From Candidatus Latescibacterota bacterium (GTDB taxonomy: Bacteria > Latescibacterota > UBA2968): a DNA stretch of 64,000 nucleotides. Positions within the stretch are counted from its first letter, which is position 1; each line of letters opens with the position of its first letter. The stretch lies in NCBI GenBank assembly GCA_965222605.1, contig OZ244960.1, positions 3,936,001 through 4,000,000 of the forward strand. Direction: 5' to 3'. The notes beneath the pieces are model-generated. The model ran no database searches. It was not told where the DNA came from and saw only the letters and a program-made list of their open reading frames with translations. The translations under genes were made by a program, and so were the position numbers. This document shows positions 1-64,000 of the stretch, one piece after another.

Positions 1-12
1 TCTTGGGGAGAA

Positions 13-819
13 ATGATGCAACCGACTGAAATGGAGGAATATCTTTTCGATTTGCGCGGGTATATTGTGCTGAAAAATGCCGTGGATGCCGAGCATCTCG
101 TCGAACTCAATGAGATTATCGATACGTATCACGATCTCGAACCCGATGGATGGCGGGGGTGGGTTCATCGGAGCGAGCGCGTGCGACATTTGCACAATAT
201 TTTTGAGATGGGTGAACCTTTTGAGCGCCTGATTGACCATCCGTCGTGGATCCATCATATGAGACGTTTTGTCGGTGGGGATGATGGTCTTTTTATCGAT
301 GAATCATTGATCGATATTCGGTCTCGGGGCGGTGCTACGCGCATTCATTCGGGTGCGCACAAAAGGCGTATCCGCACGCAGTTTCGCTTTCACAACAATC
401 AGTTTCGCTGTGGGCAGATCAATATTTTGCTGGCGCTTAATGATATTGGGGATGGCGATGGGGCGACGATGGCGATTCCCGGTTCGCACAAGTCCAATTT
501 GCTTCATCCCGCGTTCGAAGATCCCGAAGGTACGGGTAGTGGGCATTCGCTGGATCGCGTTGAAGCGGCTGTCCAAATTCAGCTCGATGCGGGGGATGCC
601 ATTTTTTTTGTGGATTGTATGGCGCACGGTTCTTCAGAGCGGACGCGCCCGGGCGAGCGTCGCATTGCCATTATTCGCTATGGGCCGCACTGGGGGAATG
701 ACCGATATGGCTATCGGCCTTCGCCCGAACTGATTGCACGTCTGACGCCCGAGCGGCGCAAAATTGTTCAGCCCTTGCCCCCCAGGATGCCGCCGGGTGT
801 GCAGCGCGTGAGTTATTGA
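13..819 (+). CDS. Phytanoyl-CoA dioxygenase (PhyH) family Fe(II)/2OG dioxygenase
   Basis: FDLRGYIVLKNA start, H-x-x metal motif (IHSG), GATMAIPGSHK, AGDAIFF..HGS, R-x-x-I pattern typical of the PhyH family. Confidence 0.85.
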   Translation: MMQPTEMEEYLFDLRGYIVLKNAVDAEHLVELNEIIDTYHDLEPDGWRGWVHRSERVRHLHNIFEMGEPFERLIDHPSWIHHMRRFVGGDDGLFIDESLIDIRSRGGATRIHSGAHKRRIRTQFRFHNNQFRCGQINILLALNDIGDGDGATMAIPGSHKSNLLHPAFEDPEGTGSGHSLDRVEAAVQIQLDAGDAIFFVDCMAHGSSERTRPGERRIAIIRYGPHWGNDRYGYRPSPELIARLTPERRKIVQPLPPRMPPGVQRVSY

Positions 820-834
820 GGAGTTACTTGTGTT

Positions 835-2022
835 ATGGAAAATGGACATGCCCCTCTCGCCCGTTTTACAGTGCTCGATTTGACCCGCGTTCGTGCGGGT
901 CCTACTGCTGTGCGTCAGCTCGCGGATTGGGGTGCGAATATTATCAAGATTGAACCGCCCGAAAATATCGACGCGGCCAAGACCATGGGAGGACCGCGTC
1001 ACGGGCCGGATTTTCAAAATTTGCACAGGAACAAACGCGGGATGACCTTAAATCTCAAAGCCGATGCGGGACACGAGGCGTTTTTCCGCATGGTCAAGCG
1101 CGCGGATGTGGTTGTGGAGAATTTTCGGCCCGATGTCAAAGATCGCCTCGATATCGGGTATGAGAGGTGCAAGGGAGAAAATCCGCGCATTGTGTACGCG
1201 AGTATTTCGGGTTTTGGGCAGGAGGGACCGTACAGATTGCGGCCGGGTTTTGATCAGATCGCACAGGGTATGGGGGGATTGATGTGGATTACGGGTTTGC
1301 CGGGGCAGGGGCCGGTGCGCGTTGGGGTGCCGATTGCAGATCTCGCTTCTGGGCTGTACGCTGCTCTTGGTATTCTCACTGCGTTACTTCAACGCGAAGA
1401 AACTGGGGAAGGGCAGTGGGTGCATACGTCATTGCTGGAAGCACAAATTGCGATGCTGGATTTTCAGGCGGCGCGATGGCTGATTGCGAATGAGGTGCCC
1501 GAGCAGGCGGGCAATAATCATCCCACGAGTATTCCGACGGGTGTGTTTCAAACCCGCGATGGGTATATCAATATTGCCTGTAGTGGGGAGCTTATGTGGC
1601 AGCGTCTGTGCGATGTGCTGGATGCTGGGGATTTGTACAGGGATCAGAGGTTTTCCAATGGGGAAGCGCGATTGACGAATCGGGATGTGCTAAATGAGAG
1701 TTTGCAAGAGCATTTTGCAAGGCGAGGTAGTGCCTATTGGATTGATGCGCTGAATGCCGCGGGTGTGCCGTGTGGACCGATTTATCACATGGATGAGATG
1801 TGGTCCGATCCGCAGGTTATGCACTTGAAGATGTCGCGCTCGGTCACTCACAGCGTTATGGGAGATTATGATTTGGTGAGAAATGCTACGAATTTGAGCA
1901 ATGCGCCAGATCTGCCCTACAGGGCGTCACCCGAACGGGGTGAGCATACGGATGAGATTTTGAGGGAGTTTGGGTTTTCGGAAGATGAAATTGCGACTAT
2001 GAAAGAGGAGAATATCGTTTGA
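835..2022 (+). CDS. CaiB/BaiF family (class III) CoA transferase
   Basis: VLDLTRVRAGP, IIKIEP, NLHRNKRGMTLNLK, DVVVENFRP, SISGFGQEGP, GEHTDEIL. Confidence 0.92.
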   Translation: MENGHAPLARFTVLDLTRVRAGPTAVRQLADWGANIIKIEPPENIDAAKTMGGPRHGPDFQNLHRNKRGMTLNLKADAGHEAFFRMVKRADVVVENFRPDVKDRLDIGYERCKGENPRIVYASISGFGQEGPYRLRPGFDQIAQGMGGLMWITGLPGQGPVRVGVPIADLASGLYAALGILTALLQREETGEGQWVHTSLLEAQIAMLDFQAARWLIANEVPEQAGNNHPTSIPTGVFQTRDGYINIACSGELMWQRLCDVLDAGDLYRDQRFSNGEARLTNRDVLNESLQEHFARRGSAYWIDALNAAGVPCGPIYHMDEMWSDPQVMHLKMSRSVTHSVMGDYDLVRNATNLSNAPDLPYRASPERGEHTDEILREFGFSEDEIATMKEENIV

Positions 2023-2042
2023 TATTCTCTGTGAGGTATTCA

Positions 2043-2828
2043 ATGACAGATAAAATAATTGTTCAGAAAGATGGCGGTGTTGGACATATTCGCCTGAATC
2101 AGCCGGAGAAACACAATGCCATTTCTTATGATATGTGGCAGGGTATGGCGCGGGCTATTGACGATTTTGAATCGGACGATGCTGTTCGCGTTATTGTGCT
2201 TTCGGGCGAAGGTGGTAGGGCTTTTTCTGCGGGGGCGGATATTTCGCAGTTTGAGGAGAGACGCGGATCGGCAGATGCGGTGGAAGTTTATAACGCGACT
2301 ATGGGGCACGCTTATGAGAAGCTCGCGCAGGTGCTCAAACCGACGATTGCAAAAATTGCGGGGTATTGTCTTGGCGGGGGGCTTGCTACTGCGCTGTGTT
2401 GCGATTTGCGGATTGCGTCCGATGATTCGTCTTTTGCCATTCCCGCTGCGAAGTTGGGCCTGGGGTATGGGTACGGTGCGCTCAAACCGCTCGTGAGTCT
2501 GGTGGGACCAGCCAATGCGTGTGAGATTTTGTTCACGGCTCGTCGGTTTAATGCGTCTGAAGCATACCACATGGGTCTGATTAACCGGGTTTTGTCGCGG
2601 GATGCGCTGGACGCTTATGTGGATGATTATGCGGAGACTATTGCGGGCAATGCGCCGCTTACGATTAGAGCGAGCAAACAGATTATTGCAGAGATTGGCA
2701 AAGATGCAGATGAGCGCGACCTCGATTTGTGCCAGCGGGTTATCGATGCCTGTTTTGAGAGTGAGGATTACAAAGAGGGCCGCGCAGCATTTATGGAGAA
2801 GCGCAAGCCAGATTTTCAGGGGAGATGA
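2043..2828 (+). CDS. Enoyl-CoA hydratase/isomerase (crotonase)
   Basis: LNQPEKHNA, AFSAGADI, GYCLGGG, CDLRIAS, EGRAAFMEKRKPDFQGR; ATG at 2043 follows a GAGG RBS. Confidence 0.92.
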   Translation: MTDKIIVQKDGGVGHIRLNQPEKHNAISYDMWQGMARAIDDFESDDAVRVIVLSGEGGRAFSAGADISQFEERRGSADAVEVYNATMGHAYEKLAQVLKPTIAKIAGYCLGGGLATALCCDLRIASDDSSFAIPAAKLGLGYGYGALKPLVSLVGPANACEILFTARRFNASEAYHMGLINRVLSRDALDAYVDDYAETIAGNAPLTIRASKQIIAEIGKDADERDLDLCQRVIDACFESEDYKEGRAAFMEKRKPDFQGR

Positions 2829-2830
2829 CC

Positions 2831-3736
2831 CTATCCCCAGAGTGTTTTTAGCCGCGGGATTAAAATTTCTGTGTCGCGGTCGTGGACTTCTCCTTGCCAC
2901 ATCTGATTTGTTTTTACGGGTGAGCGGTCAAAGGAAGCCTGCATCAGGTCGGGCAGGTCCAGCGTGCGGAAGCGCGTTTTGAAATAGCCGTCTTCTGTGA
3001 GCCAGACTTCGCGGAAGCCCAATGGGAAACCGATCAGGCAGGCGGTGTCAACAATGAGGAAGTCGCGATATGTGCGGATGCGGTTTATGTGTCTGTGTCC
3101 GGTGAAGATGGCAATTACGGCGGGCAGGTCTTTTACGGTTTCCATGAGTTGTTCGGCGTTGTTGACAAAGCCACCCGGTTCAAAGTCGGCTTGGGCTTCG
3201 TATTGGGGGAAGACCCAGGGGTGGATGAACAGGATCAGGGCGCAACGGTCATCATAAGCTTTTGCGGCGGCTTCGCGCAAGATGCGGTCGTGCGTTTCTG
3301 TCCATGTGCCCAAACTGTCTTCAAGTGGGCTGACGGGATACACGTTGGCGAGCGCCAGGCGCAGGCGCGGCGAGGCTTCGACGATGTCCAGGGTTTCGGG
3401 GATTGGAAATTGTCTGGCAAAAGCCTCAAAACTCCCTTCCTGCGCATCGCAATCGTGATTGCCCGGGACATAGTATATGGGCGCGTGAAGGTCGTCAAAT
3501 GCGTTTTTGACTTCGTCTATGGTTTGTAAATAAATATCAAAGGGCATTTCAAATGCCCCACCTCCGCAGACCAGGTCGCCGCCGTGTACGATGAAGTTCG
3601 CTTTGCAGGCGTTGATGGCCGGTACCATTGCATGGTGTATTTCATGGCTGCGCGTTAGCATTTTGGGCGCGCCGAAGTCGTCTGTGGCAGCGGCGTGGTG
3701 ATGGCTGTCTGTGACAAATACGAAGTGTGAAGGCAT
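2831..3736 (-). CDS. Calcineurin-like metallophosphoesterase
   Basis: VTDSH, HGGDL, VPGNHD and FTGHRH motifs. Confidence 0.88.
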   Translation of the reverse strand: MPSHFVFVTDSHHHAAATDDFGAPKMLTRSHEIHHAMVPAINACKANFIVHGGDLVCGGGAFEMPFDIYLQTIDEVKNAFDDLHAPIYYVPGNHDCDAQEGSFEAFARQFPIPETLDIVEASPRLRLALANVYPVSPLEDSLGTWTETHDRILREAAAKAYDDRCALILFIHPWVFPQYEAQADFEPGGFVNNAEQLMETVKDLPAVIAIFTGHRHINRIRTYRDFLIVDTACLIGFPLGFREVWLTEDGYFKTRFRTLDLPDLMQASFDRSPVKTNQMWQGEVHDRDTEILIPRLKTLWG

Positions 3737-3769
3737 GTGGTCTCCTTGGTTCAGGGTTGTTGGGTAATA

Positions 3770-3918
3770 GTTGTAATTGTACCGCCGCTCGGTTTTTCGC
3801 CTGTATCAATCGAAATGAATCCATCCAGACGCAGTATTGCCAGATCAATGCTGCTTTTCTTGTGTACAACATTTTGTAGATTTGGGCTTCTTCATCCCAC
3901 AAGACGGAATCGTAATGC
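3770..3918 (-). pseudogene. Internally deleted remnant of a beta-propeller glycoside-hydrolase-like gene
   Basis: Minus strand reads YDSVLWDEEAQIYKMLY, then in a shifted frame SIDLAILRLDGFISIDTGEKPSGGTITT; from memory these resemble motifs normally far apart in one large protein family. Confidence 0.45.
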
Positions 3919-4018
3919 TATCTCCTTATTTTAATATTGTGAGATGGCGAAGTATAGAGCTTTTTTTATTGGTTGATAGGGGCCGAGTCGCCTGTAATAT
4001 CAAATACAAGGGGTATCC

Positions 4019-6034
4019 ATGGCAAATAGTTCGAGTGCTCGTGCGGATTTTGGTGAACACATCGGTTTTATCTGGTCTATTGCGGAGCTTCTGCGAGGCA
4101 ATTACAAGCAGTCGGAATACGGAAAGGTGGTGCTGCCGTTCACGATTTTGCGACGGCTCGATTGCGTGTTGGTGCCGACGAAAGACGCTGTGCAGGCGCA
4201 GTTGGAAAATCTGCCTGAGAATATTGACGAGACAATGCGCGAGACGATGCTCAATATAGCGAGTAGAAACAATTTTCACAATACGAGTCCGTTTACCTTT
4301 GAGAAGTTGCTGGACGATCCTGATAATATCGCTGCGAATTTGAACAATATGATTAATGGTTTTTCTTTTGATGCGCGTGATATTTTTATCGACCGCTTTA
4401 ATCTGCCCGAGCAGGTTGTGCGGCTCGACCGGGATAATTTGCTCTATCTGATTGTCAGCCGCTTTGCACAGGCGGATTTGCATCCAGATCGCGTTTCCAA
4501 TCTGCAAATGGGATATATTTTTGAAGAACTCATCCGCAGGTTTTCCGAGCAGAGCAATGAGACGGCTGGCGAACATTTTACGCCTCGTGAAGTTATCCGG
4601 TTGATGGTTAATCTTCTTTTTTTAGAGGATGAGGCTGCTCTTACCCAACGGGGTATTATTCGCAAGTTGTACGATCCGGCATGTGGCACAGGCGGGATGC
4701 TTTCTATTGCGGAGGAGTATCTCAGGGAACTCAATCCTGAAGCCAGTCTGATTGTGTACGGGCAGGAGTTGAATGATGAGAGTTATGCGACCTGTAAATC
4801 AGATATGATGATCAAGGGGCAAGAGGCCAAAAATATCTATCCCGGCAATAGTTTCACAGAAGATGGCCTTCCCGATGAGCAATTTGACTATATGTTGTCC
4901 AATCCGCCGTTTGGCGTTGAGTGGAAGAAGGTGAAATCCGAGGTTAAGGACGAAGCCAATCACCTCGGTTATAGAGGGCGCTTTGGCGCGGGGCTTCCGC
5001 GTGTTAGCGATGGTTCGCTGCTTTTTGTGCAGCACATGATTTCAAAGTTCAATCAGAATGGCGATTTGTCCCGTCTGGCTGTTGTGCTCAATGGTTCGCC
5101 CCTTTTTACAGGCAGTGCAGGCAGTGGGGAGAGCGAGATCCGCCGATGGATTATTGAGAATGATTATTTGGAAGCGATTATAGCCCTGCCTACGGATATG
5201 TTTTACAACACGGGTATTGCGACCTATATCTGGATTATTACAAATCAGAAGACGCCGCAGCGCAAGGATAAAGTGCAATTGATCGATGCCACAGATTTTC
5301 ACGTTGGGATGCGAAAGAGTCTGGGCAGCAAGCGCAAGCAGATTTCCGATGAACAGATCGCGGAGATTACGCAATTGTTCGGCGATTTTGAGGATGTGAA
5401 AGCATGTCCTGAAAAGGGTTTATTCAGGGACCGCGTGAAGATTTTTGACAATATTGATTTCGGGTATCAGCGCATTACCATTGAACGGCCGCTCAAGCGC
5501 AATTTTCATGTGTGTGAAGATCGCATTGAGATTCTTAAATCGGCGAGGAGCTTTACCCGTCTGCCTCAAGAACAGCAACAGCGCATTCTCGAGGTTCTGG
5601 ATAAGCTTGAGGGTGATTGCAAATACAAAAATCGCGATGAGTTCATTGGCATTCTTACGGATGCTTTTACAGAGGCGCAAGTGAATATTACAACGGCCCA
5701 GTTGAAGTTGATTTATCAATCCCTGAGTGAGTATGACGAAACCGCTGATGTTTGTACTAACCGCAAAGGTGAACCAGAACCCGATTCCGATTTGCGCGAT
5801 TATGAGAATGTGCCGTTGCGAGAGGATATCGATGCGTACTTCGTACGCGAAATCCAGCCCCATGTGCCCGATGCGTGGATTGATTACAGCAAGACCAAAG
5901 TGGGTTACGAAATTCCTTTTAACCGGTATTTCTATGTGTTCAAATCACCCCGCGAGTTGGATGAGATTGATGCGGATTTGAAAGGTGTGACGGATGGTAT
6001 TGTCGAAATGATTGGAGGGTTTTTAGATGGGTGA
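4019..6034 (+). CDS. hsdM: Type I restriction-modification methyltransferase subunit M
   Basis: IWSIAELLRG, GEHFTPREV, YDPACGTGGML, YGQELN, catalytic NPPF, FYNTGIATYIW, KVGYEIPFNRYFY. Confidence 0.96.
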   Translation: MANSSSARADFGEHIGFIWSIAELLRGNYKQSEYGKVVLPFTILRRLDCVLVPTKDAVQAQLENLPENIDETMRETMLNIASRNNFHNTSPFTFEKLLDDPDNIAANLNNMINGFSFDARDIFIDRFNLPEQVVRLDRDNLLYLIVSRFAQADLHPDRVSNLQMGYIFEELIRRFSEQSNETAGEHFTPREVIRLMVNLLFLEDEAALTQRGIIRKLYDPACGTGGMLSIAEEYLRELNPEASLIVYGQELNDESYATCKSDMMIKGQEAKNIYPGNSFTEDGLPDEQFDYMLSNPPFGVEWKKVKSEVKDEANHLGYRGRFGAGLPRVSDGSLLFVQHMISKFNQNGDLSRLAVVLNGSPLFTGSAGSGESEIRRWIIENDYLEAIIALPTDMFYNTGIATYIWIITNQKTPQRKDKVQLIDATDFHVGMRKSLGSKRKQISDEQIAEITQLFGDFEDVKACPEKGLFRDRVKIFDNIDFGYQRITIERPLKRNFHVCEDRIEILKSARSFTRLPQEQQQRILEVLDKLEGDCKYKNRDEFIGILTDAFTEAQVNITTAQLKLIYQSLSEYDETADVCTNRKGEPEPDSDLRDYENVPLREDIDAYFVREIQPHVPDAWIDYSKTKVGYEIPFNRYFYVFKSPRELDEIDADLKGVTDGIVEMIGGFLDG

Positions 6035-6059
6035 TAACCTTTAGTGCAGGTTATCAATT

Positions 6060-6087
6060 GTAGGGGCGAGGCATGCCTCGCCCGCAC
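6060..6087 (+). repeat. GTAG-type REP palindrome (copy 1)
   Basis: GTAGGGGCGAGGCATGCCTCGCCC: GTAG followed by a GC-rich hairpin, immediately 5' of the RAYT. Confidence 0.8.
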
Positions 6088-6113
6088 AGGGTTGAGGATG
6101 CGGAGGCCAGAAC

Positions 6114-6653
6114 ATGCGATATGATCCCAATAAGCACCATCGCCGTTCAATCCGTTTGAAGGGATTTGATTACACGCGAGAAGCCGCGTATTTCGTGACG
6201 ATTTGCATCCAAAATGGGACATGTCTGTTCGGTGAAATTGTGAACGGACAGATGCGGCTGAACGATGCCGGACGGGTGGCGCAAATGGTGTGGAAGGCAA
6301 TTCCCACCCATTTCCCCCATGTGGAAATAGATGCCTGGGTTGTCATGCCCAATCATGTACACGGTATTATCATCATCGTAGGGGCGACGCATGCGTCGCC
6401 CCCGCGGCAATCAGGTCCGACGAAAGGTTCCCTCGGTGCAATTGTCGGTTCGTATAAATCTGCCGTGTCCAGACAGATCAACCAATTACATGGCACCCCC
6501 GGTGCTTTGGTTTGGCAACGCAATTATTATGAACATATCATCCGGAATAACACCGGCCTGAACCGTATTCGGAAATACATTGCAGACAATCCAGCACATT
6601 GGGACGAGGACATGGAAAACCCCATCCATCGCGGTAAAGGACATACACCTTGA
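6114..6653 (+). mobile_element. REP-associated tyrosine transposase (RAYT, IS200/IS605 Y1 HUH family)
   Basis: HHRRSIRLKGFDY, YFVTIC, VVMPNHVHGI (HUH), WQRNYYEHIIR, YIADNP; flanked by and containing GTAG REPs. Confidence 0.93.
6378..6402 (+). repeat. GTAG-type REP (copy 2), in frame inside the RAYT
   Basis: GTAGGGGCGACGCATGCGTCGCCCC encodes VGATHASP. Confidence 0.8.
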
Positions 6654-6682
6654 TTTACAACATAAAACCCAGGGCCAGTACC

Positions 6683-6706
6683 GTAGGGGCGACGCATGTG
6701 TCGCCC
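6683..6706 (+). repeat. GTAG-type REP (copy 3)
   Basis: GTAGGGGCGACGCATGTGTCGCCC, 3' of the RAYT. Confidence 0.8.
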
Positions 6707-6804
6707 GATTCGCAATGCGATAAAGGATATTCACCATGATTCACAAAATAAAACCCTATCCCGCCGTTGGTTAATAACGCGATTCCTGGTCGTGTCTTTG
6801 ATAA

Positions 6805-6930
6805 AAAAGTGTCACCACTGGTGACACAAATCGCAGGCTGTGTTTAACCCGCCAAAAGTCTCACCGGTGGTGCGACAATTATCGGGACCGTGTTCAAGCC
6901 GCCAAAAGTCTCAGCACCGCTGAGACAATT
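6805..6930. repeat. Three tandem imperfect palindromic units, period 49-50 bp
   Basis: AAAAGTGTCACCACTGGTGACACAAAT / AAAAGTCTCACCGGTGGTGCGACAATT / AAAAGTCTCAGCACCGCTGAGACAATT. Confidence 0.75.
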
Positions 6931-6999
6931 ATATCCAGAAGCCCAGGAAATGCTTAAGGATGTCTATTTGTAATACGAGTCTGCTGAGGAGAACGACAC

Positions 7000-8316
7000 A
7001 TGAGCTTTCGGAAGTATGCGAAATATAAGGAGAGTGGGGTTGAGTGGTTGGGAGAAGTGCCGAAGCATTGGGAGATGAGGCGGCTTAAATTCTGCGTCCA
7101 ATTGACAGACCAAAAAATTGAAGCTGATCGAGAAAAGCCTTTGCCGTATGTTGGCTTGGAGAATATTCAGTCTTGGACGGGGAAGCTACTGACTATTGAC
7201 CCAAATGTTGTTCCAACAAGTATTGCTAATCATTTTGGCAAAGGGATGACCTTATTTGGCAAACTTCGGCCATATCTCGCCAAAGCCTGTAACCCAGACT
7301 TTGAAGGCTTGTGTTCAACAGAACTTCTGGTTTTCAAGAGTACTGGTTTTGATCGGCGTTTATTGTTGTACTTGTTGCTTACCGATGGATTTATCAAGGT
7401 GGTTGATTCATCAACTTATGGAGCAAAGATGCCTCGGGCGAATTGGGATTTCATCGGTAACTGTATTGTTCCTGTACCCCCACTCGAAGAACAAAAACGA
7501 ATCGCCGCATTTCTCGACAGAGAAACGACAAAGATCGACACCCTCATTGACAAGCATGAGCAATTGATCACACTGCTTCAAGAAAAGCGGCAGGCGATCA
7601 TTTCACATGCCGTTACCAGAGGATTGAATTCAAATGTGAAGATGAAAGACAGTGGGATTGAGTGGTTGGGGGAGGTGCCGGTAGAGTGGCAGGTGAAAAA
7701 GCTGAAGTTTGTTGCGAGGGTTCAGCCGAGTAACGTGGATAAGAAGAGCAAAAAGAATGAAAAGGAAGTTCTGCTTTGTAACTATACCGATGTTTATTAC
7801 AACGGAAAGATTACAGAAAATTTGCCCCTTATGAAGTCAACTGCGTCCGATGTTCAGATTAGAAAGTTCACTTTGAAAAGAGGGGACACTATAATCACAA
7901 AGGATTCTGAAGATCCCAACGACATTGCCGTACCTGCTTATGTACCACAGGATTTGGAAGGTGTAATCTGTGGTTATCACTTAGCCCTGCTAAGACCTGG
8001 GAAAGGGACATGCGGCGAGTATTTGAAGCGGGTCATGGACTCTCGATATGCAAGAAGTGTTTTTGCTACCCGAGCTAATGGCATAACGCGATATGGTCTT
8101 GCAACTTATGCCATCAGTAATTTCATAATCCCGTTGCCTCCACTCGAAGAACAAAAGCAAATCGCCGTATTCCTCGACAAAGAAACGACGAAGATTGATA
8201 CCCTCATTGAGCAGTGTAAAACGGCGATTGAGCTACTCAGAGAACGCCGAACCGCGCTCATCTCCGCTGCGGTGACGGGGAAAATGATGTGCGGCGTGCT
8301 ATCTAAAGGAGGATGA
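7000..8316 (+). CDS. hsdS: Type I restriction-modification specificity subunit S
   Basis: YKESGVEWLGEVP, two TRDs, repeated PPLEEQK.IA.FLD.ET.KIDTLI helices, ERRTALISAAVTGK. Confidence 0.95.
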   Translation: MSFRKYAKYKESGVEWLGEVPKHWEMRRLKFCVQLTDQKIEADREKPLPYVGLENIQSWTGKLLTIDPNVVPTSIANHFGKGMTLFGKLRPYLAKACNPDFEGLCSTELLVFKSTGFDRRLLLYLLLTDGFIKVVDSSTYGAKMPRANWDFIGNCIVPVPPLEEQKRIAAFLDRETTKIDTLIDKHEQLITLLQEKRQAIISHAVTRGLNSNVKMKDSGIEWLGEVPVEWQVKKLKFVARVQPSNVDKKSKKNEKEVLLCNYTDVYYNGKITENLPLMKSTASDVQIRKFTLKRGDTIITKDSEDPNDIAVPAYVPQDLEGVICGYHLALLRPGKGTCGEYLKRVMDSRYARSVFATRANGITRYGLATYAISNFIIPLPPLEEQKQIAVFLDKETTKIDTLIEQCKTAIELLRERRTALISAAVTGKMMCGVLSKGG

Positions 8317-8317
8317 T

Positions 8318-9187
8318 ATGAGCAAGAATGCTGATGACTCTGGGAAGATTCGTTGGTGGCCTTTTTGGTTGATACTTTCATTTGCGGTAATCTTTTGGTT
8401 CGCACTCGTTATAGAATGGTTCCCAGGGTGGATTGATGAGAGTAAAAGAGGAGTATTTGGAGACTCGTTTGGGGTCGTCAATGCCCTGTTCTCTGGATTG
8501 GCCTTTGCGGGTGTCATTTTTGCAATACTACTTCAGAAAAAGGAACTTGAGCTTCAAAGAGTTGCAATCAAGGGTGAAAAGGAAGCGTTTCAGAAGCAGA
8601 ATTTTGAGAGTTCCTTCTTTCAACTTCTCACCATGCACAGCGAGATTGTCAATTCAATAGTGATTCGAAAAGGAATCGACGGAGAATATTTTGGGCGGAA
8701 GTGCTTTGGTTACATGCTAAAAGAGTTTAAAAGTATTTATGTGTCAGATATGAGAAATGATGGGTTATCGGGGGTCGTATTAGAGGGTGCATTAAAAGGT
8801 GCGCGAAAAGGTGAACTGGATGTAACTGAGGAGTTAAGACAGTTGATAGATGAGAAGGTACGTAAAAAGTACGAGAAATTTTTTGCTGAATATCAGCCAT
8901 ATGTTGGTCCTTACTTTCGTCACCTGTACCAGGCTGTCAAATTTGTGGATCAAAGCGACTTTCTCAAAGAATTTGAAGCAAAGAAGTTCTACACCAATCT
9001 TATCCGCGCGCAACTATCAAGTGATGAATTGGGGCTTCTCTTTTACAATTGTCTGAGTGACCGGGGGGCTAAGTTCAAATGTTTGGTTGAGAAGTATGCC
9101 CTTTTTAAGGATATGAGTTTTGAAGTGCTCATGAATGAAGAACACCAGAATCTCTACGCCCCAAGTGCTTATGGCGAATCCAAATAA
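8318..9187 (+). CDS. Putative phage abortive infection protein (putAbiC-like), N-terminal membrane helices
   Basis: GVFGDSFG..NALFSGLAF, QNFESSFFQLL, YFRHLYQAVKFVD, YTNLIRAQLSSDELGLLFYNCL, LVEKYALF. Confidence 0.8.
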   Translation: MSKNADDSGKIRWWPFWLILSFAVIFWFALVIEWFPGWIDESKRGVFGDSFGVVNALFSGLAFAGVIFAILLQKKELELQRVAIKGEKEAFQKQNFESSFFQLLTMHSEIVNSIVIRKGIDGEYFGRKCFGYMLKEFKSIYVSDMRNDGLSGVVLEGALKGARKGELDVTEELRQLIDEKVRKKYEKFFAEYQPYVGPYFRHLYQAVKFVDQSDFLKEFEAKKFYTNLIRAQLSSDELGLLFYNCLSDRGAKFKCLVEKYALFKDMSFEVLMNEEHQNLYAPSAYGESK

Positions 9188-9197
9188 AAAAATAAAA

Positions 9198-9227
9198 TCG
9201 CCGTCTTCCTTCACAGAGAGACGGCGA
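9198..9227 (-). terminator. Intrinsic terminator hairpin, U-tract on the minus strand
   Basis: TCGCCGTCT..AGACGGCGA stem preceded by an A-rich tract on +, between convergent genes. Confidence 0.6.
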
Positions 9228-9252
9228 AGATGGATACTCTTGCAGAAACAGG

Positions 9253-9513
9253 TCAATTTAGAGTATATTCTTTCCATGGAATAGCCGATAGTGGAACATT
9301 AGCCATAAAGTCCACAATATCTCTGCGACCATAATAAGATGCATGACCTTGATGATCCTGAGCCATAAGCACTAGTGGGCAACCAGAAAAAACAGGAGCA
9401 AAGGACTGAATCGTATTTTGAGCAGAATGAGGGTTGTCCAGGACATGCTTTTTGACGATGACAATAGCAAACGTGACGCCTTGCTCTCGAATTACAGCAC
9501 CTTGAAATTTCAT
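9253..9513 (-). CDS. Small conserved-looking hypothetical protein (86 aa)
   Basis: AAGGAG RBS, globular composition, follows the YjzC-like gene and precedes a minus-strand terminator. Confidence 0.7.
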   Translation of the reverse strand: MKFQGAVIREQGVTFAIVIVKKHVLDNPHSAQNTIQSFAPVFSGCPLVLMAQDHQGHASYYGRRDIVDFMANVPLSAIPWKEYTLN

Positions 9514-9545
9514 GATGTGCTACTCCTTACTATGGGGTATAATAA

Positions 9546-9734
9546 TTAACCGCGTCCACTTTTATTTTTGGTGCGGTCAACGATGCGATAACCTTGGTTT
9601 TTTTTTGGTGTTGGCGGCAGAGGTTCCCCCTTCACAACAGTTCTTTCCTGACCAGTTCGACCTCCGCGTGGGCCAATGATCTCATATTGGCCAGAGGCAG
9701 GGGCTCTTTGACCCGATCGATGTTGCTTGCTCAT
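9546..9734 (-). CDS. YjzC-like small protein
   Basis: GQRAPASGQY..IGPRGG..GEPLPPTP motif; strong GGGAGGTG RBS. Confidence 0.75.
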   Translation of the reverse strand: MSKQHRSGQRAPASGQYEIIGPRGGRTGQERTVVKGEPLPPTPKKNQGYRIVDRTKNKSGRG

Positions 9735-9839
9735 ATAATCACCTCCCTTTCATCTTGATATTTTAAATTATCGCCATATATTCTATGACATTTTGTATCA
9801 ATTTTTATGACGATAGAAATATAAAGGGTTTAGATCGCT

Positions 9840-10178
9840 ATGTCAACCCCTACTGCTGGTACATTTCCTTATAATCTCAAAAAAGCAAGAGAAATCAAAG
9901 GATTAAGCCAAACTGAGCTTGCTAAAAGATCTGGACTTCAGCCTTCCGCAGTCTCACATTTTGAGACGGGTAGGCGGACACCATCCTTTGATAACTTAAA
10001 GCGTTTGGCAGACACCCTTGAGGTCACAACTGACTTTCTGATGGGTCGTGAAATTGATCCGACTACGTCTGGCCCGACCTTACAAAGCATTTTCAGAAAT
10101 GCTCAAGAAATGGCAGATGATGACCGTCAGAAATTGGCTGAGTTCGCGGAATTTCTTGCCAGAAAAAAGAAATCGTAG
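9840..10178 (+). CDS. XRE/Cro-CI family HTH transcriptional regulator
   Basis: LKKAREIKGLSQTELAKRSGLQPSAVSHFETGRRTPS..L..LAD.LEVTTDFL. Confidence 0.92.
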   Translation: MSTPTAGTFPYNLKKAREIKGLSQTELAKRSGLQPSAVSHFETGRRTPSFDNLKRLADTLEVTTDFLMGREIDPTTSGPTLQSIFRNAQEMADDDRQKLAEFAEFLARKKKS

Positions 10179-10193
10179 TGGTAGGAGTAACTT

Positions 10194-11054
10194 GTGAATC
10201 AAGGACAGCGATTATTGCAGGCAGAAGCCCATGCTGAAAATTTGGTGAAACAGCTTGGTATTGTATCTCTTCCTATCAACTCCATTGAGATTGCCGAGCA
10301 ACATGAAATCAGGTGTAAGCGTGAAGAGATACAGGGGTTTTCCGGTTGCTTGATAAAACAAGGAGATGTTTTCGGCATTCTTTATTCATCTAAATTCAAC
10401 AATGAAGGGTTTATTCGGTTCACTGTAGCACATGAATTAGGGCACTATTTCTTACCAAGCCACCCGGAACTTTTATTTCCAGAAGGTGATGGTATTCATC
10501 GCTCTCACAACGGATTTACAGCCAGTGCCATTCACGAGCTTGAGGCCGACCACTTTGCCGCAGCGCTACTCATGCCTCGACATTTATTTGGAACAGCACT
10601 CGGTCAAGAGACAATTCCTGGATTTCATGCAATTGAAGCGCTTTCCGAAAAATGTAAAACATCAATTACTGCTACTGCCATCCGATATGCGACCTTTGCA
10701 GACTATCCCGTTGCTCTCATTGTAAGTTCCAATAATAGAGTTGAGTACTCGTTTATGTCTGACACGATGAAAACAAAAATTCAAGGAGCATCGTGGCTAA
10801 AAAAAGGGGAAGGCATACCTCCACAAAGCCAAACTGCTGCATTCAATGAAGATCAAAACAACATTCTATCGGGTGCAAAAGTGGAAAGTAGCTCCTACTT
10901 GGATGCCTGGTTTGCAGGAGCACAGTCGGAGGAAATCAATGAAGATGTGATCGGACTGGGTGGATATGGAAAGGCCTTGACTGTTCTATTTTGCGAAGAA
11001 TCACTTGCAGATGATAATGAATTAAATTTCTTTGATTATGGCTACCCTGAGTAA
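10194..11054 (+). CDS. ImmA/IrrE family Zn metallopeptidase (CapP-like architecture)
   Basis: RFTVAHELGHY (HExxH), ELEADHFAAALLMP, central HTH-like part and a long C-terminal domain. Confidence 0.9.
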   Translation: MNQGQRLLQAEAHAENLVKQLGIVSLPINSIEIAEQHEIRCKREEIQGFSGCLIKQGDVFGILYSSKFNNEGFIRFTVAHELGHYFLPSHPELLFPEGDGIHRSHNGFTASAIHELEADHFAAALLMPRHLFGTALGQETIPGFHAIEALSEKCKTSITATAIRYATFADYPVALIVSSNNRVEYSFMSDTMKTKIQGASWLKKGEGIPPQSQTAAFNEDQNNILSGAKVESSSYLDAWFAGAQSEEINEDVIGLGGYGKALTVLFCEESLADDNELNFFDYGYPE

Positions 11055-11298
11055 TTACACCCTGCGACTGCTCGCCTCGCTTAAAGCTGAGGCGGAAAAA
11101 GTGGTGGAGGAAGAGGGTACAACGCTCAACCAGTTTATTAACGTGGCTGTAGCGGAGAAGGTGGCTGCTTTGCGGACGGCTCGCTACTTTCAAGAACGTG
11201 CCACATGTGCCGATTTGGAGGCTTTTGATCGTTTTCTGGAGACGTCGGGTAATGAGCCACCGTGCAGTGGGGATGAGATATTGCCAGCAGAAAATTGA
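11038..11298 (+). CDS. Ribbon-helix-helix (HicB-like) antitoxin, apparently orphan
   Basis: SNYTLRL..SLK.EAEK..EEEGTTLNQFINVAVAEKVAAL. Confidence 0.72.
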   Translation: MATLSNYTLRLLASLKAEAEKVVEEEGTTLNQFINVAVAEKVAALRTARYFQERATCADLEAFDRFLETSGNEPPCSGDEILPAEN

Positions 11299-11365
11299 TG
11301 TTCGGATGCAGAATCTGTACAGGAAAGGGACTTCTCAACTGATATACTCCGTGAAGGAGTGACAA

Positions 11366-11815
11366 ATGCGACAAACCATTGAAGCTATGATTGATGAACA
11401 GGGCAATGTGCGGTTGCAGCAGCCTATCCAGTTGTCAAAACCGCGACGCGCTTATGTGACGATTCTCGCTGATGAGCAAGATATTCCTGAAGCGGCATTG
11501 TTAAGTGAAGCCGCACTTGCCGAAGACTGGGATTGCCCAGAGGAAGATGCCGCCTGGTCACATCTACACCCTGCGCCTGTTCGCCTCGACTGGCGTCAAG
11601 TGCGTTCTGTTGTCGAGGCTGCCGCTTTAGAGTTGAATTGGAATGTGGAAATCTCCATTGATACCGCTGAAAACCTCATTATCGTGGTTGTGCCAGAAGA
11701 TCAGGACGACCTGATGGTGGAGACGGAGTTTGATTTCTACGCATTGATTATGAAGCAATTAGGTCAAGAGGTCTTTAAGGCGATTAATTTCTTTTTTATT
11801 TCGGATTCTGACTGA
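11366..11815 (+). CDS. Antitoxin-like N-terminus fused to an unrelated C-terminal segment
   Basis: TIEA.IDE.GNVRL..P..L..RRA.VTIL and LLSEAALAEDW..PEEDAAWSHL resemble short antitoxins that normally end here. Confidence 0.55.
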   Translation: MRQTIEAMIDEQGNVRLQQPIQLSKPRRAYVTILADEQDIPEAALLSEAALAEDWDCPEEDAAWSHLHPAPVRLDWRQVRSVVEAAALELNWNVEISIDTAENLIIVVVPEDQDDLMVETEFDFYALIMKQLGQEVFKAINFFFISDSD

Positions 11816-11852
11816 CCGAACTTTGTTCATTGAACTTCAGGAGGGGCCATCC

Positions 11853-12023
11853 ATGTCTAAGAACGCATCAGAAGAAGGACTGAAGATATACGTAACCTCA
11901 AGGGGCGGTCAGTATGTCAAAGCAGATGAATTGCTTGCCAGTCCCAAGGTGCGCGAAATTATAAAAAAAATGGCGGATATTTCCGTTGAGCGAAAGTCAT
12001 CTGGCGCGTCTCCGAGTAAGTAG
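11853..12023 (+). CDS. Small hypothetical protein (56 aa)
   Basis: AGGAGGGG RBS before the ATG at 11853. Confidence 0.45.
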   Translation: MSKNASEEGLKIYVTSRGGQYVKADELLASPKVREIIKKMADISVERKSSGASPSK

Positions 12024-12091
12024 TACAAATTATTTCAGCAAGAAGGATCATCCGAATAGCCAAACAACCAGATCATATATGGAGAGAACAG

Positions 12092-12313
12092 ATGAATTAT
12101 CAGATAACAGCTCTTATTGAACGCGAGGGCGATGGCTACGTATCTCGGTGTCCTGAATTAGATGTGACCAGCCAGGGAGATAGTATTGAAGAGGCACGAG
12201 CTAATTTACAAGAGGCTGTGGAGTTGTTTTTGGAATGTGCTTCGCCTGAAGAAATAGAGGAGCGTCTTCACAACGGGATGTACGTCACGCGGCTTGAGGT
12301 GGCTGTTGGCTAA
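12092..12313 (+). CDS. hicB: Short HicB family antitoxin
   Basis: IEREGDGYVSRCPELDVTSQGDSIEEARANLQEAVELFLE. Confidence 0.88.
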   Translation: MNYQITALIEREGDGYVSRCPELDVTSQGDSIEEARANLQEAVELFLECASPEEIEERLHNGMYVTRLEVAVG

Positions 12314-12524
12314 ATTGCGGATTTTGTCTGGGAAGGCAGTGTGTGACATCCTCGCCAAGCACGGTTTTGAAGAAGTCCGCAGACGAGGTAGCCATATAGT
12401 CATGCAGCGGAAATTCAAAACTGGAACGAATACAGTGCCCGTGCCAGATCACAAGGAATTGCGTATTGGTACGTTGCATTCGATAATTCGTCAGTCGGGA
12501 GTGGCGCGGTCTGCTTTTGAATAG
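12306..12524 (+). CDS. hicA: HicA family mRNA interferase toxin
   Basis: LSGKAVCDILAKHGF..VRRRGSHIVM..VPVPDHKELRIGTLHSIIRQSG; TTG start overlaps the hicB stop. Confidence 0.88.
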   Translation: MAKLRILSGKAVCDILAKHGFEEVRRRGSHIVMQRKFKTGTNTVPVPDHKELRIGTLHSIIRQSGVARSAFE

Positions 12525-12582
12525 CACATGTAGAAAATGCCGAAGAAACGTTGCGTGATGCATAGAAAGTTGGAAAGCCCCA

Positions 12583-15500
12583 GTGACCAGTAAACCCACA
12601 TCCGAAAAAGACTTTGAGAACGCGATTGAAGCGTGGCTGGTAGATCGCGCTGGATATGCCAAAGCTGATAATCGCCAGTTTGATCCCGAACTCGGTCTGG
12701 ACAAACACACGTTGCTCGCGTTTCTCAATGAGACGCAGCCCGATACAATGGATGCGCTCAAAAGGAGCTATGGCAACGCGGTGGAGGAGGCAGTTGTCAA
12801 GCGGATTGCCTCTGAGTGCGATAAGCGCGGGTTGCTCGATGTGGTGCGGAATGGCGTGCGTGACCGGGGGCAACATCTGCGTCTGGCGTATTTTCGTCCG
12901 CCGACCCATCTGAATGTCGAAACGGAAAAACGCTATAATCAGAATCGTCTCACGGTGATGCGACAGGTGCGTTATGATGTGGAGAGCAATCATTCGATTG
13001 ATATGCTTTTGTCGCTCAACGGTCTGCCCATTGCTACGGTTGAACTCAAAAATGCTTTCACAGGACAGCGTACGGGTCACGCTATTCAGCAATATATCAA
13101 GGACCGCGTTCCTACGGTCAGAACACCCCTTATCCAGTTTAAAAAACGCGCGCTCGTGCATTTTGCCGTCGATACCGATGACGTGTATATGACGACGCGG
13201 CTTTCGGGTGATAAGACTTTCTTCCTGCCTTTTAATACGGGTAATAAAGGCGGTAAAGGCAATCCAGACGATCACCAGTATCAGACGGGATACAAAACCG
13301 GTTATCTCTGGGAAGAAATCTGGCAGCGCGACAGTTGGTTGGATATTATCCACAGATTTATCCACCTTTATGTGGAAAAGACTACCGACGTCACCACGCG
13401 CAAAACCACCACCAGAGAAACCCTGATTTTTCCCCGCTATCACCAGCTCACCGCTGTTCGCAATCTGATTGCAGATACCAGAGCCAAAGGTGTGGGCACA
13501 CATCTGATTCAGCACAGTGCTGGGTCGGGTAAGACCAATACGATTTCGTGGCTCGCCCATCAGCTTGCCAGTATCCACGATGATGCGGATGCGCCTATTT
13601 TCAATTCGGTTGTGGTTGTTTCTGACAGGCGCAATCTGGACAAGCAGTTGCAGGATAATATCTATCAGATTGAACACAAGCAGGGTGTGGTTGTCAAGAT
13701 TGATGAGGACCGCAATTCGAGTGATCTGGCGGATGAACTCAATAAGGGGACGAAGATCATCATTACGACGCTGCAAAAATTTTCTTTTTTGATGGGCAAG
13801 GTGGAAGATCTGTCAGACAGGACATTCGCGGTGATTGTGGATGAGGCTCATAGCAGTCAGGGGGGGCGAAGTGCGAGCAATTTGCGCGGTGTGTTGGGTG
13901 GGCTTGAGCAAGCAGAGACTGAGGAGGCTGAGGGGGAAGACCCGCCCGATATGGAAGATCTGATTCTTGCGGAGGCCAAACGCCGGGGACCGCAGCCGAA
14001 TATCAATTTTTATGCTTTTACGGCTACGCCTAAACACCGCACGCTCGAAATGTTTGGCGTGCGCGATGCAGAGGGCAATCCGCAGCCGTTCCATCTTTAC
14101 GCCATGCGTCAGGGTATTGAAGAGGGTTTTATTCACGATGTGCTCAAGCATTATACCACTTACAGGACGTATTACAAATTGTCCAAAGCGATTGAAGACG
14201 ATCCCGAGGTGGATGAGAGCAAGGCGAAGCGGGCTATTGCGCGGTTTATGAGTTTGCATCCGCACAATATCGCGCAGAAGACGGAAATTATGGTTGAGCA
14301 TTTTCGGGCTTTTACCCGCAAGAAGATCAATGGCAATGCGAAAGCGATGGTTGTTACACGCTCGCGGTTACATGCGGTGCGCTACAAACAGGCTTTTGAC
14401 AGGTATATCGAGGCAAGAGGATATACAGATCTCAAAACACTTGTGGCGTTTTCTGGAACTGTTGTCGATCCAGATGTCGAAGATAAGCATTACACAGAGG
14501 CGAGCATGAACGGCATTAGTGAACGAGAATTGCCCGCCCATTTTGCTACGCCCGAATATCAGATATTGATTGTCGCGGAGAAGTATCAGACTGGATTTGA
14601 TCAACCTCTTTTGCATACGATGTTCGTCGATAAGCGGCTTGCAGACTTGAAAGCGGTTCAGACTCTGTCGCGTCTCAACCGCACAGCAGGCGGAAAGGTA
14701 GATACGTTTGTGCTGGATTTTGCCAATGAGATTGACGAGATCAAAGAGGCGTTCAAGCCGTATTACGAACAGACGGAGATCGATGAACCGACCGATCCCA
14801 ACCATCTCTATACGTTGGATGCAATACTGAAAAGTGAACCCGTGCTGCGCGATGAGGAGATTGAGGAATTTGCCAGGACCTATTTCAAGCTCCAACCACT
14901 TCAAACAAAGCATGATCACGGGCAACTCAACAAATGGATCGATCCCTCTGTGGAGCGATTCAAGCAATCTTACGGTGTATCGGGTTTGGGTGGGGAAGCG
15001 TACACGGAAGAAGGCGAAATTTTCAAAAGCACCTTGCAGAGCTTTATACGGCTGTATGGCTTTTTGAGTCAGATTATCGAATGGCAGGATCCCGAGTTGG
15101 AAAAGCTCTATGCGTATGCGCGGTATTTGTTCACCAAATTGCCTCGCCGTTCGGGGGAGGGCATGTTGGAACTCGACGACGAAGTCGCACTTTCACACTA
15201 TCGCAACGAGATGACATTTTCTGGTAGCGGGGCATTGGAGGTGAGGGACAAAGAGTTTGTGCAGGGCGTGGGTGATGTTGGTACGGCAAAGGCCAAAGAC
15301 GACCATACCGCACCGCTATCGTCTATTATTGAAGTGATTAATGAGCGGTTTGGCACCAGTTGGACGGATGAGGATAAATTGCTATTTGATCAGATTTCAG
15401 GCGATATGGTGCGAAATGCACGTCTTGCGGAACAGGCGCAGGCCAATTCAATTGAGCAGTTTAAGCAGGTTTTTGAACCCGAGGTGATGAAAGCATTTGT

Positions 15501-15615
15501 TCAACGGCAAGGCAGAAATCAGAAGATTGTGAACGATTTTATGTCTGATAAAGCTCTGCGCGATTTCATCATGGACGCATTGCTCAAAGAGGTTTATCAC
15601 ACTGCTCGAGTTTGA
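12583..15615 (+). CDS. hsdR: Type I restriction endonuclease subunit R
   Basis: D..LNGLP...ELK nuclease motif, QHSAGSGKT Walker A, DEAH, AFTATP, QTGFDQP, VQTLSRLNR. Confidence 0.96.
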   Translation: MTSKPTSEKDFENAIEAWLVDRAGYAKADNRQFDPELGLDKHTLLAFLNETQPDTMDALKRSYGNAVEEAVVKRIASECDKRGLLDVVRNGVRDRGQHLRLAYFRPPTHLNVETEKRYNQNRLTVMRQVRYDVESNHSIDMLLSLNGLPIATVELKNAFTGQRTGHAIQQYIKDRVPTVRTPLIQFKKRALVHFAVDTDDVYMTTRLSGDKTFFLPFNTGNKGGKGNPDDHQYQTGYKTGYLWEEIWQRDSWLDIIHRFIHLYVEKTTDVTTRKTTTRETLIFPRYHQLTAVRNLIADTRAKGVGTHLIQHSAGSGKTNTISWLAHQLASIHDDADAPIFNSVVVVSDRRNLDKQLQDNIYQIEHKQGVVVKIDEDRNSSDLADELNKGTKIIITTLQKFSFLMGKVEDLSDRTFAVIVDEAHSSQGGRSASNLRGVLGGLEQAETEEAEGEDPPDMEDLILAEAKRRGPQPNINFYAFTATPKHRTLEMFGVRDAEGNPQPFHLYAMRQGIEEGFIHDVLKHYTTYRTYYKLSKAIEDDPEVDESKAKRAIARFMSLHPHNIAQKTEIMVEHFRAFTRKKINGNAKAMVVTRSRLHAVRYKQAFDRYIEARGYTDLKTLVAFSGTVVDPDVEDKHYTEASMNGISERELPAHFATPEYQILIVAEKYQTGFDQPLLHTMFVDKRLADLKAVQTLSRLNRTAGGKVDTFVLDFANEIDEIKEAFKPYYEQTEIDEPTDPNHLYTLDAILKSEPVLRDEEIEEFARTYFKLQPLQTKHDHGQLNKWIDPSVERFKQSYGVSGLGGEAYTEEGEIFKSTLQSFIRLYGFLSQIIEWQDPELEKLYAYARYLFTKLPRRSGEGMLELDDEVALSHYRNEMTFSGSGALEVRDKEFVQGVGDVGTAKAKDDHTAPLSSIIEVINERFGTSWTDEDKLLFDQISGDMVRNARLAEQAQANSIEQFKQVFEPEVMKAFVQRQGRNQKIVNDFMSDKALRDFIMDALLKEVYHTARV

Positions 15616-15643
15616 GAATGCAAAGAGGTTTACATGCGGAACG

Positions 15644-15690
15644 GGGCAATCAGTCCACAAGAGCGGGACACTGATTGCCCTTTATTTTTT
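15644..15690 (+). terminator. Intrinsic terminator after hsdR
   Basis: GGGCAATCAGT..ACTGATTGCCC stem followed by TTTATTTTTT. Confidence 0.75.
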
Positions 15691-15734
15691 AGTATTATAT
15701 TGCTATCTCGACAAAAAATTGTTATTATTTCGAT

Positions 15735-16931
15735 ATGATTCATAAATTTTCCATATCTAACTTCCATTCGGTCCGCGAAGAAGTCGTTCTTGATCTGCGT
15801 ATTCCGGGAACTGCTCCCGACCTGCCGCGGTTCCGAAGGAGCACAGCAAAGCCGGATATTCGGCTTCCTTCTGTGGTCGTGCTCATAGGTCCCAATGGGT
15901 CTGGCAAGTCAACATTGCTCAGTGCGCTGGTCGCTACAGCCTTCGCTGCTTCATTCGCATCATCCACTGAGGAGATCAGGCCGATCAAAACCTTTTTCCC
16001 CTTTTTTTCTAAGGAAAGCAGAAATGAACCAACGCGGTTTTGCCTGGAGTTTGAAGCAGATTGGCTGGGCGAAGCCCATCAGTTGTTCCGATACGAGTTG
16101 GCGGTGGTATGCGGTGGTAATGATCCTTTCTTTTCTTACGAAGCCTTGTCCCACTTCCCAAAGGGCCGTCCCCGGCGCCTTTTCGAGCGCGGTGCTCCAG
16201 GAGAACCTATATATGTTTCCAGCGAATTTGGTCTTAAACCCGGGGATGATCGCCTCCAAGCAGTTCGAGCGGATACATCTGTGATCGCCACGCTCGCCCT
16301 GCTCAATGTGCCCATGGCGGTGCGTCTTGCAAAATGGATGGAATTTTTTCTTGTGTCAACTAATATCAGATTTCATGAAAGATGGGCACTTCCGACCCAA
16401 ACGGTGATGGATATGTTCGAGAATGATTCCGATCTGAGATCCTGGATTAGAAATCATATTCGATCCAGTGATTTGGGAATTCAGGATATAAATATTTCTG
16501 ACCAATCTGGGACAAAGGAAGCGTTCTTTGACCATCACGGGCTTGATACGCCGATCCCCCTGCGTTTTGAATCCAGTGGAACGAAACGCCTATTCCATCT
16601 ACTGCCTCAGATCGTTGTCGCGCTGCGCATCGGTGTTCCTGCTGTTCTCGACGAGATAGATGGCGATCTTCATGTGGATATCGCTGGCGAAATTCTTAGC
16701 TGGTTCCGTTCCCATGAGATCAATCCTTTTGGCGCACAGCTTTTTGTCTCCTCTCACAATGTCGGTCTGCTCGATAATCTGGAAAAGGAGGAGATTTTTA
16801 TCGTCGAGAAGGATAGCAGTGGCGCAACTCGTGTGCATGGAGCACAAGATGTGCAGGGTCTCCGCCGAGATACACGTCTCTATCCCAAATACCGGGCGGG
16901 GGTGCTCGGTGGTATTCCAAAGATTGGCTAA
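15735..16931 (+). CDS. AAA_21-type ABC ATPase (RloA/AbiLi-like)
   Basis: ISNFHS, GPNGSGKST, ESSGT signature, LDEID..LH, SSHN, Y..G.LGG.P C-terminus. Confidence 0.85.
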   Translation: MIHKFSISNFHSVREEVVLDLRIPGTAPDLPRFRRSTAKPDIRLPSVVVLIGPNGSGKSTLLSALVATAFAASFASSTEEIRPIKTFFPFFSKESRNEPTRFCLEFEADWLGEAHQLFRYELAVVCGGNDPFFSYEALSHFPKGRPRRLFERGAPGEPIYVSSEFGLKPGDDRLQAVRADTSVIATLALLNVPMAVRLAKWMEFFLVSTNIRFHERWALPTQTVMDMFENDSDLRSWIRNHIRSSDLGIQDINISDQSGTKEAFFDHHGLDTPIPLRFESSGTKRLFHLLPQIVVALRIGVPAVLDEIDGDLHVDIAGEILSWFRSHEINPFGAQLFVSSHNVGLLDNLEKEEIFIVEKDSSGATRVHGAQDVQGLRRDTRLYPKYRAGVLGGIPKIG

Positions 16932-16937
16932 AAATCG

Positions 16938-17477
16938 ATGCGTCGCTACAGGGTTCCACTCAGGCGGGTCATATTCATCGGGGTTGAGGGGACGAGTGAC
17001 CGGGCCTTCGTTAGATTCCTCCAAAACTGTTGCGACGAGAAGGGCTTACATCTGCACCTGAACGTTGGGTTGGGATACGGCGGCGATTCAGTAGTCGTAG
17101 TCGAGGAAGCCGCCCGCTATTTGAATAGACATTTCGAAAGGCGGGACATTAGCGATAAGCTGGTGTTGCTTGATGCGGACCGTATTAGACAAGACAAACA
17201 GGCCGGACGCGACGCGCAAAGTGTGGCGTCGAAGGAGAATTTGGAACTCATTTTTCTGCATCCGAACCTGGAAGGGTTGCTGCTCAGGTTGCATGAAGGA
17301 CACGAGAGTCGAAAAATTGTAAACAATGCGGAGGCGGAACTTCGGAAAGTTTGGCCTGAGTACAGCAAACAACTGACGGCGGATCATTTGAGACAACGTT
17401 TCACTTTATCTGACTTACAGCGGGCCGCCCGACATGACAACGAACTAAAAAGACTTCTCGAAATCCTCCGTCTTTGA
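16938..17477 (+). CDS. RloB-like TOPRIM-fold protein (AbiLii-like)
   Basis: IFIGVEG.SD, LLDAD, PNLEGLLL.H; directly downstream of the ATPase. Confidence 0.78.
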   Translation: MRRYRVPLRRVIFIGVEGTSDRAFVRFLQNCCDEKGLHLHLNVGLGYGGDSVVVVEEAARYLNRHFERRDISDKLVLLDADRIRQDKQAGRDAQSVASKENLELIFLHPNLEGLLLRLHEGHESRKIVNNAEAELRKVWPEYSKQLTADHLRQRFTLSDLQRAARHDNELKRLLEILRL

Positions 17478-17494
17478 TCTCTGTCAAAAAGTAA

Positions 17495-17531
17495 AAAGGA
17501 CATGCACTCGATATATGAATGCGTGTCCTTT
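17495..17531. terminator. Probable bidirectional terminator at the right edge of the defence island
   Basis: AAAGGACATGCA..TGCGTGTCCTTT. Confidence 0.6.
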
Positions 17532-17614
17532 GTAATTTATAACTGATGTTACCCATTATTTCAGATAAGCCATCACACAATGATCCATCACAAAACAAGA
17601 TTAGACAAAGCCAT

Positions 17615-17790
17615 TACGCACAGCGCGTGAGTCCGTCTCGCACCAGACTATCTATTGTCCATCCAACTTTGAAGGCCACTGTATGGCGTATTGTCACAAG
17701 AACGCTTTGCGCTGTGCAAGCCCCCCGCAGGGGCGCCCTTTTTTTGCTTCATTTTTTTGGGCGCGCAAAAAAATGAAGTCGCCGAAGGCA
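17615..17790. repeat. Multi-hairpin intergenic element (REP/MITE-like)
   Basis: GCACAGCGC..GCGCTGTGC and CTTCATTTTTTT-GGGCGCGC-AAAAAAATGAAG inverted repeats. Confidence 0.45.
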
Positions 17791-17862
17791 TGAAAAATAA
17801 AAATAAAAGAAAAAACGATGGTTTATCACCCAAGTATGCGTAACGTCAATACCCACTCAAAA

Positions 17863-18708
17863 TTATCGATCCACCACACACCGGAATCCAAGTGTATCGG
17901 TTTGGAGGTTGGATTGTCGAGCGGCGCGCGCTGTTGTGCGTACCAGGAAGGCGGTGCTGAACCAGGATCCACCGCGTACAACGCGTTCAATGTGCAAGAA
18001 GTGGGTTTTGAGTTCGTAATTGACGGGGTTATCGCTTGGGCTGCGTTGATAGTACGCGCTGTCGTATTCATCTTGTATCCATTCCCAAACATTGCCTGCC
18101 ATGTCTAATACGCCATAGGGACTGCGCCCGTCGCGATTGCCTTCCCGATAATATGCAACAGGTGCTGTGCCGTTGTCAAAGGGATCGCCGCTGTTGAGGT
18201 AGTTGGCGCGGTTGGGGTCTGGGGCAGCGCCCCATGGATAGATGCGACCATCGGTTCCGCGCGCTGCTTTTTCCCATTCGGCTTCGGTGGGCAAGCGTCC
18301 GCCAAGCCATGTGCAGTATTCGCTGGCTTGAAACCAGTTGATGTTGACAACGGGATGTTCGGGCGGGTCGAAGTTGGGCAGTTGGCGTTCCGCAATGGCA
18401 TAGGGGTTCCAGTGGGCATTGCTGACTTCTGTGTGGTCTATGTAATAGGCTTTGAGATGGACGGTGTGTTCTGGTCCTTCATTGCGTATGCCGTTGTTGG
18501 CGCCCATTTCGAAAGTGCCTTCGGGTATTAAGATGAGGGTGTGTGTCGTGCCCACATGGGTTGTGATTTGGATGCCTGTTTGCGTCTGCGATACAACGGG
18601 CGGTGGCGGCTCTGGATCTTCCGGCGGTGCGGTGGGTTTGTCTTTGCATCCGGGCAAGGAGGTAGAGAGGATGATGAGATAGAGGGTTGTACGGGTAAAG
18701 GTCTTCAT
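17863..18708 (-). CDS. Formylglycine-generating enzyme (SUMF1/FGE-sulfatase) family lipoprotein
   Basis: LPGC lipobox, IPEGTFEMG, RLPTEAEWEKAARG, YPWG, DMAGNVWEW, RGGSW, GFRC. Confidence 0.92.
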   Translation of the reverse strand: MKTFTRTTLYLIILSTSLPGCKDKPTAPPEDPEPPPPVVSQTQTGIQITTHVGTTHTLILIPEGTFEMGANNGIRNEGPEHTVHLKAYYIDHTEVSNAHWNPYAIAERQLPNFDPPEHPVVNINWFQASEYCTWLGGRLPTEAEWEKAARGTDGRIYPWGAAPDPNRANYLNSGDPFDNGTAPVAYYREGNRDGRSPYGVLDMAGNVWEWIQDEYDSAYYQRSPSDNPVNYELKTHFLHIERVVRGGSWFSTAFLVRTTARAARQSNLQTDTLGFRCVVDR

Positions 18709-18833
18709 ATCGCGATCAGGTAGAGAATGTGTGGGAAAACGGAAAATCAATATAATGCATCTGTCCCAAAAGAGAAACTATATGAGATCCAGGTGGGTCC
18801 AATTGGTGATGGTTTTTCAATATGCTCTATCTA

Positions 18834-18862
18834 TTGACTTGTGAACAAATGTTCACTATATT
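18834..18862 (+). promoter_or_regulatory. Sigma70 promoter with a palindromic operator in the spacer
   Basis: TTGACT-N17-TATATT; the spacer holds GTGAACA-AA-TGTTCAC (18841-18856). Confidence 0.7.
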
Positions 18863-18923
18863 CTTCGTGCTCAATGAGTAATGGTTTTTCAATACGCTCT
18901 ACTTGTAACGAAGGCGGGTTGTC

Positions 18924-21365
18924 GTGTTTAGAAATTATCTGATTATCGCGCTGAGAAATCTCAATCGGCAAAAATCCTTTAGTGCGATCAATATTTTGGG
19001 GCTTGCTATTGGTCTGGGCACGTGTTTTTTGATCGTGATCTATATTCAGGACGAGTTGAGTTTTGACAGTTGGCATGCAAAAGGAGATCGGATCTATCGC
19101 GTTATCCGGGAGACCCGATCCGGGGGGCAATCGGATTATTTGCCATTTACGTCGGGCGCGCTGGCACGCACACTCGAGCAGGACTTTCCCGAAGTGGAGA
19201 AAGCCGTACGCGTGATAAGGTGGAGTTCCGTAGATGTGCGTTTGGACGAAAAAAAATTTGAAATGAATGTCTGTGTTGCCGATCCCGAGATATTTGAAAT
19301 TTTCGACTTTCCATTTGCGCGCGGCAATCCCAAAACCGCATTTCCCAATCCAAATGCTATCGCCATAACAGAGTCGGCGGCAAAGCGGTTGTTTGGAGAC
19401 GAAGATCCGATGGGCAAGACCATCACCGCTAAGAGCAATCACCACGGAGGCGAGCGCACCATCACAGCGGTATTAAAAGATGTGCCCCACAATTCTACAC
19501 TGCAATTCGATTATGTTTCAACAGGTGGATTTACGTCCCCAGGCGCGAAATACGTCTGGGAAAATTGGATACCAACCGATGGCTGGCGTCCCGTCAATAC
19601 GTATTTTTTGCTGCGAGAAGGGGTGAATCTAAAAGGGCTATCCGCAAAATTTCCCGAATTTATTGATCGCTATATGGGCGCAGAGATCGCGCGTACAAAT
19701 GCATATCATCTCCAGCCTCTCAACCGCATTTATCTCTATTCGAGGCAGGACTACAATCTGGATTGGTACTTCGGTGATATTGATCGCGTTTATCAATTTG
19801 GTGCTATTGCAGTTCTGGTGCTTGCGATTGGATGTATCAATTTCACAAATTTGACCACGGCGCAATCGGCTCGCAGGGCACACGAGGTCGGGTTGCGAAA
19901 GGTATCCGGGGCGTATCGTTCACAACTGATGGGGCAGTTTTTGGGCGAGTCTGTTCTCACTTCATTGGTTGCACTTGTTCTCGCGCTTGTTGCCGTTAAA
20001 TTCGTGCTTCCCGAGTTTAATGCCTTTTTCTTCAAGCAGATCGAATTGAATTTGTCGAGTGATCCCGTGCTCGCAATTGCTTTGATCGGTATTGCCATAT
20101 TTGTCGGGCTGTTGGCCGGTGTCTATCCCGCATTTTTTCTTTCGGCTTATGAACCCACAGAGACGCTAAAGGGGGCGTTTCGCGCGGGTTTGCGGGGGCA
20201 GTGGATTCGAAAGGGGCTGGTGGTGGTGCAATTTGCGATTTCAATTATTTTGATCGCGAGTACGGGGGTGATCTATAGCCAACTCGACTATATTAAAAAT
20301 AAGCGCTTGGGGTTTAATACGGAACAGATGGTCCTCATGCGCATATTTGTGCTCGACCAGGAAACAAAATCAGATCCGGGGCAAAAGCTCGCCGCTCGTT
20401 ATGTCACGGTCAAACAGGCATTTCTCGCCCATCCGAATGTACTTGAAGCAACGGCTTATCGCTGGTGGACGGGATGGGGCGGGGGCATTACCCGAACCAT
20501 TCGGGCAGAGGGACACGAGGGTACAGACTGGCGTATGCCGCTTCTCGAGATCGATGAAGATTATCTCGATGTGTTTCAAATCGAACTGGTAGAGGGACGA
20601 AAATTTGATCCGATTGCATTTCCCACAGACACGTCGAAAGCTTTTATTATTAATGAAACGGCGGTGGCGAGGCTCGGTTGGGATGATCCCATCGGCAAAT
20701 CTTTTGAGTGGGTTGATCGGGTGAGAAATCGGAAGGGGACGGTGATTGGTGTTGTGCAAGACTTTCACTACAGTCCGTTGCACGAAAAAATTGGCCCCAT
20801 TGCGCTGACGCTTCGGCACCAGCAATTTTACAGTTTGGGCGTGCGCGTCAAAGCCGAAGACATGGAAGAGACGCTCGCTTTTTTTGAAAAGACCTGGAAG
20901 CGATTTGTTCCCGCAGATCAGCCGTTTGAATATATGATGTGGGATCAGCAGTTTGAATACATGTACTATGCAGAACAGCGGGCGCAGGCGCTTACAATGC
21001 TCTCTTCGGGGATGGCGATTTTGCTCGCGTGTATGGGTCTTTTTGGTCTTGCGGCATTTACGGTTGAGCAGCGCGTGAAAGAAATTGGGGTGCGAAAGAT
21101 TTTGGGCGCGAGTGTGTCAAATATTGTGATGCTAATTTCCAGGACATTTGCAATTATGGTTTTGCTTGCCAATTTGTTTGCATGGCCGGTTGCGTATTTT
21201 GCCATGCGAAATTGGCTGGACGGCTTTGCCTATCGCACGGATCTTTCGTGGTGGATATTTGTTGTAAGTGGCGCGGTCGCATTGGCGATTGCATTGCTTA
21301 CTGTGAGCTTCCACGCCCTTCGCGCGGCTCTGTCCAATCCGGTGGAAGCACTGCGGCATGAATAG
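18924..21365 (+). CDS. MacB/FtsX-like ABC transporter permease (duplicated)
   Basis: MFRNYLIIALRNL, INILGLAIG, CINFTNL..A..R.HEVGLRKV.GA, RVKEIGVRKILGAS, NPVEALRHE. Confidence 0.93.
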   Translation: MFRNYLIIALRNLNRQKSFSAINILGLAIGLGTCFLIVIYIQDELSFDSWHAKGDRIYRVIRETRSGGQSDYLPFTSGALARTLEQDFPEVEKAVRVIRWSSVDVRLDEKKFEMNVCVADPEIFEIFDFPFARGNPKTAFPNPNAIAITESAAKRLFGDEDPMGKTITAKSNHHGGERTITAVLKDVPHNSTLQFDYVSTGGFTSPGAKYVWENWIPTDGWRPVNTYFLLREGVNLKGLSAKFPEFIDRYMGAEIARTNAYHLQPLNRIYLYSRQDYNLDWYFGDIDRVYQFGAIAVLVLAIGCINFTNLTTAQSARRAHEVGLRKVSGAYRSQLMGQFLGESVLTSLVALVLALVAVKFVLPEFNAFFFKQIELNLSSDPVLAIALIGIAIFVGLLAGVYPAFFLSAYEPTETLKGAFRAGLRGQWIRKGLVVVQFAISIILIASTGVIYSQLDYIKNKRLGFNTEQMVLMRIFVLDQETKSDPGQKLAARYVTVKQAFLAHPNVLEATAYRWWTGWGGGITRTIRAEGHEGTDWRMPLLEIDEDYLDVFQIELVEGRKFDPIAFPTDTSKAFIINETAVARLGWDDPIGKSFEWVDRVRNRKGTVIGVVQDFHYSPLHEKIGPIALTLRHQQFYSLGVRVKAEDMEETLAFFEKTWKRFVPADQPFEYMMWDQQFEYMYYAEQRAQALTMLSSGMAILLACMGLFGLAAFTVEQRVKEIGVRKILGASVSNIVMLISRTFAIMVLLANLFAWPVAYFAMRNWLDGFAYRTDLSWWIFVVSGAVALAIALLTVSFHALRAALSNPVEALRHE

Positions 21366-21380
21366 ATTGACCGAATGAAA

Positions 21381-21412
21381 AAAAGGTCTGTGACACTCGT
21401 CACAGACCTTTT
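21381..21412. terminator. Bidirectional intrinsic terminator
   Basis: AAAAGGTCTGTGAC-ACTC-GTCACAGACCTTTT between convergent genes. Confidence 0.85.
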
Positions 21413-21431
21413 GCTTTTTATGGGTGGTCGT

Positions 21432-22064
21432 TTAATCAGCGGGTTGCTGTATGACGCGCAAATAGGGTTTCACTGCGGTGTATCCGGGGAAGCGTTTGGC
21501 GGCATCTTCATCTGAAACTGTGGGTGAAATAATCACATCATCGCCGGGTCGCCAGTTCACTGGCGTGGCCAAACTGTGCTTGGCCGTCAGTTGCAGGGAA
21601 TCGACTACGCGCAAAATTTCGTCGAAGTTTCGGCCCGTGGATGCCGGGTAAGTGAGCATCAGTTTGATCGTCTTGTCGGGACCAATTACAAATACCGAGC
21701 GGACGGTTAGTGTATTATCTGCATTGGGATGGATCATCTCGTAGAGATCGGCCACTGTGCGGTCGGGGTCGGCGATCATCGGATAATTCACGGTTGCATT
21801 TTGCGTTTCGTTGATGTCGCTAATCCAGCCTTCATGAGATTCGAGGGGGTCAACGCTGATTGCTAAAACTTTGACTCCGCGCTTCTCAAATTCGTCCTTA
21901 ATATTCGCCATGGCACCCAATTCGGTGGTGCATACCGGCGTGTAGTCGGCGGGATGGGAAAACAGAATGCCCCAGCCATCGCCCAACCATTCGTGAAAGT
22001 TGACGGTGCCTTCCGTGGTTTCTGCGGTAAAGTCGGGGGCAACATCGCCTAATTGCAATGACAT
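21432..22064 (-). CDS. 1-Cys peroxiredoxin (Prx6)
   Basis: FSHPADYTPVCTTELG, YPASTGRNFDEILR, TPVNW; start MSLQLGD after an AAAGGA RBS. Confidence 0.95.
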   Translation of the reverse strand: MSLQLGDVAPDFTAETTEGTVNFHEWLGDGWGILFSHPADYTPVCTTELGAMANIKDEFEKRGVKVLAISVDPLESHEGWISDINETQNATVNYPMIADPDRTVADLYEMIHPNADNTLTVRSVFVIGPDKTIKLMLTYPASTGRNFDEILRVVDSLQLTAKHSLATPVNWRPGDDVIISPTVSDEDAAKRFPGYTAVKPYLRVIQQPAD

Positions 22065-22251
22065 AGCATAATCCTTTCTATTGGATTGTGGAGGAGATAA
22101 AGACATTAAAACCAGACTGCGTGGCGATAATATAAGACAAAACTACATAGCGTCAAGTTGTCACGTCTATCGCGTTGTTGCATGAGGTGGAGCTTTGGAA
22201 TATATTCGGTGGAAGCAGGCTGGTGGTTTGATGAACTCAAGGGAGGAGATT

Positions 22252-24447
22252 GTGTCCACGATTCATTTTGATAAACTTTCGATGTACGACCGCATTGGCG
22301 AACCCGTTTCGATTGGTATCCCATTTGCCCAGGGGCGACTCATCGACTCTGGGCAATTTGGTATTTGTAATAATGGAACAGATATACCGGTTCAAACCGA
22401 TGTTACAGCGTGCTGGGACGATGGATCGATCAAGTGGCTTATGGCGCATTTTCTGGCCGATCTTCCCGGCAATGCGGCACATGAACTTACTTTTGCTACT
22501 GATGGCAGTATTTCTACGCCTGTTCCCGATGAGAGGACTACGGTGACGCAACGGGGAGATCTTTATACGATTGATACAGGTGTTCTTTCTGTTGATATTG
22601 GGCTCGGTACGGATCTGTTCAAGGCGATTCGCGTAAATGATACCGAATGGTTTGGTGCAAATACTTCTTTTAGTATAACCGATGCAGAAGGCGTGTCGTA
22701 TTTCGCTAATATCGATACCATTAACGTTCTCGAATCAGGCCCTGTGCGGAGTCTTGTTGAATGTGCGGGTAAGCACGTTGGCGATGCAGGTACATTGTTT
22801 GATATGCGCGTTCTGATCGAAGCATGGGCAGGCAAATCTCATATTCGTCTGGACTATCAGTTTATCAATCGGGAGAAGGCAACGAGTGTTGATGTGTCCG
22901 AGATTGCGCTGAAATTCGCCGCATCGGGTGTGGGCGATGTGCGATGTGCTACTGGAGAAGGTTATTATCGCACTGACATCAGAGAAGGTGAGAATGCGCG
23001 TCTTCTGGATGCTGAGACTATTGTTTTTCAGTCTGTTGAACACGTACTTGAGACGTTTTACGGCGATTTCTGGACGGACTGGTGCGATGCTGAAAAAGGC
23101 GTTTGTTTTACGCCTTTTCAAGCGCATCAAAATTTTCCCAAAGGGATTGCAGTTGGCGAAGATGGTGTTGACTTTGATATTTATCCCGCAAGTCAGGATC
23201 CCGTCAAAATTTTGCAAGGCGTGGCCAAAACCCATCGCATGCAATTTTATTTTCATACCTCTGCTATGTCTCTGGACGATGTTGTTGTACAATCGCTCCA
23301 ATTTCAATATCCGGATATCGGTATTCTGCCTGAATCATGGTATCGCGAGGCCAGTGTGTGGGAGAATCTTTTTCCTACGAATAAAAATCAGGCTATTGAA
23401 GCCAGTATTATCAATATGGCAGATGGGCGCAATCAGGGCCTTGGGATGATGCACTGGGGCGATGGTCCCGATCACGGGTACACGCAGCAGGGACGCGGCA
23501 AAGGGGAGCTCGTGTGGACCAATAATGAGTACGATTTTCCACACGCGATGTTTTTGCTCTATGCGAAGACGGGAGAGCGTCGGTTTAGAGATGTTGCGTG
23601 TGTGGCTGCCCAACACTGGATTGACGTGGATTTTTGTCATTACAGCGAAGATCCACTCAAAATGGGTGGGCAACCCATTCATACGGCGGGACATGTGACG
23701 GGCGGTGTAACGCCTTCGCACGAGTGGACCGAGGGGTTGCTGGACTACTATCACATGACTGGCAAACGGGAGGCTCGCGAAAAGGCGATTTCCATTGCGG
23801 ATAATATGATTCGCCATCTCGATTCGCCCAAATTTGCTCGCGCTGGGGGGCAGCAAGCGCGTGAAACTGGCTGGGCGATGCGCGGTCTGATTGCTGTGTA
23901 TATCGAGACAAAGGAAGAAAAATATCTCGATGCATGTGACAAAATTGCCGAGCAATTTATCGAGTGGAAACAAAAATGGGGTGCTTTTCTCGCGCCTTAT
24001 ACCGCGCATACCCTGGTGCGGGTACCTTTTATGATTTCTATAGCGATCAACGCGCTGCATCGGTATTATACCGCTACGGGAGACGATCGGATTCCGCCAC
24101 TTATTGTGGAGGAAATGAGGGATTTGCTCGATCATTGCGTGATGCCCGATGGCAGATTTTTCTATAAAGAATTGCCCAGTCTTCAGCGGCGGGCGGGCGG
24201 TCCTCGAGAAATGGAAGCAGTGTGCCATGCCTACGAGCACTCGGGTGATAAACGCTTTTTGGAACATGCTGCCCATATGATGAAATCCACGCGGCCGAGT
24301 GGCAGCCGAAGTGGCAAGCGGATTGTTAAAGATCTCGTTGGAGATACGGTGCTTTTCGATGGCTCAGGTCCCAAATCATTTGCTTCTTTTTATGTGCCGT
24401 TTATGTCTTCGTACAAGATTCTATCGGATGAGAATTGCCTGACTTGA
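22252..24447 (+). CDS. YetA/exo-rhamnogalacturonan-lyase-like carbohydrate-active protein
   Basis: GIPF..G, WDDGSIKW, ESGPVR, GMMHWGD, WTNNEYD, H..DVD..H, SHEWTEGL, RETGW; (alpha/alpha)6-type C-terminus. Confidence 0.6.
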   Translation: MSTIHFDKLSMYDRIGEPVSIGIPFAQGRLIDSGQFGICNNGTDIPVQTDVTACWDDGSIKWLMAHFLADLPGNAAHELTFATDGSISTPVPDERTTVTQRGDLYTIDTGVLSVDIGLGTDLFKAIRVNDTEWFGANTSFSITDAEGVSYFANIDTINVLESGPVRSLVECAGKHVGDAGTLFDMRVLIEAWAGKSHIRLDYQFINREKATSVDVSEIALKFAASGVGDVRCATGEGYYRTDIREGENARLLDAETIVFQSVEHVLETFYGDFWTDWCDAEKGVCFTPFQAHQNFPKGIAVGEDGVDFDIYPASQDPVKILQGVAKTHRMQFYFHTSAMSLDDVVVQSLQFQYPDIGILPESWYREASVWENLFPTNKNQAIEASIINMADGRNQGLGMMHWGDGPDHGYTQQGRGKGELVWTNNEYDFPHAMFLLYAKTGERRFRDVACVAAQHWIDVDFCHYSEDPLKMGGQPIHTAGHVTGGVTPSHEWTEGLLDYYHMTGKREAREKAISIADNMIRHLDSPKFARAGGQQARETGWAMRGLIAVYIETKEEKYLDACDKIAEQFIEWKQKWGAFLAPYTAHTLVRVPFMISIAINALHRYYTATGDDRIPPLIVEEMRDLLDHCVMPDGRFFYKELPSLQRRAGGPREMEAVCHAYEHSGDKRFLEHAAHMMKSTRPSGSRSGKRIVKDLVGDTVLFDGSGPKSFASFYVPFMSSYKILSDENCLT

Positions 24448-24512
24448 TTTGAGGCTGACAAATAGTTACTTTTCAAAAGTTGCGTTTGGTTCGAGAATTT
24501 TCGGGAGGATGA

Positions 24513-25526
24513 ATGAAATATCGCCAGTTGGGACGCTGTGGGCTTAAAGTTTCTGAGATCTGCCTGGGTACTATGACCTTTGGCAATGGTGCTGACAAAG
24601 CTGAATCCAAACGGCTGGTCGATCTGGCTATGGATCGCGGTGTCAATTTTTTTGATACGGCCAATTCTTATGCCGACGGTTTGTCGGAAGATTATCTGGG
24701 CAGGGTACTTAAGGGGCGACGAAGAAATGCTGTTGTTGCGACCAAGTTCTACAATCCCGTGGGATCAGGTCCCAATGATTCGGGTATGTCGCGTTTTCAC
24801 ATCATGCAGGCGATTGAAGACAGTCTGCAACGCCTCGGCATGGATTATATCGATATTTACTATATTCACCATGTTGACCAGCAGACACCGATGGAAGAAA
24901 TGCTTCGCGCTCTGGACGACCTGGTGCATCAAGGCAAGGTGCGCTATATTGCCTGTAGTAACTATCAGGCATGGCGTTTGATGGATGCGCTGTGGATTAG
25001 CGATCACAATGGCCTGTCGCGCTTTGTGTGCTATCAGCCGCAATACAGCCTTGTCGTGCGCGATATTGAGCAAGAACTCATTCCCGTTTGTCAGGCCAAA
25101 GGGTTGGGAGTGGTTGTTTGGAGTCCTTTGGCGGGTGGCTTTCTCTCTGGGAAATACAAACCCGGCGAACGCACTTATCCAGGATCGCGCTCTGAAGAAG
25201 GGTGGGGTTATCCCCAAAAGTATTTTGCGGATAATGCCGATGAGACATTGACCGAATTGTTTAAGGTGGCTGACGAACTGGGGCGCAGCCCTGCACAGGT
25301 TGCTTTGCGCTGGGTGCTCGAACAACCCGCAATCACATCTGCTATTGTTGGGGCGCGTACTCTTGCACATTTCGAAGACAATATTCAGTCCGCAGATTTC
25401 CGCCTCGAAGGCGAGTATCTCGAGCGTCTCAACAATATTTCGCATTTGCCAGACCGCTATCCAGAGGCAATGGAGAAAGATCGGGATGTGCAGCGGCTCG
25501 AGGCTGTGCAGGTGTCGGGTAGTTAA
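24513..25526 (+). CDS. Aldo/keto reductase
   Basis: LGRCGLKVSEICLGTMTFG, FFDTANSY, SLQRLGMDYIDIYYIH, WSPLAGGFLSGKY. Confidence 0.95.
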   Translation: MKYRQLGRCGLKVSEICLGTMTFGNGADKAESKRLVDLAMDRGVNFFDTANSYADGLSEDYLGRVLKGRRRNAVVATKFYNPVGSGPNDSGMSRFHIMQAIEDSLQRLGMDYIDIYYIHHVDQQTPMEEMLRALDDLVHQGKVRYIACSNYQAWRLMDALWISDHNGLSRFVCYQPQYSLVVRDIEQELIPVCQAKGLGVVVWSPLAGGFLSGKYKPGERTYPGSRSEEGWGYPQKYFADNADETLTELFKVADELGRSPAQVALRWVLEQPAITSAIVGARTLAHFEDNIQSADFRLEGEYLERLNNISHLPDRYPEAMEKDRDVQRLEAVQVSGS

Positions 25527-25559
25527 TATTCATACAAATAAACTGTGGGTGAAAATTCT

Positions 25560-26498
25560 ATGGCTTTTGATGAAATAGGTGAGACGGGTATCCAGCAAGT
25601 GAATGACTCCATGAAGATTCTTATGGGGGAGTTGAATAATTTCCAGGATATTGCCCGCTACGTCAAACCATTGCCGGGGGAAATACCCACGCTCGATGGT
25701 ATTGATATTTACGGTGAGACCATTCCGCTCAACGGTATTGTGGGTGGCGATCATATTGTCTATGTTGATTTTAAGAAGCGCTACGATCTCGATGCTCGGA
25801 TAAAAAAAGCCCGCGGTCGCGGGCAGGATGATGTTGTCAAAAAGCTGGAGGAATGTCGCTTTAAAGCGGGTGTGGCAGTGGCCGATGTTTCGGGGCACCA
25901 AATTACGGACGCGCTTCTCGCCGCGATGCTTCACCAGGCTTTTTTGATGGGTGCGATTTACGAAATGGATTATTATGGCAATATCACGGCCAAGTTGTTT
26001 GAAAATCTCAATACGCGGTTTTACAATTCGTCGAGTCTCAGCAAATTTATTACGATGATTTACGGTGAGATATCTCAGGAGGGACATTTCCAGTTCTTAT
26101 CGGCGGGGCATCCCATGCCGCTGGTCTATTCGCGCAAGTACAAAGGTATTGTCGAAGTGCCCGAAGATAGAATGATTGCTTCTCCGCCCATTGGTACGTT
26201 TCCTTCGCAACGCGACATTGATCGCAATATCAATGAGAGTGTGCTCGGCTTTAAGGAAGAATATGAACTTAACGAATGGGATTTAATGGGCGCGGGCGAT
26301 ATTCTCATTCTTTACACCGATGGTCTAATTGAACACCACCGCAATGGCGAGTTTTACGCGCCGCATTATCTCGAACAAAAACTCCGCGAGATTGAAGACT
26401 TGACTTCCAAAGAAATTTTCCACGCCATCAAAGAAGACCTCATCGCTTTCAATGCACCCGATGATGATATCAGTTATGTTATTATTAAGCGACATTAA
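25560..26498 (+). CDS. PP2C/SpoIIE family protein phosphatase
   Basis: VGGDH, ADVSGH, SAGHP, LYTDGL, DDIS. Confidence 0.88.
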   Translation: MAFDEIGETGIQQVNDSMKILMGELNNFQDIARYVKPLPGEIPTLDGIDIYGETIPLNGIVGGDHIVYVDFKKRYDLDARIKKARGRGQDDVVKKLEECRFKAGVAVADVSGHQITDALLAAMLHQAFLMGAIYEMDYYGNITAKLFENLNTRFYNSSSLSKFITMIYGEISQEGHFQFLSAGHPMPLVYSRKYKGIVEVPEDRMIASPPIGTFPSQRDIDRNINESVLGFKEEYELNEWDLMGAGDILILYTDGLIEHHRNGEFYAPHYLEQKLREIEDLTSKEIFHAIKEDLIAFNAPDDDISYVIIKRH

Positions 26499-26562
26499 AT
26501 CACGGGTTGTGGTCCAACATACTTCGCCCTGGGCCTGATCAACAGGTCTGCCTCCTGCTGCA

Positions 26563-27798
26563 CTATCCTTCTTCTACCTCATCCAATGCGCCTACTTTTC
26601 TCAAGCGCGGGGAAGCTATTGCTGTTATACCTGTAACCAAAAGCGTTCCGATGCCGCCGCTTACTACGGAAAATACAGGTCCATACAATTCTGCTACGCC
26701 TCCAGATTCGAGGCCTCCCAGTTCATTTGACGCGCTTACAAATACTCCGTTTACAGCGGATACCCTGCCGCGCATTGCATCGGGGGTGATTAACTGTACG
26801 AGTGTGTGGCGAATGACCATGCTCACGTTGTCAAATGCCCCGGTCAAGACGAGCATCGCAAATGACAACCAGAAGTTTTCCGATAATCCAAATACAATGG
26901 TTGCTATGCCAAATCCGGCCACGGTGAGGAGTAAATTTCTGCCGGCTTTTTTCATTGGCGGCAAGTGTGCCAGTGTCAGTGCCATTATCAGGGCGCCCGC
27001 CGCGGGTGCTGATCGCAAAATTCCGAATCCCTGGGATCCCACATTTAAGATGTCCTGCGCGTAAATCGGCAATAAATACACGGCCCCGCCCAATAGCACG
27101 GCAAACATGTCCAGTGCCATGAGCGACAAAAGCAATTGGTTGTTCTTCAGAAATACCAGCCCGCCCATCAGATTTTGCAGCGGTGAAACCCGCGCTGCAT
27201 TTTTATCGCGTTCTACGGGCGGTACGCGCAATCGGGATAATACCAGCAAAAACCATCCTGTACATCCGGCACTTGCCAGGTACGCCGCAGGGACATAGAC
27301 CGCTGCAATCAAGCCTCCGATCATAGGTCCCACTACCCACGCCATTTGCATTAAACTCATGCTCCATGCTACGGCATTGGGAAACATCTCGCGCGGTACC
27401 AGTTGCGGTACAATTGCCCGCCGTGCAGGCGCACCGAGTACGGTTATTGCAGCATCGACCACGAGCAGGGCGTACATCAGGGCAATTGGTCCTTGCTTCC
27501 ACGACACTGCGGCCAGAGCCAGAGAGGTTATGGTCGTGCCCGTTAAGCTCAACATCATGACTGTGCGTCGGTTAAAGCGGTCGGCGAGATAACCTGCCGG
27601 GAGTGCTAAGATCATTGTCGGCAATGCAATCGCCAGGCCCACCAGGCCGAGCGCGAGTGCTTGCCCGGTGCGCGCATACATTTCCCATCCTATGGCGGCA
27701 CTCTGAATTTGCATTCCGACCAATGCGGCAAACCAACCCAGCGCGTATAACCGAAATTCCCTCACATGAAATGCTTCATAGGGATTGTGTTTTGTCAA
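26563..27798 (-). CDS. MFS transporter (EntS/MFS_3-like)
   Basis: About 12 hydrophobic segments, AGYLADRFNRR, DMFAVLLGG, MRGRVSAVN..F..ASNELG. Confidence 0.92.
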   Translation of the reverse strand: MTKHNPYEAFHVREFRLYALGWFAALVGMQIQSAAIGWEMYARTGQALALGLVGLAIALPTMILALPAGYLADRFNRRTVMMLSLTGTTITSLALAAVSWKQGPIALMYALLVVDAAITVLGAPARRAIVPQLVPREMFPNAVAWSMSLMQMAWVVGPMIGGLIAAVYVPAAYLASAGCTGWFLLVLSRLRVPPVERDKNAARVSPLQNLMGGLVFLKNNQLLLSLMALDMFAVLLGGAVYLLPIYAQDILNVGSQGFGILRSAPAAGALIMALTLAHLPPMKKAGRNLLLTVAGFGIATIVFGLSENFWLSFAMLVLTGAFDNVSMVIRHTLVQLITPDAMRGRVSAVNGVFVSASNELGGLESGGVAELYGPVFSVVSGGIGTLLVTGITAIASPRLRKVGALDEVEEG

Positions 27799-27975
27799 TA
27801 TGATTCCGTTTCACTTTTGTTCGTAAGAATTACGTCAGATTCAGACATGATAGCCAACTTACGCCCGATGTCAACACATCGCTAAAAGCTGTGTGTTTGC
27901 GCTTGACATTTCTTTGAATGATAACTATACATGTGTTCAGTATTTATCTGTTCAAAATAGTCTCAAGGAGAATCC

Positions 27976-28824
27976 ATGCGACGTACCTTTCAATTCGACG
28001 ACAATACCCCGCCTCTTTGTCGCCTGGGTCTGGCTACGCGCGGCAATACCCACTTGCAACCCGCCGATGTCCATTATGCGGTTGAGCGGGGTGTCAATTA
28101 TCTCAATTGGTGCGGTCGTCCCGATGGCTTGAGCCGCGCTGTTGCGGGCATGGGTGCGGAACGAGAGAAAATTGTACTGGCCTGGCAACTCAAATCCAGG
28201 GCTGCTTCAGGTGCCGAACGGGAGCTTGAAGATGCATTGTGCGAACTGAATACCGACTATATAGATGTTGTGACCTTTTACTATGTAGAAAGCGAAGGCG
28301 AATGGCGCGATATTGCGTCCAACGGGGGTGCGTACGAAGCCATGTTTCGCGCTCGTGAGCAGGGCAAGGTGCGCTTTCTCGGCCTTACAAGCCACCAGCG
28401 CAATATGGCCGCTCGCATTGCTGTGGGCGACCTCCGCGCGCCTGAACAGATTGCGTCCCGCCCTCTGGATATGCTCATGCTCCGCTATAATGCCGCGCAT
28501 CGCGGTGCAGAAGAGGATGTGTTTCCGTTGACCGATCCACGCAATATTCCGGTGGTTGTTTATACCTGCCTGCGCTGGGGCGCTTTGATGGAGCCTACCC
28601 CGGACGATCCGCCCAATTTTGTACCGCCTCCTGCAAGAGAATGGTACCGCTTTGCACTGGCCAATCCCTCCGTCGCTATTGCCATTGCAGCGCCCAATGA
28701 TCGCTCGGAACTCGAGCACGATTTTTCTTTGTTGGACGACTGGCGAGCGCCCTCTCCTGAAGAAAACGAGATGCTTATAGCACACGGAGACCGCGTGTAT
28801 CAACACGCTGGTCGCTTTCCATAG
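27976..28824 (+). CDS. Aldo/keto reductase family oxidoreductase
   Basis: GVNY.N, LNTDYIDV, EQGKVRFLGLTSHQR, LRYNAAHRGAE. Confidence 0.8.
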   Translation: MRRTFQFDDNTPPLCRLGLATRGNTHLQPADVHYAVERGVNYLNWCGRPDGLSRAVAGMGAEREKIVLAWQLKSRAASGAERELEDALCELNTDYIDVVTFYYVESEGEWRDIASNGGAYEAMFRAREQGKVRFLGLTSHQRNMAARIAVGDLRAPEQIASRPLDMLMLRYNAAHRGAEEDVFPLTDPRNIPVVVYTCLRWGALMEPTPDDPPNFVPPPAREWYRFALANPSVAIAIAAPNDRSELEHDFSLLDDWRAPSPEENEMLIAHGDRVYQHAGRFP

Positions 28825-28861
28825 ATTTGTGACTGGAGTAAAAATAGAGAAAGGAATTCAC

Positions 28862-30550
28862 ATGGATACAAATGGAACGTATCAAGTCGCCGATCTGTGC
28901 GAGGCTGCAAGCGAGGGCGATGTAGCCAAAATTCAACATATTTTGGATGTGCAACCCAATCTGGTCAATGTTTACATGGCGGAAAACAACGAACACCTCG
29001 CCATTCACTACGCGGTTATGAATCAGCACGCGGATGCGGTGCGTGTGCTCATGGAGGCAGGTGCAGATCACACGGCGGGTATTTATCCCCACCGCGATGC
29101 CACGGACGCGCTTACCATAGCAGATGAACGCGGCATGGATGAGATTGTTCAGATTTTGCGAGAGGAAGACGAGAAACGCAAACTCGCTGCTTGTAAGAAT
29201 ATTACCATTACGGAAGATAATGACGCGCTCTTTGAGGCTGTCCAGGAGGGGCGCGATCGGGATGCGCTGGCGATTCTCGATCGGCAATCCGATTTGCTCG
29301 ACGCGTGCCATCGCAATGGCGGTAGTGTTATTTACGCTGCCGCATCTTATGGGCGTTACCATCTCGTTTGGGAATTGCTCAAGCGCGGTGCGGATATCAC
29401 CCATCTTACCCCCGAGGGCCAGTCGCCTCTCGACGGCGCTGTTCACAATATTCGCGGTCGCAACAGGCCACTTAACGAGGGGTGTTTGATTTGCGCGGGT
29501 ATTCTCCTTCAGGCGGGCTGCGAACAATCGCTTGAGTCTGCTGTCGCACTCGGAGATTTTGATTTTGTTCGCGCGTATGCAGAACGATATCCCGAACGCT
29601 TTCAATCCAATGATAGTGAGCGGGACGGTCTTCTGCAGATCGCTGTACAAAATGACAATCTTGATATGGTGCGCTTGTTGCTGGATCTGGGTCTCGATCC
29701 CGACGATAGATATCAACTTCACCACTACGAGTCCAAGCCCTATTCATGGGGCCAACCGCTGGCTCATGCGGCGGGTCACTCGCAGTATGAGATTGCCGAA
29801 CTTTTGCTCGAGCGCGGTGCCGATCCCAATGCCAGCATTTACGCGAGTGGCAATCCCATAGCGGCTGCGTATAATAATCGCGACGATAAAATGAAGGGTT
29901 TGCTGTTTCGATACGGTGGGGTTTTGGATCATATTACTGCTGGACTTGAAGGTGAGACTTCTGCTGCTGCGGTCGCGCTTCACAACGATCCGTCACTTGC
30001 TGAAAAACTCCTGTGGGCTGCGGGATGTGGGGGCGATCCAAATATTGTGGGGATGTGTCTGCGTCAACTCGAATGGGCTCCCGATGACAGCCGCTGGTTT
30101 GGTTTGCTCGAGCAACCTCTTCGCCTGTGGCGTACCCAGCCCCATCGCAGATTCCGCGACTTTGATTGCTCTGTTTATCCCGAGATTTTTCGCATGATTC
30201 TCGATCATGGCGTCAGTCCCAATCTGGTGGGGCGTTTCGGGTACCGCCTCGCCCATGATATGGCGGCATGCGGTGTCGTGTGGGGAGAGGTGATTATGAC
30301 TGAGTCCGAACGCGTCGCCTTTGCCACCATTCTCCTGGACTATGGTGCCGACCTCAATGTGATGGATGAGCTTTTGCAATCTACGCCGCTTGGCTGGGCC
30401 GTGCGATGGGGTAAATACGATCTCACGCGTCTCTATCTCGAGCGCGGTGCCGATCCCACACTGGCGGGTGCTGAATGGGCAACGCCACTCGCCTGGGCAG
30501 AAAAAAAAGGGTATGGGGATATTGCCGATCTTATCAAACGGTATCTTTAG
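28862..30550 (+). CDS. Ankyrin repeat protein
   Basis: Multiple A..G...V..LL..GAD repeats (LMEAGAD, LLKRGAD, LLERGADPN, TPLGWA, TPLAWA). Confidence 0.92.
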   Translation: MDTNGTYQVADLCEAASEGDVAKIQHILDVQPNLVNVYMAENNEHLAIHYAVMNQHADAVRVLMEAGADHTAGIYPHRDATDALTIADERGMDEIVQILREEDEKRKLAACKNITITEDNDALFEAVQEGRDRDALAILDRQSDLLDACHRNGGSVIYAAASYGRYHLVWELLKRGADITHLTPEGQSPLDGAVHNIRGRNRPLNEGCLICAGILLQAGCEQSLESAVALGDFDFVRAYAERYPERFQSNDSERDGLLQIAVQNDNLDMVRLLLDLGLDPDDRYQLHHYESKPYSWGQPLAHAAGHSQYEIAELLLERGADPNASIYASGNPIAAAYNNRDDKMKGLLFRYGGVLDHITAGLEGETSAAAVALHNDPSLAEKLLWAAGCGGDPNIVGMCLRQLEWAPDDSRWFGLLEQPLRLWRTQPHRRFRDFDCSVYPEIFRMILDHGVSPNLVGRFGYRLAHDMAACGVVWGEVIMTESERVAFATILLDYGADLNVMDELLQSTPLGWAVRWGKYDLTRLYLERGADPTLAGAEWATPLAWAEKKGYGDIADLIKRYL

Positions 30551-30568
30551 AAAATGGATATTATCCAG

Positions 30569-30608
30569 AACGCCATCGGAAATGCTTTGCGATGGCGTTT
30601 TCTTTTTG
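30569..30608 (+). terminator. Intrinsic terminator
   Basis: AACGCCATCG..CGATGGCGTT followed by TTCTTTTT. Confidence 0.7.
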
Positions 30609-30666
30609 TACCATGAAAGCTGACAAAGGTTGAGTGGTAGCAATTAAGACCAAAAGGAGATAGAGC

Positions 30667-31608
30667 ATGGTTCGCACGTTGATTGGCAGTCGATATTCAG
30701 AGGATGTGGAGGCGTTGTTGAAAGATGCGCCTTCTGAAGTTGAGGTGATATTTTTGCCAGAGGGAGAAAAGCAGGCCGATTATTTGTCGGGTGTGGAAGT
30801 GCTTTTTGGTCGGCTTGCCGAATCCGAATTTGACCGCGCAGATGCGTTGAAGTGGGTTCAGCAGCCCCATGCAGGGGCCGAAGGGCATTTGTATGAAAAA
30901 TTTAAGAATAGCGATATGGTTTTGACCAATGCGGGGGGATTGTTCGGTCCGCAAATTGCAGAACATGGGTTTGCACTTTTGTTGGCATTGACGCGACAGA
31001 TACACACGCAGTTGGAGTTTATGAAAAACAAGCACTGGGAGCGCGTGCCGTGTTTGGAATTGGCGGGTATGACGATGGGTATTATTGGATTGGGGGGCAT
31101 CGGGCAGGCGATTGCAGATCGCGCAAAAGCGTTTGAATTTCGGGTTATTGCCGTCGATCCCGAGGGTATGGATTGTCCCGATTCTGTGGATCTGTTGGAG
31201 AAGATGGATTATTTACCCGAACTCATGTCGCAGTCCAATGTGGTTATGGTGTGTTGCCCCAGCACGGCTGAAACACATAAGATGCTATCTGGTGACATGT
31301 TTGACCGATTGATAGAGGGTAGTTTTCTCATCAATGTCAGTCGGGGAAAGGTAGTGGATGAGGAGGCTATGGTTGCAGCGTTGCGGTCGGGTAAACTGGC
31401 GGGCATTGGGCTTGATGTGACCTATACGGAGCCATGTCCGAAAGATAGTCCACTGTGGACGGAACCCAATGTTATTTTGACATCGCACAGTGCGGGATCT
31501 TCACAGCATATTCGGAGGCGTGCTGTGGTGCGGTTTGTGGATAATTTGCACAGGTATGTGAATGGTGAGGCGCTGCAGAATGTGGTGGATAAGGAGAAGG
31601 GGTATTAG
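30667..31608 (+). CDS. D-2-hydroxyacid dehydrogenase
   Basis: IAEH, GIIGLGGIG, INVSRGKVVDE, GLDVT..EP, TSHSAG. Confidence 0.93.
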   Translation: MVRTLIGSRYSEDVEALLKDAPSEVEVIFLPEGEKQADYLSGVEVLFGRLAESEFDRADALKWVQQPHAGAEGHLYEKFKNSDMVLTNAGGLFGPQIAEHGFALLLALTRQIHTQLEFMKNKHWERVPCLELAGMTMGIIGLGGIGQAIADRAKAFEFRVIAVDPEGMDCPDSVDLLEKMDYLPELMSQSNVVMVCCPSTAETHKMLSGDMFDRLIEGSFLINVSRGKVVDEEAMVAALRSGKLAGIGLDVTYTEPCPKDSPLWTEPNVILTSHSAGSSQHIRRRAVVRFVDNLHRYVNGEALQNVVDKEKGY

Positions 31609-31630
31609 GGACGGGGATTGCAAGTACTAC

Positions 31631-32359
31631 TTACTCACCTAAAAAAGATGCTTTCCAAAGATTTGCAAAGTGGTGTTTTACCCATTTCAACGGTTTTTGG
31701 GTGAGTGCGTTAAATCCACCCCACGTCCACCGCGTGAGGTGGGTTTTTTTTGCAATTTGCTGAAATAGTTCTCGACGGTCTGGATCTAACCAGTCGAGTG
31801 TGTCCGACATGTCTATCAATTCGCGCTCGTATTCCAGGGATACCATCGCCCGCATGTGTGCATCGACTTTGTCGGCTTCTTTTAATTTGGTTTTTGGACA
31901 TACGGTATATCGCTCTGTGGATAAGAAAGAAGATATCCATTGCCAGGGTACTTTGTCGTGTGCGGATTCAGCCGTGGCGTTGACCTGTGATACCTGATTC
32001 AAAATACCGTAGGTGCGACAGGTCAGGGGGCGCGCAGGGTGAATTGAGCAGCCGCCTTCGGGTGTCAAAAACGGACAACGGCGCGGGCGTTCATCGACTG
32101 TGTTCAGCAATTCCCGCTGTTTTTTCGGGTCAAAGTGTGAGCGCACATAATCTATGATATTGACGTATTCGACGGCGTAAAGCGGATACATGGTTGCAAA
32201 ATCGTCGTCGTATTCGGCATCTGTCAGTTCGCAACAGCTTCCCGGTGCATCGCAACCTGCACACGATACAGCGGGAACCTGTGCGTACACTGCGTTTAAG
32301 CGCGTTCGCATATCTTCGGGTAAAATTGGCATTGCGATTTGTAGCAAAGAATTACTCAC
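31631..32359 (-). CDS. YkgJ/FliB-like cysteine-cluster (CxxCxxCC) protein
   Basis: CAGC..SCC, CPFL..GCSIHPARPLTCR; GTG start just after the eno stop (the longer ORF overlaps eno). Confidence 0.8.
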   Translation of the reverse strand: MSNSLLQIAMPILPEDMRTRLNAVYAQVPAVSCAGCDAPGSCCELTDAEYDDDFATMYPLYAVEYVNIIDYVRSHFDPKKQRELLNTVDERPRRCPFLTPEGGCSIHPARPLTCRTYGILNQVSQVNATAESAHDKVPWQWISSFLSTERYTVCPKTKLKEADKVDAHMRAMVSLEYERELIDMSDTLDWLDPDRRELFQQIAKKTHLTRWTWGGFNALTQKPLKWVKHHFANLWKASFLGE

Positions 32360-32372
32360 TTTTCGCGCCTTT

Positions 32373-34222
<1,850 letters not shown>

Positions 34223-34225
34223 TTT

Positions 34226-35209
34226 TTATACCTTTCCCCGTCTGCCGGAAATAAATTTGGCGAGTTGTCGATGTAGATGGGCGCGCACTTCTGGGTTATC
34301 TGGATCCAATGCAATGGCCTGGCGAATAAAGAAAATGGCGCGCTCGGTATTGCCCATCTGGTAATACAATTCGGCCAGTGTGTCCAGGTAGGAAGGCGTG
34401 TGTGGGCGCAGGCGCAAAGACCGCCGCGACAGGCGAATGCCTTCGCGCAGGTGAATTCCCTGAACGGCGTATATCCAGGCGAGGTTGTTCAGACTGCTGT
34501 CGTCGAGGGGATTGAGCATCAGTGCTTTTTTGTAAAATTCCTCGGCGCGCTCATAGTTTTTGCGCTCGTAGTACACATTGCCCAATTCGCCGTGAGTGCG
34601 GGCATGTATTGCCGATTCATCGTCATTTTTTGGCTCAATATTCAGCACCTGTACATAAGCTTCTTCGGCGCGCTCGAGCCATTTTAATACCATGTAAAGA
34701 CCGCCCAGTTGAAAATGTGCCCACATGGTTTTCGGCCACTGTTCGACAACTGTTTCCAAAAGGGTTTGCGCTTCGCTCAACCGGTCGTGGGATAGATAGA
34801 GGCTGACGAGATCGCGGTAAGATTCCCGATGCGCGGGCACCTGCGATATGGCTTTTTCCAGCCACGCGATAGCAACTTCTGGTCTCTCGAGTGCTTCATT
34901 GACGATTGCGAGGTCGCGGTACAAGCGCATATAATCGGGGGCCAATCCGAGCGCCGTTTCAAACTCGGCTCGCGCTGCGTCGTATTGGCTGCGTCTTAAA
35001 TATGCCCTGCCCAACCACCGCCGCAAAACCGCGTCTTCCGGGCAAATATCTACAGTAGCCTGAAATATCGTCAGGGCTGTTTCGCGATCGCCATTGGCCT
35101 CAAGAGCAACTGCGCGGTCTAAATGACGATACGCCCGATACTCTGCGCAGCCAGACAAAAGCGAGACGGATGCGAGTGTGCAAAAGAGAATTGTGCGCGT
35201 GTTGTCCAT
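34226..35209 (-). CDS. TPR-repeat lipoprotein
   Basis: LLSGC lipobox, several TPRs (LGNVYY..YERAEEFYKKAL.LNP, LNNLAW, YLDTLAE). Confidence 0.85.
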   Translation of the reverse strand: MDNTRTILFCTLASVSLLSGCAEYRAYRHLDRAVALEANGDRETALTIFQATVDICPEDAVLRRWLGRAYLRRSQYDAARAEFETALGLAPDYMRLYRDLAIVNEALERPEVAIAWLEKAISQVPAHRESYRDLVSLYLSHDRLSEAQTLLETVVEQWPKTMWAHFQLGGLYMVLKWLERAEEAYVQVLNIEPKNDDESAIHARTHGELGNVYYERKNYERAEEFYKKALMLNPLDDSSLNNLAWIYAVQGIHLREGIRLSRRSLRLRPHTPSYLDTLAELYYQMGNTERAIFFIRQAIALDPDNPEVRAHLHRQLAKFISGRRGKV

Positions 35210-35348
35210 AGATCTATTCCTCAACAGAAGTATAGAAATCGCAACAGGGGTTGTCAAGGCGCAAAGGTGTTTTCTCTTGACGCATATAGGCGGGGGGGTA
35301 TAATTAAGCAAGTAAAATATCTGTTCACTTTCTTTTTTGAGGTTTTTT

Positions 35349-36347
35349 ATGTCGCGCATCTATTTCTTTTTCCTTTTTTTGTTTTTTACCTCTTGTGGGG
35401 GACCGCAGGAGGGTATGCAGACGCAAAGTTTGATGATTGCAACAGCTACGCCCGGCGGCACGTATTATCCGGTAGGTGTTGCGCTGAGTACGACGATTAC
35501 ACAGAAGCTACAACCCAAAATTGTGGTATCGGCCATTAATTCAGCAGGGTCGGGCGAGAATATTCAGATGCTGATCAATCGAGAGGCTCATCTGGCGATT
35601 TTGCAGGGTTTGTACGGTGCTATGGCTTATCGCGGAGAGGGAACCTATCAGGGGCAATCGGTTGGGGAACTCCGATCCATTACCCTGCTCTGGAAAAATG
35701 TCGAGCATTTTTTACTTCGCGCGGATGATGCCAAAACAGGTACTATTGAAGATTTGAGAAAACTCGACCGCAAATACGTCATTGGCAAACGCGGGAGTGG
35801 TACAGAAGGCGCGACCCGAGCCATTCTCGCAGCGCTCAATATTTCTCCGGATGAGGATTTCACGTCTGAATATCTGGGTTATAGCCCGTCTGCTCAGGCG
35901 ATGATTGATGGGCGCATTGCAGGGGCGACTCTTTCGGCTGGTCCGCCCGTGGCTGCTGTGACGCAGGCTTTTGCCCAACTCGGTGCGGACGAGGTTTCTG
36001 TGCTTACTTTTAGCGATGATCATCTCGTGGCGATACAAAATGCGTTTCCCGTGTGGACGCGGTATATTATTCCGGCCAATACGTATCCCGGGCAGTCCGA
36101 AGCGATTGAGACGATTGCACAACCCAATTTTTTGGCGTGCAGAGCAGATTTGCCCGAGGATGTGGTCTATGAGATTACCAAAACGATTTATGAAAATTTA
36201 GCGAAAATTCAAAATATCCACAAAGCCACGCTCGCAATGTCTATCGAAAAAGCCACGATGGGTCTGACTGTTCCCCTGCATGCGGGTGCGGCGCGTTACT
36301 ATAGCGAGAAAGGTATCGACATTTCGCCGTCTCTTATAGGGGAATAG
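35349..36347 (+). CDS. TAXI family TRAP solute-binding lipoprotein
   Basis: IATATPGGTYYPVG, SAGSGEN, GSGTE, IPANTYPGQ, PLHAGA.RYY. Confidence 0.93.
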   Translation: MSRIYFFFLFLFFTSCGGPQEGMQTQSLMIATATPGGTYYPVGVALSTTITQKLQPKIVVSAINSAGSGENIQMLINREAHLAILQGLYGAMAYRGEGTYQGQSVGELRSITLLWKNVEHFLLRADDAKTGTIEDLRKLDRKYVIGKRGSGTEGATRAILAALNISPDEDFTSEYLGYSPSAQAMIDGRIAGATLSAGPPVAAVTQAFAQLGADEVSVLTFSDDHLVAIQNAFPVWTRYIIPANTYPGQSEAIETIAQPNFLACRADLPEDVVYEITKTIYENLAKIQNIHKATLAMSIEKATMGLTVPLHAGAARYYSEKGIDISPSLIGE

Positions 36348-36380
36348 GCAGCAGGCCAGCCCCCAGTCCCCGATTTCAAT

Positions 36381-38294
36381 ATGCCAGAATCTCATAGAAC
36401 CATATTTAAGCAAGACCACGGCGGCGAAGTGAGTACACCGCATCGCGTGCTTACAGGCTGGCATCACGTGCTCGTTCTCGTTGTGGGGGTTTGTCTGTCT
36501 CTGTTTCACCTGTGGAGCAATACGCTGGGTGTTTTGCCCGAGTTGCAGCGCAATGCCGCCCATTATGCTTTCATTCTTTTTTTAGGATATTTGCTTTATC
36601 CCCTCTCTGCGCGCTATGCCTCGCGCACGCTGATTCTCGATTATTTTTTCGCCATCCTATCTCTCGCCGCCGCCCTTTATCTCGTGTTTTTTGAGGACGC
36701 GCTGCACGCCCGCAACGAAGTCCCGAATACGACTGATCTCATTTTTGCGGGTATTGCGATTCTCCTTTTGCTCGAAATTACCCGCCGTACGACCGGTCTT
36801 TTTATTCCGCTGCTCGCGCTTGCTTTTCTGACTTACGCGCTTTTTTGGGGGCGATATCTTTCCGGTATATGGGCGTTTCCAGGGGTGTCATTTCCGCGGT
36901 TGCTCTACCGCATGTACTTTGCGCCCGATGGTATTTTTGGAATGATTGCGACTATTTCATCTACTTTTGTCGCGCTTTTTGTGCTTTTTGGTGCGTTTCT
37001 CCTGCGTTCGGGCGCGGGTGATTTTATGATTCGTCTGTCGCTCGCGTTGCTCGGGCGCACAGTGGGCGGACCGGCAAAGATGGCGGTTTTTGCCAGCGGT
37101 ATGCTCGGTTCAATTTCGGGGAGTGCCGTGGCGAATACGGTGGGGTCGGGATCGCTCACCATTCCGATGATGAAACGCACGGGCTTTTCGCCTACATTTT
37201 CAGGTGCGGTCGAGGCGGCGGCATCCACGGGTGGTCAACTCATGCCACCGATTATGGGTGCGGGCGCATTTATTATGAGTCAGTGGACGCAAATTCCCTA
37301 TCTGACCATTGTCGCTGTGTCCTTCATTCCCGCGCTTATCTATTTTTTGAGTGTTATCTTTTTTGTGCATTTTCGCGCGCGAAAAACGGGTATTGCGCCC
37401 TTATCCACCTCAGAACTTCCAAATATCCGCGATACGGTCCGCGAAGGCTGGCATTTTGCGATTCCTATTGCGGTACTCGTGGGTACACTTATCTACGGTT
37501 TTACACCTACATTTGCAGCGGCAACAGGAACCGCGAGTATTGTTGTTGCGAGTTGGTTGAATAAGAACACGCGCATGCACATTGGTGATATTGTCGATGC
37601 ACTTGCGCTGGGTGCTCGAAATATGATTACTACCGGCATTATTCTTTTGTGCGCTGGCATTATTGTGGGTGTGGTGCTTATGGTGGGTGTTGGGATCAAA
37701 TTTTCCTTGCTCATTTCGGCGATTGCCGGAAGCAGTGTGCTCATTACGGTTGTGCTCATTGCTATTGCGTCTCTGATTCTGGGCATGGGCTTGCCGGTGA
37801 CGGCATCTTATATCGTGCTCGCGGTGCTGGCTGCACCTGCGCTGACCAATCTGGGCGTTAGTCTGATTGCGGCGCATTTGCTGATTTTCTGGTATTCACA
37901 GGATGCCAATGTCACACCGCCGGTTTGTCTGGCTGCGTATTCCGCTGCTGGTATTGCAGGTGCGAATCCGCTGCGTACGGGTTTTGAGTCGTGGCGCATC
38001 GCCAAGGGCATTTATTTTATTCCCGTGCTCTTTTGCTATACGCCCATCCTTTTTGAAGGGGAGATCTGGCGCGTTGTCGAAACAGCGATTGCCACCCTTC
38101 TGGGGCTGCTGGCTTTTGCGGCGGCTTCTGAGGGATTTCACATGGTGTCGCTGGGTGTGCTATACCGCGTCTTATTCCTCGTGGTCGCGGTTTTGATGTT
38201 GTGGCCTTTGCTGATATGCCACGCTGTTGGGGTGGCGATTTTACTCGTTTTGATTTTGTTGCAAAGACATGCCAGGGCTACCCATCCCAATTAG
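36381..38294 (+). CDS. TRAP transporter fused 4TM/12TM permease
   Basis: GGPAKMAV..S...GSISGSAVAN, EAAASTGGQLMPPIMGAGAF, LGMGLP, TPPVCLAAY. Confidence 0.94.
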   Translation: MPESHRTIFKQDHGGEVSTPHRVLTGWHHVLVLVVGVCLSLFHLWSNTLGVLPELQRNAAHYAFILFLGYLLYPLSARYASRTLILDYFFAILSLAAALYLVFFEDALHARNEVPNTTDLIFAGIAILLLLEITRRTTGLFIPLLALAFLTYALFWGRYLSGIWAFPGVSFPRLLYRMYFAPDGIFGMIATISSTFVALFVLFGAFLLRSGAGDFMIRLSLALLGRTVGGPAKMAVFASGMLGSISGSAVANTVGSGSLTIPMMKRTGFSPTFSGAVEAAASTGGQLMPPIMGAGAFIMSQWTQIPYLTIVAVSFIPALIYFLSVIFFVHFRARKTGIAPLSTSELPNIRDTVREGWHFAIPIAVLVGTLIYGFTPTFAAATGTASIVVASWLNKNTRMHIGDIVDALALGARNMITTGIILLCAGIIVGVVLMVGVGIKFSLLISAIAGSSVLITVVLIAIASLILGMGLPVTASYIVLAVLAAPALTNLGVSLIAAHLLIFWYSQDANVTPPVCLAAYSAAGIAGANPLRTGFESWRIAKGIYFIPVLFCYTPILFEGEIWRVVETAIATLLGLLAFAAASEGFHMVSLGVLYRVLFLVVAVLMLWPLLICHAVGVAILLVLILLQRHARATHPN

Positions 38295-38384
38295 AATTGA
38301 TGTTACGCAACTTTAAGTAATTGTAGTTCATCGAAAGCATATCGAAGCCTCTTCTTGAACCATGCAGGGGCAGGCTATAGTGCT

Positions 38385-38482
38385 GTAGGGGACGGTCCCC
38401 GTGCCGTCTCGTGTGTCATCGCGGCATGATTTTAGCCGCGATCCAGTGTTTTTGCCTGTCCATCCGTGTCCATCTGTGGTTG
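38385..38482. repeat. Nest of three different short palindromic/repeat elements
   Basis: GTAGGGGACGGTCCCCGTGCCGTC (GTAG REP), TGTCATCGCGGCATGATTTTAGCCGCGATCCAG (palindrome), and tandem GTCCATCCGT/GTCCATCTGT. Confidence 0.55.
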
Positions 38483-38487
38483 CTTTT

Positions 38488-41400
38488 ATGTTTAAAATCG
38501 GCACAATTTTCGACAAAAGATATCAAATCCAGGCGCACCTGGGAACCGGGGGCATGGGCGAAGTTTATCGGGTTTTGGACCTGGATCAAGACCGGGAGTG
38601 CGCGCTCAAAATTTTGAATACAATGGTGGATCAGAAGGCGGCACATCGCCGTTTTCACAGAGAATTTCAAGTGTTGAACAGACTTCAGCACCCACGCCTG
38701 GTACGCACACACACCTGGGGCTTTGCCGAAGAGCGTCCCTATTTTACAATGGAATATTTGCCCGGAAAGACATTGGAAAAAATAATTGCCGATCAAGCAC
38801 TATTAGCGCGATTCCGGGCGTCTCACTTTTTTGCTCTGGTACAACAACTTGCCGAGGGATTGGCTTATATCCACGCGCAGGGTGCGGTGCATCGCGATCT
38901 CAAGCCATCCAATATTATGGTTTTGGAAACAGAAGAGGGGATTGAGACCACAATTCTGGATCTGGGGTTGGCGAAATTCAGACATCTGCACAGCGTTTCT
39001 ATTACGCAGACGGGCGCAACGATTGGTACGGCAGAATATATGTCGCCAGAGCAAGGTAAGGGATTCTGGGTGGATCATCGATCAGATTTGTACTCATTGG
39101 GCGTGATTTTATACGAGGTCCTCACGGACGCCCCGCCCTTTTCTGGACAAAATCCCATATCTGTTATTCTGAAGCATATTCGAGAGATACCGCCCTCAAT
39201 GAGCGAAATCAATATCGCTGTTTCTGAAGAGATACAACAAGTTGTGTTAAAGTTGCTGGCAAAGGGAGCTGTTGACCGTTATCAGTCTGCAGAGGAAGTG
39301 GTGCGTGCCTTACCATCGGGGTTTGTGCCATCGGATGATGAGCAGCGCGATGTGCCCGTGAAAGTTATGCGGCCGCAATTTGTCGGGCGCGAATCCGAAA
39401 TGAAGACCTTGCACGCGATGTTGCATGATGTACAGGCTGGCGAGCAGCGCGTGGTTCTAATCTCCGGTGAGGCAGGGGTGGGCAAAACGAGATTGGTCGA
39501 AGAACTATTGGGCGATGCGCTGATCCATGATTTTCTGTGTTTGAAAGGGTCTGGCCAGGAAGAGGGGGGACAAATATACGGTGCATTGATCGATGCTTTT
39601 CAGCGGGTAAAGACGACGGATCTGGTGGGGAGAGTGCCCGATCCAGTAGAGACGGACAAGTTTTCTGTTATGGAACGTTGGTTGCAGTTATTAAAGAGTC
39701 TGCGGCAGAAACAGCCCATTGTGTTGTGTTTGGAAGATATTCAGTGGCTTGATGAATTGACATTGGAATTTTTGCAGTATGTGTTGCGCGATCCAGAACC
39801 CTGTCCATTTTTGTTATGCCTGACTTGCCGATGGTCTAATCTGGAGCCGTTTTCAGAGGAAGTTGAAAATTTTATACACAGTAATGAATTTGCTGAGGCG
39901 ACTCATATTCAGTTGGAAAATCTACCTCAAGAGGAAGTGGGGTATTTAGCGGCGTCGATGTTGGGGGAGCGGTCCATACCATCCGATGCATTGCAAGCCC
40001 TGTTCAGAGAAACGGGTGGGCAGCCCCTGTTTGTCGTGGAGGCTATGAGGACGCTGGTGAATGTCGATGTGGTTCGGCAGAATGTGTCTGACGATTGGCA
40101 GTGGGGAGAATTTCCCGAAACATTATTATCTGATGATATTTCAGAAGTTTTGTACAGGCGCATAACTGCCCTGCCTGCGGTGCAACAGCGGGTGCTGGAA
40201 TATGCCTGTGTTTTTCTGGGTGATTTTTCTTTTGAATTATTGGCTGAGATTTGGCGCGGTGATGAGTTGGAGCTATTGGATGTACTGGACGACCTCGTTG
40301 CAGAAGGGCTGTTAACGACTTATGGTGATGAAAAAGAACGGTATCGTTTTTCACAGAGTTTGTGTCGGCGGGCAATTTACGATCGCATACAAAATGTGCG
40401 GCGACGTCTGTTACATCGAGAAATTGGCAATGCTCTGGAAGATACGGAAGATGCCGAAGAACTGACGGAAGAATTGGCGGATCATTTTGCGGCGGCAGAA
40501 GAACAAGATAAGGCTGTAAAATATATGCGCCTATCAGGCAAAAAAGCATTGGCGATACAAGCGTATCGCCAGGGATTGAGACGGTTTGAGGCTGTGCGAG
40601 ACTGGACAACGAATGATGCTTTTGAATCGCAAGCGGACGCTATCGACTTTTTGTGCGATTATGCAGATGTGCTACGCAATTGCGATCAGCCCAATAGAGC
40701 ACTAAAACTTTTAGAGGAGGCAAAGGCTTTATTGCCCGATGATCGAAATGATTTGAAGGCGCGTATTTTGAATCGTGAAGGTAGTATTCACAGCGTACTT
40801 CAACATGGGGCAATTGCAGAAGAATATATGCTGGAGGCATTGCGACTTTATCGGGAACTGGATGATCTCGACGGAGAAATTCAGGCTTTGGGAGGTTTGG
40901 CTTATTTGTGTGATGTATCTGGACGGCACGAAGAAGCAATTGCGTATATGCGTCGGGAAATAGAGAAATATGCTACGCTCGGGGATGCTCAAAACAAGGC
41001 TGTTTTACAAAGGAGGGAAGGTCTGTTTGCATTGGTGGGATTTCGATTTAAGACAGCCAAATCACACCTGGAGGCGACTGTAAAAACCGCTCAGCAACTC
41101 GGACTTGAATACCACCAAATATGGGCACTCAATTTACTTGTAAGAGTTTATTTTTATCTGGGTGATCTCAACCGTGCGGAAGCCGTTTGCTATGAAGTCA
41201 TTGGTGAGTGGCAGAAGCGAGGAGTGATACACCTGGAAGCGGTAAATTTCCTCTACCTTGGGGAATTGGCATTGGAACGCGGCGATTTTGCTGAGGCATT
41301 GGAATATGCCGAGATCTCAGCAGAGCGATTTTTGGAAACATCGCGAAAAGATTATGTCTATCGCGCTTATGCGATTTCAGCAACGGCTGCTGCGAGAATG

Positions 41401-43410
41401 GGAGATGACGAAACAGCACTTGAATGGGCAGAAAAAGCCAGTGAAGGTTTACAGCAAACATCGGGTATGTACACGGGCATATTGCCCCTGGTGTATTGTG
41501 GTATTGGCGTTGCTCTGGCTAAGGCAGGGCGGATTGCGGAGGCTGAACAGGCTTTTGAGCAGGCTATTGAATGCCGAAGAGAATCCAAAGGCGATCACTG
41601 GGCGCGTGCATCGCTGATGGCAGGAGAGTTTTATCTCGAGCGCGATGATATGACAAAAGCGCAAGAGTATCTCGAAGCGGCAAAACAGGCGTTTGAAGAA
41701 ATGGAAATGTCCTACTTTCTGAGGAGAACACAGATGTTATTCAGTCAATTATCTCACGACGAAGATGGTCGCGGCAGGGATGCCGTTCCAATGTTCCAAT
41801 CAGGTGAATCTTCTCGCGGTGAGGACTTGCCTGCTATCGTGCAAGCAGGTGCCGCATCTATTTCTGAGATTTCAGTCGATACGTTGTCCGTTGATCGCCT
41901 GCGCTTGCTTTACGAGGTGAGCCGAGAATTGACTACAGAGCGCGATCTCAAGGTGCTATTGGATCGAGTTTTGGGTAATTTGTTGACTGTCTATCCAGCA
42001 GCAGAGCGGGTGCTTGTTGCAATCAAAAATGAGGCTTCGCAAGGCTTTGTAGTTGATGCGATACGTCACCACAATGTAGAAGCAGATGATTTAGAAGAAT
42101 TGAGTGGGGGTATTATTCGTCGGGTTATTGAGACAAATGAACCTGTTTTGAGCATGGATGCCCAGACAGACGACAGGCTCAATTGGTACCAAAGTGTGAT
42201 CGACTACCACATTCGGTCTGTATTGTGTGTGTCCTTATTTCATGTTGAGGAAGGTGTTATCGGTGCATTGTATGTGGATCATCGCGGCATGGACAACGCA
42301 TTTTCTGATGAAGATCAGACGTTTTTACAGGCATTTGCGAATCTGGTGAGTGTGGCACTGGTCAATGCGAGGATGCACGAACAATTGGAAGAGAAAGCAC
42401 AATATTTGCAGCAAGAGGTCGAAAGACGGTACCAGCTTGGCGACCTGTTTGGACAAAGTGATGCAATGCAGATGGTTTACCAGTTTATCGAACGCGCTGC
42501 AAAGAGTGATATCCCCGTGCTTGTACAGGGCGAAACAGGTACGGGCAAAGAATTGGCTGCGCGTGCCATACACTACAATAGCATACGCAAAGACCAGCGA
42601 TTTTTGTCAGAAAATTGTGCTGCACTGTCACCTGAGTTGTTGCAGAGTGAGTTGTTTGGGCACAAAAAAGGCGCGTTTACTGGGGCGAATGAAGATCATA
42701 AGGGGATTTTTGAGGTTGCCAATGGGGGTACGGTTTTTTTAGATGAAATAGGTGATGCCCCGCCGCAGTTGCAAAGGAGTTTGTTGCGGGTGTTGCAAGA
42801 AGGTGAAGTACGGCGTGTGGGAGAAACTGTAGATCGTGCAGTAGATGTGCGCATTATTGCAGCGACCAATCGAGACTTAAAAAAAGAAGTTGAAAACGGT
42901 TCTTTCCGTGAAGATTTGTATTACCGGTTGCATGTGATTCAGATCGATATGCCGCCTTTGCGAGAACACCTTGAAGATGTGCCATTATTGGCAGAACATT
43001 TGCTCATTCGGGCAAAAGAAGAGTCAAACAAGTCGGTTGGAGGGCTGACAGTGGGTGCAATCAGGGCGCTTACAAGTTACGACTGGCCTGGCAATGTGCG
43101 CGAGTTGGAGAATGAGATTCGGCGTGCGGTTGCATTGGCAAAAGAAGAGGGAGATATTACGCCCGATTTGTTTTCAGAAGCTGTCGGGTACGCAGTGCCG
43201 GATGCTTCTGTCGAATACCACTTGCCTGCGCAGGCGGATGCCCGCACGCAAGCAGGAGGGCGTTTACAAGATCGTATGCAGGAGTATGAGAGACGGTTGA
43301 TTCGAGACGCACTTGAGAGATACAAGGGCAATATTACGCATACGGCTAAAGAACTGGGGGTGGCACGCATTAGCTTGTATAGAAAGATCAATCGTTTGGG
43401 GTTGAGGTAG
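38488..43410 (+). CDS. Ser/Thr kinase - AAA (STAND-like) - TPR - GAF - sigma54 activator - Fis HTH multidomain regulator
   Basis: GTGGMGEV/ALK/HRDLKPSN/DLG/MSPEQ; GEAGVGKT; TPRs; GAF (RSVLCV.L..IGALYVD); GETGTGKE, GAFTGA, FLDEIG, WPGNVREL; GNITHTAKELGVARISLYRK. Confidence 0.93.
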   Translation: MFKIGTIFDKRYQIQAHLGTGGMGEVYRVLDLDQDRECALKILNTMVDQKAAHRRFHREFQVLNRLQHPRLVRTHTWGFAEERPYFTMEYLPGKTLEKIIADQALLARFRASHFFALVQQLAEGLAYIHAQGAVHRDLKPSNIMVLETEEGIETTILDLGLAKFRHLHSVSITQTGATIGTAEYMSPEQGKGFWVDHRSDLYSLGVILYEVLTDAPPFSGQNPISVILKHIREIPPSMSEINIAVSEEIQQVVLKLLAKGAVDRYQSAEEVVRALPSGFVPSDDEQRDVPVKVMRPQFVGRESEMKTLHAMLHDVQAGEQRVVLISGEAGVGKTRLVEELLGDALIHDFLCLKGSGQEEGGQIYGALIDAFQRVKTTDLVGRVPDPVETDKFSVMERWLQLLKSLRQKQPIVLCLEDIQWLDELTLEFLQYVLRDPEPCPFLLCLTCRWSNLEPFSEEVENFIHSNEFAEATHIQLENLPQEEVGYLAASMLGERSIPSDALQALFRETGGQPLFVVEAMRTLVNVDVVRQNVSDDWQWGEFPETLLSDDISEVLYRRITALPAVQQRVLEYACVFLGDFSFELLAEIWRGDELELLDVLDDLVAEGLLTTYGDEKERYRFSQSLCRRAIYDRIQNVRRRLLHREIGNALEDTEDAEELTEELADHFAAAEEQDKAVKYMRLSGKKALAIQAYRQGLRRFEAVRDWTTNDAFESQADAIDFLCDYADVLRNCDQPNRALKLLEEAKALLPDDRNDLKARILNREGSIHSVLQHGAIAEEYMLEALRLYRELDDLDGEIQALGGLAYLCDVSGRHEEAIAYMRREIEKYATLGDAQNKAVLQRREGLFALVGFRFKTAKSHLEATVKTAQQLGLEYHQIWALNLLVRVYFYLGDLNRAEAVCYEVIGEWQKRGVIHLEAVNFLYLGELALERGDFAEALEYAEISAERFLETSRKDYVYRAYAISATAAARMGDDETALEWAEKASEGLQQTSGMYTGILPLVYCGIGVALAKAGRIAEAEQAFEQAIECRRESKGDHWARASLMAGEFYLERDDMTKAQEYLEAAKQAFEEMEMSYFLRRTQMLFSQLSHDEDGRGRDAVPMFQSGESSRGEDLPAIVQAGAASISEISVDTLSVDRLRLLYEVSRELTTERDLKVLLDRVLGNLLTVYPAAERVLVAIKNEASQGFVVDAIRHHNVEADDLEELSGGIIRRVIETNEPVLSMDAQTDDRLNWYQSVIDYHIRSVLCVSLFHVEEGVIGALYVDHRGMDNAFSDEDQTFLQAFANLVSVALVNARMHEQLEEKAQYLQQEVERRYQLGDLFGQSDAMQMVYQFIERAAKSDIPVLVQGETGTGKELAARAIHYNSIRKDQRFLSENCAALSPELLQSELFGHKKGAFTGANEDHKGIFEVANGGTVFLDEIGDAPPQLQRSLLRVLQEGEVRRVGETVDRAVDVRIIAATNRDLKKEVENGSFREDLYYRLHVIQIDMPPLREHLEDVPLLAEHLLIRAKEESNKSVGGLTVGAIRALTSYDWPGNVRELENEIRRAVALAKEEGDITPDLFSEAVGYAVPDASVEYHLPAQADARTQAGGRLQDRMQEYERRLIRDALERYKGNITHTAKELGVARISLYRKINRLGLR

Positions 43411-43421
43411 ATGTTGGATTG

Positions 43422-43550
43422 GTGTATCATTTTGTAACAGTGTATCATTGTGTATCATTTGGCTTACAGTCTATTTATTTTTATATAAATCAGTCAGTTA
43501 TGCATATTTTATTTAGATGAACGGTTATAAGTGTATCATATTATATACAC
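43422..43550 (+). promoter_or_regulatory. Candidate upstream activator sequences for the sigma54 activator
   Basis: Four copies of GTGTATCAT (43422, 43440, 43450, 43531), three forming TGT-N11/12-ACA dyads; IHF-like AATCAGTCAGTTA at 43488-43500. Confidence 0.65.
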
Positions 43551-43657
43551 TTATGTCTGAATGTAATATCTGTAATATACATAGTCCTTAAATTTTATCT
43601 CTTTGTTTTTTAAGCACTTGAGTATCTTCAAGTGTTTTTTTGTGCTGGGACGATTTT

Positions 43658-43673
43658 TGGCACGGATCTTGCA
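43658..43673 (+). promoter_or_regulatory. Sigma54 (-24/-12) promoter
   Basis: TGGCACGGATCTTGCA exactly matches TGGCACG-N4-TTGCW, 55 nt before the precursor ATG. Confidence 0.9.
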
Positions 43674-43728
43674 CTATAAAAAGGGCAAACCGTTATGGCG
43701 TAGGTTTTTTCCATTACAGGAGGATAAC

Positions 43729-43890
43729 ATGGCGACGCGACGCAAGTTGAATCTGATCAATGGAACGATAGATGCAGAGGGTGGTATTTGTATGTATCGG
43801 GCGACGAACAGTTTTGAAATTGGTTGTGAACCCGGTTGGCCATCTGTTCCTCCCCTTCCCTTTCCCGATGATGATGACGATGATTTTTAG
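43729..43890 (+). CDS. Putative RiPP precursor peptide 1 (53 aa)
   Basis: AGGAGG RBS; MATRRKLNLINGTIDAEGGICMYRATNSFEIGCEPGWPSVPPLPFPDDDDDDF; first gene after the sigma54 promoter, upstream of the rSAM/SPASM gene. Confidence 0.75.
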   Translation: MATRRKLNLINGTIDAEGGICMYRATNSFEIGCEPGWPSVPPLPFPDDDDDDF

Positions 43891-43901
43891 TGAGGTGACT
43901 T

Positions 43902-44060
43902 ATGTCTGTCCAGACACTTATAAAAAAACGTGATCATTTGGCCTATCTCTCCCTACTCTATGCCATTTGGGGTAATGAAGTTCGATCTGAAGCCTTACGC
44001 ACGATGATGCATAGAATGAGCCAGAGTATAGAACAGCAATCACAGGCAACTATTGTGTAA
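43902..44060 (+). CDS. Small 52-aa hypothetical protein absent from the ORF track
   Basis: GAGGTG RBS; MSVQTLIKKRDHLAYLSLLYAIWGNEVRSEALRTMMHRMSQSIEQQSQATIV, translated by hand. Confidence 0.55.
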   Translation: MSVQTLIKKRDHLAYLSLLYAIWGNEVRSEALRTMMHRMSQSIEQQSQATIV

Positions 44061-44065
44061 ATACG

Positions 44066-44156
44066 ACTCTGCAAAACCTTGTCCCCGGACCACATCACAC
44101 AATTTTTGCGCGTTAATCGCATATCTTTGGGTTGCCAGTACAGGGTTTTGCAGAGT
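44066..44156 (+). promoter_or_regulatory. Long stem-loop between the precursor genes and the maturase
   Basis: ACTCTGCAAAACCTTGT (44066-82) pairs with ACAGGGTTTTGCAGAGT (44140-56), one G.U pair. Confidence 0.6.
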
Positions 44157-44194
44157 TCTTTGTCGTCTTTCGTCTTATTGAGAGGGGACTTACC

Positions 44195-45631
44195 ATGATG
44201 TGTATCCACAAATGCGAAATGCATCTTTTTCAAATAGAAGAGCAAAAACAGCCTATTGTCTATCAGGTTGAGACGGGTCTGTTCTATGAATTGGATACCC
44301 TTTTTCAGGCGATTTTAGCGTGTTGCGAGGGGTTGTCTGTTTCGCAGGTTGTTCAGGTGCTGGCTGATCAATACGAGGCAGAGGAAATTGTCGAGGCTAT
44401 TGAGGAATTGGCTCAGGTGGGTTTGATTTCGGATGGTGCTCTACCTGTGGTAGCCAATGTGCCGACAACAGAAGGGGTGGCAGCCTGTGGGGCATCGCAG
44501 ACAGATCGTTTGCAGGTGTCCTTGCACGTTTCCCATACGTGCAATATTCAGTGTGCTTATTGCTTTGCCCATGGCGGGGATTACGGCGGTAAGGCGATGC
44601 TGATGCAATTAGATGTTGCCGAGCAAGCCATACGCTGGATTGTCGCCGAAGCGCAGGTGTTCGGACGGTGCCAGATTGATTTTTTTGGCGGGGAGCCGCT
44701 TTTGAATTTTCCATTGCTGAGCGAGCTTGTCCCGTTTGCCAGGTCCCTGGGAGCGCGGTTGGGTGTGCAGGTTGGTTTTGGCATTGTGACCAATGGCACG
44801 TTGTTGACCGACGAGATGAAGCAGTTTTTGGTTGATGAAAATTTTCAAATTAAGGTCAGCCTGGATGGTGGGCGTAAAACGCAGGATCGCATTCGCAAGT
44901 TTCACAATGGTTCTGGTACTTATGATGTTGTGGCAAAAAATGTACAGAAACTGACGGATGAGGTACCTGAGCGCGTGTTTTTGCAGGCTGTTATGACAGC
45001 TTATGATATGGATGAGGATCAGATTGCCAATGAGTTGCGTTCCTTGGGTACTGATAACGCGCTTGTTGGTCCGGCGGTTGTTTCACCGGATGCGCCTTAT
45101 GCTATTCGAGAAGAACATATACCCGCGTTGAAACAACAGATTTACAAGCGGAGTAGGCGTGCGCTCAAAGCCATTTTAAGTGGTGAAAAGGGTGAAGATG
45201 AAGAGTTTGATCCGAGGATTCAAAAACTTTTGACGCGCAAAAAATCCTGTCACGGGTGTCTCGGTGGCAAGCAGTATTTGGCGATTGCAGCAGATGGGTC
45301 GATTTATTTTTGCTCGAGTTTAGCCGATGCGCCCGAGTTTAAGATGGGTGATGTGTTTGCGGGTATTGACCGCGAAAAACAGCATCATTTTGATGTGGAG
45401 TTCAATGTGAATAATCGCCCTGAGTGCAAAACGTGCTGGGCACGCAACTTATGTGGTGGCGGATGTCTTTGGGAGGCACGGACAACAACGGATGATCCAA
45501 TGTCTCCGAACCCGGTTTATTGTGAGCAGACGCGCTATCGCTATGAATTGGCGATGGAAATGTGTATGGAAATAGCAGAGACGGATGAGTCTTTGTTGCA
45601 GCGACGTTATGATCTGGAAGTGGCCTCATAA
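44195..45631 (+). CDS. Radical SAM/SPASM peptide maturase with an N-terminal RRE-like domain (ranthipeptide-synthase-like)
   Basis: CNIQCAYC, FFGGEPLLN, VTNGTLL, VSLDG; SPASM CHGC..GSIYFC..CKTCWARNLCGGGC..C; N-terminus ends in a winged-helix-like AIEELAQVGLI. Confidence 0.88.
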   Translation: MMCIHKCEMHLFQIEEQKQPIVYQVETGLFYELDTLFQAILACCEGLSVSQVVQVLADQYEAEEIVEAIEELAQVGLISDGALPVVANVPTTEGVAACGASQTDRLQVSLHVSHTCNIQCAYCFAHGGDYGGKAMLMQLDVAEQAIRWIVAEAQVFGRCQIDFFGGEPLLNFPLLSELVPFARSLGARLGVQVGFGIVTNGTLLTDEMKQFLVDENFQIKVSLDGGRKTQDRIRKFHNGSGTYDVVAKNVQKLTDEVPERVFLQAVMTAYDMDEDQIANELRSLGTDNALVGPAVVSPDAPYAIREEHIPALKQQIYKRSRRALKAILSGEKGEDEEFDPRIQKLLTRKKSCHGCLGGKQYLAIAADGSIYFCSSLADAPEFKMGDVFAGIDREKQHHFDVEFNVNNRPECKTCWARNLCGGGCLWEARTTTDDPMSPNPVYCEQTRYRYELAMEMCMEIAETDESLLQRRYDLEVAS

Positions 45632-45651
45632 ACCAAAAGGGAAAAAGAAAG

Positions 45652-45885
45652 ATGGCCTGTAGAATTGGCTTGACGATAGATCCCGACAGCCGGAGGCGAT
45701 ATTGGCGATCCAGGTATCGTTCCTTCAGAAACTGGAGGACTGTGGGGCATTATAATTCTAAGAGGCAAGCCCAGCAAGAAGTGACTCGACTCGCTAAAAT
45801 TTGGGGGTGTGAAGCTCCTCCTGATGGCGTAGGACCAGAACAGGCCTCCTGGTATGTGTATGTTTTTGCACATGACGGCTATTAA
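45652..45885 (+). CDS. Small basic protein, minimal GIY-YIG-like motif
   Basis: RIGLT.DP.SRR, AQQE..L, C-terminal YVY; in operon position. Confidence 0.5.
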   Translation: MACRIGLTIDPDSRRRYWRSRYRSFRNWRTVGHYNSKRQAQQEVTRLAKIWGCEAPPDGVGPEQASWYVYVFAHDGY

Positions 45886-45902
45886 ATCAAGAGAAGGAAA
45901 TA

Positions 45903-46796
45903 ATGCATAAAATTTCAGACCTCAAAATGCCGGATCGGCTTAATCTGGACACTGGCTGGAGCATTGGTGAGACAGCGTTTGAGAGAATTACAACGGCGCT
46001 TCTTGAGATGTCTCCGGTAGAAAGAATTCTCGAATTTGGAAGTGGTCCGAGTTCTATCCGTCTGGCAATGGCGTTTTCTGAAGCGCAAGTTTTATCTGTG
46101 GAAGGCGATTGGCGAAATTTTGCAGAGACTACGGATTTGATGCATAAGTTTTTGGATAAACGCAATCTATCGATCAAATATCGTCCGATTACGCTTGAAT
46201 CTTATGGAGATGCCAGCTTTTTGACTTATGAAGATGGGATGTTTTGGGAGGAAGAGATGGATTGTGTGATTATTGATGGTCCGCCTGTCTATAGCTTGCG
46301 AGGTCGAGAGGCGTGTCTCTACCAGGTTTATGATCAGATCAAGATTGGTGGTCTGGTCATTCTGGACGATTTCAGAAGGTCTTATGAGAAGCAAATTGTC
46401 GAGAACTGGCTGTCCGTCTATCCCGGCAGTTTTGCAGTGGAAATTATCCGCGAAGACCACCATCTGGCCGTGCTGCGTAAGATCAAATCCGTGACACCAT
46501 GTTGGGATGCGTCTTCCAGACTATTAGATGTTCAGTCTGTCAGTAAAACTCGCTCCCGAATAACAAAGGCATTATCGCATGTTGATGATGTGTATTTGAG
46601 AGCGCTAACTAAAGCTACTAACAGTGAAACAGACCTGATTGGTCTGTTCAATACCCTTCGGAATATCTATGGGGTGACGCCTGAGTTTATCCAGGAGTTC
46701 ACGAGCCGAGATTCTACACTCACACCAGATGCTCTAAAAAGAAAACAGAATGCCTGTTATATGACAATCGTCAATACGTTTTTTCGGAACTGTTAA
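45903..46796 (+). CDS. Class I SAM-dependent methyltransferase
   Basis: ILEFGSGPSS, LSVE.D, VIIDGPP, GGLVILDD. Confidence 0.85.
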   Translation: MHKISDLKMPDRLNLDTGWSIGETAFERITTALLEMSPVERILEFGSGPSSIRLAMAFSEAQVLSVEGDWRNFAETTDLMHKFLDKRNLSIKYRPITLESYGDASFLTYEDGMFWEEEMDCVIIDGPPVYSLRGREACLYQVYDQIKIGGLVILDDFRRSYEKQIVENWLSVYPGSFAVEIIREDHHLAVLRKIKSVTPCWDASSRLLDVQSVSKTRSRITKALSHVDDVYLRALTKATNSETDLIGLFNTLRNIYGVTPEFIQEFTSRDSTLTPDALKRKQNACYMTIVNTFFRNC

Positions 46797-46831
46797 TAGA
46801 ACTTGGACAGAAATCACTTGACTAATTTGGG

Positions 46832-47833
46832 ATGCTACCTTTGAAGATTCTCTTTGATATTCTCCACATCGCACATCTTAATTTTTTCAAGTCAGCCATC
46901 GAATCGTTGAAGGCTAGACACGATGTGTCGGCTGTTGTCAGGCAAAGAGGTAACCTTGTTGCCATAGCGGAGTCAGACCTCCCTTGTTCCTTTCGTGTAA
47001 TGGGCGCTCATAGAACTGGTGTTAGAAAGATGGTTGGGGTATGGGAAAGGGTCGTTGATCTCAAGAAGATAGTATGCGAAATGGAGACAGACGTCTTGGC
47101 GAGTTGTGGATTCTATTCGGGCATAGTTTCGCGATTTTGTCGCGTACGGTCTGTGATTTTTTATGACGACTTCGAATACAAGCTAAATTTTTGGCCGTGT
47201 CTTTTATTTTCTCATCAACTTGTCTTACCTGAAGCACTCGGAGTGGAAGGCAGAAACATCATTCAATACAACGGGTTCAAAGAGTTGGCTTACTTGAACC
47301 GATTTGTCCCGCAACCGAAGATTTTAGGTGAGTATGGAGTTCAGCCAGGAGAGTATGTTTTCGTCAGGTATGTTGCACCTATCAGCATGAACTATCGACG
47401 CTTGGGTCAGGAAGAAGTTACGCAAGCGACTAATGCGATTTTAAATACTGGAATGATCATCATAGCCTCCCTTGAACGGGGAATAAATCTTGAGTTCGAA
47501 CACCCCAATTTCCGAAAGGTTGTTGAACCTTGTCCCAGTATCCATTCCCTAATTTACTATTCAGCCCTGGTGGTAACGACTGGAGATACTGTTGCAAGGG
47601 AAGGGGCTCTCTTAGGGGTACCTACTATCTATCTTGGAAGAAGGGAAATGCGCATAAACCGAGAATTAGTCGAGAGTGGACAATTAATAATCCCTGATCC
47701 TGGCGAGGTGACTAAAGAAATATTGGCAAATCTCAGCAATAGAGTTTCGCGAGTCAAACCTGAAAATAAAAAGTGGGAAGACACAACGGAGGTCATAGTC
47801 TCTTGTATTGAGCAACAGAAATTCATCAAGTAG
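46832..47833 (+). CDS. DUF354-like GT-B fold protein
   Basis: ILFDI.H.AHLNFFK, FYDD.E, YNGFKELAYL..F.P, GDTVAREGALLGVPTIY. Confidence 0.8.
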   Translation: MLPLKILFDILHIAHLNFFKSAIESLKARHDVSAVVRQRGNLVAIAESDLPCSFRVMGAHRTGVRKMVGVWERVVDLKKIVCEMETDVLASCGFYSGIVSRFCRVRSVIFYDDFEYKLNFWPCLLFSHQLVLPEALGVEGRNIIQYNGFKELAYLNRFVPQPKILGEYGVQPGEYVFVRYVAPISMNYRRLGQEEVTQATNAILNTGMIIIASLERGINLEFEHPNFRKVVEPCPSIHSLIYYSALVVTTGDTVAREGALLGVPTIYLGRREMRINRELVESGQLIIPDPGEVTKEILANLSNRVSRVKPENKKWEDTTEVIVSCIEQQKFIK

Positions 47834-47973
47834 TTCTGTCCGATATCAGATGATATTGGGTTGTCCGGCAAATGGTAATTCAATCTGGTAAATATAGATT
47901 TGATGCTATTAAAAATATTGGGAATCAATCAGGATTAGGGTCAGTGTAGATATATGGAAGGTAAGGGTGCAGG

Positions 47974-49344
47974 ATGAAAATTTGTGTAGTTGGTTTGGGC
48001 CATGTTGGCACTGTGAACATTGCCTACTTGCTTGAACGAGGTCATATCGTCACAGGCTTGGATGTCTCCCAGGAAAGAATCCGCCATCTTTTTGCCGGTG
48101 AACCTGAACCAGAACCCCGCGTAAGCGACCTGCTAAGTTCAGCACTTAGAAGTGGGAGGCTCCAGCTTTCGACTGACTACTTCAAAGCTGTCGAGGAGGC
48201 GAGTGTAGCGATCATCTGTGTAGGTACGCCGCAAGGGGAGAAAGACGGAATACCAAATCTGAGTTTTCTTTATCAGGCCGTAACGTCACTGGTTGAGATA
48301 GTCAACAAGAAAAAAGGCACGTTCGACGTAGTTCTGCGCAGCACTGTTCCGCCCGGGACGACGCGTAATATCGTCTCTGGAGCCTTCGGGAATTTTGGCA
48401 ATGTCTGGTATTACCCGGAGTTCTTGAGAGAAGGAAGCGCAATTGAGGACATGAATGATCCCCCGATACGGATCGTTGGTGCTCCAAAGACTGGTTATTG
48501 TCAGCGCGTGTTAGATATTTACGGTGAGACTGGGCCAGTGTACATTACCGAATACGAAATAGCTGAAATGGTGAAGTATGTATGCAATGCTTTTCATGCC
48601 ATGAAGGTTACTTTCACGAATGAGATATCGAATGTTTGCAGATATCTCGGGATAGACAGCAATAGAGTAATGGAGGTAGTGTGCTCAGACAACAAGCTCA
48701 ATATGTCAAAAGCCTACATGAGGCCGGGATTCGCATTCGGAGGATCCTGTCTCCCGAAGGATCTTACAGCACTCCTGCGGCTATCGAACGGACGACAAGA
48801 ACCCGAATTGCCTCTGCTGACCAATATCATTGTCAGTAATGATCTTCATATCAGATCCACGGTAAGGAGGGTAAGGTCACTTGCCGTTCGAGGAACATTG
48901 GGTATGTTGGGTTTGAGTTTTAAGCCCAATACAGGCGACTTGAGGGATAGTCCGTTCGTAAAACTCGGAAACATGCTCATCTCAGAAGGGTACCAGGTAA
49001 TCGCATATGACCCTTCAGTAGAGTTAGGTCTCCTGGATGTAGGGCAGACTTATATTCAAAGCGATGCCAGAAAGATCTGGCAGGGACAATTGGCCAAATC
49101 CCTCAATTCGCTATGTGAGTGTTCTCTACTTTTGATCGCACATCCCATTTCTTCATTTCATACACCGATTTTACCCATCTTGAAGGGCAAGCATGTTCTT
49201 GATTTGTGCAACGATCCTTTGCGAGAGCAAATCGCTGCTATTGCTGACTATGAAGGTGTGGGCTGGGAATCCCGTTCAGGATGTGTTCGGAATGTAAGCT
49301 TGGCAAAGGCTGAAGAAGCGTTAAAGAACACGTCATATTCATAA
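47974..49344 (+). CDS. UDP-glucose/GDP-mannose 6-dehydrogenase family
   Basis: VVGLGHVG, ICVGTP, RSTVPPGTT, PEFLREG, KY.CNAFHA.K, PGFAFGGSCLPKD, GLSFKPNT.DLR.SP. Confidence 0.95.
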   Translation: MKICVVGLGHVGTVNIAYLLERGHIVTGLDVSQERIRHLFAGEPEPEPRVSDLLSSALRSGRLQLSTDYFKAVEEASVAIICVGTPQGEKDGIPNLSFLYQAVTSLVEIVNKKKGTFDVVLRSTVPPGTTRNIVSGAFGNFGNVWYYPEFLREGSAIEDMNDPPIRIVGAPKTGYCQRVLDIYGETGPVYITEYEIAEMVKYVCNAFHAMKVTFTNEISNVCRYLGIDSNRVMEVVCSDNKLNMSKAYMRPGFAFGGSCLPKDLTALLRLSNGRQEPELPLLTNIIVSNDLHIRSTVRRVRSLAVRGTLGMLGLSFKPNTGDLRDSPFVKLGNMLISEGYQVIAYDPSVELGLLDVGQTYIQSDARKIWQGQLAKSLNSLCECSLLLIAHPISSFHTPILPILKGKHVLDLCNDPLREQIAAIADYEGVGWESRSGCVRNVSLAKAEEALKNTSYS

Positions 49345-49426
49345 AAAAGCCGCCGACAGACCCTGGCAAGTCGAGTGTCGGCGGCAGACTGCAGTTCAAA
49401 GCTCAAGCATTTGGGAATGTGAGCTT
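49343..49426 (-). ncRNA. Candidate structured small RNA / modular repeat, copy 1
   Basis: Minus-strand TTGACA (49462-49457)-N18-TATCTT (49438-49433), then hairpin AAGCTCA..TGAGCTT, then GC stem GCCGCCGACA..TGTCGGCGGC with a T-tract; repeated at 56886 and 59897. Confidence 0.55.
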
Positions 49427-49488
49427 GATAGTAAGATATCTTTTGAGGGGCAGGTTGTCAACCATCGTGCAATCGGATATAAAAATTT

Positions 49489-49782
49489 ATGGCAAAAAAC
49501 ACAATAACAATACCTGAGATTGAGAATCAGATTCAAGATTTGGTCCTGAAGGCATTAGATCATGAAGTCACATCTGATAATATAGATTGGAGCGATCTTC
49601 TTTTGATTTCTATACTTGATTCTGTCTCTATCATGGCCCTGGTGACAGGCTTAGAGGATACATTTGACGTGGTCGTAGAGGACGAAGAACTCACAGAAGA
49701 AATGCTAACTTCGACACGTTCGGTAGCGAAGTATATATATGAAAAATTAGCCACTGATGCACATTCGCTCGCTCTCGAATAG
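49489..49782 (+). CDS. Acyl carrier protein
   Basis: Acidic, about 97 aa, ILDSVSIMALV..LEDTFDVVVEDEEL with the phosphopantetheine Ser in the DS motif. Confidence 0.85.
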   Translation: MAKNTITIPEIENQIQDLVLKALDHEVTSDNIDWSDLLLISILDSVSIMALVTGLEDTFDVVVEDEELTEEMLTSTRSVAKYIYEKLATDAHSLALE

Positions 49783-49819
49783 ATCAACGCCAGAAACTAA
49801 CACTGTGAAAGGTTTTTTG

Positions 49820-51724
49820 ATGGAGCATTTTTTTTCTAATTTGACAGGTACAGGTACCCGGGTAGGCGTCATTGATAGCGGTTTTAATACGGGTAAAAAA
49901 AACGTGCATGTGTTGAATGGTACCAGTTTCTGTAATGGCGATGCCCAACCAGATTCAAATTACAAAGATATGATCGGCCACGGAACAGCATGTATTGGCG
50001 TCATCCACACTAAAGTTCCCAATGCAGAATTTTTGCCTGTCAAAATTTTTGAGTCAGAGTTGATAACGACAATGGACATTTTGTGCAAGGCGATTTACTG
50101 GTGTGTTAAACATCAATGTCACATTATCAATTTGAGTTTAGGCACTCTCGATGAGAGCAATAGCGATGTTTTGAAGGAGGCCTGTGATTTTGCATACAAA
50201 CACCATACGTTCATTGTTGCTGCGACATCAAATGATGGACAACCGAGTATTCCCGCGTCTTTTCCCAATGTCTTTGGCGTAGCAGGAGGAAAAGTAGCTG
50301 GAAAATTTGATTACTTTTATGACCCACACGAAAAAATACAGTTTGTCGCACGGGGTGATCGTCAACGTCTGAATTGGCTGGAAGGCAAACAGATATTTAT
50401 GGGTGGATCGAGCTTTGCGGCTCCGCATATTTCTGGCTTGATTGCTCTGATAATAGAGAAATATGGTGGTATCACGCTCAACGATCTGACAGAAATTTTG
50501 AAGCTGCACTCCTTAAGCCAATGTCCCAAGCTGGTAGATAGTAGCACTTATGCGATGAGCGGGATGCCCAGATCTCGCTCAGACGTTTCTATCCGAGACC
50601 TAAATAAGGCAAATACGCCAGGCTGGATAGAAGAGGCTGTTGTTTTTCCATATAACAAAGAAATGCATGGGTTGGTGCGGTTTCGGGAGTTATTGCCATT
50701 TAGGATTACAAGAGTAGTTGACGTTGTTGGAAAAAGAACCATAGGTAAAGATTGTGGGGAGGTTATTGGGGGAGCCGAATCTAATTTGATCATACAACAA
50801 AATTTGGAAGACTGTCTGCAATACGGCGATACGCTCGTTTTGGGTTATTTGGATGAAATTAGCCGGATTAAGAAACGCGATGTGTTACAAGAATCTCTAA
50901 AATTGGCATTGAAGCATAACAAGAACGTTTACAGTCTCAGCCCCATTGCAAATAATCAATACGAAAGCATAAGTAAAGCCTTTAAAGAAAAACATCTGCA
51001 TTGTGCAGCACCAACCATAGATTTTGCAACTTATGAGGCTTTGATCAAAACTTATGATTGGAGAAACAGAAGCCAGAAACCTATCGTGGGCATATTTGGA
51101 ACAGGACCGCAACAAGGCAAGTTCACTGCTCAATTGGCACTGAGAAAACAATTACAGAAAATTGGCTATAAAGTTGGTCAATTGGGCACAGAACATCAAT
51201 CAGCGTTATTTGATTTCGATTTTACATTTCCAAATGGATATGATGGACATCGGAGTATCCAAATCCCCATGGATTTGCACATTCCACTTCTAAATTCTGC
51301 TATGGTCGGTATCGAACAATCAGACCCGGATATTATCGTTGTTGGTGGTCAGTCCGGTATCATACCTCATAGCTTTTACGAAAAATCTCAGAGTTATACT
51401 TTGCCCTCATTGATCTTACTCTTTGGAACTGTTCCCGATGCATATATCCTGCTCGTTAATTCTATCGACGAACCTGAATTTATACAGGAAAATATCCGGG
51501 TGTTAGAGAGCTTCGGGAAGGGCAAAGTGATTCTCCTTGTTTTCAGTGATAAGAAAAAAATTGTTAATGACACTGTTAATACAGTCGTCAACCAGCCGCT
51601 TTTTAGAGAGGAAATTTGTCAAACGATATTGAGTTTGGAATCAATGCATCGCATTCCAGCTACTGAGATAATTAGCGCAGAAGGACGAAAAAAGATGGCT
51701 GATATTGTTATTGATTTTTTCTGA
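49820..51724 (+). CDS. Subtilisin-like S8 peptidase fused to a DUF1611-like P-loop domain
   Basis: Triad VIDSG / GHGTAC / GSSFAAPH; C-terminal VGIFGTGPQQGKFTAQL, LGTE, DIIVVGGQSG, PDAYIL; no signal peptide seen. Confidence 0.82.
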   Translation: MEHFFSNLTGTGTRVGVIDSGFNTGKKNVHVLNGTSFCNGDAQPDSNYKDMIGHGTACIGVIHTKVPNAEFLPVKIFESELITTMDILCKAIYWCVKHQCHIINLSLGTLDESNSDVLKEACDFAYKHHTFIVAATSNDGQPSIPASFPNVFGVAGGKVAGKFDYFYDPHEKIQFVARGDRQRLNWLEGKQIFMGGSSFAAPHISGLIALIIEKYGGITLNDLTEILKLHSLSQCPKLVDSSTYAMSGMPRSRSDVSIRDLNKANTPGWIEEAVVFPYNKEMHGLVRFRELLPFRITRVVDVVGKRTIGKDCGEVIGGAESNLIIQQNLEDCLQYGDTLVLGYLDEISRIKKRDVLQESLKLALKHNKNVYSLSPIANNQYESISKAFKEKHLHCAAPTIDFATYEALIKTYDWRNRSQKPIVGIFGTGPQQGKFTAQLALRKQLQKIGYKVGQLGTEHQSALFDFDFTFPNGYDGHRSIQIPMDLHIPLLNSAMVGIEQSDPDIIVVGGQSGIIPHSFYEKSQSYTLPSLILLFGTVPDAYILLVNSIDEPEFIQENIRVLESFGKGKVILLVFSDKKKIVNDTVNTVVNQPLFREEICQTILSLESMHRIPATEIISAEGRKKMADIVIDFF

Positions 51725-51755
51725 GATCAAGACCTCAATGATAGGGAAAAAGTAA

Positions 51756-52478
51756 ATGCCAGAAATTCGGAAAATGTCGCTGATTTTAAATATCCTGCTG
51801 TCTGTTTTTATTTTGGTTGCGTTATTCGGGATATGGAAATTGAGAAATACGAACGCTCGTCATTGGGAAGAAATTAGAGAGCTTCGAAAAGTGAACGCAG
51901 ATTATAAGGAGCATATAAACGTCTCTACCTATGCCTCCAATTATCAAGGGCAAGAATTTCCGAAGTTGCAATTGGAGAATATAAATGGCGATTGGATTTC
52001 AACGGACTTTTCTAAAACAGGAAAAGGACTGGTTCTGGTCTTCAAGCCACAAGACTGTCAGCCCTGTTTAATCACGCAGATAAAGTTACTGGAGCATGTG
52101 TACCAAAATCAGGATCCCTCAAAACGCTTTCCAATTTATGCTTTTGCCAATGCTTCTGCAGAAGTGTTGAAAAAATTTAAAAAGAGTTTTGATCTCCATT
52201 ATGAATTGTTTCCGGATACAGAGAACATGTTATTCCAGGATAGAGTACTTACCCATCGTACCCCTGCTATCTTTGTTGTGAACAAAAAAAATATCATAAC
52301 GCATTGTCATTTTCCCTCAAAGGACCGCCCACAAAATACAGTCCTCTTTTTTGGTGTGATTCAAAGACATTTGCCTTTGCAAAAACCACTTCTGAACGAT
52401 CATCTTAAAGGGGTGACCTATTCGCAAATCATTGCCAAAGATTTTGATACTACTCCTTTATCTACATTTATTTATTGA
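51756..52478 (+). CDS. Membrane-anchored thioredoxin-fold (redoxin) protein
   Basis: N-terminal TM helix, FPKLQL, CQPC (CxxC), TPAIFVVN. Confidence 0.7.
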   Translation: MPEIRKMSLILNILLSVFILVALFGIWKLRNTNARHWEEIRELRKVNADYKEHINVSTYASNYQGQEFPKLQLENINGDWISTDFSKTGKGLVLVFKPQDCQPCLITQIKLLEHVYQNQDPSKRFPIYAFANASAEVLKKFKKSFDLHYELFPDTENMLFQDRVLTHRTPAIFVVNKKNIITHCHFPSKDRPQNTVLFFGVIQRHLPLQKPLLNDHLKGVTYSQIIAKDFDTTPLSTFIY

Positions 52479-52537
52479 TATTTATGAATAATATCTAGCA
52501 TGAAAAACATAGTAAAATATGTTGATTGTCAATACCA

Positions 52538-52592
52538 GAATGGTTTTACTTGAGCCTACCAAGTAAGGTATTCTTATGTGCATGCACATTTT
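52538..52592 (+). repeat. Leader motif shared with 57048-57109
   Basis: GAATGGTTTTACT..GAG..AGTAAGGT..TCTTATG..GCACA.TTT; TTACTTG/CAAGTAA hairpin. Confidence 0.6.
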
Positions 52593-52623
52593 GGCTTGAC
52601 TAAAAAGGAAAGGAGGTGATATT

Positions 52624-52848
52624 ATGAAAACTTTGACCAAACCTGTGAAGTCTCGGCTGTCTTCTCCGCGTATTTATGGATATGAAGATAATGGGGGTAA
52701 ATGGAAAGTCGATGGAACATCAATAGTTGAGTATGGGGATCCGGTTGAGACAACGTGGTACTACACTTACTTGGTGTGCGAGTCTGCGACCCAACCCTTC
52801 TGCACCGTAGGCGATTCAGAGACTAAAGCACGTAAAGTAGATCATTGA
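52624..52848 (+). CDS. Putative precursor peptide 2 (74 aa)
   Basis: Very strong AAAGGAGGTG RBS; basic leader MKTLTKPVK..RIYGY followed by a core with a C-x7-C pair. Confidence 0.7.
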   Translation: MKTLTKPVKSRLSSPRIYGYEDNGGKWKVDGTSIVEYGDPVETTWYYTYLVCESATQPFCTVGDSETKARKVDH

Positions 52849-53090
52849 TGTATAAATTCTGTGTTTGATAAAAAAGCAAAGTGTGCAACCATCTTGGTAG
52901 GCTCAAATTTCGTTCGGTGTTCTCGATAAATAGACCGGGGACACCGATTTGACGCTGTCAAAAATTTCAACGCCCTTTCTCATAATATCCGAGATATGGA
53001 AAAATACTGAATGATTATTTGAGTGGCGACTTTTACCGACTATATCACAGTTTTTATGCATACCCTTCATTAACAGGATATGGATAACCG

Positions 53091-55586
53091 ATGTTTTTAA
53101 GTTATTTCCGAACATGGTTTCGCAATATCCTCAAGTATAGAACCTATTCAGCCATTAACCTGCTGGGTTTGGGGATAGGAATTGCGTGCTGTTATCTGTG
53201 CGTGCTTTACCTCCTGTATGATTGGAGCTTTGATAGGTTTCACAAAGACCATCATCGCATATACGGCATTGCAGGAAAGGTAAAACACAGTAACGGAATA
53301 ATGGGGAACGGAATAATGGGGATCCCGTTGGCGGGTACATGGGCAGAAATAGCCAGATTTCCTGTTGTATTATCTTCCATGATTTCTGCCGAAGTTCCTG
53401 AGATTGAGACCACGACCCGTGTAAAGTGTGTCCTCGGGACAGCGACCTGGCAAGTAGGTACGCACAAAGAATTTTTGCGACCTATCCAAGAGGTTTTGTT
53501 CGTTGATAGGAGTTTTGGGGCGATGTTTTCCTTTCCTCTTATTCACGGCACGTTCTTCTCGCGACCAGGGCAAGTCGTGATCACACGTAGATTCGCTCAG
53601 ATACTTACCAACGATATTGACAGTTTGATTGGCAAAGTGTTATGGATGCGCGTTGCTTCTCGCAGGTTCGTGAAAGATCTGAAACCCGTATTAGCCCCTG
53701 TTGAAATAGGGGGCATCGTGGAAACCCCGCCCCGCAATTCGAGCCTGAATTTCGAGATTCTTTTGCCATTGAGTATATCCGCAACCTTTCTAAAAAAGAA
53801 AGAAGGCAGGTGGGATTGGCAATTTAGGTGTACACATTATATCCGTTTGACAGATGAAGCAGATGTGGAGGCAGTAGAGAGAAAACTCACGGCGTTCATG
53901 CAGAAGCAGTCCTCTTTCAACTCGCTATGGGATTTAGAGACCTTTCAGGCTAAATTGCAACCCATCACAGAATTGCACCATTATAGAGGTCCGTTTATTG
54001 ATGGTGTGTTCCGCTACACGAATCCCTTATATGGATATATTCTCGGCGGTATCAGTGTATTGGTTCTGGTTATCGCGTGTTTGAATTACGTGCTCCTCTA
54101 TGTGGGGCGGTTCAACTCGCGTACCAAAGAATTGGGCATAAGGCAAATCTTTGGAGCGAGCCGCAGGCACCTCAGGTACCAACTCCTGGTCGAATGCTTT
54201 GGATACAGTCTATTAGCGTGCATCTTAGGCTTGGCAGTCGCAGAGTTGGCATCAAGTCCTCTTGAAGGTGTTTTACGGATTCCTTTCACGTCTTCGGTAG
54301 ATCCCATTCAGACCGCGATTGTTCTCCTAACACTGGCATGTCTGATAGGTCTGGTCACAGCCTTTTACCCAGCAGCCTTTATGTCGTCTGTGTCTGCCCT
54401 CAGCGTTTTGAGCAAAACAGCAAAGGCCGTCGGTTCTGGACTGTTCTTAAAGATATTGATGGCTATCCAGTCCGGTGTGACTTTAGTCTTTGTGTTTTGC
54501 ACGATCATTATCTTCGAACAGACTTTTTTTGTCATCACGGCAGAGCCGGGTTTTGAACCAGCGAATTTGGTCAGGATCAATACCAGTGGGTTGACAGAAA
54601 ATGAGATCAACCGTCTGCAAGCGTCCTTATCTGCATCTCCTCTCGTGACATCCTGTGTGCGGACGAACTTGCCCTTCGGATGGTCAAATGCAATCTTGAT
54701 GAAAGACAGCAGTGATAAACTCATTGATAACATAACCTATTATCAGGTGAAGGGGCCTTTTCTCGAGACCGTTGGGTTGCAACTCGTAAAGGGGAGAACC
54801 TTGCATCCCAACCCCATGCCCGGCGATGTGATCGTGAATGAAGCTTTCCAAAAGCACCTAACATCGCCACAGCCTCTTGGACAGGTGATCACGCAGGCGG
54901 ATACAAAGTTTAGAAGACCCGTGTTTAGCAGCGATGTGAGTGGTCGCATAGTCGGTGTGGTTAAGAATTTTCACGTTAGAAACTTGCGCCACACCGTCCC
55001 GCCGACCATCATCACGATTGCCCCGGATGATGCAACAACTAAGCGACAAGACCTAGAAATATTGATTCGGATTCGAGAAGGTAGTGCGGAAACCTTTGGT
55101 GCGTATCTCAAGGGACTGTGGCAAGACCTCAAAAAGGAGCATCACCTGACGTTTTCCTTTGTAGAAGATGACAGGCGACATTTTTATGCTAAAGAGATCA
55201 ATTGGAGCAAGATCGTCTCTGGCGCGGCCCTGTGCGCTGTCTTCATCGCGTCAATGGGTGCTATGGGCATGATCTCGCTATCCGTGGCTCGCAGAAGAAA
55301 GGAAATAGCCATCCGAAGGGTCATGGGTGCCGTGCCGTCTAAAATAGCCAGTGAGATTGTGTTGAACTACGCGCTGCCCGGGTTTATAGCCGCCGTCATC
55401 GCGCTGCCGCTGTCTTATTTATTTATCCAAGAATGGCTCTCGATATTTGCCTACCGCTTTCAATTTGGGGTTGGGACTATTTTGGTGACGCTCTTATTGG
55501 GTATTCTGCTTCCACTGATATGTGGTTTCGTACACGCGCTAAAGGTGGCTTCTGCAAATCCAATAGATGCCCTTCGAGAGGACTGA
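53091..55586 (+). CDS. MacB/FtsX-like ABC transporter permease (divergent)
   Basis: INLLGLGIG, ACLNY, RTKELGIR..FGAS, RRKEIAIRRVMGA, NPIDALRED. Confidence 0.88.
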   Translation: MFLSYFRTWFRNILKYRTYSAINLLGLGIGIACCYLCVLYLLYDWSFDRFHKDHHRIYGIAGKVKHSNGIMGNGIMGIPLAGTWAEIARFPVVLSSMISAEVPEIETTTRVKCVLGTATWQVGTHKEFLRPIQEVLFVDRSFGAMFSFPLIHGTFFSRPGQVVITRRFAQILTNDIDSLIGKVLWMRVASRRFVKDLKPVLAPVEIGGIVETPPRNSSLNFEILLPLSISATFLKKKEGRWDWQFRCTHYIRLTDEADVEAVERKLTAFMQKQSSFNSLWDLETFQAKLQPITELHHYRGPFIDGVFRYTNPLYGYILGGISVLVLVIACLNYVLLYVGRFNSRTKELGIRQIFGASRRHLRYQLLVECFGYSLLACILGLAVAELASSPLEGVLRIPFTSSVDPIQTAIVLLTLACLIGLVTAFYPAAFMSSVSALSVLSKTAKAVGSGLFLKILMAIQSGVTLVFVFCTIIIFEQTFFVITAEPGFEPANLVRINTSGLTENEINRLQASLSASPLVTSCVRTNLPFGWSNAILMKDSSDKLIDNITYYQVKGPFLETVGLQLVKGRTLHPNPMPGDVIVNEAFQKHLTSPQPLGQVITQADTKFRRPVFSSDVSGRIVGVVKNFHVRNLRHTVPPTIITIAPDDATTKRQDLEILIRIREGSAETFGAYLKGLWQDLKKEHHLTFSFVEDDRRHFYAKEINWSKIVSGAALCAVFIASMGAMGMISLSVARRRKEIAIRRVMGAVPSKIASEIVLNYALPGFIAAVIALPLSYLFIQEWLSIFAYRFQFGVGTILVTLLLGILLPLICGFVHALKVASANPIDALRED

Positions 55587-55715
55587 TATGAAAATTTGCT
55601 TCTGTTCGGTAAAAAAACAGTGTGCTACCGATCTTAATAGGCCGCAACTTGACTTGGTGTTCTCGGTAAACAGGCCGGGAGTACCGAGCCTATGATAAGG
55701 AAAGGATGATGATTT

Positions 55716-56807
55716 ATGAATCGCAAAAAGTTATTGGTTTCCGTGAGATGGCTGACACTCCTCCTTTTGATCTGTGGAAGTTGCCAAAAAAGTACTGTTG
55801 AAAACCAGCAAGATGGGGTCGCTCTCAAGGTGCAAGCACAAGGTGCCCAACTTTCATTGATTGATGCCATTACCCTTGAACGGTCAGAGGCAAGGCCAGC
55901 TCTCGGACGTGTCCGTTCCATTACTGTTTTGGAGAACTATATCATTATTGTAGATGCCATGAGAGAAAGTGTCGAAGTTTTTGACAAGGAGGGCAGCTAT
56001 AAGTGGTCTATTGGTAGTCGCGGGGATGGAGAAGGTCAGTACAAGAGCCCGAGCGAGCCAACAATTATCCCCAATACCGACCAAATGCTGATCTATGATG
56101 GGGGGCAGGTGCTTATCTTCTCGATTCAAGGAGAATTTTTAGGGCAGGTAAAGCTGCCAGAGAGACGCTTTATTAATCGCATGGCGGTTTCTGATGAGCA
56201 CAATCTCATTCATACTTATCTTGACAAAAACCAAAACGGTATGCTTTGTGTCACCTCCCTTGAAACTGGTGAAGACCTCGCCAAGTTCAAAGTTAGCGAG
56301 TCTCAATACGAACACTTATTTTTTGGTTTGCAGAGTTTCCAAGGGCTTGCTTATGACGAGATACAGAGAATGATATATTTTGCCTTGCCCTGGGAAGAGA
56401 AGGTTATGCGAATTGATTTGGCAACACAGGAATTTTTGACCCCCATAGTCATAAATCATCCCAAATTTGTCAGCCTCAAATTAGATGAAATAGATGATAG
56501 CAAAGATATTAGAGAATTATCCCAACACAGGTTCAGCAGATTGAACAGCATGTATCTCTTGTCTTCGAGCGATATTTTGCTCAATTACCAGTTCTGGGAT
56601 TCGTCAATGAGTACCGCGCTTATACTTTTATCAGGCTTGGATATGCAGCCATCGGCGCAAGAAGTGAAAAATGAATTGGGGTACAATATTTTTACTTGTT
56701 ATGGAAAATCTATATATATGTATTCGTCTTCCACTGATGGCGAAGATACAAATGGGAGAATTCGTGTCTATCGTCTGACGGAACCTCAAGAAGCCCCTAC
56801 CGGATAG
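55716..56807 (+). CDS. 6-bladed beta-propeller (NHL/TolB-like) lipoprotein
   Basis: CGSC lipobox, VFDKEG.Y..SIGSRGDGEGQY..P, IFS..GEFLG. Confidence 0.78.
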   Translation: MNRKKLLVSVRWLTLLLLICGSCQKSTVENQQDGVALKVQAQGAQLSLIDAITLERSEARPALGRVRSITVLENYIIIVDAMRESVEVFDKEGSYKWSIGSRGDGEGQYKSPSEPTIIPNTDQMLIYDGGQVLIFSIQGEFLGQVKLPERRFINRMAVSDEHNLIHTYLDKNQNGMLCVTSLETGEDLAKFKVSESQYEHLFFGLQSFQGLAYDEIQRMIYFALPWEEKVMRIDLATQEFLTPIVINHPKFVSLKLDEIDDSKDIRELSQHRFSRLNSMYLLSSSDILLNYQFWDSSMSTALILLSGLDMQPSAQEVKNELGYNIFTCYGKSIYMYSSSTDGEDTNGRIRVYRLTEPQEAPTG

Positions 56808-56885
56808 TGGTGAGAGTCAGGCCGTGTTCGAGTGTCTCTTTATCACAAAGTTAAAATTGAAGTGGCAAAAGTGTTAATATAAATA

Positions 56886-57041
56886 GCCGCTGATATACCT
56901 TGGCAAGTCGAGTGTCGGCGGTAAGAACAGTGTACAACCGCTGGCTGGCAATCCCTGATAGATTCGGGCGGTGTACAACTGCGCACGCGTAGCACAACGT
57001 CAGTATAGCAGTTCAAAGCTCAAGCATTTGGGAATGTGAGC
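56886..57041. repeat. Modular structured repeat, copy 2 (about 85-nt insert)
   Basis: GCCGCTGATATACCTTGGCAAGTCGAGTGTCGGCGG ... GCAGTTCAAAGCTCAAGCATTTGGGAATGTGAGC. Confidence 0.8.
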
Positions 57042-57133
57042 ATGAGAGAATGGTTTTACTTTTACTGGAGTCCATCGAGTAAGGTGCGTCTTATGCATAC
57101 GCACACTTTAAGTTATTTACATTACGGGTGAAT

Positions 57134-58906
57134 ATGAAAAAAAAAATTAACAAATTCATCTCAGCAACTTTTTATATCTCTAAGAATAGACATGTCTTTT
57201 ATCATTTTTTAAAATTTCTGAAACCTTATTGGGTACAGCAAAGCGTTGTTTTCGTTCTCATGCTCTTGGGGACTGTTAGCTCGCTGGCCTTTCCTTATAT
57301 CATGAAAATTATTATTGATGACGTGTTTCCAAACAAAGACTATGAATTATTTATATTTATTTTGCTTCTGCTCTTGGGCATTACAGTAGGTAATATCATT
57401 ATTGGTTTTTGTTCAAACTATTTATTTTCTTGGATAAACAATCGCATTATGCTGGATATAAGGAGCCATCTTTTTGACCACTTAATCCAGTTGCCATTGA
57501 GCTTTTATGATCGCAATAAATCTGGGGATATTGTTTATAGAATGAGCAACGAAGTGGATAGGATACAGTCGTTTATCACTTCGAGTGCTTTGAATCTTAC
57601 GCATAGCTTGTTGACACTCATAGGGCTTACTGTGGTTCTCTGCTGGTTGAACTGGCAACTCTTCTTGGCTTCTATTATTGTGATACCCTTTCTGGTACTC
57701 AATATTCGCTATTTCCAGCCTAAAATAAGAGATATTACAGAACGAGGACGAAAGAAAGGCTCTGAAGTTATGAGCTATTTGATTGAGCGATTTGAGACTG
57801 TCCAATTGATTCAGGTCTATAATGCCTATAATTATGAAAACAATAGATTGTGGTCGCAGCTAAATGATCTTCTGGATATCAATATGCAAAATGTAACCTA
57901 TTCTGGCGTGATGAGATCGATTTCGAGATTTTTCACATCCCTGACACCTGCGATCATTTTGGGCTGGGGAGGCCACAAAGTCATGTTGGGCGTCATAAGC
58001 TTGGGGGCATTAGTCGCTTTTTTGCAATACCTGTCGCGCCTTTTTGAACCATTTAGAAATCTCAACCATCTTTATGTAGAACTTATCCGTGTATCTGTTT
58101 CAATGAAGCGGGTATTCGAGTTTCTCGAGATTGATATTCAGGAATGGTCCGACTCGTCTGTCACCCGTCCTTTTTCTTTTGAAAAGGAGATAGCGTTTAC
58201 CGACCTCAATTTTGGATATAACGGACAACCCGTTTTGCAGGACTTCAGCTTGAGACTTGAGAAAGGAAAAAAATATGCTCTGGTAGGGTCAAGCGGTTGT
58301 GGCAAGAGTTCATTGGTAAATTTGCTGTGTCGTTTTTATGAATCGAATACAGGTGCGATTACTATTGATCACATACCGATTACCCATATCAAACTGTATG
58401 ATCTGAGAGAGCATATTGGTCTGGTAACTCAGGAAAATCAAGTTTTTCATGATACAATCTGGGACAATATCCGATACAGCAAGCCGAACAGTACGCCTGA
58501 AGAGGTCCATAGAGCGATCAGGATAGCTGGTTTGGATGGATTTATTGAGAAGGCTGAAGATGGTGCGCTTACGCTTGTCGGTGATCGCGGGAACACACTT
58601 TCGGCTGGTCAAAAGCAGCGTATTGCCATTGCGCGTGCAATTTTGAGAGACTCGGATATTTTGATCCTGGATGAAGCTACGTCGGCACTGGATTCTGAAA
58701 GCGAAGGTGAAATTATAGCAAATTTACAGGATCTATATGAAGATAAAACGATGATTGTGATTAGCCACAGACTCAGCACGATCCAGCAGGTAGATGAGAT
58801 TATCTGTTTGGATGAGGGGAGAGTTGTGGAGCAAGGAGCACATGAAGAGTTGTTGGAGAAGAAGGGACATTATTGGCGTCTTTTTCGCAAGCAACTTATC
58901 GCATAG
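57134..58906 (+). CDS. ABC exporter, fused permease/ATPase, no C39 domain
   Basis: 6-TM ABC membrane domain, GSSGCGKS, LSAGQKQR, ILDEATSALD, ISHRLST. Confidence 0.95.
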   Translation: MKKKINKFISATFYISKNRHVFYHFLKFLKPYWVQQSVVFVLMLLGTVSSLAFPYIMKIIIDDVFPNKDYELFIFILLLLLGITVGNIIIGFCSNYLFSWINNRIMLDIRSHLFDHLIQLPLSFYDRNKSGDIVYRMSNEVDRIQSFITSSALNLTHSLLTLIGLTVVLCWLNWQLFLASIIVIPFLVLNIRYFQPKIRDITERGRKKGSEVMSYLIERFETVQLIQVYNAYNYENNRLWSQLNDLLDINMQNVTYSGVMRSISRFFTSLTPAIILGWGGHKVMLGVISLGALVAFLQYLSRLFEPFRNLNHLYVELIRVSVSMKRVFEFLEIDIQEWSDSSVTRPFSFEKEIAFTDLNFGYNGQPVLQDFSLRLEKGKKYALVGSSGCGKSSLVNLLCRFYESNTGAITIDHIPITHIKLYDLREHIGLVTQENQVFHDTIWDNIRYSKPNSTPEEVHRAIRIAGLDGFIEKAEDGALTLVGDRGNTLSAGQKQRIAIARAILRDSDILILDEATSALDSESEGEIIANLQDLYEDKTMIVISHRLSTIQQVDEIICLDEGRVVEQGAHEELLEKKGHYWRLFRKQLIA

Positions 58907-58909
58907 GGA

Positions 58910-59419
58910 ATGGAACTGGTGAGTGTAGAATTTCGCAATCCTGACATAAAATTAGTTCTTCTGCGTGCATTGGTTATTCAAATTTTGGGAATAGGCGCAG
59001 GATTGATTTATACTGTTATTTTTAGTGAACAGCTTTTGTTCGGCGAGGTTGAAACCTTTGAAAAACAAGATGATATAACGTATGTCTCTTTAGAGGCACT
59101 TCAAAATGTAATTCAATCGAAATCAAAAATACTACTCATTGATGGACGATCTGAATCAGCTTATCACGAAGGCCATATTCCAGGGGCTGTGAACGTACCG
59201 TATATTCAGCGTGATTATTTTTTTAAAAAACTTTTGGCTGATATTGCCCGCGAGACACCAATAATTGTCTATTGTTCCGGAAAGAATTGTAATACCAGTG
59301 TCAAATTGGCGAGGTCTCTGTCAGGGGAATTTGGATTTATACATGTTCGAGTTTTTAAGGGAGGATGGGAGGAATGGGTAAAGGGTGAAAATCCGATTCA
59401 AACGAGTTTTGACAGATGA
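58910..59419 (+). CDS. Membrane-anchored rhodanese-like domain protein
   Basis: IDGRS..Y.EGHIPGAVNVP, VYCSG..C, FKGGWEEW. Confidence 0.88.
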   Translation: MELVSVEFRNPDIKLVLLRALVIQILGIGAGLIYTVIFSEQLLFGEVETFEKQDDITYVSLEALQNVIQSKSKILLIDGRSESAYHEGHIPGAVNVPYIQRDYFFKKLLADIARETPIIVYCSGKNCNTSVKLARSLSGEFGFIHVRVFKGGWEEWVKGENPIQTSFDR

Positions 59420-59883
59420 TTATACCTTCTAAATTAGCATGGATAGGAACCGTGATCCGGATATTTCTGGGGGTTATTCTCGGATGGGCTGGGGTTGTAA
59501 AAATCCGTAATCCTGAAGCATTTATTAAAATTGTGAGAGCCTACAATTTGCTACCTGAGGAATTGGGCGTGCTATGGGGAATTTTCTTGCCCTGGATTGA
59601 GCTTGTGACAGGTTTATTTTTAATTTCAGGTTTGTGGCACAAGAGTGCTGTGCTCAGTAGCTCTGGTCTTTTTTTAGCATTTGCAGCAGCAGTCGGCATT
59701 AATATTCTCCGCGGTGCAGATATCGCCTGTGGTTGTTTTGGGTTCAATGACACCAATTTGTATGTTGTGTTGTTCCAGGCCCTGGTCTTCTTGCTTTGCT
59801 GTTATTTTTTGTTTTTTCTGAAATCTACACCTTATTCTATGGACCATTGTCTTTTTACTTCTCAAAGAGGTGGACTTTCGTAA
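59416..59883 (+). CDS. MauE/DoxX family redox-associated membrane protein
   Basis: RIFLG....AG..KI, LPWIEL..G, RG.DIACGCFG. Confidence 0.88.
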   Translation: MIIPSKLAWIGTVIRIFLGVILGWAGVVKIRNPEAFIKIVRAYNLLPEELGVLWGIFLPWIELVTGLFLISGLWHKSAVLSSSGLFLAFAAAVGINILRGADIACGCFGFNDTNLYVVLFQALVFLLCCYFLFFLKSTPYSMDHCLFTSQRGGLS

Positions 59884-59896
59884 AGTATTCCCATGC

Positions 59897-60002
59897 AAAA
59901 TCCGCTGACAGGCCCTGGCGAGTCGAGTGTTGGCGGCAGACTGCTATCCCCGCATGAGGTAAGCAGGGGCAGTTCAAAGTGCAAGCATTTGGGAATGTGA
60001 GC
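59897..60002. repeat. Modular structured repeat, copy 3 (about 25-nt hairpin insert)
   Basis: CCGCTGACAGGCCCTGGCGAGTCGAGTGTTGGCGG ... GCAGTTCAAAGTGCAAGCATTTGGGAATGTGAGC. Confidence 0.8.
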
Positions 60003-60115
60003 GTGACCAATTCAAAATATCTAATTATGGTAGTAGAAGGATAGTTGTGTGCCTCGAAGAACTAAGATCAGCATAAAATTTTAATGTATGGCCAATATCA
60101 ACTCATTTAAGAGGT

Positions 60116-61393
60116 ATGGTTTTGAGAACAGTTTTGATGATCACACAAAAATTTCCTCCTTTTAATGGTGTTGGGATTCTGCGGGTTACCAAATTCGTGA
60201 AGTATATTCAGGAGTTTGGATGGCGACCTGTTGTTCTGACTTGCAAACGAAAAGAAAATCATTTAGACGCTGTGGATGAAAAACTGTTAGATGGTGTTCC
60301 GAAAAATTTAAGCATTCATCGGGTAAATGCCCCTTCCCTGTACGACGTTTACAGACTAATAGGCGGACGGGCAAAACAAGGCTCTTTTTCTTTGTCTAAA
60401 AATTCTCTGGCTACTTTAATCCGATCCTTATTTGTACCTGACCAATATGTCGCCTGGTATTTTACGGGTGTACGTAAGGCGAAAGAGATTTTCCAGGTGG
60501 AGAATATAGACGCGATCTATTCTACATCTCCTCGTGAAACATCACATCTGATTGGACGAACGCTCCATCTAAAATATAAGTGTCCTTGGATAGCCGATTT
60601 TAGGGATCCCTGGATCGAGAAACAACACCGTCCAAAACGTATCCAGCCTCTCGAACAGTTCGAGAAGTACTTAGAAAAAATTGTGCTTCGCGATGCAGAT
60701 TGCATTCTTGCTGCCTGGCCCGGTATTGTCCGAAGTTTTGAGCCTGCTGTAGAGGAGAAATCGCAAGTTTTGACTAATGGATTTGATGAAGAAGACTTCA
60801 GAGGTCTAAAGCCTCATGTGTTCCCAAAATTCACTTTTTTGTATGCCGGATCACTTTTTAAAGAATTGTCACCCCTACCAATGTTCGAAGCATTGGATAT
60901 GCTGCTGCGAATACGTCCAAAACTACGACAAAGAATTCAATTGGTCCTCTTGGGAAGGCAAGATGCATTTATTCGAGATACGATAACAAAATACGAGTTG
61001 GAATCTTGTGTACATATCATCCCACAAATACCGCACAGAGAATGTTTGCAGTACATATTGGGAGCTGATGTATTGACTTTTTCTGTACCAGATAAACAGT
61101 GGATCCCCAGCAAAATTTTTGAGTACTTAAGAGCCAGCAGACCCATACTGGCAATAGCAGACCAGGATTCAGACGCTGTACAGATTATCGCGCGTGTAAA
61201 CCAGGGTTTATGTTTCGCAAGCCGAGATCCTGAGCATATAGCACGTTATATGTCAAATTTAGTGCGAAATCGCGAGGTTTCGGATTGTGGGATTCAAAAC
61301 AATAGGCAACTCTGGGAGTTTGAACGAAGACAGTTAGCAAAACAGCTTGCTCATACCCTTGATACGCTCGTCAATCAGGTTTATAGGAAATGA
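60116..61393 (+). CDS. Glycosyltransferase family 4
   Basis: FPP..G.G..R..KFVKY, STSP, PWIADFRDPW, TNGFD, YAGS, PSKIFEYL. Confidence 0.9.
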   Translation: MVLRTVLMITQKFPPFNGVGILRVTKFVKYIQEFGWRPVVLTCKRKENHLDAVDEKLLDGVPKNLSIHRVNAPSLYDVYRLIGGRAKQGSFSLSKNSLATLIRSLFVPDQYVAWYFTGVRKAKEIFQVENIDAIYSTSPRETSHLIGRTLHLKYKCPWIADFRDPWIEKQHRPKRIQPLEQFEKYLEKIVLRDADCILAAWPGIVRSFEPAVEEKSQVLTNGFDEEDFRGLKPHVFPKFTFLYAGSLFKELSPLPMFEALDMLLRIRPKLRQRIQLVLLGRQDAFIRDTITKYELESCVHIIPQIPHRECLQYILGADVLTFSVPDKQWIPSKIFEYLRASRPILAIADQDSDAVQIIARVNQGLCFASRDPEHIARYMSNLVRNREVSDCGIQNNRQLWEFERRQLAKQLAHTLDTLVNQVYRK

Positions 61394-62073
61394 ATCGTAT
61401 AAATAAAATGTTAAGAGTGTTGTGTGCCCTGAGTTTTCTCATAGTACTATTACCGCTCGTGATCTTGGGCATTGTATTGATCTGGATAGAGACGCGGGAT
61501 AGATGCTTGTTCAAGCAAATCCGAGTGGGAAAAAACTTAAGACCCTTTACCATTTATAAACTTAAAACCATGATTGATCGTAAAAAAGCAGATCGAAATG
61601 ATCTCTTCGTGGATAATGAAAAATATATTACCAAAAGTGGACGTTTGCTCAGGATGTCAAAGATTGACGAAATACCGCAACTTTGGAATATCATCAAGGG
61701 GGATATGGATTTTGTGGGTCCGAGGCCGATAAGAGAACCACTACATAATTTTTATATGAAAAATATCCCAAACTTTGAACTCCGATACCAAACTTTACCC
61801 GGCCTTACGGGAATCTCTCAAATTGTAGATCCTGAGAATACAGATCGCAGTCTCGGCCTATCTTGTGACTGTTACTACATCAATAACAAATCTGTAAAAT
61901 TAGATGTTCAGATCATTGTATCGACGATCGTATATTTGATGTACAGTCTATCACGAGAAATTTACAACTGGACAACTGCAAGATGGCTCAGGCGTATCAA
62001 TGAGGATAATATATCCAACATTCAAGCTGATAATTTGCAGTATATGAGTTTGTCAAAATGGAAACGTCAATGA
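61390..62073 (+). CDS. Bacterial sugar transferase (phosphoglycosyl transferase)
   Basis: FKQ.RVG, YKLKTM, SKIDEIPQLWNI.KGDM.FVGPRP, PGLTG.SQ. Confidence 0.92.
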   Translation: MNRINKMLRVLCALSFLIVLLPLVILGIVLIWIETRDRCLFKQIRVGKNLRPFTIYKLKTMIDRKKADRNDLFVDNEKYITKSGRLLRMSKIDEIPQLWNIIKGDMDFVGPRPIREPLHNFYMKNIPNFELRYQTLPGLTGISQIVDPENTDRSLGLSCDCYYINNKSVKLDVQIIVSTIVYLMYSLSREIYNWTTARWLRRINEDNISNIQADNLQYMSLSKWKRQ

Positions 62074-62074
62074 A

Positions 62075-63187
62075 ATGAAAACAGTGATCAGTAATATTGA
62101 ATACTATCAGCCTGCACAAGGCAAACCGAAGCATATGTTTTGCAGTAGTACTTTCTTAAACATTTTGGCCTATCACAATCCATTTTTTAAAAAGCCTATC
62201 CTGTATGATCTGCTGAGAGTTGGATGGACGTTTTGGTATTCCCCAAAAAAGAGAAGACTGAGTTCAATGTATGTAAAGAATGGCTTTTTATTTAATTTGA
62301 ATTCTCTGTTCTCTGTAAACTCGGAGTCCATATTCTGCTCAGACTTAAGTCACTTTAGAGAGTGTTTGAGAGAACGGCTTATTGGAAAACGGCCATTATA
62401 TGTTGATCTATCCGGGGCACCCGTTTTGGTAGGCCAGGAGCTTAAGTTCACAGATCTACACCTGAAACATTTCACATATGTTGTCTTTGGTTTCGACAGC
62501 AAAAATGATACTGTCTTACTTTTGACAAACGGAGCTTCAATAGTCGGTTGGGCATCAATTTCTGAGGTTGCGAGTAGGCTTAAGAGAAATGAAATTGTAG
62601 ATTTTATGAATCCTTTAGACTTACAGATGCCTGATGAAGAAAAACTTGCGGACTTTTTTTTGCGAAAAATAAGAAGCAACTTCAAAACCTGTGCTACATT
62701 AGGCACTTTGAGGAGGATAAATCACTATGTATGGGGAAATATTACGAGGAAGTATATCCCTATAGATTTGCCTCCAGTAAGGACTCTGAGTGGCATAGGG
62801 GGTATAGAAAAATTTTCGAAAGATCTCGTACACTTATATGGATTAGAAAGGAATGAGATAAACGATTTTTCAAAGCATACATGCCGGAAGATAATAGGAT
62901 TCAGAGATGAACGAGCGATATTTATGAGGTCATTATTGGGATTAGCTCGTTTTAACAAGAAAGATCATATCATAAAAGAAGTTGAATGTCTATCGCGAGA
63001 TTTAGAAATAGCTTGGGTATCCTTAGCTAAATCTTTTGCCAGAGTTTATATGTCAGAGAGGAAGGATTCTGTAGATCGAATACAGGAGGAATTGCTTCAA
63101 ATAAAGAGCCGAGAGAAGGCCCTCCTACTACTGATGCAGGATTTTTTAAAAAAAGGGGGATTAGATGGTATGAATCTTTACGAATGA
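62075..63187 (+). CDS. BtrH-like (papain-fold) protein, possible ACP-dependent acyltransferase
   Basis: N-terminal Cys (HMFC), RPLYVDL, H..VVFGFD strand, helical C-terminus with GIGGIEKF. Confidence 0.5.
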   Translation: MKTVISNIEYYQPAQGKPKHMFCSSTFLNILAYHNPFFKKPILYDLLRVGWTFWYSPKKRRLSSMYVKNGFLFNLNSLFSVNSESIFCSDLSHFRECLRERLIGKRPLYVDLSGAPVLVGQELKFTDLHLKHFTYVVFGFDSKNDTVLLLTNGASIVGWASISEVASRLKRNEIVDFMNPLDLQMPDEEKLADFFLRKIRSNFKTCATLGTLRRINHYVWGNITRKYIPIDLPPVRTLSGIGGIEKFSKDLVHLYGLERNEINDFSKHTCRKIIGFRDERAIFMRSLLGLARFNKKDHIIKEVECLSRDLEIAWVSLAKSFARVYMSERKDSVDRIQEELLQIKSREKALLLLMQDFLKKGGLDGMNLYE

Positions 63188-63250
63188 ATCATTAGAGTTT
63201 GGAGTTGTCCAATCAGTCTCTATTATTTTAACTAAAAATAGGATTTGACC

Positions 63251-64000
63251 ATGAAAAAGAAAGTAAAAATAGCTTATATCTTTACACGGTTTCCCTGTTT
63301 GACTGAATTGTTTGCTTTACGTGAGGTAGAAGAATTGAGAAGATTGGGAATTGATGTTCAGCCTTATTCTTTAAAGAGGGTGCGGGTAGAAGATATGCAA
63401 GATCCTCTCATGAAATTTTGGTTTGATAAAACCATATATATTCCTTCTTCCTCCAGTTTTCAATGTCTTATATCGCTGTCTAAGAGCGGTATTAAGCACT
63501 TTAGAATTTTCTGGGGAGGTCTCATAGTTAAATGTATCTCTGGAAATATACGAAACTTAAGATATTTGTTTTCTTCGCTTGCAGTATTTTCTCAGGCTAC
63601 GCATATAACACAAGAGTTAGTAAAAACAAACGTTATGTGGGTCCATGCACATTTTGCGACCAACGCTACAACTGTTGCCTGGATAATCAAGCACCTATCC
63701 GGTATCCCTTATAGCTTTACTCCTCATGCCTATGATATATTCAAACGAGAATTCCAAACGGGATTTCTCAGGACAAAGATTCAAGATGCCCATTTTGTTG
63801 TTGCGATCTCTCAATTTAACAAATTTTTCCTTCAAAATTTTAGCGGACAAAAGTCTGAAAATGGCCAGTATCCCGTGATTCATTATGGTATTGGAGCTGA
63901 TTATCTACACAGACAATTAAAGAAGGATTGTAAAAATCAGTTCCCTATTATTCTTTCTATAGCCCGATTAGTAGAAAAGAAAGGTCATGAATATTTAATT
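63251..64000 (+). CDS. Glycosyltransferase family 4 (WcaL-like), truncated by the window end
   Basis: Hand translation: MKKKVKIAYIFTRFP.LTE.F..REV, VHAHFAT, PYSFTPHAYDIF, VIHYGI, SIARLVEKKGHEYLI; open to 64000. Confidence 0.9.
   Translation, partial: MKKKVKIAYIFTRFPCLTELFALREVEELRRLGIDVQPYSLKRVRVEDMQDPLMKFWFDKTIYIPSSSSFQCLISLSKSGIKHFRIFWGGLIVKCISGNIRNLRYLFSSLAVFSQATHITQELVKTNVMWVHAHFATNATTVAWIIKHLSGIPYSFTPHAYDIFKREFQTGFLRTKIQDAHFVVAISQFNKFFLQNFSGQKSENGQYPVIHYGIGADYLHRQLKKDCKNQFPIILSIARLVEKKGHEYLI

Follow-up and report, generated by a model that had tools for sequence, protein, structure and literature searches.

In the quinohemoprotein amine dehydrogenase (QHNDH) system, the QhpD radical SAM (rSAM) enzyme is accompanied by the QhpE protease, the QhpF ABC exporter, the QhpB propeller, and an AraC regulator. 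CLI_3235-type cassettes comprise five parts: a TIGR04065 precursor; the TIGR04068 CcpM rSAM; a TIGR04066 protein; a TIGR04069 ACP-related protein; and a subtilase. The SacP23 locus of Paenibacillus polymyxa is an example, as outlined in PMC10731318. Carrier-protein-dependent, amide-forming enzymes of the papain fold include BtrH (butirosin), CcbD and LmbD (lincosamide), CtaG (closthioamide), and AziU3/U2 (azinomycin). Known members of the BtrH type serve small-molecule pathways and have adenylation or ATP-grasp loaders. CcbD, as outlined in PMC12945683, is an amide synthase that depends on a carrier protein and couples an amino acid to an amino sugar through a Cys-His-Glu triad. The solved BtrH-fold relatives, as these sources present them, all acylate small-molecule amines, two of which are amino sugars (BtrH, PMC10318531; CcbD, PMC12945683).

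Here we describe a gene block of about 30 kb, all on one strand, from an uncultured bacterium that is probably sponge-associated. The window (the whole 64,000-nucleotide stretch of DNA analysed) holds 20 co-oriented plus-strand genes between 38401 and its end at 64000 (Table 1), in agreement with the twenty or so proposed in a sequence-only reading. Genes 5' of 38401 are unrelated to the cluster. Three or four further genes lie past the window end: the GT4 gene is completed at 432 aa, and is followed by genes for a formyltransferase, a DUF218 protein, and a TPR/GWxTD protein. Unrelated metabolism genes come next.

The locus is related to the uncharacterised CLI_3235/TIGR04066 RiPP-type cassettes. 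This kinship, already suspected in the sequence-only reading, holds at the level of architecture: in each, a Cys-bearing precursor is found with an rSAM/SPASM enzyme and a subtilase, a TIGR04066-like P-loop protein and a small carrier protein, and an ABC exporter. However, all four CLI_3235-type family models are missed here (TIGR04066, 122 against 200 bits; TIGR04068, 169 against 500; no TIGR04069 or TIGR04065 match), and the rSAM is nearer SCIFF, QhpD, and PapB. Further differences are the two precursor families and the sigma54 unit, the periplasmic thiol-redox proteins, the cassettes of propeller and permease, the sugar genes, and the repeated R element of this locus.

Further likeness is to maturation of ranthipeptides (SCIFF/CteB and PapB/freyrasin) and of the QHNDH gamma subunit by QhpD, QhpE, and QhpF. 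Shared features are an rSAM/SPASM enzyme of the same clade, its N-terminus putatively RRE-like, a precursor that contains Cys as well as acidic residues, and, for leader removal and export, a subtilisin-like protease and an ABC exporter. The present locus departs from those systems in several ways. Its scores lie below equivalog cut-offs, and in precursor preA only one Cys is conserved, alongside a poly-Asp tail. The protease carries a fused P-loop domain and is accompanied by an ACP, and any thioether chemistry is putative. 'Ranthipeptide' clusters of the antiSMASH type are already catalogued for sponge Latescibacterota MAGs, according to PMC12993501, and part of the locus therefore falls in a known category. 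Finally, the BtrH-like protein of the window is 9-11% identical in sequence to BtrH, CcbD/LmbD, CtaG, and AziU3/U2. Its context is that of a ribosomal peptide, whereas theirs is a small-molecule pathway, and its only candidate loader is the S8-fused DUF1611 domain.

Table 1. Features of the locus, in window coordinates.
Feature	Position	Strand	Basis or remark
sigma54 regulator, Ser/Thr kinase-STAND AAA_16-TPR-GAF-Sigma54_activat-HTH_8, 1669 aa	38401..43410	+	Pfam, NCBIfam
Terminator-like hairpin 3' of regulator gene	43612..43637	+	11-pair stem then T run
sigma54 promoter TGGCACGGATCTTGCA, 71 nt 5' of preA	43658..43673	+	consensus match
preA, 53-aa precursor	43729..43890	+	conserved family directly 5' of rSAM
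Radical SAM/SPASM maturase, PqqD-like N-terminus	44132..45631	+	Pfam, NCBIfam
orf77, small basic protein, optional	45652..45885	+	kept in L007, L056
orf297, probable class I SAM methyltransferase (Methyltransf_24-like)	45903..46796	+	ESM Atlas, PDB phmmer
DUF354 (GT-B-like) protein	46832..47833	+	Pfam
NDP-sugar 6-dehydrogenase	47974..49344	+	Pfam, NCBIfam
R element copy 1, hairpin GCCGCCGACA..TGTCGGCGGC + downstream box, 5' of ACP gene	49340..49431	+	
Acyl carrier protein (ACP), LDS motif, Ser45	49489..49782	+	Pfam PP-binding, NCBIfam
Cytoplasmic S8 serine protease fused to DUF1611/TIGR04066-like P-loop domain	49757..51724	+	Pfam, NCBIfam
Membrane-anchored thioredoxin-fold protein, AhpC/TSA, CQPC, TlpA/ResA/MauD-like	51756..52478	+	Pfam, NCBIfam, topology
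preB (orf74), 74-aa precursor	52624..52848	+	conserved family
Repeat D3a, 5' of FtsX gene	52891..52947	+	partial matches in L004-L008
Duplicated FtsX/MacB-type permease, ADOP-like, without adjacent ATPase	53091..55586	+	Pfam, NCBIfam, topology
Repeat D3b, 5' of propeller gene	55631..55687	+	
DUF5128 six-bladed beta-propeller, N-terminal signal/lipoprotein-like segment	55716..56807	+	Pfam, topology
R element copy 2, split by inserted piece, 5' of ABC gene	56877..57048	+	
ABC exporter, fused TMD-NBD half-transporter, MsbA-like, without C39 domain	57128..58906	+	Pfam, NCBIfam
Membrane-anchored rhodanese	58910..59419	+	Pfam, NCBIfam, topology
MauE/DoxX membrane protein, CGC motif	59416..59883	+	Pfam, topology
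R element copy 3, 5' of glycosyltransferase operon	59892..60009	+	
GT-B glycosyltransferase (Glycos_transf_1)	60116..61393	+	Pfam
Small polyprenyl-phosphate sugar-phosphate transferase (Bac_transf)	61390..62073	+	Pfam, NCBIfam, topology
BtrH/CcbD/CtaG-like carrier-protein-dependent amide synthase candidate (Cys23, His132, Asp141)	62075..63187	+	
GT4 glycosyltransferase, runs past window end	63245..64000	+	432 aa complete in L020

Module A is a sigma54 promoter with a kinase/STAND/GAF sigma54 activator, preA, and a ranthipeptide-clade rSAM/SPASM maturase. Module B combines the ACP, the S8 protease-DUF1611/TIGR04066-like P-loop fusion, the membrane CxxC thioredoxin, and preB with the FtsX permease, the lipoprotein beta-propeller, the ABC exporter, the rhodanese, and MauE. 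The two unrelated precursors proposed earlier prove to be conserved families, each with a conserved leader. Sequence comparison shows unit A to be a self-contained, predicted sigma54-dependent operon, usually with a methyltransferase-like gene, and unit B to consist of several cassettes with the cluster-specific R element interspersed.

The ATG at 38488, the start chosen in the sequence-only reading, may be the true start of the regulator. NCBIfam models identify a NifA/NorR-type activator, whose N-terminus resembles the TOMM system kinase fusion TIGR03903. A paralogue, 78% identical, lies 5' of a second rSAM unit in the same genome. Within the window, only the promoter TGGCACGGATCTTGCA matches the sigma54 consensus exactly; looser matches show no enrichment (34 found, 38 expected), nor do terminator-like sites overall (12 found, 16.5 expected). 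The pattern nGGCAC-N5-TTGCn occupies the same position in 14 of 15 same-genus rSAM loci (L024-L038), and also in L007, L021, L056, and L073. Sigma54 control, once proposed for the whole cluster, stands for the preA-rSAM unit only; the other operons carry a different conserved element.

The preA peptide consists of a leader (MATRRKLNLINGT...EGG), the segments SFEIGC and VPPLPFP, and the tail DDDDDDF. Five homologues were found, each directly 5' of an rSAM gene. They keep one Cys (C33) and the Pro-rich/poly-Asp tail, but not C21. Between the rSAM and methyltransferase-like genes, orf77 is absent in L073, and contigs from relatives, both DNA and RNA, bridge it (joints 45623-45631 to 45890-45903). 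The product of orf297 is a probable class I SAM methyltransferase, Methyltransf_24-like: this family accounts for 25 of 30 ESM Atlas matches, and phmmer against the PDB returns an O-methyltransferase (E 0.0045). It has no Pfam or NCBIfam match, and its AF2 model has a pLDDT of 32. Homologues lie 3' of the rSAM gene in L056 and L073.

That the cluster contains an rSAM maturase is confirmed by Pfam Radical_SAM (56.3 bits, cut-off 29.5). Pfam SPASM (18.8 bits, cut-off 21.5) and PqqD (20.5, cut-off 23.4) score below threshold. The translation, whose true start is probably near residue 20, displays the CX3CX2C motif CNIQCAYC and the C-terminal Cys clusters CHGC.../CKTCWARNLCGGGC. The enzyme aligns full-length to the SCIFF and QhpD NCBIfam models, and its best-scoring models fall short of their cut-offs: SCIFF TIGR03974 (260.9 of 425 bits); QhpD TIGR03906 (257.2 of 453); the nif11-type model (247.8, below family cut-off); and PapB NF047865 (221 of 340). 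CcpM TIGR04068 reaches 169.1 of 500 bits. These likenesses suggest membership in the thioether (ranthipeptide: SCIFF/QhpD/PapB) clade, with an RRE-like N-terminus.

The ACP matches Pfam PP-binding at E 0.002 and NCBIfam ACP models down to 5e-8, the latter below cut-offs. Its Ser45 is invariant in all 14 aligned homologues, and its HMM matches 32 of 40 S8-fusion loci. Neither it nor the precursors match TIGR04069 or TIGR04065 in NCBIfam at E 0.01. The adjacent S8 fusion also scores under NCBIfam cut-offs (QhpE, 144.2 of 165 bits; TIGR04066, 122.3 of 200), the TIGR04066 match covering profile positions 2-271 of 361; the L054 fusion scores 103.7 bits against TIGR04066. Its C-terminal half matches PDB 2g0t (E 0.0021). 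Across 33 sequences, His75 and Ser219 are invariant, Asp40 and Asn125 are at least 90% conserved, and GT..GK.T is conserved. Among the 150 best relatives of the P-loop domain, 137 reach 470 aa or more and match through their C-terminal part, and are therefore fused. This covalent linkage to an S8 protease ties carrier chemistry to a peptidase. The neighbouring CQPC thioredoxin-fold protein has an N-terminal transmembrane segment.

The preB leader, MKTLTKP..IYGYE, is invariant at nine positions and precedes a hypervariable core in which only the two Cys of a conserved C-x7-8-C are invariant. All seven genomes with an orthologous S8 fusion have preB, each time 1-7.5 kb 3' of the fusion; the other 24 genomes of the family yield one weaker match. 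Among orthologous loci, the permease (67-80% identity) and propeller (63-76%) diverge faster than the S8 fusion, CxxC protein, and ABC exporter (85-91%). One relative, L007, has two tandem R-preB-propeller-permease cassettes.

The R element spans about 90 nt. Its three copies in the 6.34-Mb genome all lie in the cluster, and it recurs at cassette junctions in L001-L008 with 90-100% identity. It is absent from unit A. R precedes the ACP, ABC, and glycosyltransferase operons. The earlier view that shared repeats tie together the middle and distal parts is upheld; the sugar operon behind copy 3 includes the BtrH-like gene. In five relatives (L001, L003, L004, L006, and L008), a response-regulator/AraC gene, missing from the window, precedes the module.

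Among the sugar genes, the DUF354 protein is 96-97% identical in L006 and L007, the NDP-sugar dehydrogenase exceeds the TIGR03026 cut-off (307.7 against 189.8 bits), and the Bac_transf enzyme scores 160.5 bits in Pfam. The formyltransferase beyond the window resembles the ArnA N-domain and Fmt. An initiating transferase (Bac_transf), GT1, and GT4 are present, as in a Wzx/Wzy locus; Pfam detects no Wzx, Wzy, Wzc, or Wza in the 20 window genes or 12 downstream genes. Nor does it detect an aminotransferase for amino-sugar synthesis among the cluster genes, in the window or downstream.

The BtrH-like protein has a two-domain fold, papain-like plus helical. The window protein has no Pfam BtrH_N match and scores 18.7 of 28 bits for DUF4872, whereas its L054 homologue exceeds both cut-offs (BtrH_N, 47.6; DUF4872, 37.5 bits). 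His132, Gly139, and Asp141 are invariant in 16 of 16 sequences; Cys23 is kept in nine (the window group and L054) and absent in a paralogous group. Profile comparison of these two groups gives a weak match (probability 2.3%, E 0.02). The BtrH-like HMM matches 19 of 40 S8-fusion loci, or 21 with continuations L074 and L078, including five from Firmicutes (L011, L014, L015, L017, and L018). A glycosyltransferase adjoins the BtrH-like gene in the window, L005, L078, L074 (a 27% paralogue with a GT4), and L056 (a GT2); the L006 locus ends at its BtrH-like gene.

Do these units belong together? The rSAM survey covered 31 copies in 15 genomes assembled in at most five contigs, with neighbours defined as lying within 15 kb. 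An S8 fusion is near the rSAM in six copies, 3-13 kb away. These six adjacencies represent three architectures (G000/G086/G080; G081; and G052/G053) in two genera, and one of the three is a compact cluster, in another genus, with both precursor types. Random placement would yield about 0.4 adjacencies (estimated from two to four S8 copies per 6-Mb genome and a 30-kb window). Locus L054 carries, on one strand, an activator, a preA-like ORF, an rSAM, a DUF5128 propeller, and a preB-like ORF (MNLLRKP..IYAYE), then a CxxC protein, an ABC protein, a rhodanese, an S8 fusion, an ACP, a Kelch propeller, a BtrH_N/DUF4872 protein, and HlyD. (Its preB-like ORF shares only motifs with preB and is not recovered by the preB HMM at E 1e-3.) The components do meet elsewhere, contrary to the refuting condition set in the sequence-only reading: rSAM, S8-fusion, ACP, and BtrH-like homologues stand together in another genus (L054/L055), and S8 fusions accompany sugar genes in L002, L005, L006, L007, L056, and L078. 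The proposal that ACP, S8 fusion, and BtrH-like protein form a set is likewise sustained.

With moderate confidence, we read the locus as a RiPP-type island, composite yet functionally connected, for the production, modification, and export of two kinds of ribosomal peptide. The rSAM would join the sole conserved preA Cys to a residue in the acidic tail, in the manner of QhpD and PapB, which use Asp/Glu. The cytoplasmic S8 domain would remove leaders, as does QhpE, cutting preB after IYGY/E. The P-loop domain may load the ACP in an ATP-dependent step, and the BtrH-like Cys-His-Asp enzyme may transfer the ACP-bound acyl group to an amine: most likely that of an amino sugar from the adjacent glycosyltransferase/formyltransferase genes, or else a peptide amine. 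Peptides would leave through the ABC exporter. The conserved preB Cys pair could be closed by the membrane CxxC protein, MauE, and rhodanese; and the fast-diverging permease and propeller could act as the immunity or receptor pair cognate to the hypervariable preB core. The enzymes of the window miss all family-specific cut-offs (SCIFF, QhpD, PapB, CcpM, QhpE, TIGR04066, BtrH_N, and DUF4872).

A chance or island-type juxtaposition is possible, though we doubt it: an independent sigma54 ranthipeptide operon, an independent bacteriocin-like peptide module made up of the S8 fusion, ACP, preB, exporters, and redox proteins, and a surface-glycan locus would lie side by side and have no common substrates. 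The rSAM unit and S8 module are indeed separable, and their phyletic patterns are decoupled. Each is found without the other in whole genomes (rSAM in G087 and G050; S8 fusions without such an rSAM in G082, G085, G088, and G090); family f4 has the S8 fusion in 48 of 76 and the rSAM in one of 76; no rSAM is nearby in four of seven genomes with an orthologous S8 module; and 25 of the 31 surveyed rSAM copies lack an S8 fusion nearby. In the window's own genome, the second rSAM unit is solitary, without S8, ACP, or BtrH genes. The window junction fits too, since it looks as though it arose by deletion from the G080 arrangement, with loss of the response-regulator/AraC gene, as does confinement of the sigma54 promoter to unit A, where R is absent. 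Against this stand the six adjacencies, well above the random estimate and spread over three gene orders and two genera; the interleaving of components on one strand in L054; the presence of R before the sugar, ACP, and ABC operons alike; and the recurrence of BtrH-like genes beside S8 fusion and ACP across phyla.

The carrier genes invite another reading, which we consider unlikely: that the ACP, P-loop, and BtrH-like proteins, together with the glycosyltransferases, dehydrogenase, and formyltransferase, produce a lipid-linked glycan or glycolipid that is N-acylated or N-formylated and is flipped by the MsbA-like ABC protein, while the peptides share only regulation and export and are neither glycosylated nor acylated. 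It draws on the small-molecule amines, two of them amino sugars, acylated by solved BtrH-fold relatives as presented in PMC10318531 and PMC12945683; on the initiating Bac_transf and GT-B enzymes; and on the ArnA- and Fmt-like formyltransferase. With no Wzx, Wzy, or Wza detected by Pfam in the cluster, the ABC protein is left as the sole candidate flippase. However, the P-loop domain is fused to an S8 protease in those 137 of the 150 best relatives; L054, L022, and L065 have the S8 fusion, ACP, and BtrH-like protein but no sugar gene; and preB co-occurs perfectly with the orthologous S8 fusion. It is very improbable that the crosslinked peptide is instead a Qhp/Mau-like subunit of a periplasmic enzyme, assembling with the beta-propeller as in quinohemoprotein amine dehydrogenase. 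QhpD (257.2 bits, rSAM) and QhpE (144.2, S8) are among the best NCBIfam matches; the locus encodes an ABC exporter, a propeller, MauE, and a CxxC protein of MauD-like type; and relatives have AraC-type regulators. Yet both scores lie under cut-offs (453 and 165), Pfam reveals no haem c subunit (cytochrome c) or flavin (FAD) monooxygenase among the cluster genes, preA lacks a conserved Trp, and the hypervariable preB core ill suits an enzyme subunit.

The connected two-peptide island is our preferred reading. Enzymes of the cluster may crosslink, acylate, and glycosylate a peptide, and the block has the appearance of a system for modifying, decorating, and exporting small Cys-bearing peptides of two kinds.

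The stretch from 38401 to the window end reads as a RiPP-type cluster with a potentially new modification route. The sequence-only reading had described about 20 co-oriented genes; 20 are counted, all on the + strand. What it observed is confirmed, and its interpretation, a crosslinked or acylated, possibly glycosylated, exported peptide, is supported in part. Four ORFs among the 20 genes match nothing in Pfam or NCBIfam. Past the window end lie the remainder of a GT4 gene and genes for a formyltransferase, a DUF218 protein and a TPR/GWxTD protein, followed by unrelated metabolism; the upstream 38 kb hold unrelated genes (a TRAP transporter, enolase, a restriction-modification island and others). 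That defence-type island encodes type I HsdM, HsdS and HsdR, interrupted by a putative AbiC, along with an HTH/M78 (IrrE-like) pair and an AAA_21 ATPase. A eukaryote-like ankyrin repeat protein is also encoded upstream. Scans for sigma70-like promoters (40 observed, 41.2 expected) and terminators (12 observed, 16.5 expected) found no enrichment.

Features of the cluster and its surroundings in the window, with positions where available
Feature	Position	Strand	Domains or basis
Defence-type island	4019-17477		
Ankyrin repeat protein	28829-30550		
Regulator, 1669 aa		+	Ser/Thr kinase, STAND ATPase, TPR, GAF, sigma54 AAA+, HTH_8 (Pfam, NCBIfam)
Sigma54 consensus	43658-43673		
Radical SAM/SPASM enzyme (rSAM)		+	Pfam, NCBIfam
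orf77 presence/absence polymorphism	45631-45902		
DUF354 protein; NDP-sugar dehydrogenase		+	Pfam, NCBIfam
Small ACP; Peptidase_S8 + DUF1611 fusion (S8 fusion); AhpC/TSA-fold protein		+	Pfam, NCBIfam
FtsX/MacB permease; DUF5128 propeller		+	Pfam, NCBIfam
ABC exporter; rhodanese; MauE protein		+	Pfam, NCBIfam
Piece inserted in R copy 2	56930-57007		
Two GT-B glycosyltransferases; Bac_transf initiating transferase		+	Pfam, NCBIfam

The first of two units, unit A, comprises the regulator, a sigma54 promoter, a 53-aa putative precursor (preA) and the rSAM. The promoter, TGGCACGGATCTTGCA, is the sole exact sigma54 consensus in the window and lies 71 nt 5' of preA; looser matches in the window are not enriched (34 observed, 38 expected). 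Of 15 same-genus rSAM loci, 14 have the motif nGGCAC-N5-TTGCn at this position; 15 more distant loci all lack it, and the site at L054, a locus in another genus, carries one mismatch. Five preA homologues share three elements: a leader, MxTRRKLxLINGT..EGG; a single Cys, within SFE[IV]GC; and a VPPLPFP-DDDD tail. The rSAM scores highest against the NCBIfam models SCIFF (260.9 bits), QhpD (257.2), nif11-type (247.8) and PapB (221), each time under the cut-off.

Downstream of the rSAM gene in three genomes comes orf297, whose product is, on weak evidence, methyltransferase-like; an AF2 model of it failed (pLDDT 32). Between the two in the window, orf77 is an optional gene: its presence is polymorphic, locus L073 lacks it, and the rSAM 3' end is joined straight to orf297 in DNA contigs of sequencing runs X1 and X3 and in RNA contigs of runs X22 and X23. 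The source genome also holds a second activator-preA-rSAM unit (L021, G000:C1:1579003-1584484; 78, 82 and 90% identity), in which the activator reads as two ORFs of 476 and 1165 aa. There the rSAM unit is followed by a 305-aa ORF without a match, a truncated sigma54 activator fragment and a UvrD helicase.

Searching one genome per species with the S8 fusion as probe yielded 19 loci. Those of about 90% identity share a conserved block, the core of unit B, in three parts: the ACP, the S8 fusion and the AhpC/TSA-fold protein, a membrane protein with a CQPC motif (CxxC protein); a small ORF, the propeller and the permease; and the ABC exporter, rhodanese and MauE. Across 33 S8 fusion sequences the catalytic His and Ser never vary, conservation of Asp40 and Asn125 is at least 90% and the GT..GK.T loop is kept; all 14 aligned ACP homologues share the serine. 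By hydropathy, the CxxC protein, rhodanese and propeller are assigned to the membrane or beyond it, and the S8 fusion, ACP and BtrH-like protein to the cytoplasm. Together with its carrier protein, the S8-DUF1611 fusion makes up a compact family: an exhaustive search of 1.84 billion representatives found 411 clusters at E 1e-30. To our knowledge, this family has been flagged for years in family libraries without an assigned function.

In one orthologous module, the permease and propeller genes are separated by an IS4/5-type transposase (L004 16425-17225). A paralogous module on the minus strand of the source genome (L022, G000:C1:2326001-2346000) starts with a response regulator/AraC gene, HlyD and ABC; continues with four small zinc-ribbon membrane ORFs and one 149-aa ORF; and then encodes an S8 fusion (39% identity), ACP, BtrH_N-like protein, a TPR + C39-like protein and a leucine-rich repeat protein. 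Eukaryote-like proteins of this last kind occur in or beside relatives' S8 modules (L003 19845-21365, L022 3495-4808, L023 5912-7483). At a locus of family f4 (L065 12390-14474), two Rce1/CPBP-type membrane proteases and an HTH protein, which look like a bacteriocin immunity set, lie between an HlyD-ABC pair and the S8 fusion.

The small ORF of the block, orf74, encodes a 74-aa putative precursor (preB), whose family was found by small-ORF clustering limited to intergenic ORFs and a motif scan. Its 10 members, in the window and seven related loci, share invariant leader positions (M1, K2, L4, K6, I17, Y18, G19, Y20 and E21) and two invariant Cys 7-8 residues apart, in a core that otherwise varies (32-50% identity). 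The preB profile matches 8 of the family's 31 genomes; seven of these coincide exactly with the set that has the orthologous S8 fusion, and there the match sits 1-7.5 kb 3' of it. The eighth match (G088:C1:3227794-3227970) is weaker (E 1.2e-11) and far from the S8 fusions of its genome. The propeller (63-76% identity) and permease (67-80%) are the block's most diverged proteins, and one related locus (L007) carries two peptide-propeller-permease cassettes in tandem.

Cassette junctions are marked by R, an intergenic repeat of about 90 nt consisting of a 10-13-bp hairpin and a downstream box. Its only three copies in the 6.34-Mb genome belong to the cluster and precede the ACP, ABC and GT1 genes; this bears out the earlier claim that shared repeats tie the middle and distal parts together. 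At the junctions in loci L001-L008, R is 90-100% identical, above the surrounding coding DNA. In a hairpin alignment of 25 of 26 copies (the 26th is identical to an aligned one), 93.2% of cells are paired and 22 are unpaired, with 27 one-sided changes that keep pairing and five double changes, at two pairs only. This pairing, together with covariation only modestly above shuffled controls (34 of 500), suggests a possible RNA-level role. No consistent pairing was seen in the D2 box, and Rfam gave no match within 43000-64000 at E 0.1. R is accordingly read as a cluster-specific regulatory element linking the middle and distal parts, unit A excluded. An inserted piece splits copy 2, and some 50 nt of this insert are found again in the genome at 312621, 3808549 and 5625287.

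Several findings speak against units A and B forming a single system. Of 168 genomes of the phylum, 30 have the rSAM and 86 the S8 fusion, with different distributions, and each is found without the other in closed genomes. The solitary second rSAM unit of the same genome points the same way, as does the orthologous S8 module, which lacks a nearby rSAM in four of seven genomes; those four modules are preceded by a response-regulator/AraC gene that the window has lost. Association is nevertheless recurrent: of the 31 rSAM copies that well-assembled genomes contain, 6 have an S8 fusion 3-13 kb away, with three different arrangements among them, and two loci in another genus (L054 and L055) have the components interleaved on a single strand. 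There, an activator, a preA-like ORF, an rSAM, a propeller and a preB-like ORF are followed by a CxxC protein, ABC, rhodanese, S8 fusion, ACP and a bona fide BtrH_N/DUF4872 protein. We read the units as modules that cooperate where both are present, yet can act alone.

Sequence methods are weak for the window's BtrH-like protein: Pfam DUF4872 scores 18.7 bits; phmmer against the PDB found no sequence match; a word-indexed search returned only 13 close orthologues (86-95%), none Pfam-labelled; and hhalign of the two BtrH-like groups gave a probability of 2.3%. The remaining evidence is stronger. The ESM Atlas groups the protein with BtrH_N/DUF4872 clusters (score 0.97); His132, Gly139 and Asp141 do not vary, while the window group and L054 also keep Cys23. 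BtrH itself is described as an ACP:aminoglycoside acyltransferase (PMC10318531), and CcbD as using a Cys-His-Glu triad to couple an amino sugar with an amino acid bound to a carrier (PMC12945683). The family profile matches 19 of 40 S8-fusion loci, five Firmicutes loci among them, or 21 loci counting the continuations L074 and L078. The gene adjoins a glycosyltransferase in the window, L005, L078, L074 and L056; L006 stops at the BtrH-like gene, its downstream neighbour falling outside the comparison.

RNA contigs from two sponge metatranscriptome runs of one study (X22 and X23) partly cover the rSAM, orf297, DUF354, dehydrogenase, ACP/S8, CxxC, permease and ABC/rhodanese genes with an identity of at least 88%; they derive from relatives, transcript structure is beyond their reach, and DNA carry-over is possible. 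None of the RNA contigs covered 43401-44067 (preA), and 10 to 16 of the 30 bins were likewise without one, which says nothing on expression, because the contigs come from relatives.

The nearest described systems are uncharacterised CLI_3235/TIGR04066 cassettes, such as the SacP23 locus (PMC10731318), and antiSMASH 'ranthipeptide' calls in sponge Latescibacterota MAGs have been reported (PMC12993501). The sponge 'srp' RiPPs are unrelated YcaO/halogenase systems. A literature search, with most subscription journals outside its reach, returned no paper on DUF1611 function and no S8-DUF1611/ACP/BtrH-like combination. This combination could represent an unrecognised junction of ribosomal and carrier-protein biosynthesis with swappable preB cassettes, a joint reading that we consider improbable as a whole. 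In such a scheme the protease would free one peptide end; the fused P-loop domain would activate a carboxylate to a thioester on the ACP; and the papain-fold amide synthase would ligate the ACP-bound group to an amino sugar or glycan made by the glycosyltransferases nearby, the product being a peptide-glycan or acyl-peptide conjugate. In this sponge-associated lineage, the hypervariable preB cores, which are flanked by R and each come paired with a dedicated, fast-evolving propeller and permease, would be swappable toxin/immunity or recognition cassettes.

Three leads are testable: a constant third partner with a carrier-dependent amide synthase fold; a cognate family of precursors whose leader is fixed and whose disulfide-type core is hypervariable; and recurring glycosyltransferase neighbours. 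The cassette structure suggests fast diversification of secreted peptides among sponge symbionts. Were the proposed chemistry true, it would define a new class of post-translational modification uniting RiPP and carrier-protein logic, and would offer an explanation for the CLI_3235-type clusters of Firmicutes as well.

Follow-up and report, generated by a model that had tools for sequence, protein, structure and literature searches.

A conserved candidate antisense small RNA gene and its promoter-less derivatives in a Latescibacterota peptide natural-product cluster

The window, a stretch of 64,000 nucleotides from contig OZ244960.1 of an uncultured member of Latescibacterota, a phylum represented solely by metagenomic sequences, carries three intergenic copies of a modular repeat, all oriented with the plus strand, at 49344-49432, 56881-57049 and 59896-60010. 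As the first-pass annotation had pointed out, each copy lies directly before a block of genes, namely a 97-aa carrier-like ORF with an S8 protease, an ABC exporter and a GT4 gene. The match of the 97-aa ORF to PP-binding domains is weak (E 0.0021) and below the cut-off. The stop codon of the dehydrogenase-family gene upstream of copy 1 occupies 49342-49344, where the antisense RNA predicted here would end. A gene for a giant sigma-54 activator is also found upstream. The features considered are as follows.

47974..49344, plus strand: UDP-glucose/GDP-mannose dehydrogenase family gene, upstream of copy 1
49343..49426, minus strand: predicted antisense small RNA of about 84 nt (promoter, fold, match to model R2, conservation)
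49349..49385, no strand assigned: hairpin A of copy 1, resembling an intrinsic terminator on the minus strand, where the T-run 49348-49343 follows
49391..49428, no strand assigned: module B of copy 1, single-stranded GCAGTTCAAAG followed by hairpin B
49433..49461, minus strand: TTGACA-N17-TATCTT, promoter of the predicted antisense RNA (10 of 12 consensus positions)
49489..51724, plus strand: 97-aa ORF and S8 protease fused to DUF1611_C, downstream of copy 1
56886..56922, plus strand: hairpin A of copy 2, a derivative without promoter
56923..57007, plus strand: 85-nt insert of copy 2, overlapped by the dispersed short repeat at 56968-57016
57008..57045, plus strand: module B of copy 2, from the alignment with the other copies
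59901..59937, plus strand: hairpin A of copy 3, a derivative without promoter
59938..59968, plus strand: insert of copy 3, between hairpin A and module B
59969..60006, plus strand: module B of copy 3, from the alignment with the other copies

Searches of the 6,338,376-base genome with blastn and with covariance model R1 recovered these three copies and none elsewhere, and a repeat with only three matches in a genome of this size is not a product of chance. The existence of a three-copy element built of modules A and B is thereby upheld. Every copy is built from two hairpins, A and B, with a variable linker between them. Module A comprises a GC-rich stem of 10 bp, an inner GAC/GTC helix, the loop CCTGGCAA and a GAG bulge, whereas module B comprises GCAGTTCAAAG and the hairpin AGCTC-AA-GCATT-TGGG-AATGT-GAGCT. 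Identity to copy 1 over the modules is 92% for copy 2 and 89% for copy 3, and the module alignments are almost free of indels, whereas the linkers (about 5, 85 and 31 nt in copies 1, 2 and 3) are riddled with them. The proposal that the inserts of copies 2 and 3 are themselves hairpins did not hold, as their folding does not exceed that of shuffled sequences (z of -0.26 and -0.36 on the plus strand, +0.71 and -1.70 on the minus strand). Part of the copy-2 insert, at 56968-57016, is a piece of a separate short repeat dispersed in the same genome.

Copy 1 carries features of a small RNA gene on the minus strand. The promoter reported there earlier is present, although its spacer is of 17 nt rather than 18, and with it the whole unit spans 49343-49461. 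Transcription from TTGACA-N17-TATCTT (49461-49433) would begin 7 nt downstream of the -10 hexamer, a position placed from the sequence, and would yield in order a 5' hairpin (the complement of module B), a 13-nt single-stranded spacer, a terminator hairpin (the complement of module A) and U6. The predicted RNA folds at -33.4 kcal/mol (z -3.62). The T-tract described after module A is confirmed, the A-run 49343-49348 being read as a T-run on the minus strand. On that strand, a GC-rich 10-bp stem and an inner helix precede U6, and the terminator scan, whose maximum loop was 8, made no call at copy 1 because this limit excludes hairpin A. A TTGACA-type promoter, counted within 120 nt upstream with at most one mismatch in the first hexamer, precedes 26 of 49 tRNA genes, versus 99 of 5000 random windows, and the tRNA sites share TAnnTT second hexamers with copy 1. 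Judged by these motifs, the predicted copy-1 promoter is of the housekeeping type used by the tRNA genes of this organism. It faces upstream, about 30 nt before the carrier-like gene.

Comparison with related genomes separates copy 1 from the other two. The copy-1 unit is kept in all eight related genomes. Of 22 cluster copies, 8 have an exact TTGACA-N16-18-TAnnnT. These are 8 of the 9 class-1 copies, one per genome in eight genomes, and none of the 13 class-2/3 (promoter-less) copies examined has it; two copies of genome G002, in which module B missed the anchor, were left out of the 22. Between species, class-1 copies agree at 73-75 of 75 module positions (97-100%) and class-2/3 copies at 58-68 of 75, or about 85%, while four-fold sites of the neighbouring genes are about 78% identical (range 71-88%, with one gene at 58-65%; comparisons of gene g9 with G017 and G005, of 15-16 sites each, were set aside for faulty alignment). 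By this measure, strong purifying selection acts on class 1 and extends to its promoter hexamers, and copies 2 and 3 appear to evolve at about the neutral rate. Since the latter lie slightly above the four-fold sites (85% vs 78%) and their modules are nearly indel-free, some constraint on them is possible. Among the best-supported strain differences listed near copy 1, with 2421 more lying beyond the listing, three fall in the promoter spacer (49439, 49451 and 49455) and none in the promoter hexamers or the RNA.

Copy 1 also belongs to a wider RNA family, confined to one genus, whose members have the same promoter and terminator and a different 5' hairpin. It is matched on the minus strand by model R2, which describes RNAs linked to response regulators (49.6 bits, E 2.7e-6, such E-values being rough); copies 2 and 3 are not listed by this model at E up to 0.001. 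Besides the three copies, this genome contains two family members. The exact antisense promoter pattern is found in 38 of 44 distinct members, with differing spacers. At 20 of 25 distinct places (from 35 rows, 10 of which were a place fetched twice), a co-oriented response-regulator/AraC gene lies within the fetched flank. Paired cells amount to 99.6% in the family and only two pairs change on both sides; the terminator pair 46-74 reads, on the minus strand, U-A in 20 members, U.G in 13 and C-G in one. Upstream of hairpin A, 31 of 44 members have a plus-strand promoter-like motif, TTGnnn-N17-19-TAnnAT, which suggests that a sense RNA may be the working partner. In relatives, the corresponding TTGAAA-N18-TATCAT would start transcription at hairpin A or about 10 nt before it. 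This plus-strand motif is absent in the window itself.

The earlier observation that several stem differences keep their pairing as G.U on the plus strand had spoken for that strand. Such pairs do exist, three in hairpin A of each of copies 2 and 3, yet they carry no strand bias: once independent changes are counted in 14 promoter-less copies of eight genomes, 14 distinct changes favour the plus strand and 13 the minus strand, and the argument disappears. This is a caution, as G.U pairs in a few copies had pointed to the wrong strand before independent changes were counted. In the cluster alignment, covariation is not clearly above shuffles, of which 37 of 500 reach the observed paired cells and 120 of 500 the covariation score; it is thin because the stems hardly vary.

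Several other explanations of the repeat were examined and set aside. Checked with cmscan against Rfam, positions 48000-61500 gave no match at E up to 1 on either strand. The suggested phage or plasmid origin finds no backing in blastn searches of 72,556 plasmid and 50,697 phage records, none of which matched. An attenuator on the plus strand is not supported: there is no U-run 3' of hairpin A, where copies 1, 2 and 3 read AGACTGCAG, TAAGAACAG and AGACTGCTA, and a scan found no terminator-like site. Nor is the repeat scattered through the genome as an ordinary MITE would be, its three copies occupying one 11-kb stretch in one orientation. Neither terminal inverted repeats nor target-site duplications are seen in alignment A1 or in the family alignment; homology stops on the left at the A-run and on the right a few bases past hairpin B, and these ends are not inverted copies of each other. 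Antitermination of the ops/RfaH, LoaP, UpxY or EAR kinds was rejected, the genome having a single NusG at its usual place, without paralogue, and no Rfam match having been obtained; some class-2/3 copies carry an ops-like GGCGGTAG in their 3' arm, which was likewise dismissed because there is only one NusG. A sigma-54 reading of the hairpin A loop, TGGCA, was dropped because inspection by eye showed no -12 GC at the required spacing. Candidate plus-strand promoters for copies 2 and 3 are only motifs with two mismatches, not conserved in class-2/3 copies of relatives.

The neighbourhood of the copies varies among relatives. In 6 of 8 genomes, the first cluster copy is immediately preceded by the end of a response-regulator/AraC gene, while G000 and G017 keep copy 1 in a cluster that has none. 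Two class-1 copies of G007 flank a sulfotransferase gene, and the duplication of a block of about 4.4 kb in G017 included its copy. Two genes differ in order between genomes, synteny breaks fall at the copies, and some junctions in relatives have no copy. Contigs break at the copies, and in runs at 85-95% likeness some contigs of related strains link one copy to another. These joins fit the differing gene order in relatives and are only a hint, because their sides are short.

With some reserve, we favour the reading in which copy 1 is a cis-encoded antisense small RNA gene, running from a housekeeping-type promoter to hairpin A and U6, and copies 2 and 3 are promoter-less, nearly neutral derivatives of it. 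The counter-transcript of about 85 nt postulated in the first-pass annotation is thus plausible for copy 1 only, on the comparative grounds of its conserved promoter, the wider family and the tRNA-type promoter; the view that all three copies are such genes is not supported. The RNA would be fully complementary to the operon mRNA between the dehydrogenase and carrier/S8-protease genes and would most likely act by pairing with it, the duplex then being cleaved or altering the stability of the downstream message. In addition, a strong antisense promoter about 30 nt before the carrier gene would fire head-on against polymerases arriving from upstream. Duplication or recombination may have deposited copies 2 and 3 where gene blocks meet.

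It could instead be argued that the three copies all act within the sense mRNA, as leader, processing or stabilising hairpins ahead of each sub-operon, the antisense promoter of copy 1 being an add-on. All copies are intergenic and co-oriented with the genes, the TTGAAA-N18-TATCAT motif of relatives lies near hairpin A, pairing kept by G.U in hairpin A of copies 2 and 3 favours the plus strand by 24 cells to 8, and further conserved plus-strand hairpins occur 3' of class-2 copies. We nevertheless hold this to be unlikely, since the bias shrinks to 14 vs 13 in distinct changes, class 1 is frozen while class 2/3 drifts near the synonymous rate, hairpin A lacks a U-run on the plus strand, where the scan called no terminator-like site, and the single NusG has no paralogue. 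Equally little credit is given to a scheme of one RNA with three targets, in which the copy-1 RNA would also pair with copies 2 and 3 and set the output of three gene blocks. These copies are its sole other near-complementary sites in 6.3 Mb, both on the mRNA strand, and their high module identity to copy 1, indel-free modules and variable linkers speak for it; against it stand the near-neutral rate of class-2/3 copies, the junctions of relatives where the copy is missing, and a shared orientation that tandem duplication alone would explain.

Two further readings are highly improbable. Were the copies remnants, devoid of RNA function, of a mobile or recombinogenic element of small size that marks cassette junctions, the synteny breaks at the copies (the sulfotransferase gene of G007, the duplication of G017, the changed gene order) and, weakly, the copy-to-copy contigs would be accounted for; a mere three copies and two wider-family members per 6.3 Mb, alignments without terminal inverted repeats and the strong purifying selection on class 1, promoter hexamers included, speak against it. 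The physical linkage of the family to response-regulator/AraC genes would likewise suit modules acting as DNA operators for the neighbouring proteins, a reading to which we give very little weight: G000 and G017 retain copy 1 with no such gene in the cluster, and module A forms a long palindrome in which a compensatory change is seen, whereas AraC-type proteins usually read direct repeats. Beyond the antisense gene that we favour, one may speculate, at rather long odds, on a two-promoter switch cassette, in which a sense start at hairpin A would face a convergent antisense promoter about 110 bp away, spread by the genus beside response-regulator/AraC genes and peptide-maturation operons; here, one 84-nt RNA would also pair with the promoter-less copies that precede the exporter and glycosyltransferase blocks, and would gate three sub-operons of a single pathway.

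Among known systems, GadY of Escherichia coli comes close in arrangement: this small RNA has a promoter of its own, is encoded between the co-directional gadX and gadW on the strand opposite to them, and complements the upstream message at its end. Copy 1 differs in that it matches no GadY sequence or structure (Rfam, 0 matches at E up to 1), and in that its promoter points upstream from a site about 30 nt ahead of the downstream gene, with promoter-less copies further along the operon. A published table has GadY binding Hfq, whereas no Hfq was found in this genome. In the plasmid copy-control pairs RNA I/RNA II of ColE1 and CopA/CopT of R1, the antisense RNA is short, rich in hairpins and ended by a terminator of its own, and it complements a sense transcript in its 5' part; the former is listed as an antisense pair in a table of PMC5415839. 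Family members with the plus-strand motif resemble them, the predicted sense RNA starting at the hairpin that ends the antisense RNA, but the present locus is chromosomal, has no replication genes and no plasmid or phage match, and the plus-strand motif is missing in the window. Bacteroides is placed in the same superphylum as Latescibacterota. The DonS family of Bacteroides is described in PMC7366714 as cis-antisense RNAs of 78-128 nt, tied to gene clusters (polysaccharide utilisation loci, PULs), with several paralogues per genome, that lower cluster expression. DonS-type RNAs are divergent to susC homologues, whereas copy 1 has as neighbours the dehydrogenase and carrier/S8-protease genes and no susC or PUL genes; a DonS-like RNA was rejected on this gene context.

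A literature search that included full text found no described regulatory RNA for Latescibacterota. If the reading of copy 1 as an antisense RNA gene is true, it would represent the first small-RNA family for this phylum, and would provide a readable promoter consensus, TTGACA-N17-TAnnTT. It would also offer a handle on the control of a peptide natural-product cluster and of its response-regulator/AraC genes.

The window carries three copies of a two-module repeat, and the count of three given in the first-pass annotation holds for the whole genome: blastn with the three copies as queries against the single 6,338,376-base contig (51% G+C) of the genome holding the window (G000) found no fourth copy, and a covariance model of the cluster copies (R1, built from 23 copies) returned the same three only.

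Repeat copies and neighboring genes in the window, in order
38401-43410: 1669-aa protein with Ser/Thr kinase, AAA-16, TPR, GAF, sigma-54 activator and Fis-type HTH matches, directly upstream of the cluster
Between this protein and copy 1: radical-SAM protein, ORF without Pfam match, DUF354 protein, UDP-glucose/GDP-mannose dehydrogenase-family protein
49344-49432, plus strand: copy 1, between co-directional genes
After copy 1: 97-aa ORF (sub-threshold PP-binding match), S8 protease fused to DUF1611_C, AhpC-like protein, 74-aa ORF, MacB/FtsX permease, beta-propeller protein
56881-57049, plus strand: copy 2, between co-directional genes
After copy 2: ABC exporter, rhodanese, MauE/DoxX protein
59896-60010, plus strand: copy 3, between co-directional genes
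After copy 3: GT4 glycosyltransferase, sugar transferase

In every copy, module A is a hairpin (hairpin A) whose stem is GC-rich and 10 bp long; it also has an inner GAC/GTC helix, CCTGGCAA as its 8-nt loop and GAG as a bulge. In module B, GCAGTTCAAAG is single-stranded and precedes a hairpin that is bulged and has TGGG as its loop; the linker between the modules measures about 5, 85 and 31 nt in copies 1, 2 and 3, respectively. The inserts, previously described as hairpins themselves, are not special as such, and part of the copy-2 insert is a piece of an unrelated dispersed short repeat. This repeat (core GCACAACGYCAGTA) lies at 56968-57016, within the copy-2 linker, and recurs roughly 20 times elsewhere in G000, for example at 312621, 3808500, 5625282 and 910525, many of its copies being preceded by GTCATTGCGGCATGG...GCCGCCACGC; its 20-mer, with up to 4 mismatches, occurs at 23 places. 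Two more conserved plus-strand hairpins, TACTTGAGCCCATCAAGTA and GTGCGT...ACGCAC, follow the class-2 copies (57046-57110 and matching stretches in relatives), with ACTTTAAGTTnTTTACAT on their 3' side immediately ahead of the next gene.

We consider it reasonably probable that copy 1 is the gene for a cis-antisense RNA and that copies 2 and 3 are its promoter-less derivatives. On the minus strand of copy 1, TTGACA and TATCTT, 17 nt apart, end 6 nt ahead of the complement of module B, and hairpin A followed by U6 has the shape of an intrinsic terminator, at which a simple terminator scan made no call because it permits loops of 3-8 only. The predicted minus-strand RNA, some 84 nt long, would start near 49426 and end at 49343-49348, with an unpaired spacer of 13 nt separating its 5' hairpin from the terminator. 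Its predicted fold has -33.4 kcal/mol (z -3.62), and the plus strand folds about equally (z -3.11), as any hairpin pair must. Class-1 copies are those ahead of the carrier/S8 genes, the remaining cluster copies being class 2/3. Exact TTGACA-N16-18-TAnnnT follows 8 of the 22 cluster copies examined, namely eight of the nine class-1 copies, one in each of eight genomes, and none of the 13 class-2/3 copies; the class-1 copy without it is an extra one in the related genome G007, in which the right flank is replaced. The counter-transcript of roughly 85 nt proposed earlier is thereby kept as plausible for copy 1, which has this putative promoter and belongs to a frozen class, and is not supported for copies 2 and 3.

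The putative minus-strand promoter is the strongest evidence as to strand and, judged by its hexamers, is of the organism's ordinary type. The housekeeping promoter of G000 reads TTGACA-N16-18-TAnnTT: when no more than one mismatch was allowed in the first hexamer, 26 of the 49 tRNA genes had the pattern in the 120 nt preceding them vs. 99 of 5000 random windows, and the second hexamers at these tRNA sites are likewise TAnnTT, as in the RNA unit. The G000 promoter is not of the TTTG/TAnnTTTG type known in Bacteroides. Base pairing is less telling. The first-pass annotation had noted plus-strand G.U pairs, and copies 2 and 3 each have three of them in hairpin A; among 14 class-2/3 copies such cells number 24 (plus) vs. 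8 (minus), but common descent links these cells. When each distinct column change is counted once, 14 transitions favor the plus strand vs. 13 the minus strand, so the argument from G.U pairs for a plus-strand RNA fails.

Strong R1 matches (>65 bits; n = 24) came from 8 of the genus's 21 genomes, one of them G000, grouped in one region per genome, and none from 10 genomes of five other genera of the family. When the window proteins were mapped onto these regions, copy orientation always equaled gene orientation, and the copies were placed at junctions of conserved gene blocks, synteny being broken at the copies. For instance, a sulfotransferase gene of G007 is flanked by two class-1 copies (L021:10136-11249), a tandem duplication in G017 covers a two-gene block (propeller and permease) together with its copy, about 4.4 kb in all, and genomes differ in whether the permease or the propeller gene comes first. 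In six of seven comparisons, G000 shares no related DNA on the left side of the class-1 copy. A response-regulator gene with an AraC-type DNA-binding domain ends just ahead of the first cluster copy in six of the eight cluster-bearing genomes; G000 and G017 are without it at the head of the cluster.

Class-1 copies are identical between species at 73-75 of 75 module positions (97-100%), and orthologous class-2/3 copies at 58-68 of 75 (73-91%); copy 1 shares 92% identity with copy 2 and 89% with copy 3. At four-fold degenerate sites, with two rows of 15-16 sites left out, four neighboring genes are 71-88% identical between G000 and other genomes, and the permease gene 58-65%. As read from these identities, the pattern is star-like, the copies drifting from a frozen master at about the synonymous rate, if anything slightly slower. 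Because of this slightly slower drift, and because the class-2/3 modules are nearly free of indels whereas their linkers differ wholly, weak constraint may act on these copies.

Weaker R1 matches revealed a wider family in which the partner of hairpin A is not the module B hairpin but TCTCAAG-N7-CTTGAGA (A+B' members). Its profile, which also aligns copy 1 over its full length and flank, finds two members in G000 outside the window, at 2343309-2343465 (L101) and 418293-418443 (L102), with the same minus-strand promoter. A response-regulator/AraC gene lies downstream of each, at a distance of 220-340 nt; one member is followed by an HlyD-like gene, and an ABC exporter gene comes before the other. 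A third such regulator paralogue of G000 (910770-911459; 43% identical) has no RNA unit upstream, and a member of the dispersed repeat lies about 220 nt upstream instead. Among the 44 distinct sequences of the wider family, the minus-strand promoter is exact in 38, with a constant spacing of 17 and TAYYTT or TATTTT as second hexamer, though the spacer sequence varies among subfamilies. On the minus strand, 99.6% of cells are paired, and the single variable terminator pair (U-A 20, U.G 13, C-G 1) leans toward that strand, on the basis of one pair; otherwise the covariation, an earlier proposed check, was too thin to prove any structure. R2, a model built for the predicted minus-strand RNA, has matches in 17 of the genus's 20 genomes, G000 among the 17, at 1-7 per genome, and in none of 131 genomes from 45 other genera sampled from the phylum. 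Flanks of 1-1.5 kb were counted at 25 distinct places (35 rows, 10 being the same place twice). A co-oriented response-regulator/AraC gene occurs at 20 of them, downstream by 208-303 nt at 16 and just upstream at four, and the fetched flank of the other five holds none.

The alternatives fared less well. The first-pass annotation had also offered an attenuator, a reading abandoned here: the plus strand has no U-run 3' of hairpin A, and the terminator scan found no site. Antitermination through a NusG paralogue was rejected, G000 having a single NusG. Some class-2/3 copies (e.g., at locus L023) carry in the 3' arm of hairpin A the octamer GGCGGTAG, which is identical to the enterobacterial ops core and arises where pair 6-42 became G.U (the window has GGCGGTAAG at 56916-56924); since the genome has only one NusG, this likeness is attributed to chance. 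An ordinary MITE, for which many scattered copies would be expected, is contradicted by three copies in one orientation whose alignments show no inverted ends. The suggested origin in phage or plasmid antisense control found no match, and Rfam gave none at E up to 1. A degenerate 21-mer scan of 596 billion bases returned about 12 matches in other phyla, by our own estimate about the chance number.

If copy 1 is indeed a cis-antisense RNA gene, its strong predicted promoter, about 30 nt ahead of the carrier gene and pointing upstream, would most likely act in two ways: the RNA made from it would be complementary throughout to the mRNA linking the dehydrogenase gene with the carrier gene, and its transcription would collide with polymerases entering the carrier/S8 block. 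Of worked examples, GadY comes closest; its gene lies between gadX and gadW, and a review table lists for it induced cleavage and stabilization of gadX mRNA (PMC5415839). The DonS type of Bacteroides is a cluster-linked cis-antisense RNA family of 78-128 nt that lowers locus expression (PMC7366714). No susC neighbor of copy 1 and no Hfq in G000 were found; these absences, together with that of an Rfam match, place the element in neither family. Cis-encoded antisense small RNAs are a known kind; the predicted family is a new one within it, restricted to a single genus of an uncultured phylum.

A loose plus-strand motif, TTGnnn-N17-19-TAnnAT, ends a few bases ahead of hairpin A in 31 of the 44 family members and also precedes the class-1-type copies of G007a, G011a and G020; it is absent from the window. 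If this motif is real, the ancestral unit would be a convergent promoter pair about 110 bp apart, in which the start of the sense RNA is the end of the antisense RNA, and the window's sense strand would, by contrast, be transcribed by read-through from the upstream genes.

Follow-up and report, generated by a model that had tools for sequence, protein, structure and literature searches.

The CLI_3235/CcpM cassette of the Firmicutes has been defined in silico as a group of genes for a TIGR04065 precursor, the radical SAM enzyme CcpM (TIGR04068), a TIGR04066 protein, a TIGR04069 'acyl carrier-related' protein, a separate subtilase and an ABC exporter. It is present in Roseburia (PMC4573289) and Paenibacillus (PMC10731318), and we also found it on the Clostridium pasteurianum plasmid pCLOPA01. 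In genomes the TIGR04066/ACP-like pair carries the annotation "peptide maturation system", and no chemistry has been assigned to it. Another related system is the maturation of quinohemoprotein amine dehydrogenase, in which the subtilisin-like leader peptidase QhpE acts together with the radical SAM enzyme QhpD and the ABC exporter QhpF; QhpE is reported to strip the QhpC leader in the cytoplasm ahead of ABC export (PMC7876137).

The Latescibacterota locus described here (Table 1) resembles the Firmicute cassette in having an S8 protease, a TIGR04066-type module, an ACP-like protein, an ABC exporter and a small Cys-rich peptide. The likeness extends to the leader, which in the C. pasteurianum peptide (a match to TIGR04065 at 29.9 bits vs 26) ends with I-E-A-Y ahead of a Cys-rich core. 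In contrast to the cassette, the protease and the TIGR04066 module are a single polypeptide in the window (by which we mean the whole 64,000-nt stretch of DNA that was analysed); the fused form keeps the catalytic-looking motifs and the carrier Ser, both of which are lost in the Clostridium examples; the radical SAM enzyme is optional; and the precursors of the fused form do not match TIGR04065. As judged from these comparisons, the fused system is a motif-retaining variant of the TIGR04066, TIGR04069 and subtilase cassette already known in silico, and the module is not without precedent.

Table 1. Features of the locus, with positions numbered from the first nucleotide of the window
Feature	Position	Strand	Remarks
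Precursor peptide 1, 53 aa, other leader type, acidic C-terminus	43729..43890	+	adjoins radical SAM gene
Radical SAM/SPASM maturase, PqqD-like N-terminus (SCIFF/QhpD/Nif11 type)	44132..45631	+	true start probably ~44195
Genes between radical SAM gene and ACP	45652..49344	+	77-aa ORF, 297-aa ORF, DUF354, NDP-sugar dehydrogenase
ACP-like carrier protein, 97 aa, Ser45 in LDSVS motif	49489..49782	+	
S8 protease-DUF1611 (TIGR04066-like) fusion gene, 634 aa	49820..51724	+	ORF open from 49757
S8 (QhpE-like) protease domain, no signal peptide, no pro-domain	49820..50570	+	
Catalytic Asp19	49874-49876	+	S8 domain
Catalytic His54	49979-49981	+	S8 domain
Oxyanion Asn138	50231-50233	+	S8 domain
Catalytic Ser198	50411-50413	+	S8 domain
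DUF1611 two-domain module (Rossmann-like N domain and P-loop C domain)	50615..51721	+	
NKEMH, family-invariant motif	50654-50668	+	DUF1611 module
P-loop GTGPQQGKFT, family-invariant	51098-51127	+	DUF1611 module
GTEH, family-invariant motif	51185-51196	+	DUF1611 module
QSG, family-invariant motif	51344-51358	+	DUF1611 module
NSxD, family-invariant motif	51455-51469	+	DUF1611 module
Membrane-anchored AhpC/TSA-redoxin-like protein, 240 aa, CQPC motif	51756..52478	+	homologue in 26 loci
Precursor peptide 2, 74 aa	52624..52848	+	
Precursor 2 leader, 20 aa, ends IYGY	52624-52683	+	
Precursor 2 core, 54 aa, 2 Cys, begins with Glu	52684-52845	+	
FtsX/MacB-type duplicated permease	53091..55586	+	
DUF5128 six-bladed beta-propeller	55716..56807	+	homologue in 20 loci
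ABC exporter, membrane and ATPase domains, no peptidase domain	57128..58906	+	homologue in 61/76 loci
Rhodanese-domain protein	58910..59419	+	
MauE/DoxX membrane protein	59416..59883	+	

Counted from its first ATG, the fusion ORF would encode 655 aa. Because its relatives begin at Met22 of this ORF, the shorter gene of Table 1 is the likely one; a Shine-Dalgarno-like GAAAGG lies upstream of that start, with which there is no overlap with the ACP gene. The preliminary description had placed an intact Asp/His/Ser triad and the P-loop in one protein, with an ACP immediately upstream, and we found both to be correct. The peptide it had placed directly downstream is a real precursor, with a basic leader running to IYGY and then Glu, but the redoxin gene intervenes. 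Relatives of the fusion were found in 262 stretches of one-per-species reference genomes, mostly of Latescibacterota, with several copies per genome and in at least 6 phylum-level groups. The main hosts of the fused form are Latescibacterota, Gemmatimonadota, KSB1 and Bacteroidota/Ignavibacteriota, and the cultured hosts include Rosettibacter, Senegalia and Bacillus. PF00082 and PF07755 were both present in 116 of the best 120 database relatives, and the protease-DUF1611 fusion is, among these predicted proteins, a conserved architecture, which NCBI records label merely "S8 family serine peptidase". Since the fusion, the neighbouring carrier and the leader type recur over dozens of loci, none of this can be ascribed to chance. 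Tentatively, we read the fusion product as an enzyme of the cytoplasm with two functions in the maturation of small ribosomal peptides; taken jointly with the cleavage, acyl-transfer and export steps set out below, this reading is possible, at somewhat less than even likelihood.

The S8 domain matched Peptidase_S8 (PF00082) with an E value of 1.3e-23 (84 bits vs the gathering score of 21.8). Alignment to subtilisin BPN' placed the triad and the oxyanion Asn in subtilisin order, and D19, H54, N138 and S198 were unchanged in 27/27 aligned family members. The best curated match was QhpE (NCBIfam NF049966; E 3.7e-42), at 144.2 bits and so below the curated cut-off of 165; the fused S8 domain is predicted to work like QhpE and is not classed as QhpE. 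Both are cytoplasmic S8 enzymes lacking a pro-domain, whereas QhpE has neither a DUF1611 module nor a carrier partner. No qhp structural genes were seen near the fusion.

The basic 20-residue leader of precursor 2, MKTLTKPVKSRLSSPRIYGY, is followed by Glu; its conserved part stops exactly at IYGY, and the core beyond is hypervariable. The leader form common to the precursors, M-x(1-9)-[LIVM]-x-K-[PK...]-x(6-17)-[IV]-x-[AG]-Y, occurred 47 times on the strand of the fusion (in 32 of 79 sources) vs twice on the opposite strand. In a curated set of 38 peptides from 26 sources, P4 was V or I in 37, a position partly fixed by the search pattern, every core held 2-6 Cys, and 34 leaders were free of Cys. 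The same leader logic was seen in one CLI_3235 precursor and 2 Bacillus precursors. With a conserved leader, a hypervariable core and genes that lie beside maturation and export genes, these peptides have the attributes of RiPP precursors; six of this type matched no family at E<=1, TIGR04065 included. Cleavage of the leader after Tyr is well supported by inference, both from this conservation and from what is known of subtilisin subsite preferences: with Ile/Val at P4, Ala/Gly at P2 and Tyr at P1, the QhpE-like domain would cut behind this invariant Tyr, which in the window means after Tyr20 of precursor 2, exposing Glu21.

The identity of the exposed residue, which had been proposed to be an N-terminal Glu, varied within the curated set: E in 15 precursors, S in 10, H and A in 3 each, N and Q in 2 each, and L, T and D in 1 each. 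Conservation of Y-x(0-2)-E was observed in 27 of the 38, but Glu directly after Tyr only in the 15, so that the N-terminal Glu is a trait of the window's subfamily and not of the system, and the variability of the position speaks against any fixed acceptor residue. A Glu did occur within six residues after Tyr in all 38, at +1, +3 or +5 according to subfamily.

The resemblance to QhpE also raises the question of which precursor the fusion serves. Its role in the window could be to trim precursor 1 for the radical SAM pathway, much as QhpE works for QhpD, with precursor 2 belonging to the propeller and FtsX genes only; the radical SAM enzyme has a QhpD-type model as its second-best match, its gene is conserved along with precursor 1 in locus L007, and in that locus propeller and FtsX genes come after each precursor-2-type copy. 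However, only 6 of 76 loci yielded a homologue of the radical SAM enzyme, with a small SPASM enzyme as one further case, peptides with the KP...AY leader lie beside the fusion in 26-32 sources across phyla, and precursor 1 does not contain the [IV]-x-[AG]-Y motif, and we regard this assignment as very improbable.

The C-terminal domain had been expected to resemble DUF1611 proteins and DgcN, and the last ~370 aa do have this fold. The AF2 model of the module (pLDDT 89.2) aligned by VIA-align with 2g0t at Z 30.1 (rmsd 2.9 A over 314 residues), with 2obn at Z 29.3 and with DgcN (7xrj) at Z 25.4 (3.9 A; 307/331 residues aligned; 18% identity), these matches spanning model residues 1-368. At the sequence level, DUF1611_C (PF07755) was matched with E 6.9e-9 (35.7-35.8 bits vs the gathering score of 25), and a profile of the module matched 2g0t with E 1.4e-5. 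PF17396, the DUF1611 N domain, was not matched by the window copy; a second copy in the same genome reached 25 bits vs 22.6, and the domain also appears in the precomputed Pfam assignments of many relatives. DgcN, which we take to be a DUF1611-family D-glutamate N-acetyltransferase using acetyl-CoA, shares with the module the two-domain fold and a P-loop of the GT-x4-GK-x-T type, but it acts as a separate enzyme in amino-acid catabolism, and neither a protease nor a carrier or peptide belongs to its context. The likeness is a remote one by profile: the window protein did not match the DgcN model (NF041892) at E<=0.01, and a relative, L024, reached 12.1 bits (E 0.07) against a cut-off of 480. 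By sequence, the closest family is TIGR04066 (E 2.2e-35, model positions 2-271/361), matched at 122.3 bits and thus below the curated cut-off of 200, and stand-alone proteins, among them one that carries the name TIGR04066 at JGI, share 40-43% identity with the module. By these matches the fused module is a distinct fused clade with TIGR04066 as its nearest family. Within the clade ~50 module residues, including the P-loop Lys and the polar motifs, are invariant at only 37-44% identity to the window's module.

The fold, the fusion and the gene pairing suggest that the module and the phosphopantetheine arm of the carrier would carry out a thioester-dependent acyl transfer coupled to cleavage. 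By analogy with DgcN, the new N-terminus would most likely be capped, and N-acylation from acyl-ACP by the module is plausible. RiPPs N-acylated by GNATs are known: microviridin is N-acetylated, and lipolanthines, goadvionins and selidamides are acylated from acyl-ACP or acyl-CoA. There, as proposed here, the leader is removed and a peptide amine is then acylated, in some cases from a carrier protein. However, those transferases are GNATs with acyl-building genes in the cluster, while the DUF1611 candidate is fused to a protease, and neither the window nor the recurrent neighbour families showed an acyl-ACP synthetase, a ketosynthase or a fatty-acid gene. The suggestion of a lipopeptide product thus finds no support, and a short acyl group would be more likely than a lipid.

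The window's carrier scored 18.7 bits with Pfam PP-binding (PF00550), just below the cut-off of 20.8, and the homologues scanned scored 31.5-46.1 bits (E 1e-7 to 1e-12). With the TIGR04069 model the window's carrier gave no match and its relatives reached 13-20 bits vs a cut-off of 70. The Ser at the start of helix 2 was invariant in 63/63 homologues, preceded by D in 41, N in 20 and S in 2. A carrier homologue lay within 400 bp of the fusion in 55 of 76 loci and farther away in 10; the 11 loci in which none was found include several cut contigs. Complex prediction for the module and the carrier gave a score of 0.39 vs 0.00 for the best control, with runs agreeing in at least 93% of contacts and partner pLDDT of at least 76. 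Of 80 solved complexes, 58 attained this mark, as did 2 of 110 mismatched pairs, but only 7 of the solved complexes did so at <=0.60, the range into which both passing mismatches fell; the prediction lends weak support to the partnership.

All 11 Clostridium-type TIGR04069 proteins had Ala or Pro in the Ser column, and the one Clostridium TIGR04066 protein examined had lost the P-loop Gly and Thr as well as NKEMH, TEH, QSG and NSxD. The Bacillus fusion kept the P-loop, EH and QSG, with the other 2 motifs altered, and its carrier kept the Ser. On the sequences compared, the carrier Ser and the module motifs are thus degenerate together in the Clostridium versions, and the persistence of the pair without them indicates that the partnership can have a non-catalytic role. 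Conceivably the module and the ACP-like protein are non-catalytic throughout, a leader-recognition or gating unit in place of an RRE that allows the S8 domain to cut finished peptides only or passes peptides to the exporter. An RRE/PqqD domain was not found in the fusion, and the module pairs with unrelated core-modifying enzymes or with none visible. Nevertheless, we consider this improbable for the fused clade, in which the ~50 module residues and the carrier Ser are invariant, as one would expect if an active enzyme works with a holo-carrier.

An active enzyme need not be the transferase of our preferred reading. In butirosin biosynthesis, BtrI is a carrier protein and BtrH an ACP-dependent acyltransferase that moves the ACP-bound acyl group to an amine. 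BtrH_N/DUF4872-like proteins are encoded in 34 of 69 loci, in most cases by the gene that comes next after that of the carrier, and such a gene adjoins the carrier in the second locus of the window's own genome; the neighbour family concerned (family 5) matches BtrH_N weakly, with E about 1e-5 to 1e-6, below the cut-off. GNATs adjoin the fusion-carrier pair in 9 of 69 loci. Because these candidates recur by the pair, the DUF1611 module may not be the transferase. It could instead charge the carrier thiol with an acid, either from acyl-CoA or in an ATP-dependent manner via an acyl phosphate, as in BioD, CobB and Mur-type P-loop ligases, and leave onward transfer to peptide or sugar to the BtrH-like protein where present, or else to another enzyme of the window. 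The fold matches ranking after the DUF1611 structures, at Z about 13-14, are consistent with this, being ATP-/GTP-using P-loop enzymes (BioD, CobB, CTP synthetase, MinD; Mur ligases and cDPG synthetase too), among them ATP-dependent carboxylate- or carbamate-activating enzymes and ATPases. Also, no carrier-loading enzyme was seen in the window, nor does the minimal cassette show another loader. Yet the Walker A motif is deviant (GK-F-T, in which Lys is not directly followed by Ser/Thr), the sole characterised DUF1611 enzyme bears the name of an N-acetyltransferase (7xrj title, NF041892), and hmmsearch at E<=10 found no BtrH-like gene in the window, in which respect it differs from butirosin biosynthesis, or in its eight or so closest loci. 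On balance we think a loading role fairly unlikely.

Far less credence can be given to an arrangement in which the peptide itself becomes carrier-bound, the P-loop module activating the Glu after Tyr, at or after cleavage, as a thioester on the phosphopantetheine arm, from which an amine or sugar acceptor would receive the peptide through a BtrH-like or other transferase. If true, this tethering would make a ribosomal-peptide/thiotemplate hybrid without described precedent. In a less radical version, a DUF1611 enzyme joined to its own leader peptidase would be a novel type of N-acyltransferase that modifies RiPPs in a carrier-dependent manner.

Returning to N-terminal capping as the preferred outcome, the gene context suggests that the processed peptide would leave via the ABC/FtsX exporters and that the redoxin, rhodanese and MauE/DoxX proteins would act on its 2-6 Cys once it is outside the cytoplasm. 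The enzymes that modify the core appear to be swappable accessories: the window has a radical SAM enzyme and Bacillus an MNIO, while glycosyl- or acyl-transferases take this place elsewhere. The fused form is thus widespread, retains enzyme-like invariants and a true carrier Ser, and is accompanied by a recognisable, previously unmodelled precursor family and by varied core-modifying enzymes. Were the DUF1611 module a carrier-dependent tailoring enzyme, it would constitute a new enzyme class in RiPP biosynthesis, and the short, simple recognition motif [IV]-x-[AG]-Y would make its leader peptidase a candidate tool for removing tags without trace. The system gives access to peptide chemistry in sponge-associated Latescibacterota, and its function is now within reach of three-gene co-expression. 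As for the genes between the radical SAM gene and the ACP, the 77-aa ORF is also present in L007, and the 297-aa ORF gave a weak methyltransferase-like signal.

The fusion gene, which joins an S8 protease to a two-domain DUF1611 module (50615-51721), lies within a co-directional run of genes on the plus strand of the window, from a radical SAM/SPASM maturase through a MauE/DoxX protein (see the table). The 655-aa ORF at this location matched the Pfam families Peptidase_S8 (E 1.3e-23) and DUF1611_C (E 6.9e-9, exceeding the gathering score). Its Met22 corresponds to the start point in relatives and has a GAAAGG site to its 5' side, for which reasons the true gene most likely begins at Met22, free of overlap with the ACP-like carrier gene. 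As the preliminary description had claimed, the protease triad is intact (Asp19/His54/Ser198, plus oxyanion Asn138) and the P-loop GTGPQQGKFT, a deviant form with its Lys at residue 434, is present; the description's sole inaccuracy in this regard was to place a peptide gene next to the fusion, since a redoxin gene stands between the two.

Features of the window, genes in order along the plus strand
Feature	Position	Strand	Remarks
1669-aa protein	38401-43410	+	directly 5' of cluster; Ser/Thr kinase, long middle region, sigma-54 activator (NifA/NorR-like) C-terminus
Precursor 1	43729-43890	+	53 aa; internal E-G-G motif, 2 Cys, poly-Asp C-terminus
Radical SAM/SPASM maturase	44132-45631	+	
77-aa ORF		+	no Pfam or NCBIfam family
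297-aa ORF		+	
DUF354 gene		+	
NDP-sugar dehydrogenase		+	
ACP-like ORF (carrier)	49489-49782	+	
655-aa ORF of fusion	49757-51724	+	Peptidase_S8 + DUF1611_C
Fusion gene, most likely extent	49820-51724	+	
P-loop GTGPQQGKFT	51098-51127	+	
AhpC/redoxin-like protein	51756-52478	+	membrane-anchored, CQPC motif
Precursor 2	52624-52848	+	74 aa
FtsX/MacB permease		+	
DUF5128 beta-propeller		+	
ABC exporter		+	
Rhodanese		+	
MauE/DoxX protein		+	
GT4-type glycosyltransferase, polyprenyl glycosylphosphotransferase, 370-aa ORF	60116-63187	+	3' of cluster
GC-rich intergenic palindrome	49340-49400, 56874-56978		gccgccgaca...tgtcggcggc at 49350-49386

The fusion recurs as a family and is no chance event. 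In a protein collection, 268 clusters matched at E<=1e-3, and among the best 120 of these, PF00082 and PF07755 occurred together in 116, many with PF17396 too. In a genome set limited to one per species, 262 stretches encode a relative. The 77 loci that we compared were kept from the best 80 of these 262 matches, a sample that favours close relatives, and 59 of them bear a Latescibacterota/Latescibacteria label; the others come from Gemmatimonadota, KSB1, Bacteroidota/Ignavibacteriota (including the isolate Rosettibacter primus), Poribacteria and others. Among Firmicutes, fused forms were seen in Senegalia and in Bacillus albus and B. mycoides, where megaplasmids carry them. Multiple copies per genome are common, and the window's own 6.34-Mb genome has 2. 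Its second locus (C1:2326000-2345900, minus strand) encodes HlyD, an ABC exporter, several small zinc-ribbon/TM ORFs, a 646-aa fusion in which Pfam DUF1611_N is present too, a carrier, a 351-aa BtrH_N-like protein and a 149-aa ORF with a leader-like N-terminus (MQKLVK...VEAYE).

Of 76 loci, 65 have a carrier homologue: in 55 it lies no more than 400 bp from the fusion (on the downstream side in 48, upstream in 7) and in 10 it is 2-9 kb off. None was found in the remaining 11, a group that includes several truncated contigs. Every one of the 63 aligned homologues has the attachment Ser (Ser45 in the window), and the Pfam PP-binding match is clear in the relatives and marginal in the window copy. 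When module and carrier were predicted as a complex, the score was 0.39 versus 0.00 for the best control, with runs sharing at least 93% of contacts and a partner pLDDT of at least 76. This score, graded as 'weak support', is a mark reached by 58/80 solved complexes and 2/110 mismatched pairs, and the range at 0.60 or under holds only 7/80 solved complexes and both passing mismatches. Because the pairing is conserved, we read the prediction as no more than mild support for direct contact between the two.

Homologues of the 74-aa precursor 2 in the closest loci have a near-identical 20-residue leader followed by unrelated cores. A search with a short leader motif pattern found 47 ORFs on the strand of the fusion, in 32 of 79 sources, and 2 on the opposite strand. 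A slightly tighter pattern gave 44 ORFs, of which 6 were removed by eye as apparently unrelated (L007 2846, L017 17240, L019 17164, L019 4106, L023 54 and L025 2160), leaving 38 peptides from 26 sources. In these, leaders of 19-28 residues ending in [IV]-x-[AG]-Y precede hypervariable cores of 35-65 residues; every core contains 2-6 Cys, and 34 leaders contain none. Up to four tandem precursor genes occur at some loci (L057, L075). The cores in Gemmatimonadota-type loci (L057 3187-4329, L058 3406-4406, L075 2821-4358), encoded by three or four tandem genes, are hydrophobic and rich in Gly and Ala, with 2-4 Cys, and look membrane-active, whereas those of the window's subfamily are acidic. No Pfam or NCBIfam model matched the Latescibacterota-type peptides, and none matched precursor 1 or 2.

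Classical subtilisins prefer a hydrophobic P4, a small P2 and an aromatic P1 residue. The leader ends match this preference, with P4 being V in 21, I in 16 and T in 1 of the 38, and P2 being A in 28 and G in 10 (positions partly fixed by the pattern), and for this reason we place the cut after Tyr (Tyr20 in precursor 2, where Glu21 follows). The S8 domain would make this cut, by analogy with the leader peptidase QhpE; in the passages of PMC7876137 on that system, QhpC is trimmed in the cytoplasm ahead of ABC export. The residue following Tyr is E in 15 peptides, S in 10, H and A in 3 each, N and Q in 2 each, and L, T and D in 1 each. Thus the N-terminal Glu that cleavage had been proposed to expose fits the window's subfamily and is not a trait of the wider system; the spacing Y-x(0-2)-E, whose conservation had been proposed as a check, occurs in 27 of the 38. 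All 38 have a Glu within six residues of Tyr, and each subfamily has it at a constant position (+1, +3 or +5). A lasso-like lactam from the N-terminus to this Glu was set aside, as only 1-5 residues separate the conserved Glu from the N-terminus that cleavage would presumably create.

An AlphaFold2 model of the module, made from a 50-sequence alignment, had a pLDDT of 89.2 and pTM of 0.89, and the top three Foldseek matches were the three solved DUF1611 proteins, 2g0t (E 4e-16), 2obn (1e-12) and DgcN 7xrj (9e-12). VIA-align superimposed the module on these with Z 30.1 (rmsd 2.9 A, 314 residues), 29.3 (2.8 A, 314 residues) and 25.4 (3.9 A, 307 residues), respectively, which bears out the assignment to DUF1611. 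The kinship to DgcN proposed in the preliminary description holds in fold and is remote in sequence: the NCBIfam DgcN model did not match the window protein and matched a relative only at E 0.07. About 50 module positions, including the P-loop Lys and the motifs NKEMH, GTEH, QSG and NSxD, are invariant in the fused clade, in sequences merely 37-44% identical to the window's. The module would carry out a carrier-thioester-dependent step coupled to the leader cut. We rank first, tentatively, a capping of the new N-terminus from an acyl-carrier, because N-acetyl transfer is the activity of the one DUF1611 enzyme characterised so far and because the fusion sets the module at the newly made amine. 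The donor for DgcN is reportedly acetyl-CoA. As to the lipopeptide product envisaged in the preliminary description, nothing supports a lipid, and we reject it, since acyl-building and long-chain-loading genes are absent from the gene set examined.

Possibly, the module instead loads the carrier and another enzyme, for example a BtrH-like protein, performs the transfer; we rank this second and consider it rather doubtful. Its fold relatives use ATP, the next tier of matches by VIA-align (Z about 14) comprising MinD, BioD, CobB, CTP synthetase and similar P-loop enzymes, and BtrH-like neighbours occur in half of the loci. These BtrH_N/DUF4872-like proteins, mostly encoded just after the carrier gene, were counted in 34 of 69 loci (24 + 10, two families joined by hhalign at a probability of 81.6%); the window gave no match to a BtrH-like gene at E<=10. 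Other neighbours within 9 kb, with families defined by our own ORF calling and BLAST clustering, were an ABC exporter (45/69), HlyD-like protein (31), redoxin (26), beta-propeller (20), rhodanese (15), CPBP/Rce1-like protease (15), MauE/DoxX (10) and GNAT (9), and various glycosyltransferases and sugar enzymes recurred.

The best curated match of the module was TIGR04066, 'peptide maturation system protein' (E 2.2e-35, 122 bits versus a cut-off of 200). Stand-alone proteins of 374-419 aa are 40-43% identical to it along its whole length; JGI names one of them TIGR04066, and the nearest ESM Atlas cluster bears that name too. The window contains, in fused form, a module that had already been defined in silico. 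On C. pasteurianum pCLOPA01 the annotated cassette has the order CLI_3235 precursor, CcpM, TIGR04066, a 98-aa TIGR04069 match and an S8 peptidase as a gene of its own; an ABC transporter lies close by. The same TIGR04066 gene set has been described for Roseburia (PMC4573289) and Paenibacillus (PMC10731318), without biochemistry in the passages devoted to it, and the latter source offers, as a guess, that the TIGR04066 protein is an immunity factor. Firmicute leaders share the same logic: the CLI_3235-family precursor beside CcpM has a leader ending I-E-A-Y before a Cys-rich core, and two 44-aa Bacillus peptides have V-T-L-Y followed by M-G-E. In Bacillus albus (plasmid NZ_CP040345.1, 2180-9085) the fusion accompanies a phosphopantetheine-binding protein, these two precursors and an MNIO, so that the module is not tied to radical SAM chemistry. 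This MNIO is BufB/HvfB-like (DUF692) and has a weak ApyI-like partner beside it.

In the Clostridium-type TIGR04069 'acyl carrier-related' proteins, Ala or Pro occupies the Ser column in 11 of 11 (P0185, P0187-P0197; the pCLOPA01 locus is L083 5257-9967), and the one Clostridium TIGR04066 sequence aligned keeps the P-loop Lys and has lost the P-loop Gly and Thr and the NKEMH, TEH, QSG and NSxD motifs. These motifs are mostly or wholly kept in stand-alone P0130, P0127 and P0128 and in the Rosettibacter and Bacillus fusions, whose carriers retain the Ser. Thus, in the one case examined, the two losses go together, which argues, from 11 carrier sequences and one module sequence, that an intact module active site would work with the phosphopantetheine arm. 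The Clostridium pair also shows that module and carrier can survive as a non-catalytic unit, and a recognition or gating role of that kind, which we rank third, seems improbable for the system.

Literature searches, with most subscription journals outside their scope, found nothing related on DUF1611 (none under PF07755/COG3367/PF17396), genome mining and no functional study for TIGR04066/04068/04069 and 'peptide maturation system'/CLI_3235, and, by title or abstract, nothing relevant on ranthipeptide with ACP and leader peptidase or MNIO with carrier and S8. Neither 'acyl carrier' nor 'ranthipeptide' appears in a 2023 review of leader proteases for RiPPs.

Precursor 1, just 5' of the radical SAM/SPASM gene, is a second precursor type unrelated to precursor 2. 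It has a conserved counterpart in L007 (5087-5263) and probably serves as the substrate of the radical SAM enzyme itself, an enzyme for which a homologue was found in only 6 of 76 loci. The 1669-aa protein, with a homologue in the same place in L007 (691-4773), may be a regulator of the cluster, and the genes 3' of the cluster may form a separate exopolysaccharide locus or serve in sugar tailoring. The GC-rich palindrome, found also at several intergenic sites in L001-L009, yields on minus-strand translation a recurring pseudo-ORF motif, PPTLDLPGSVGG, and has the appearance of a repeat family of the REP or terminator kind.
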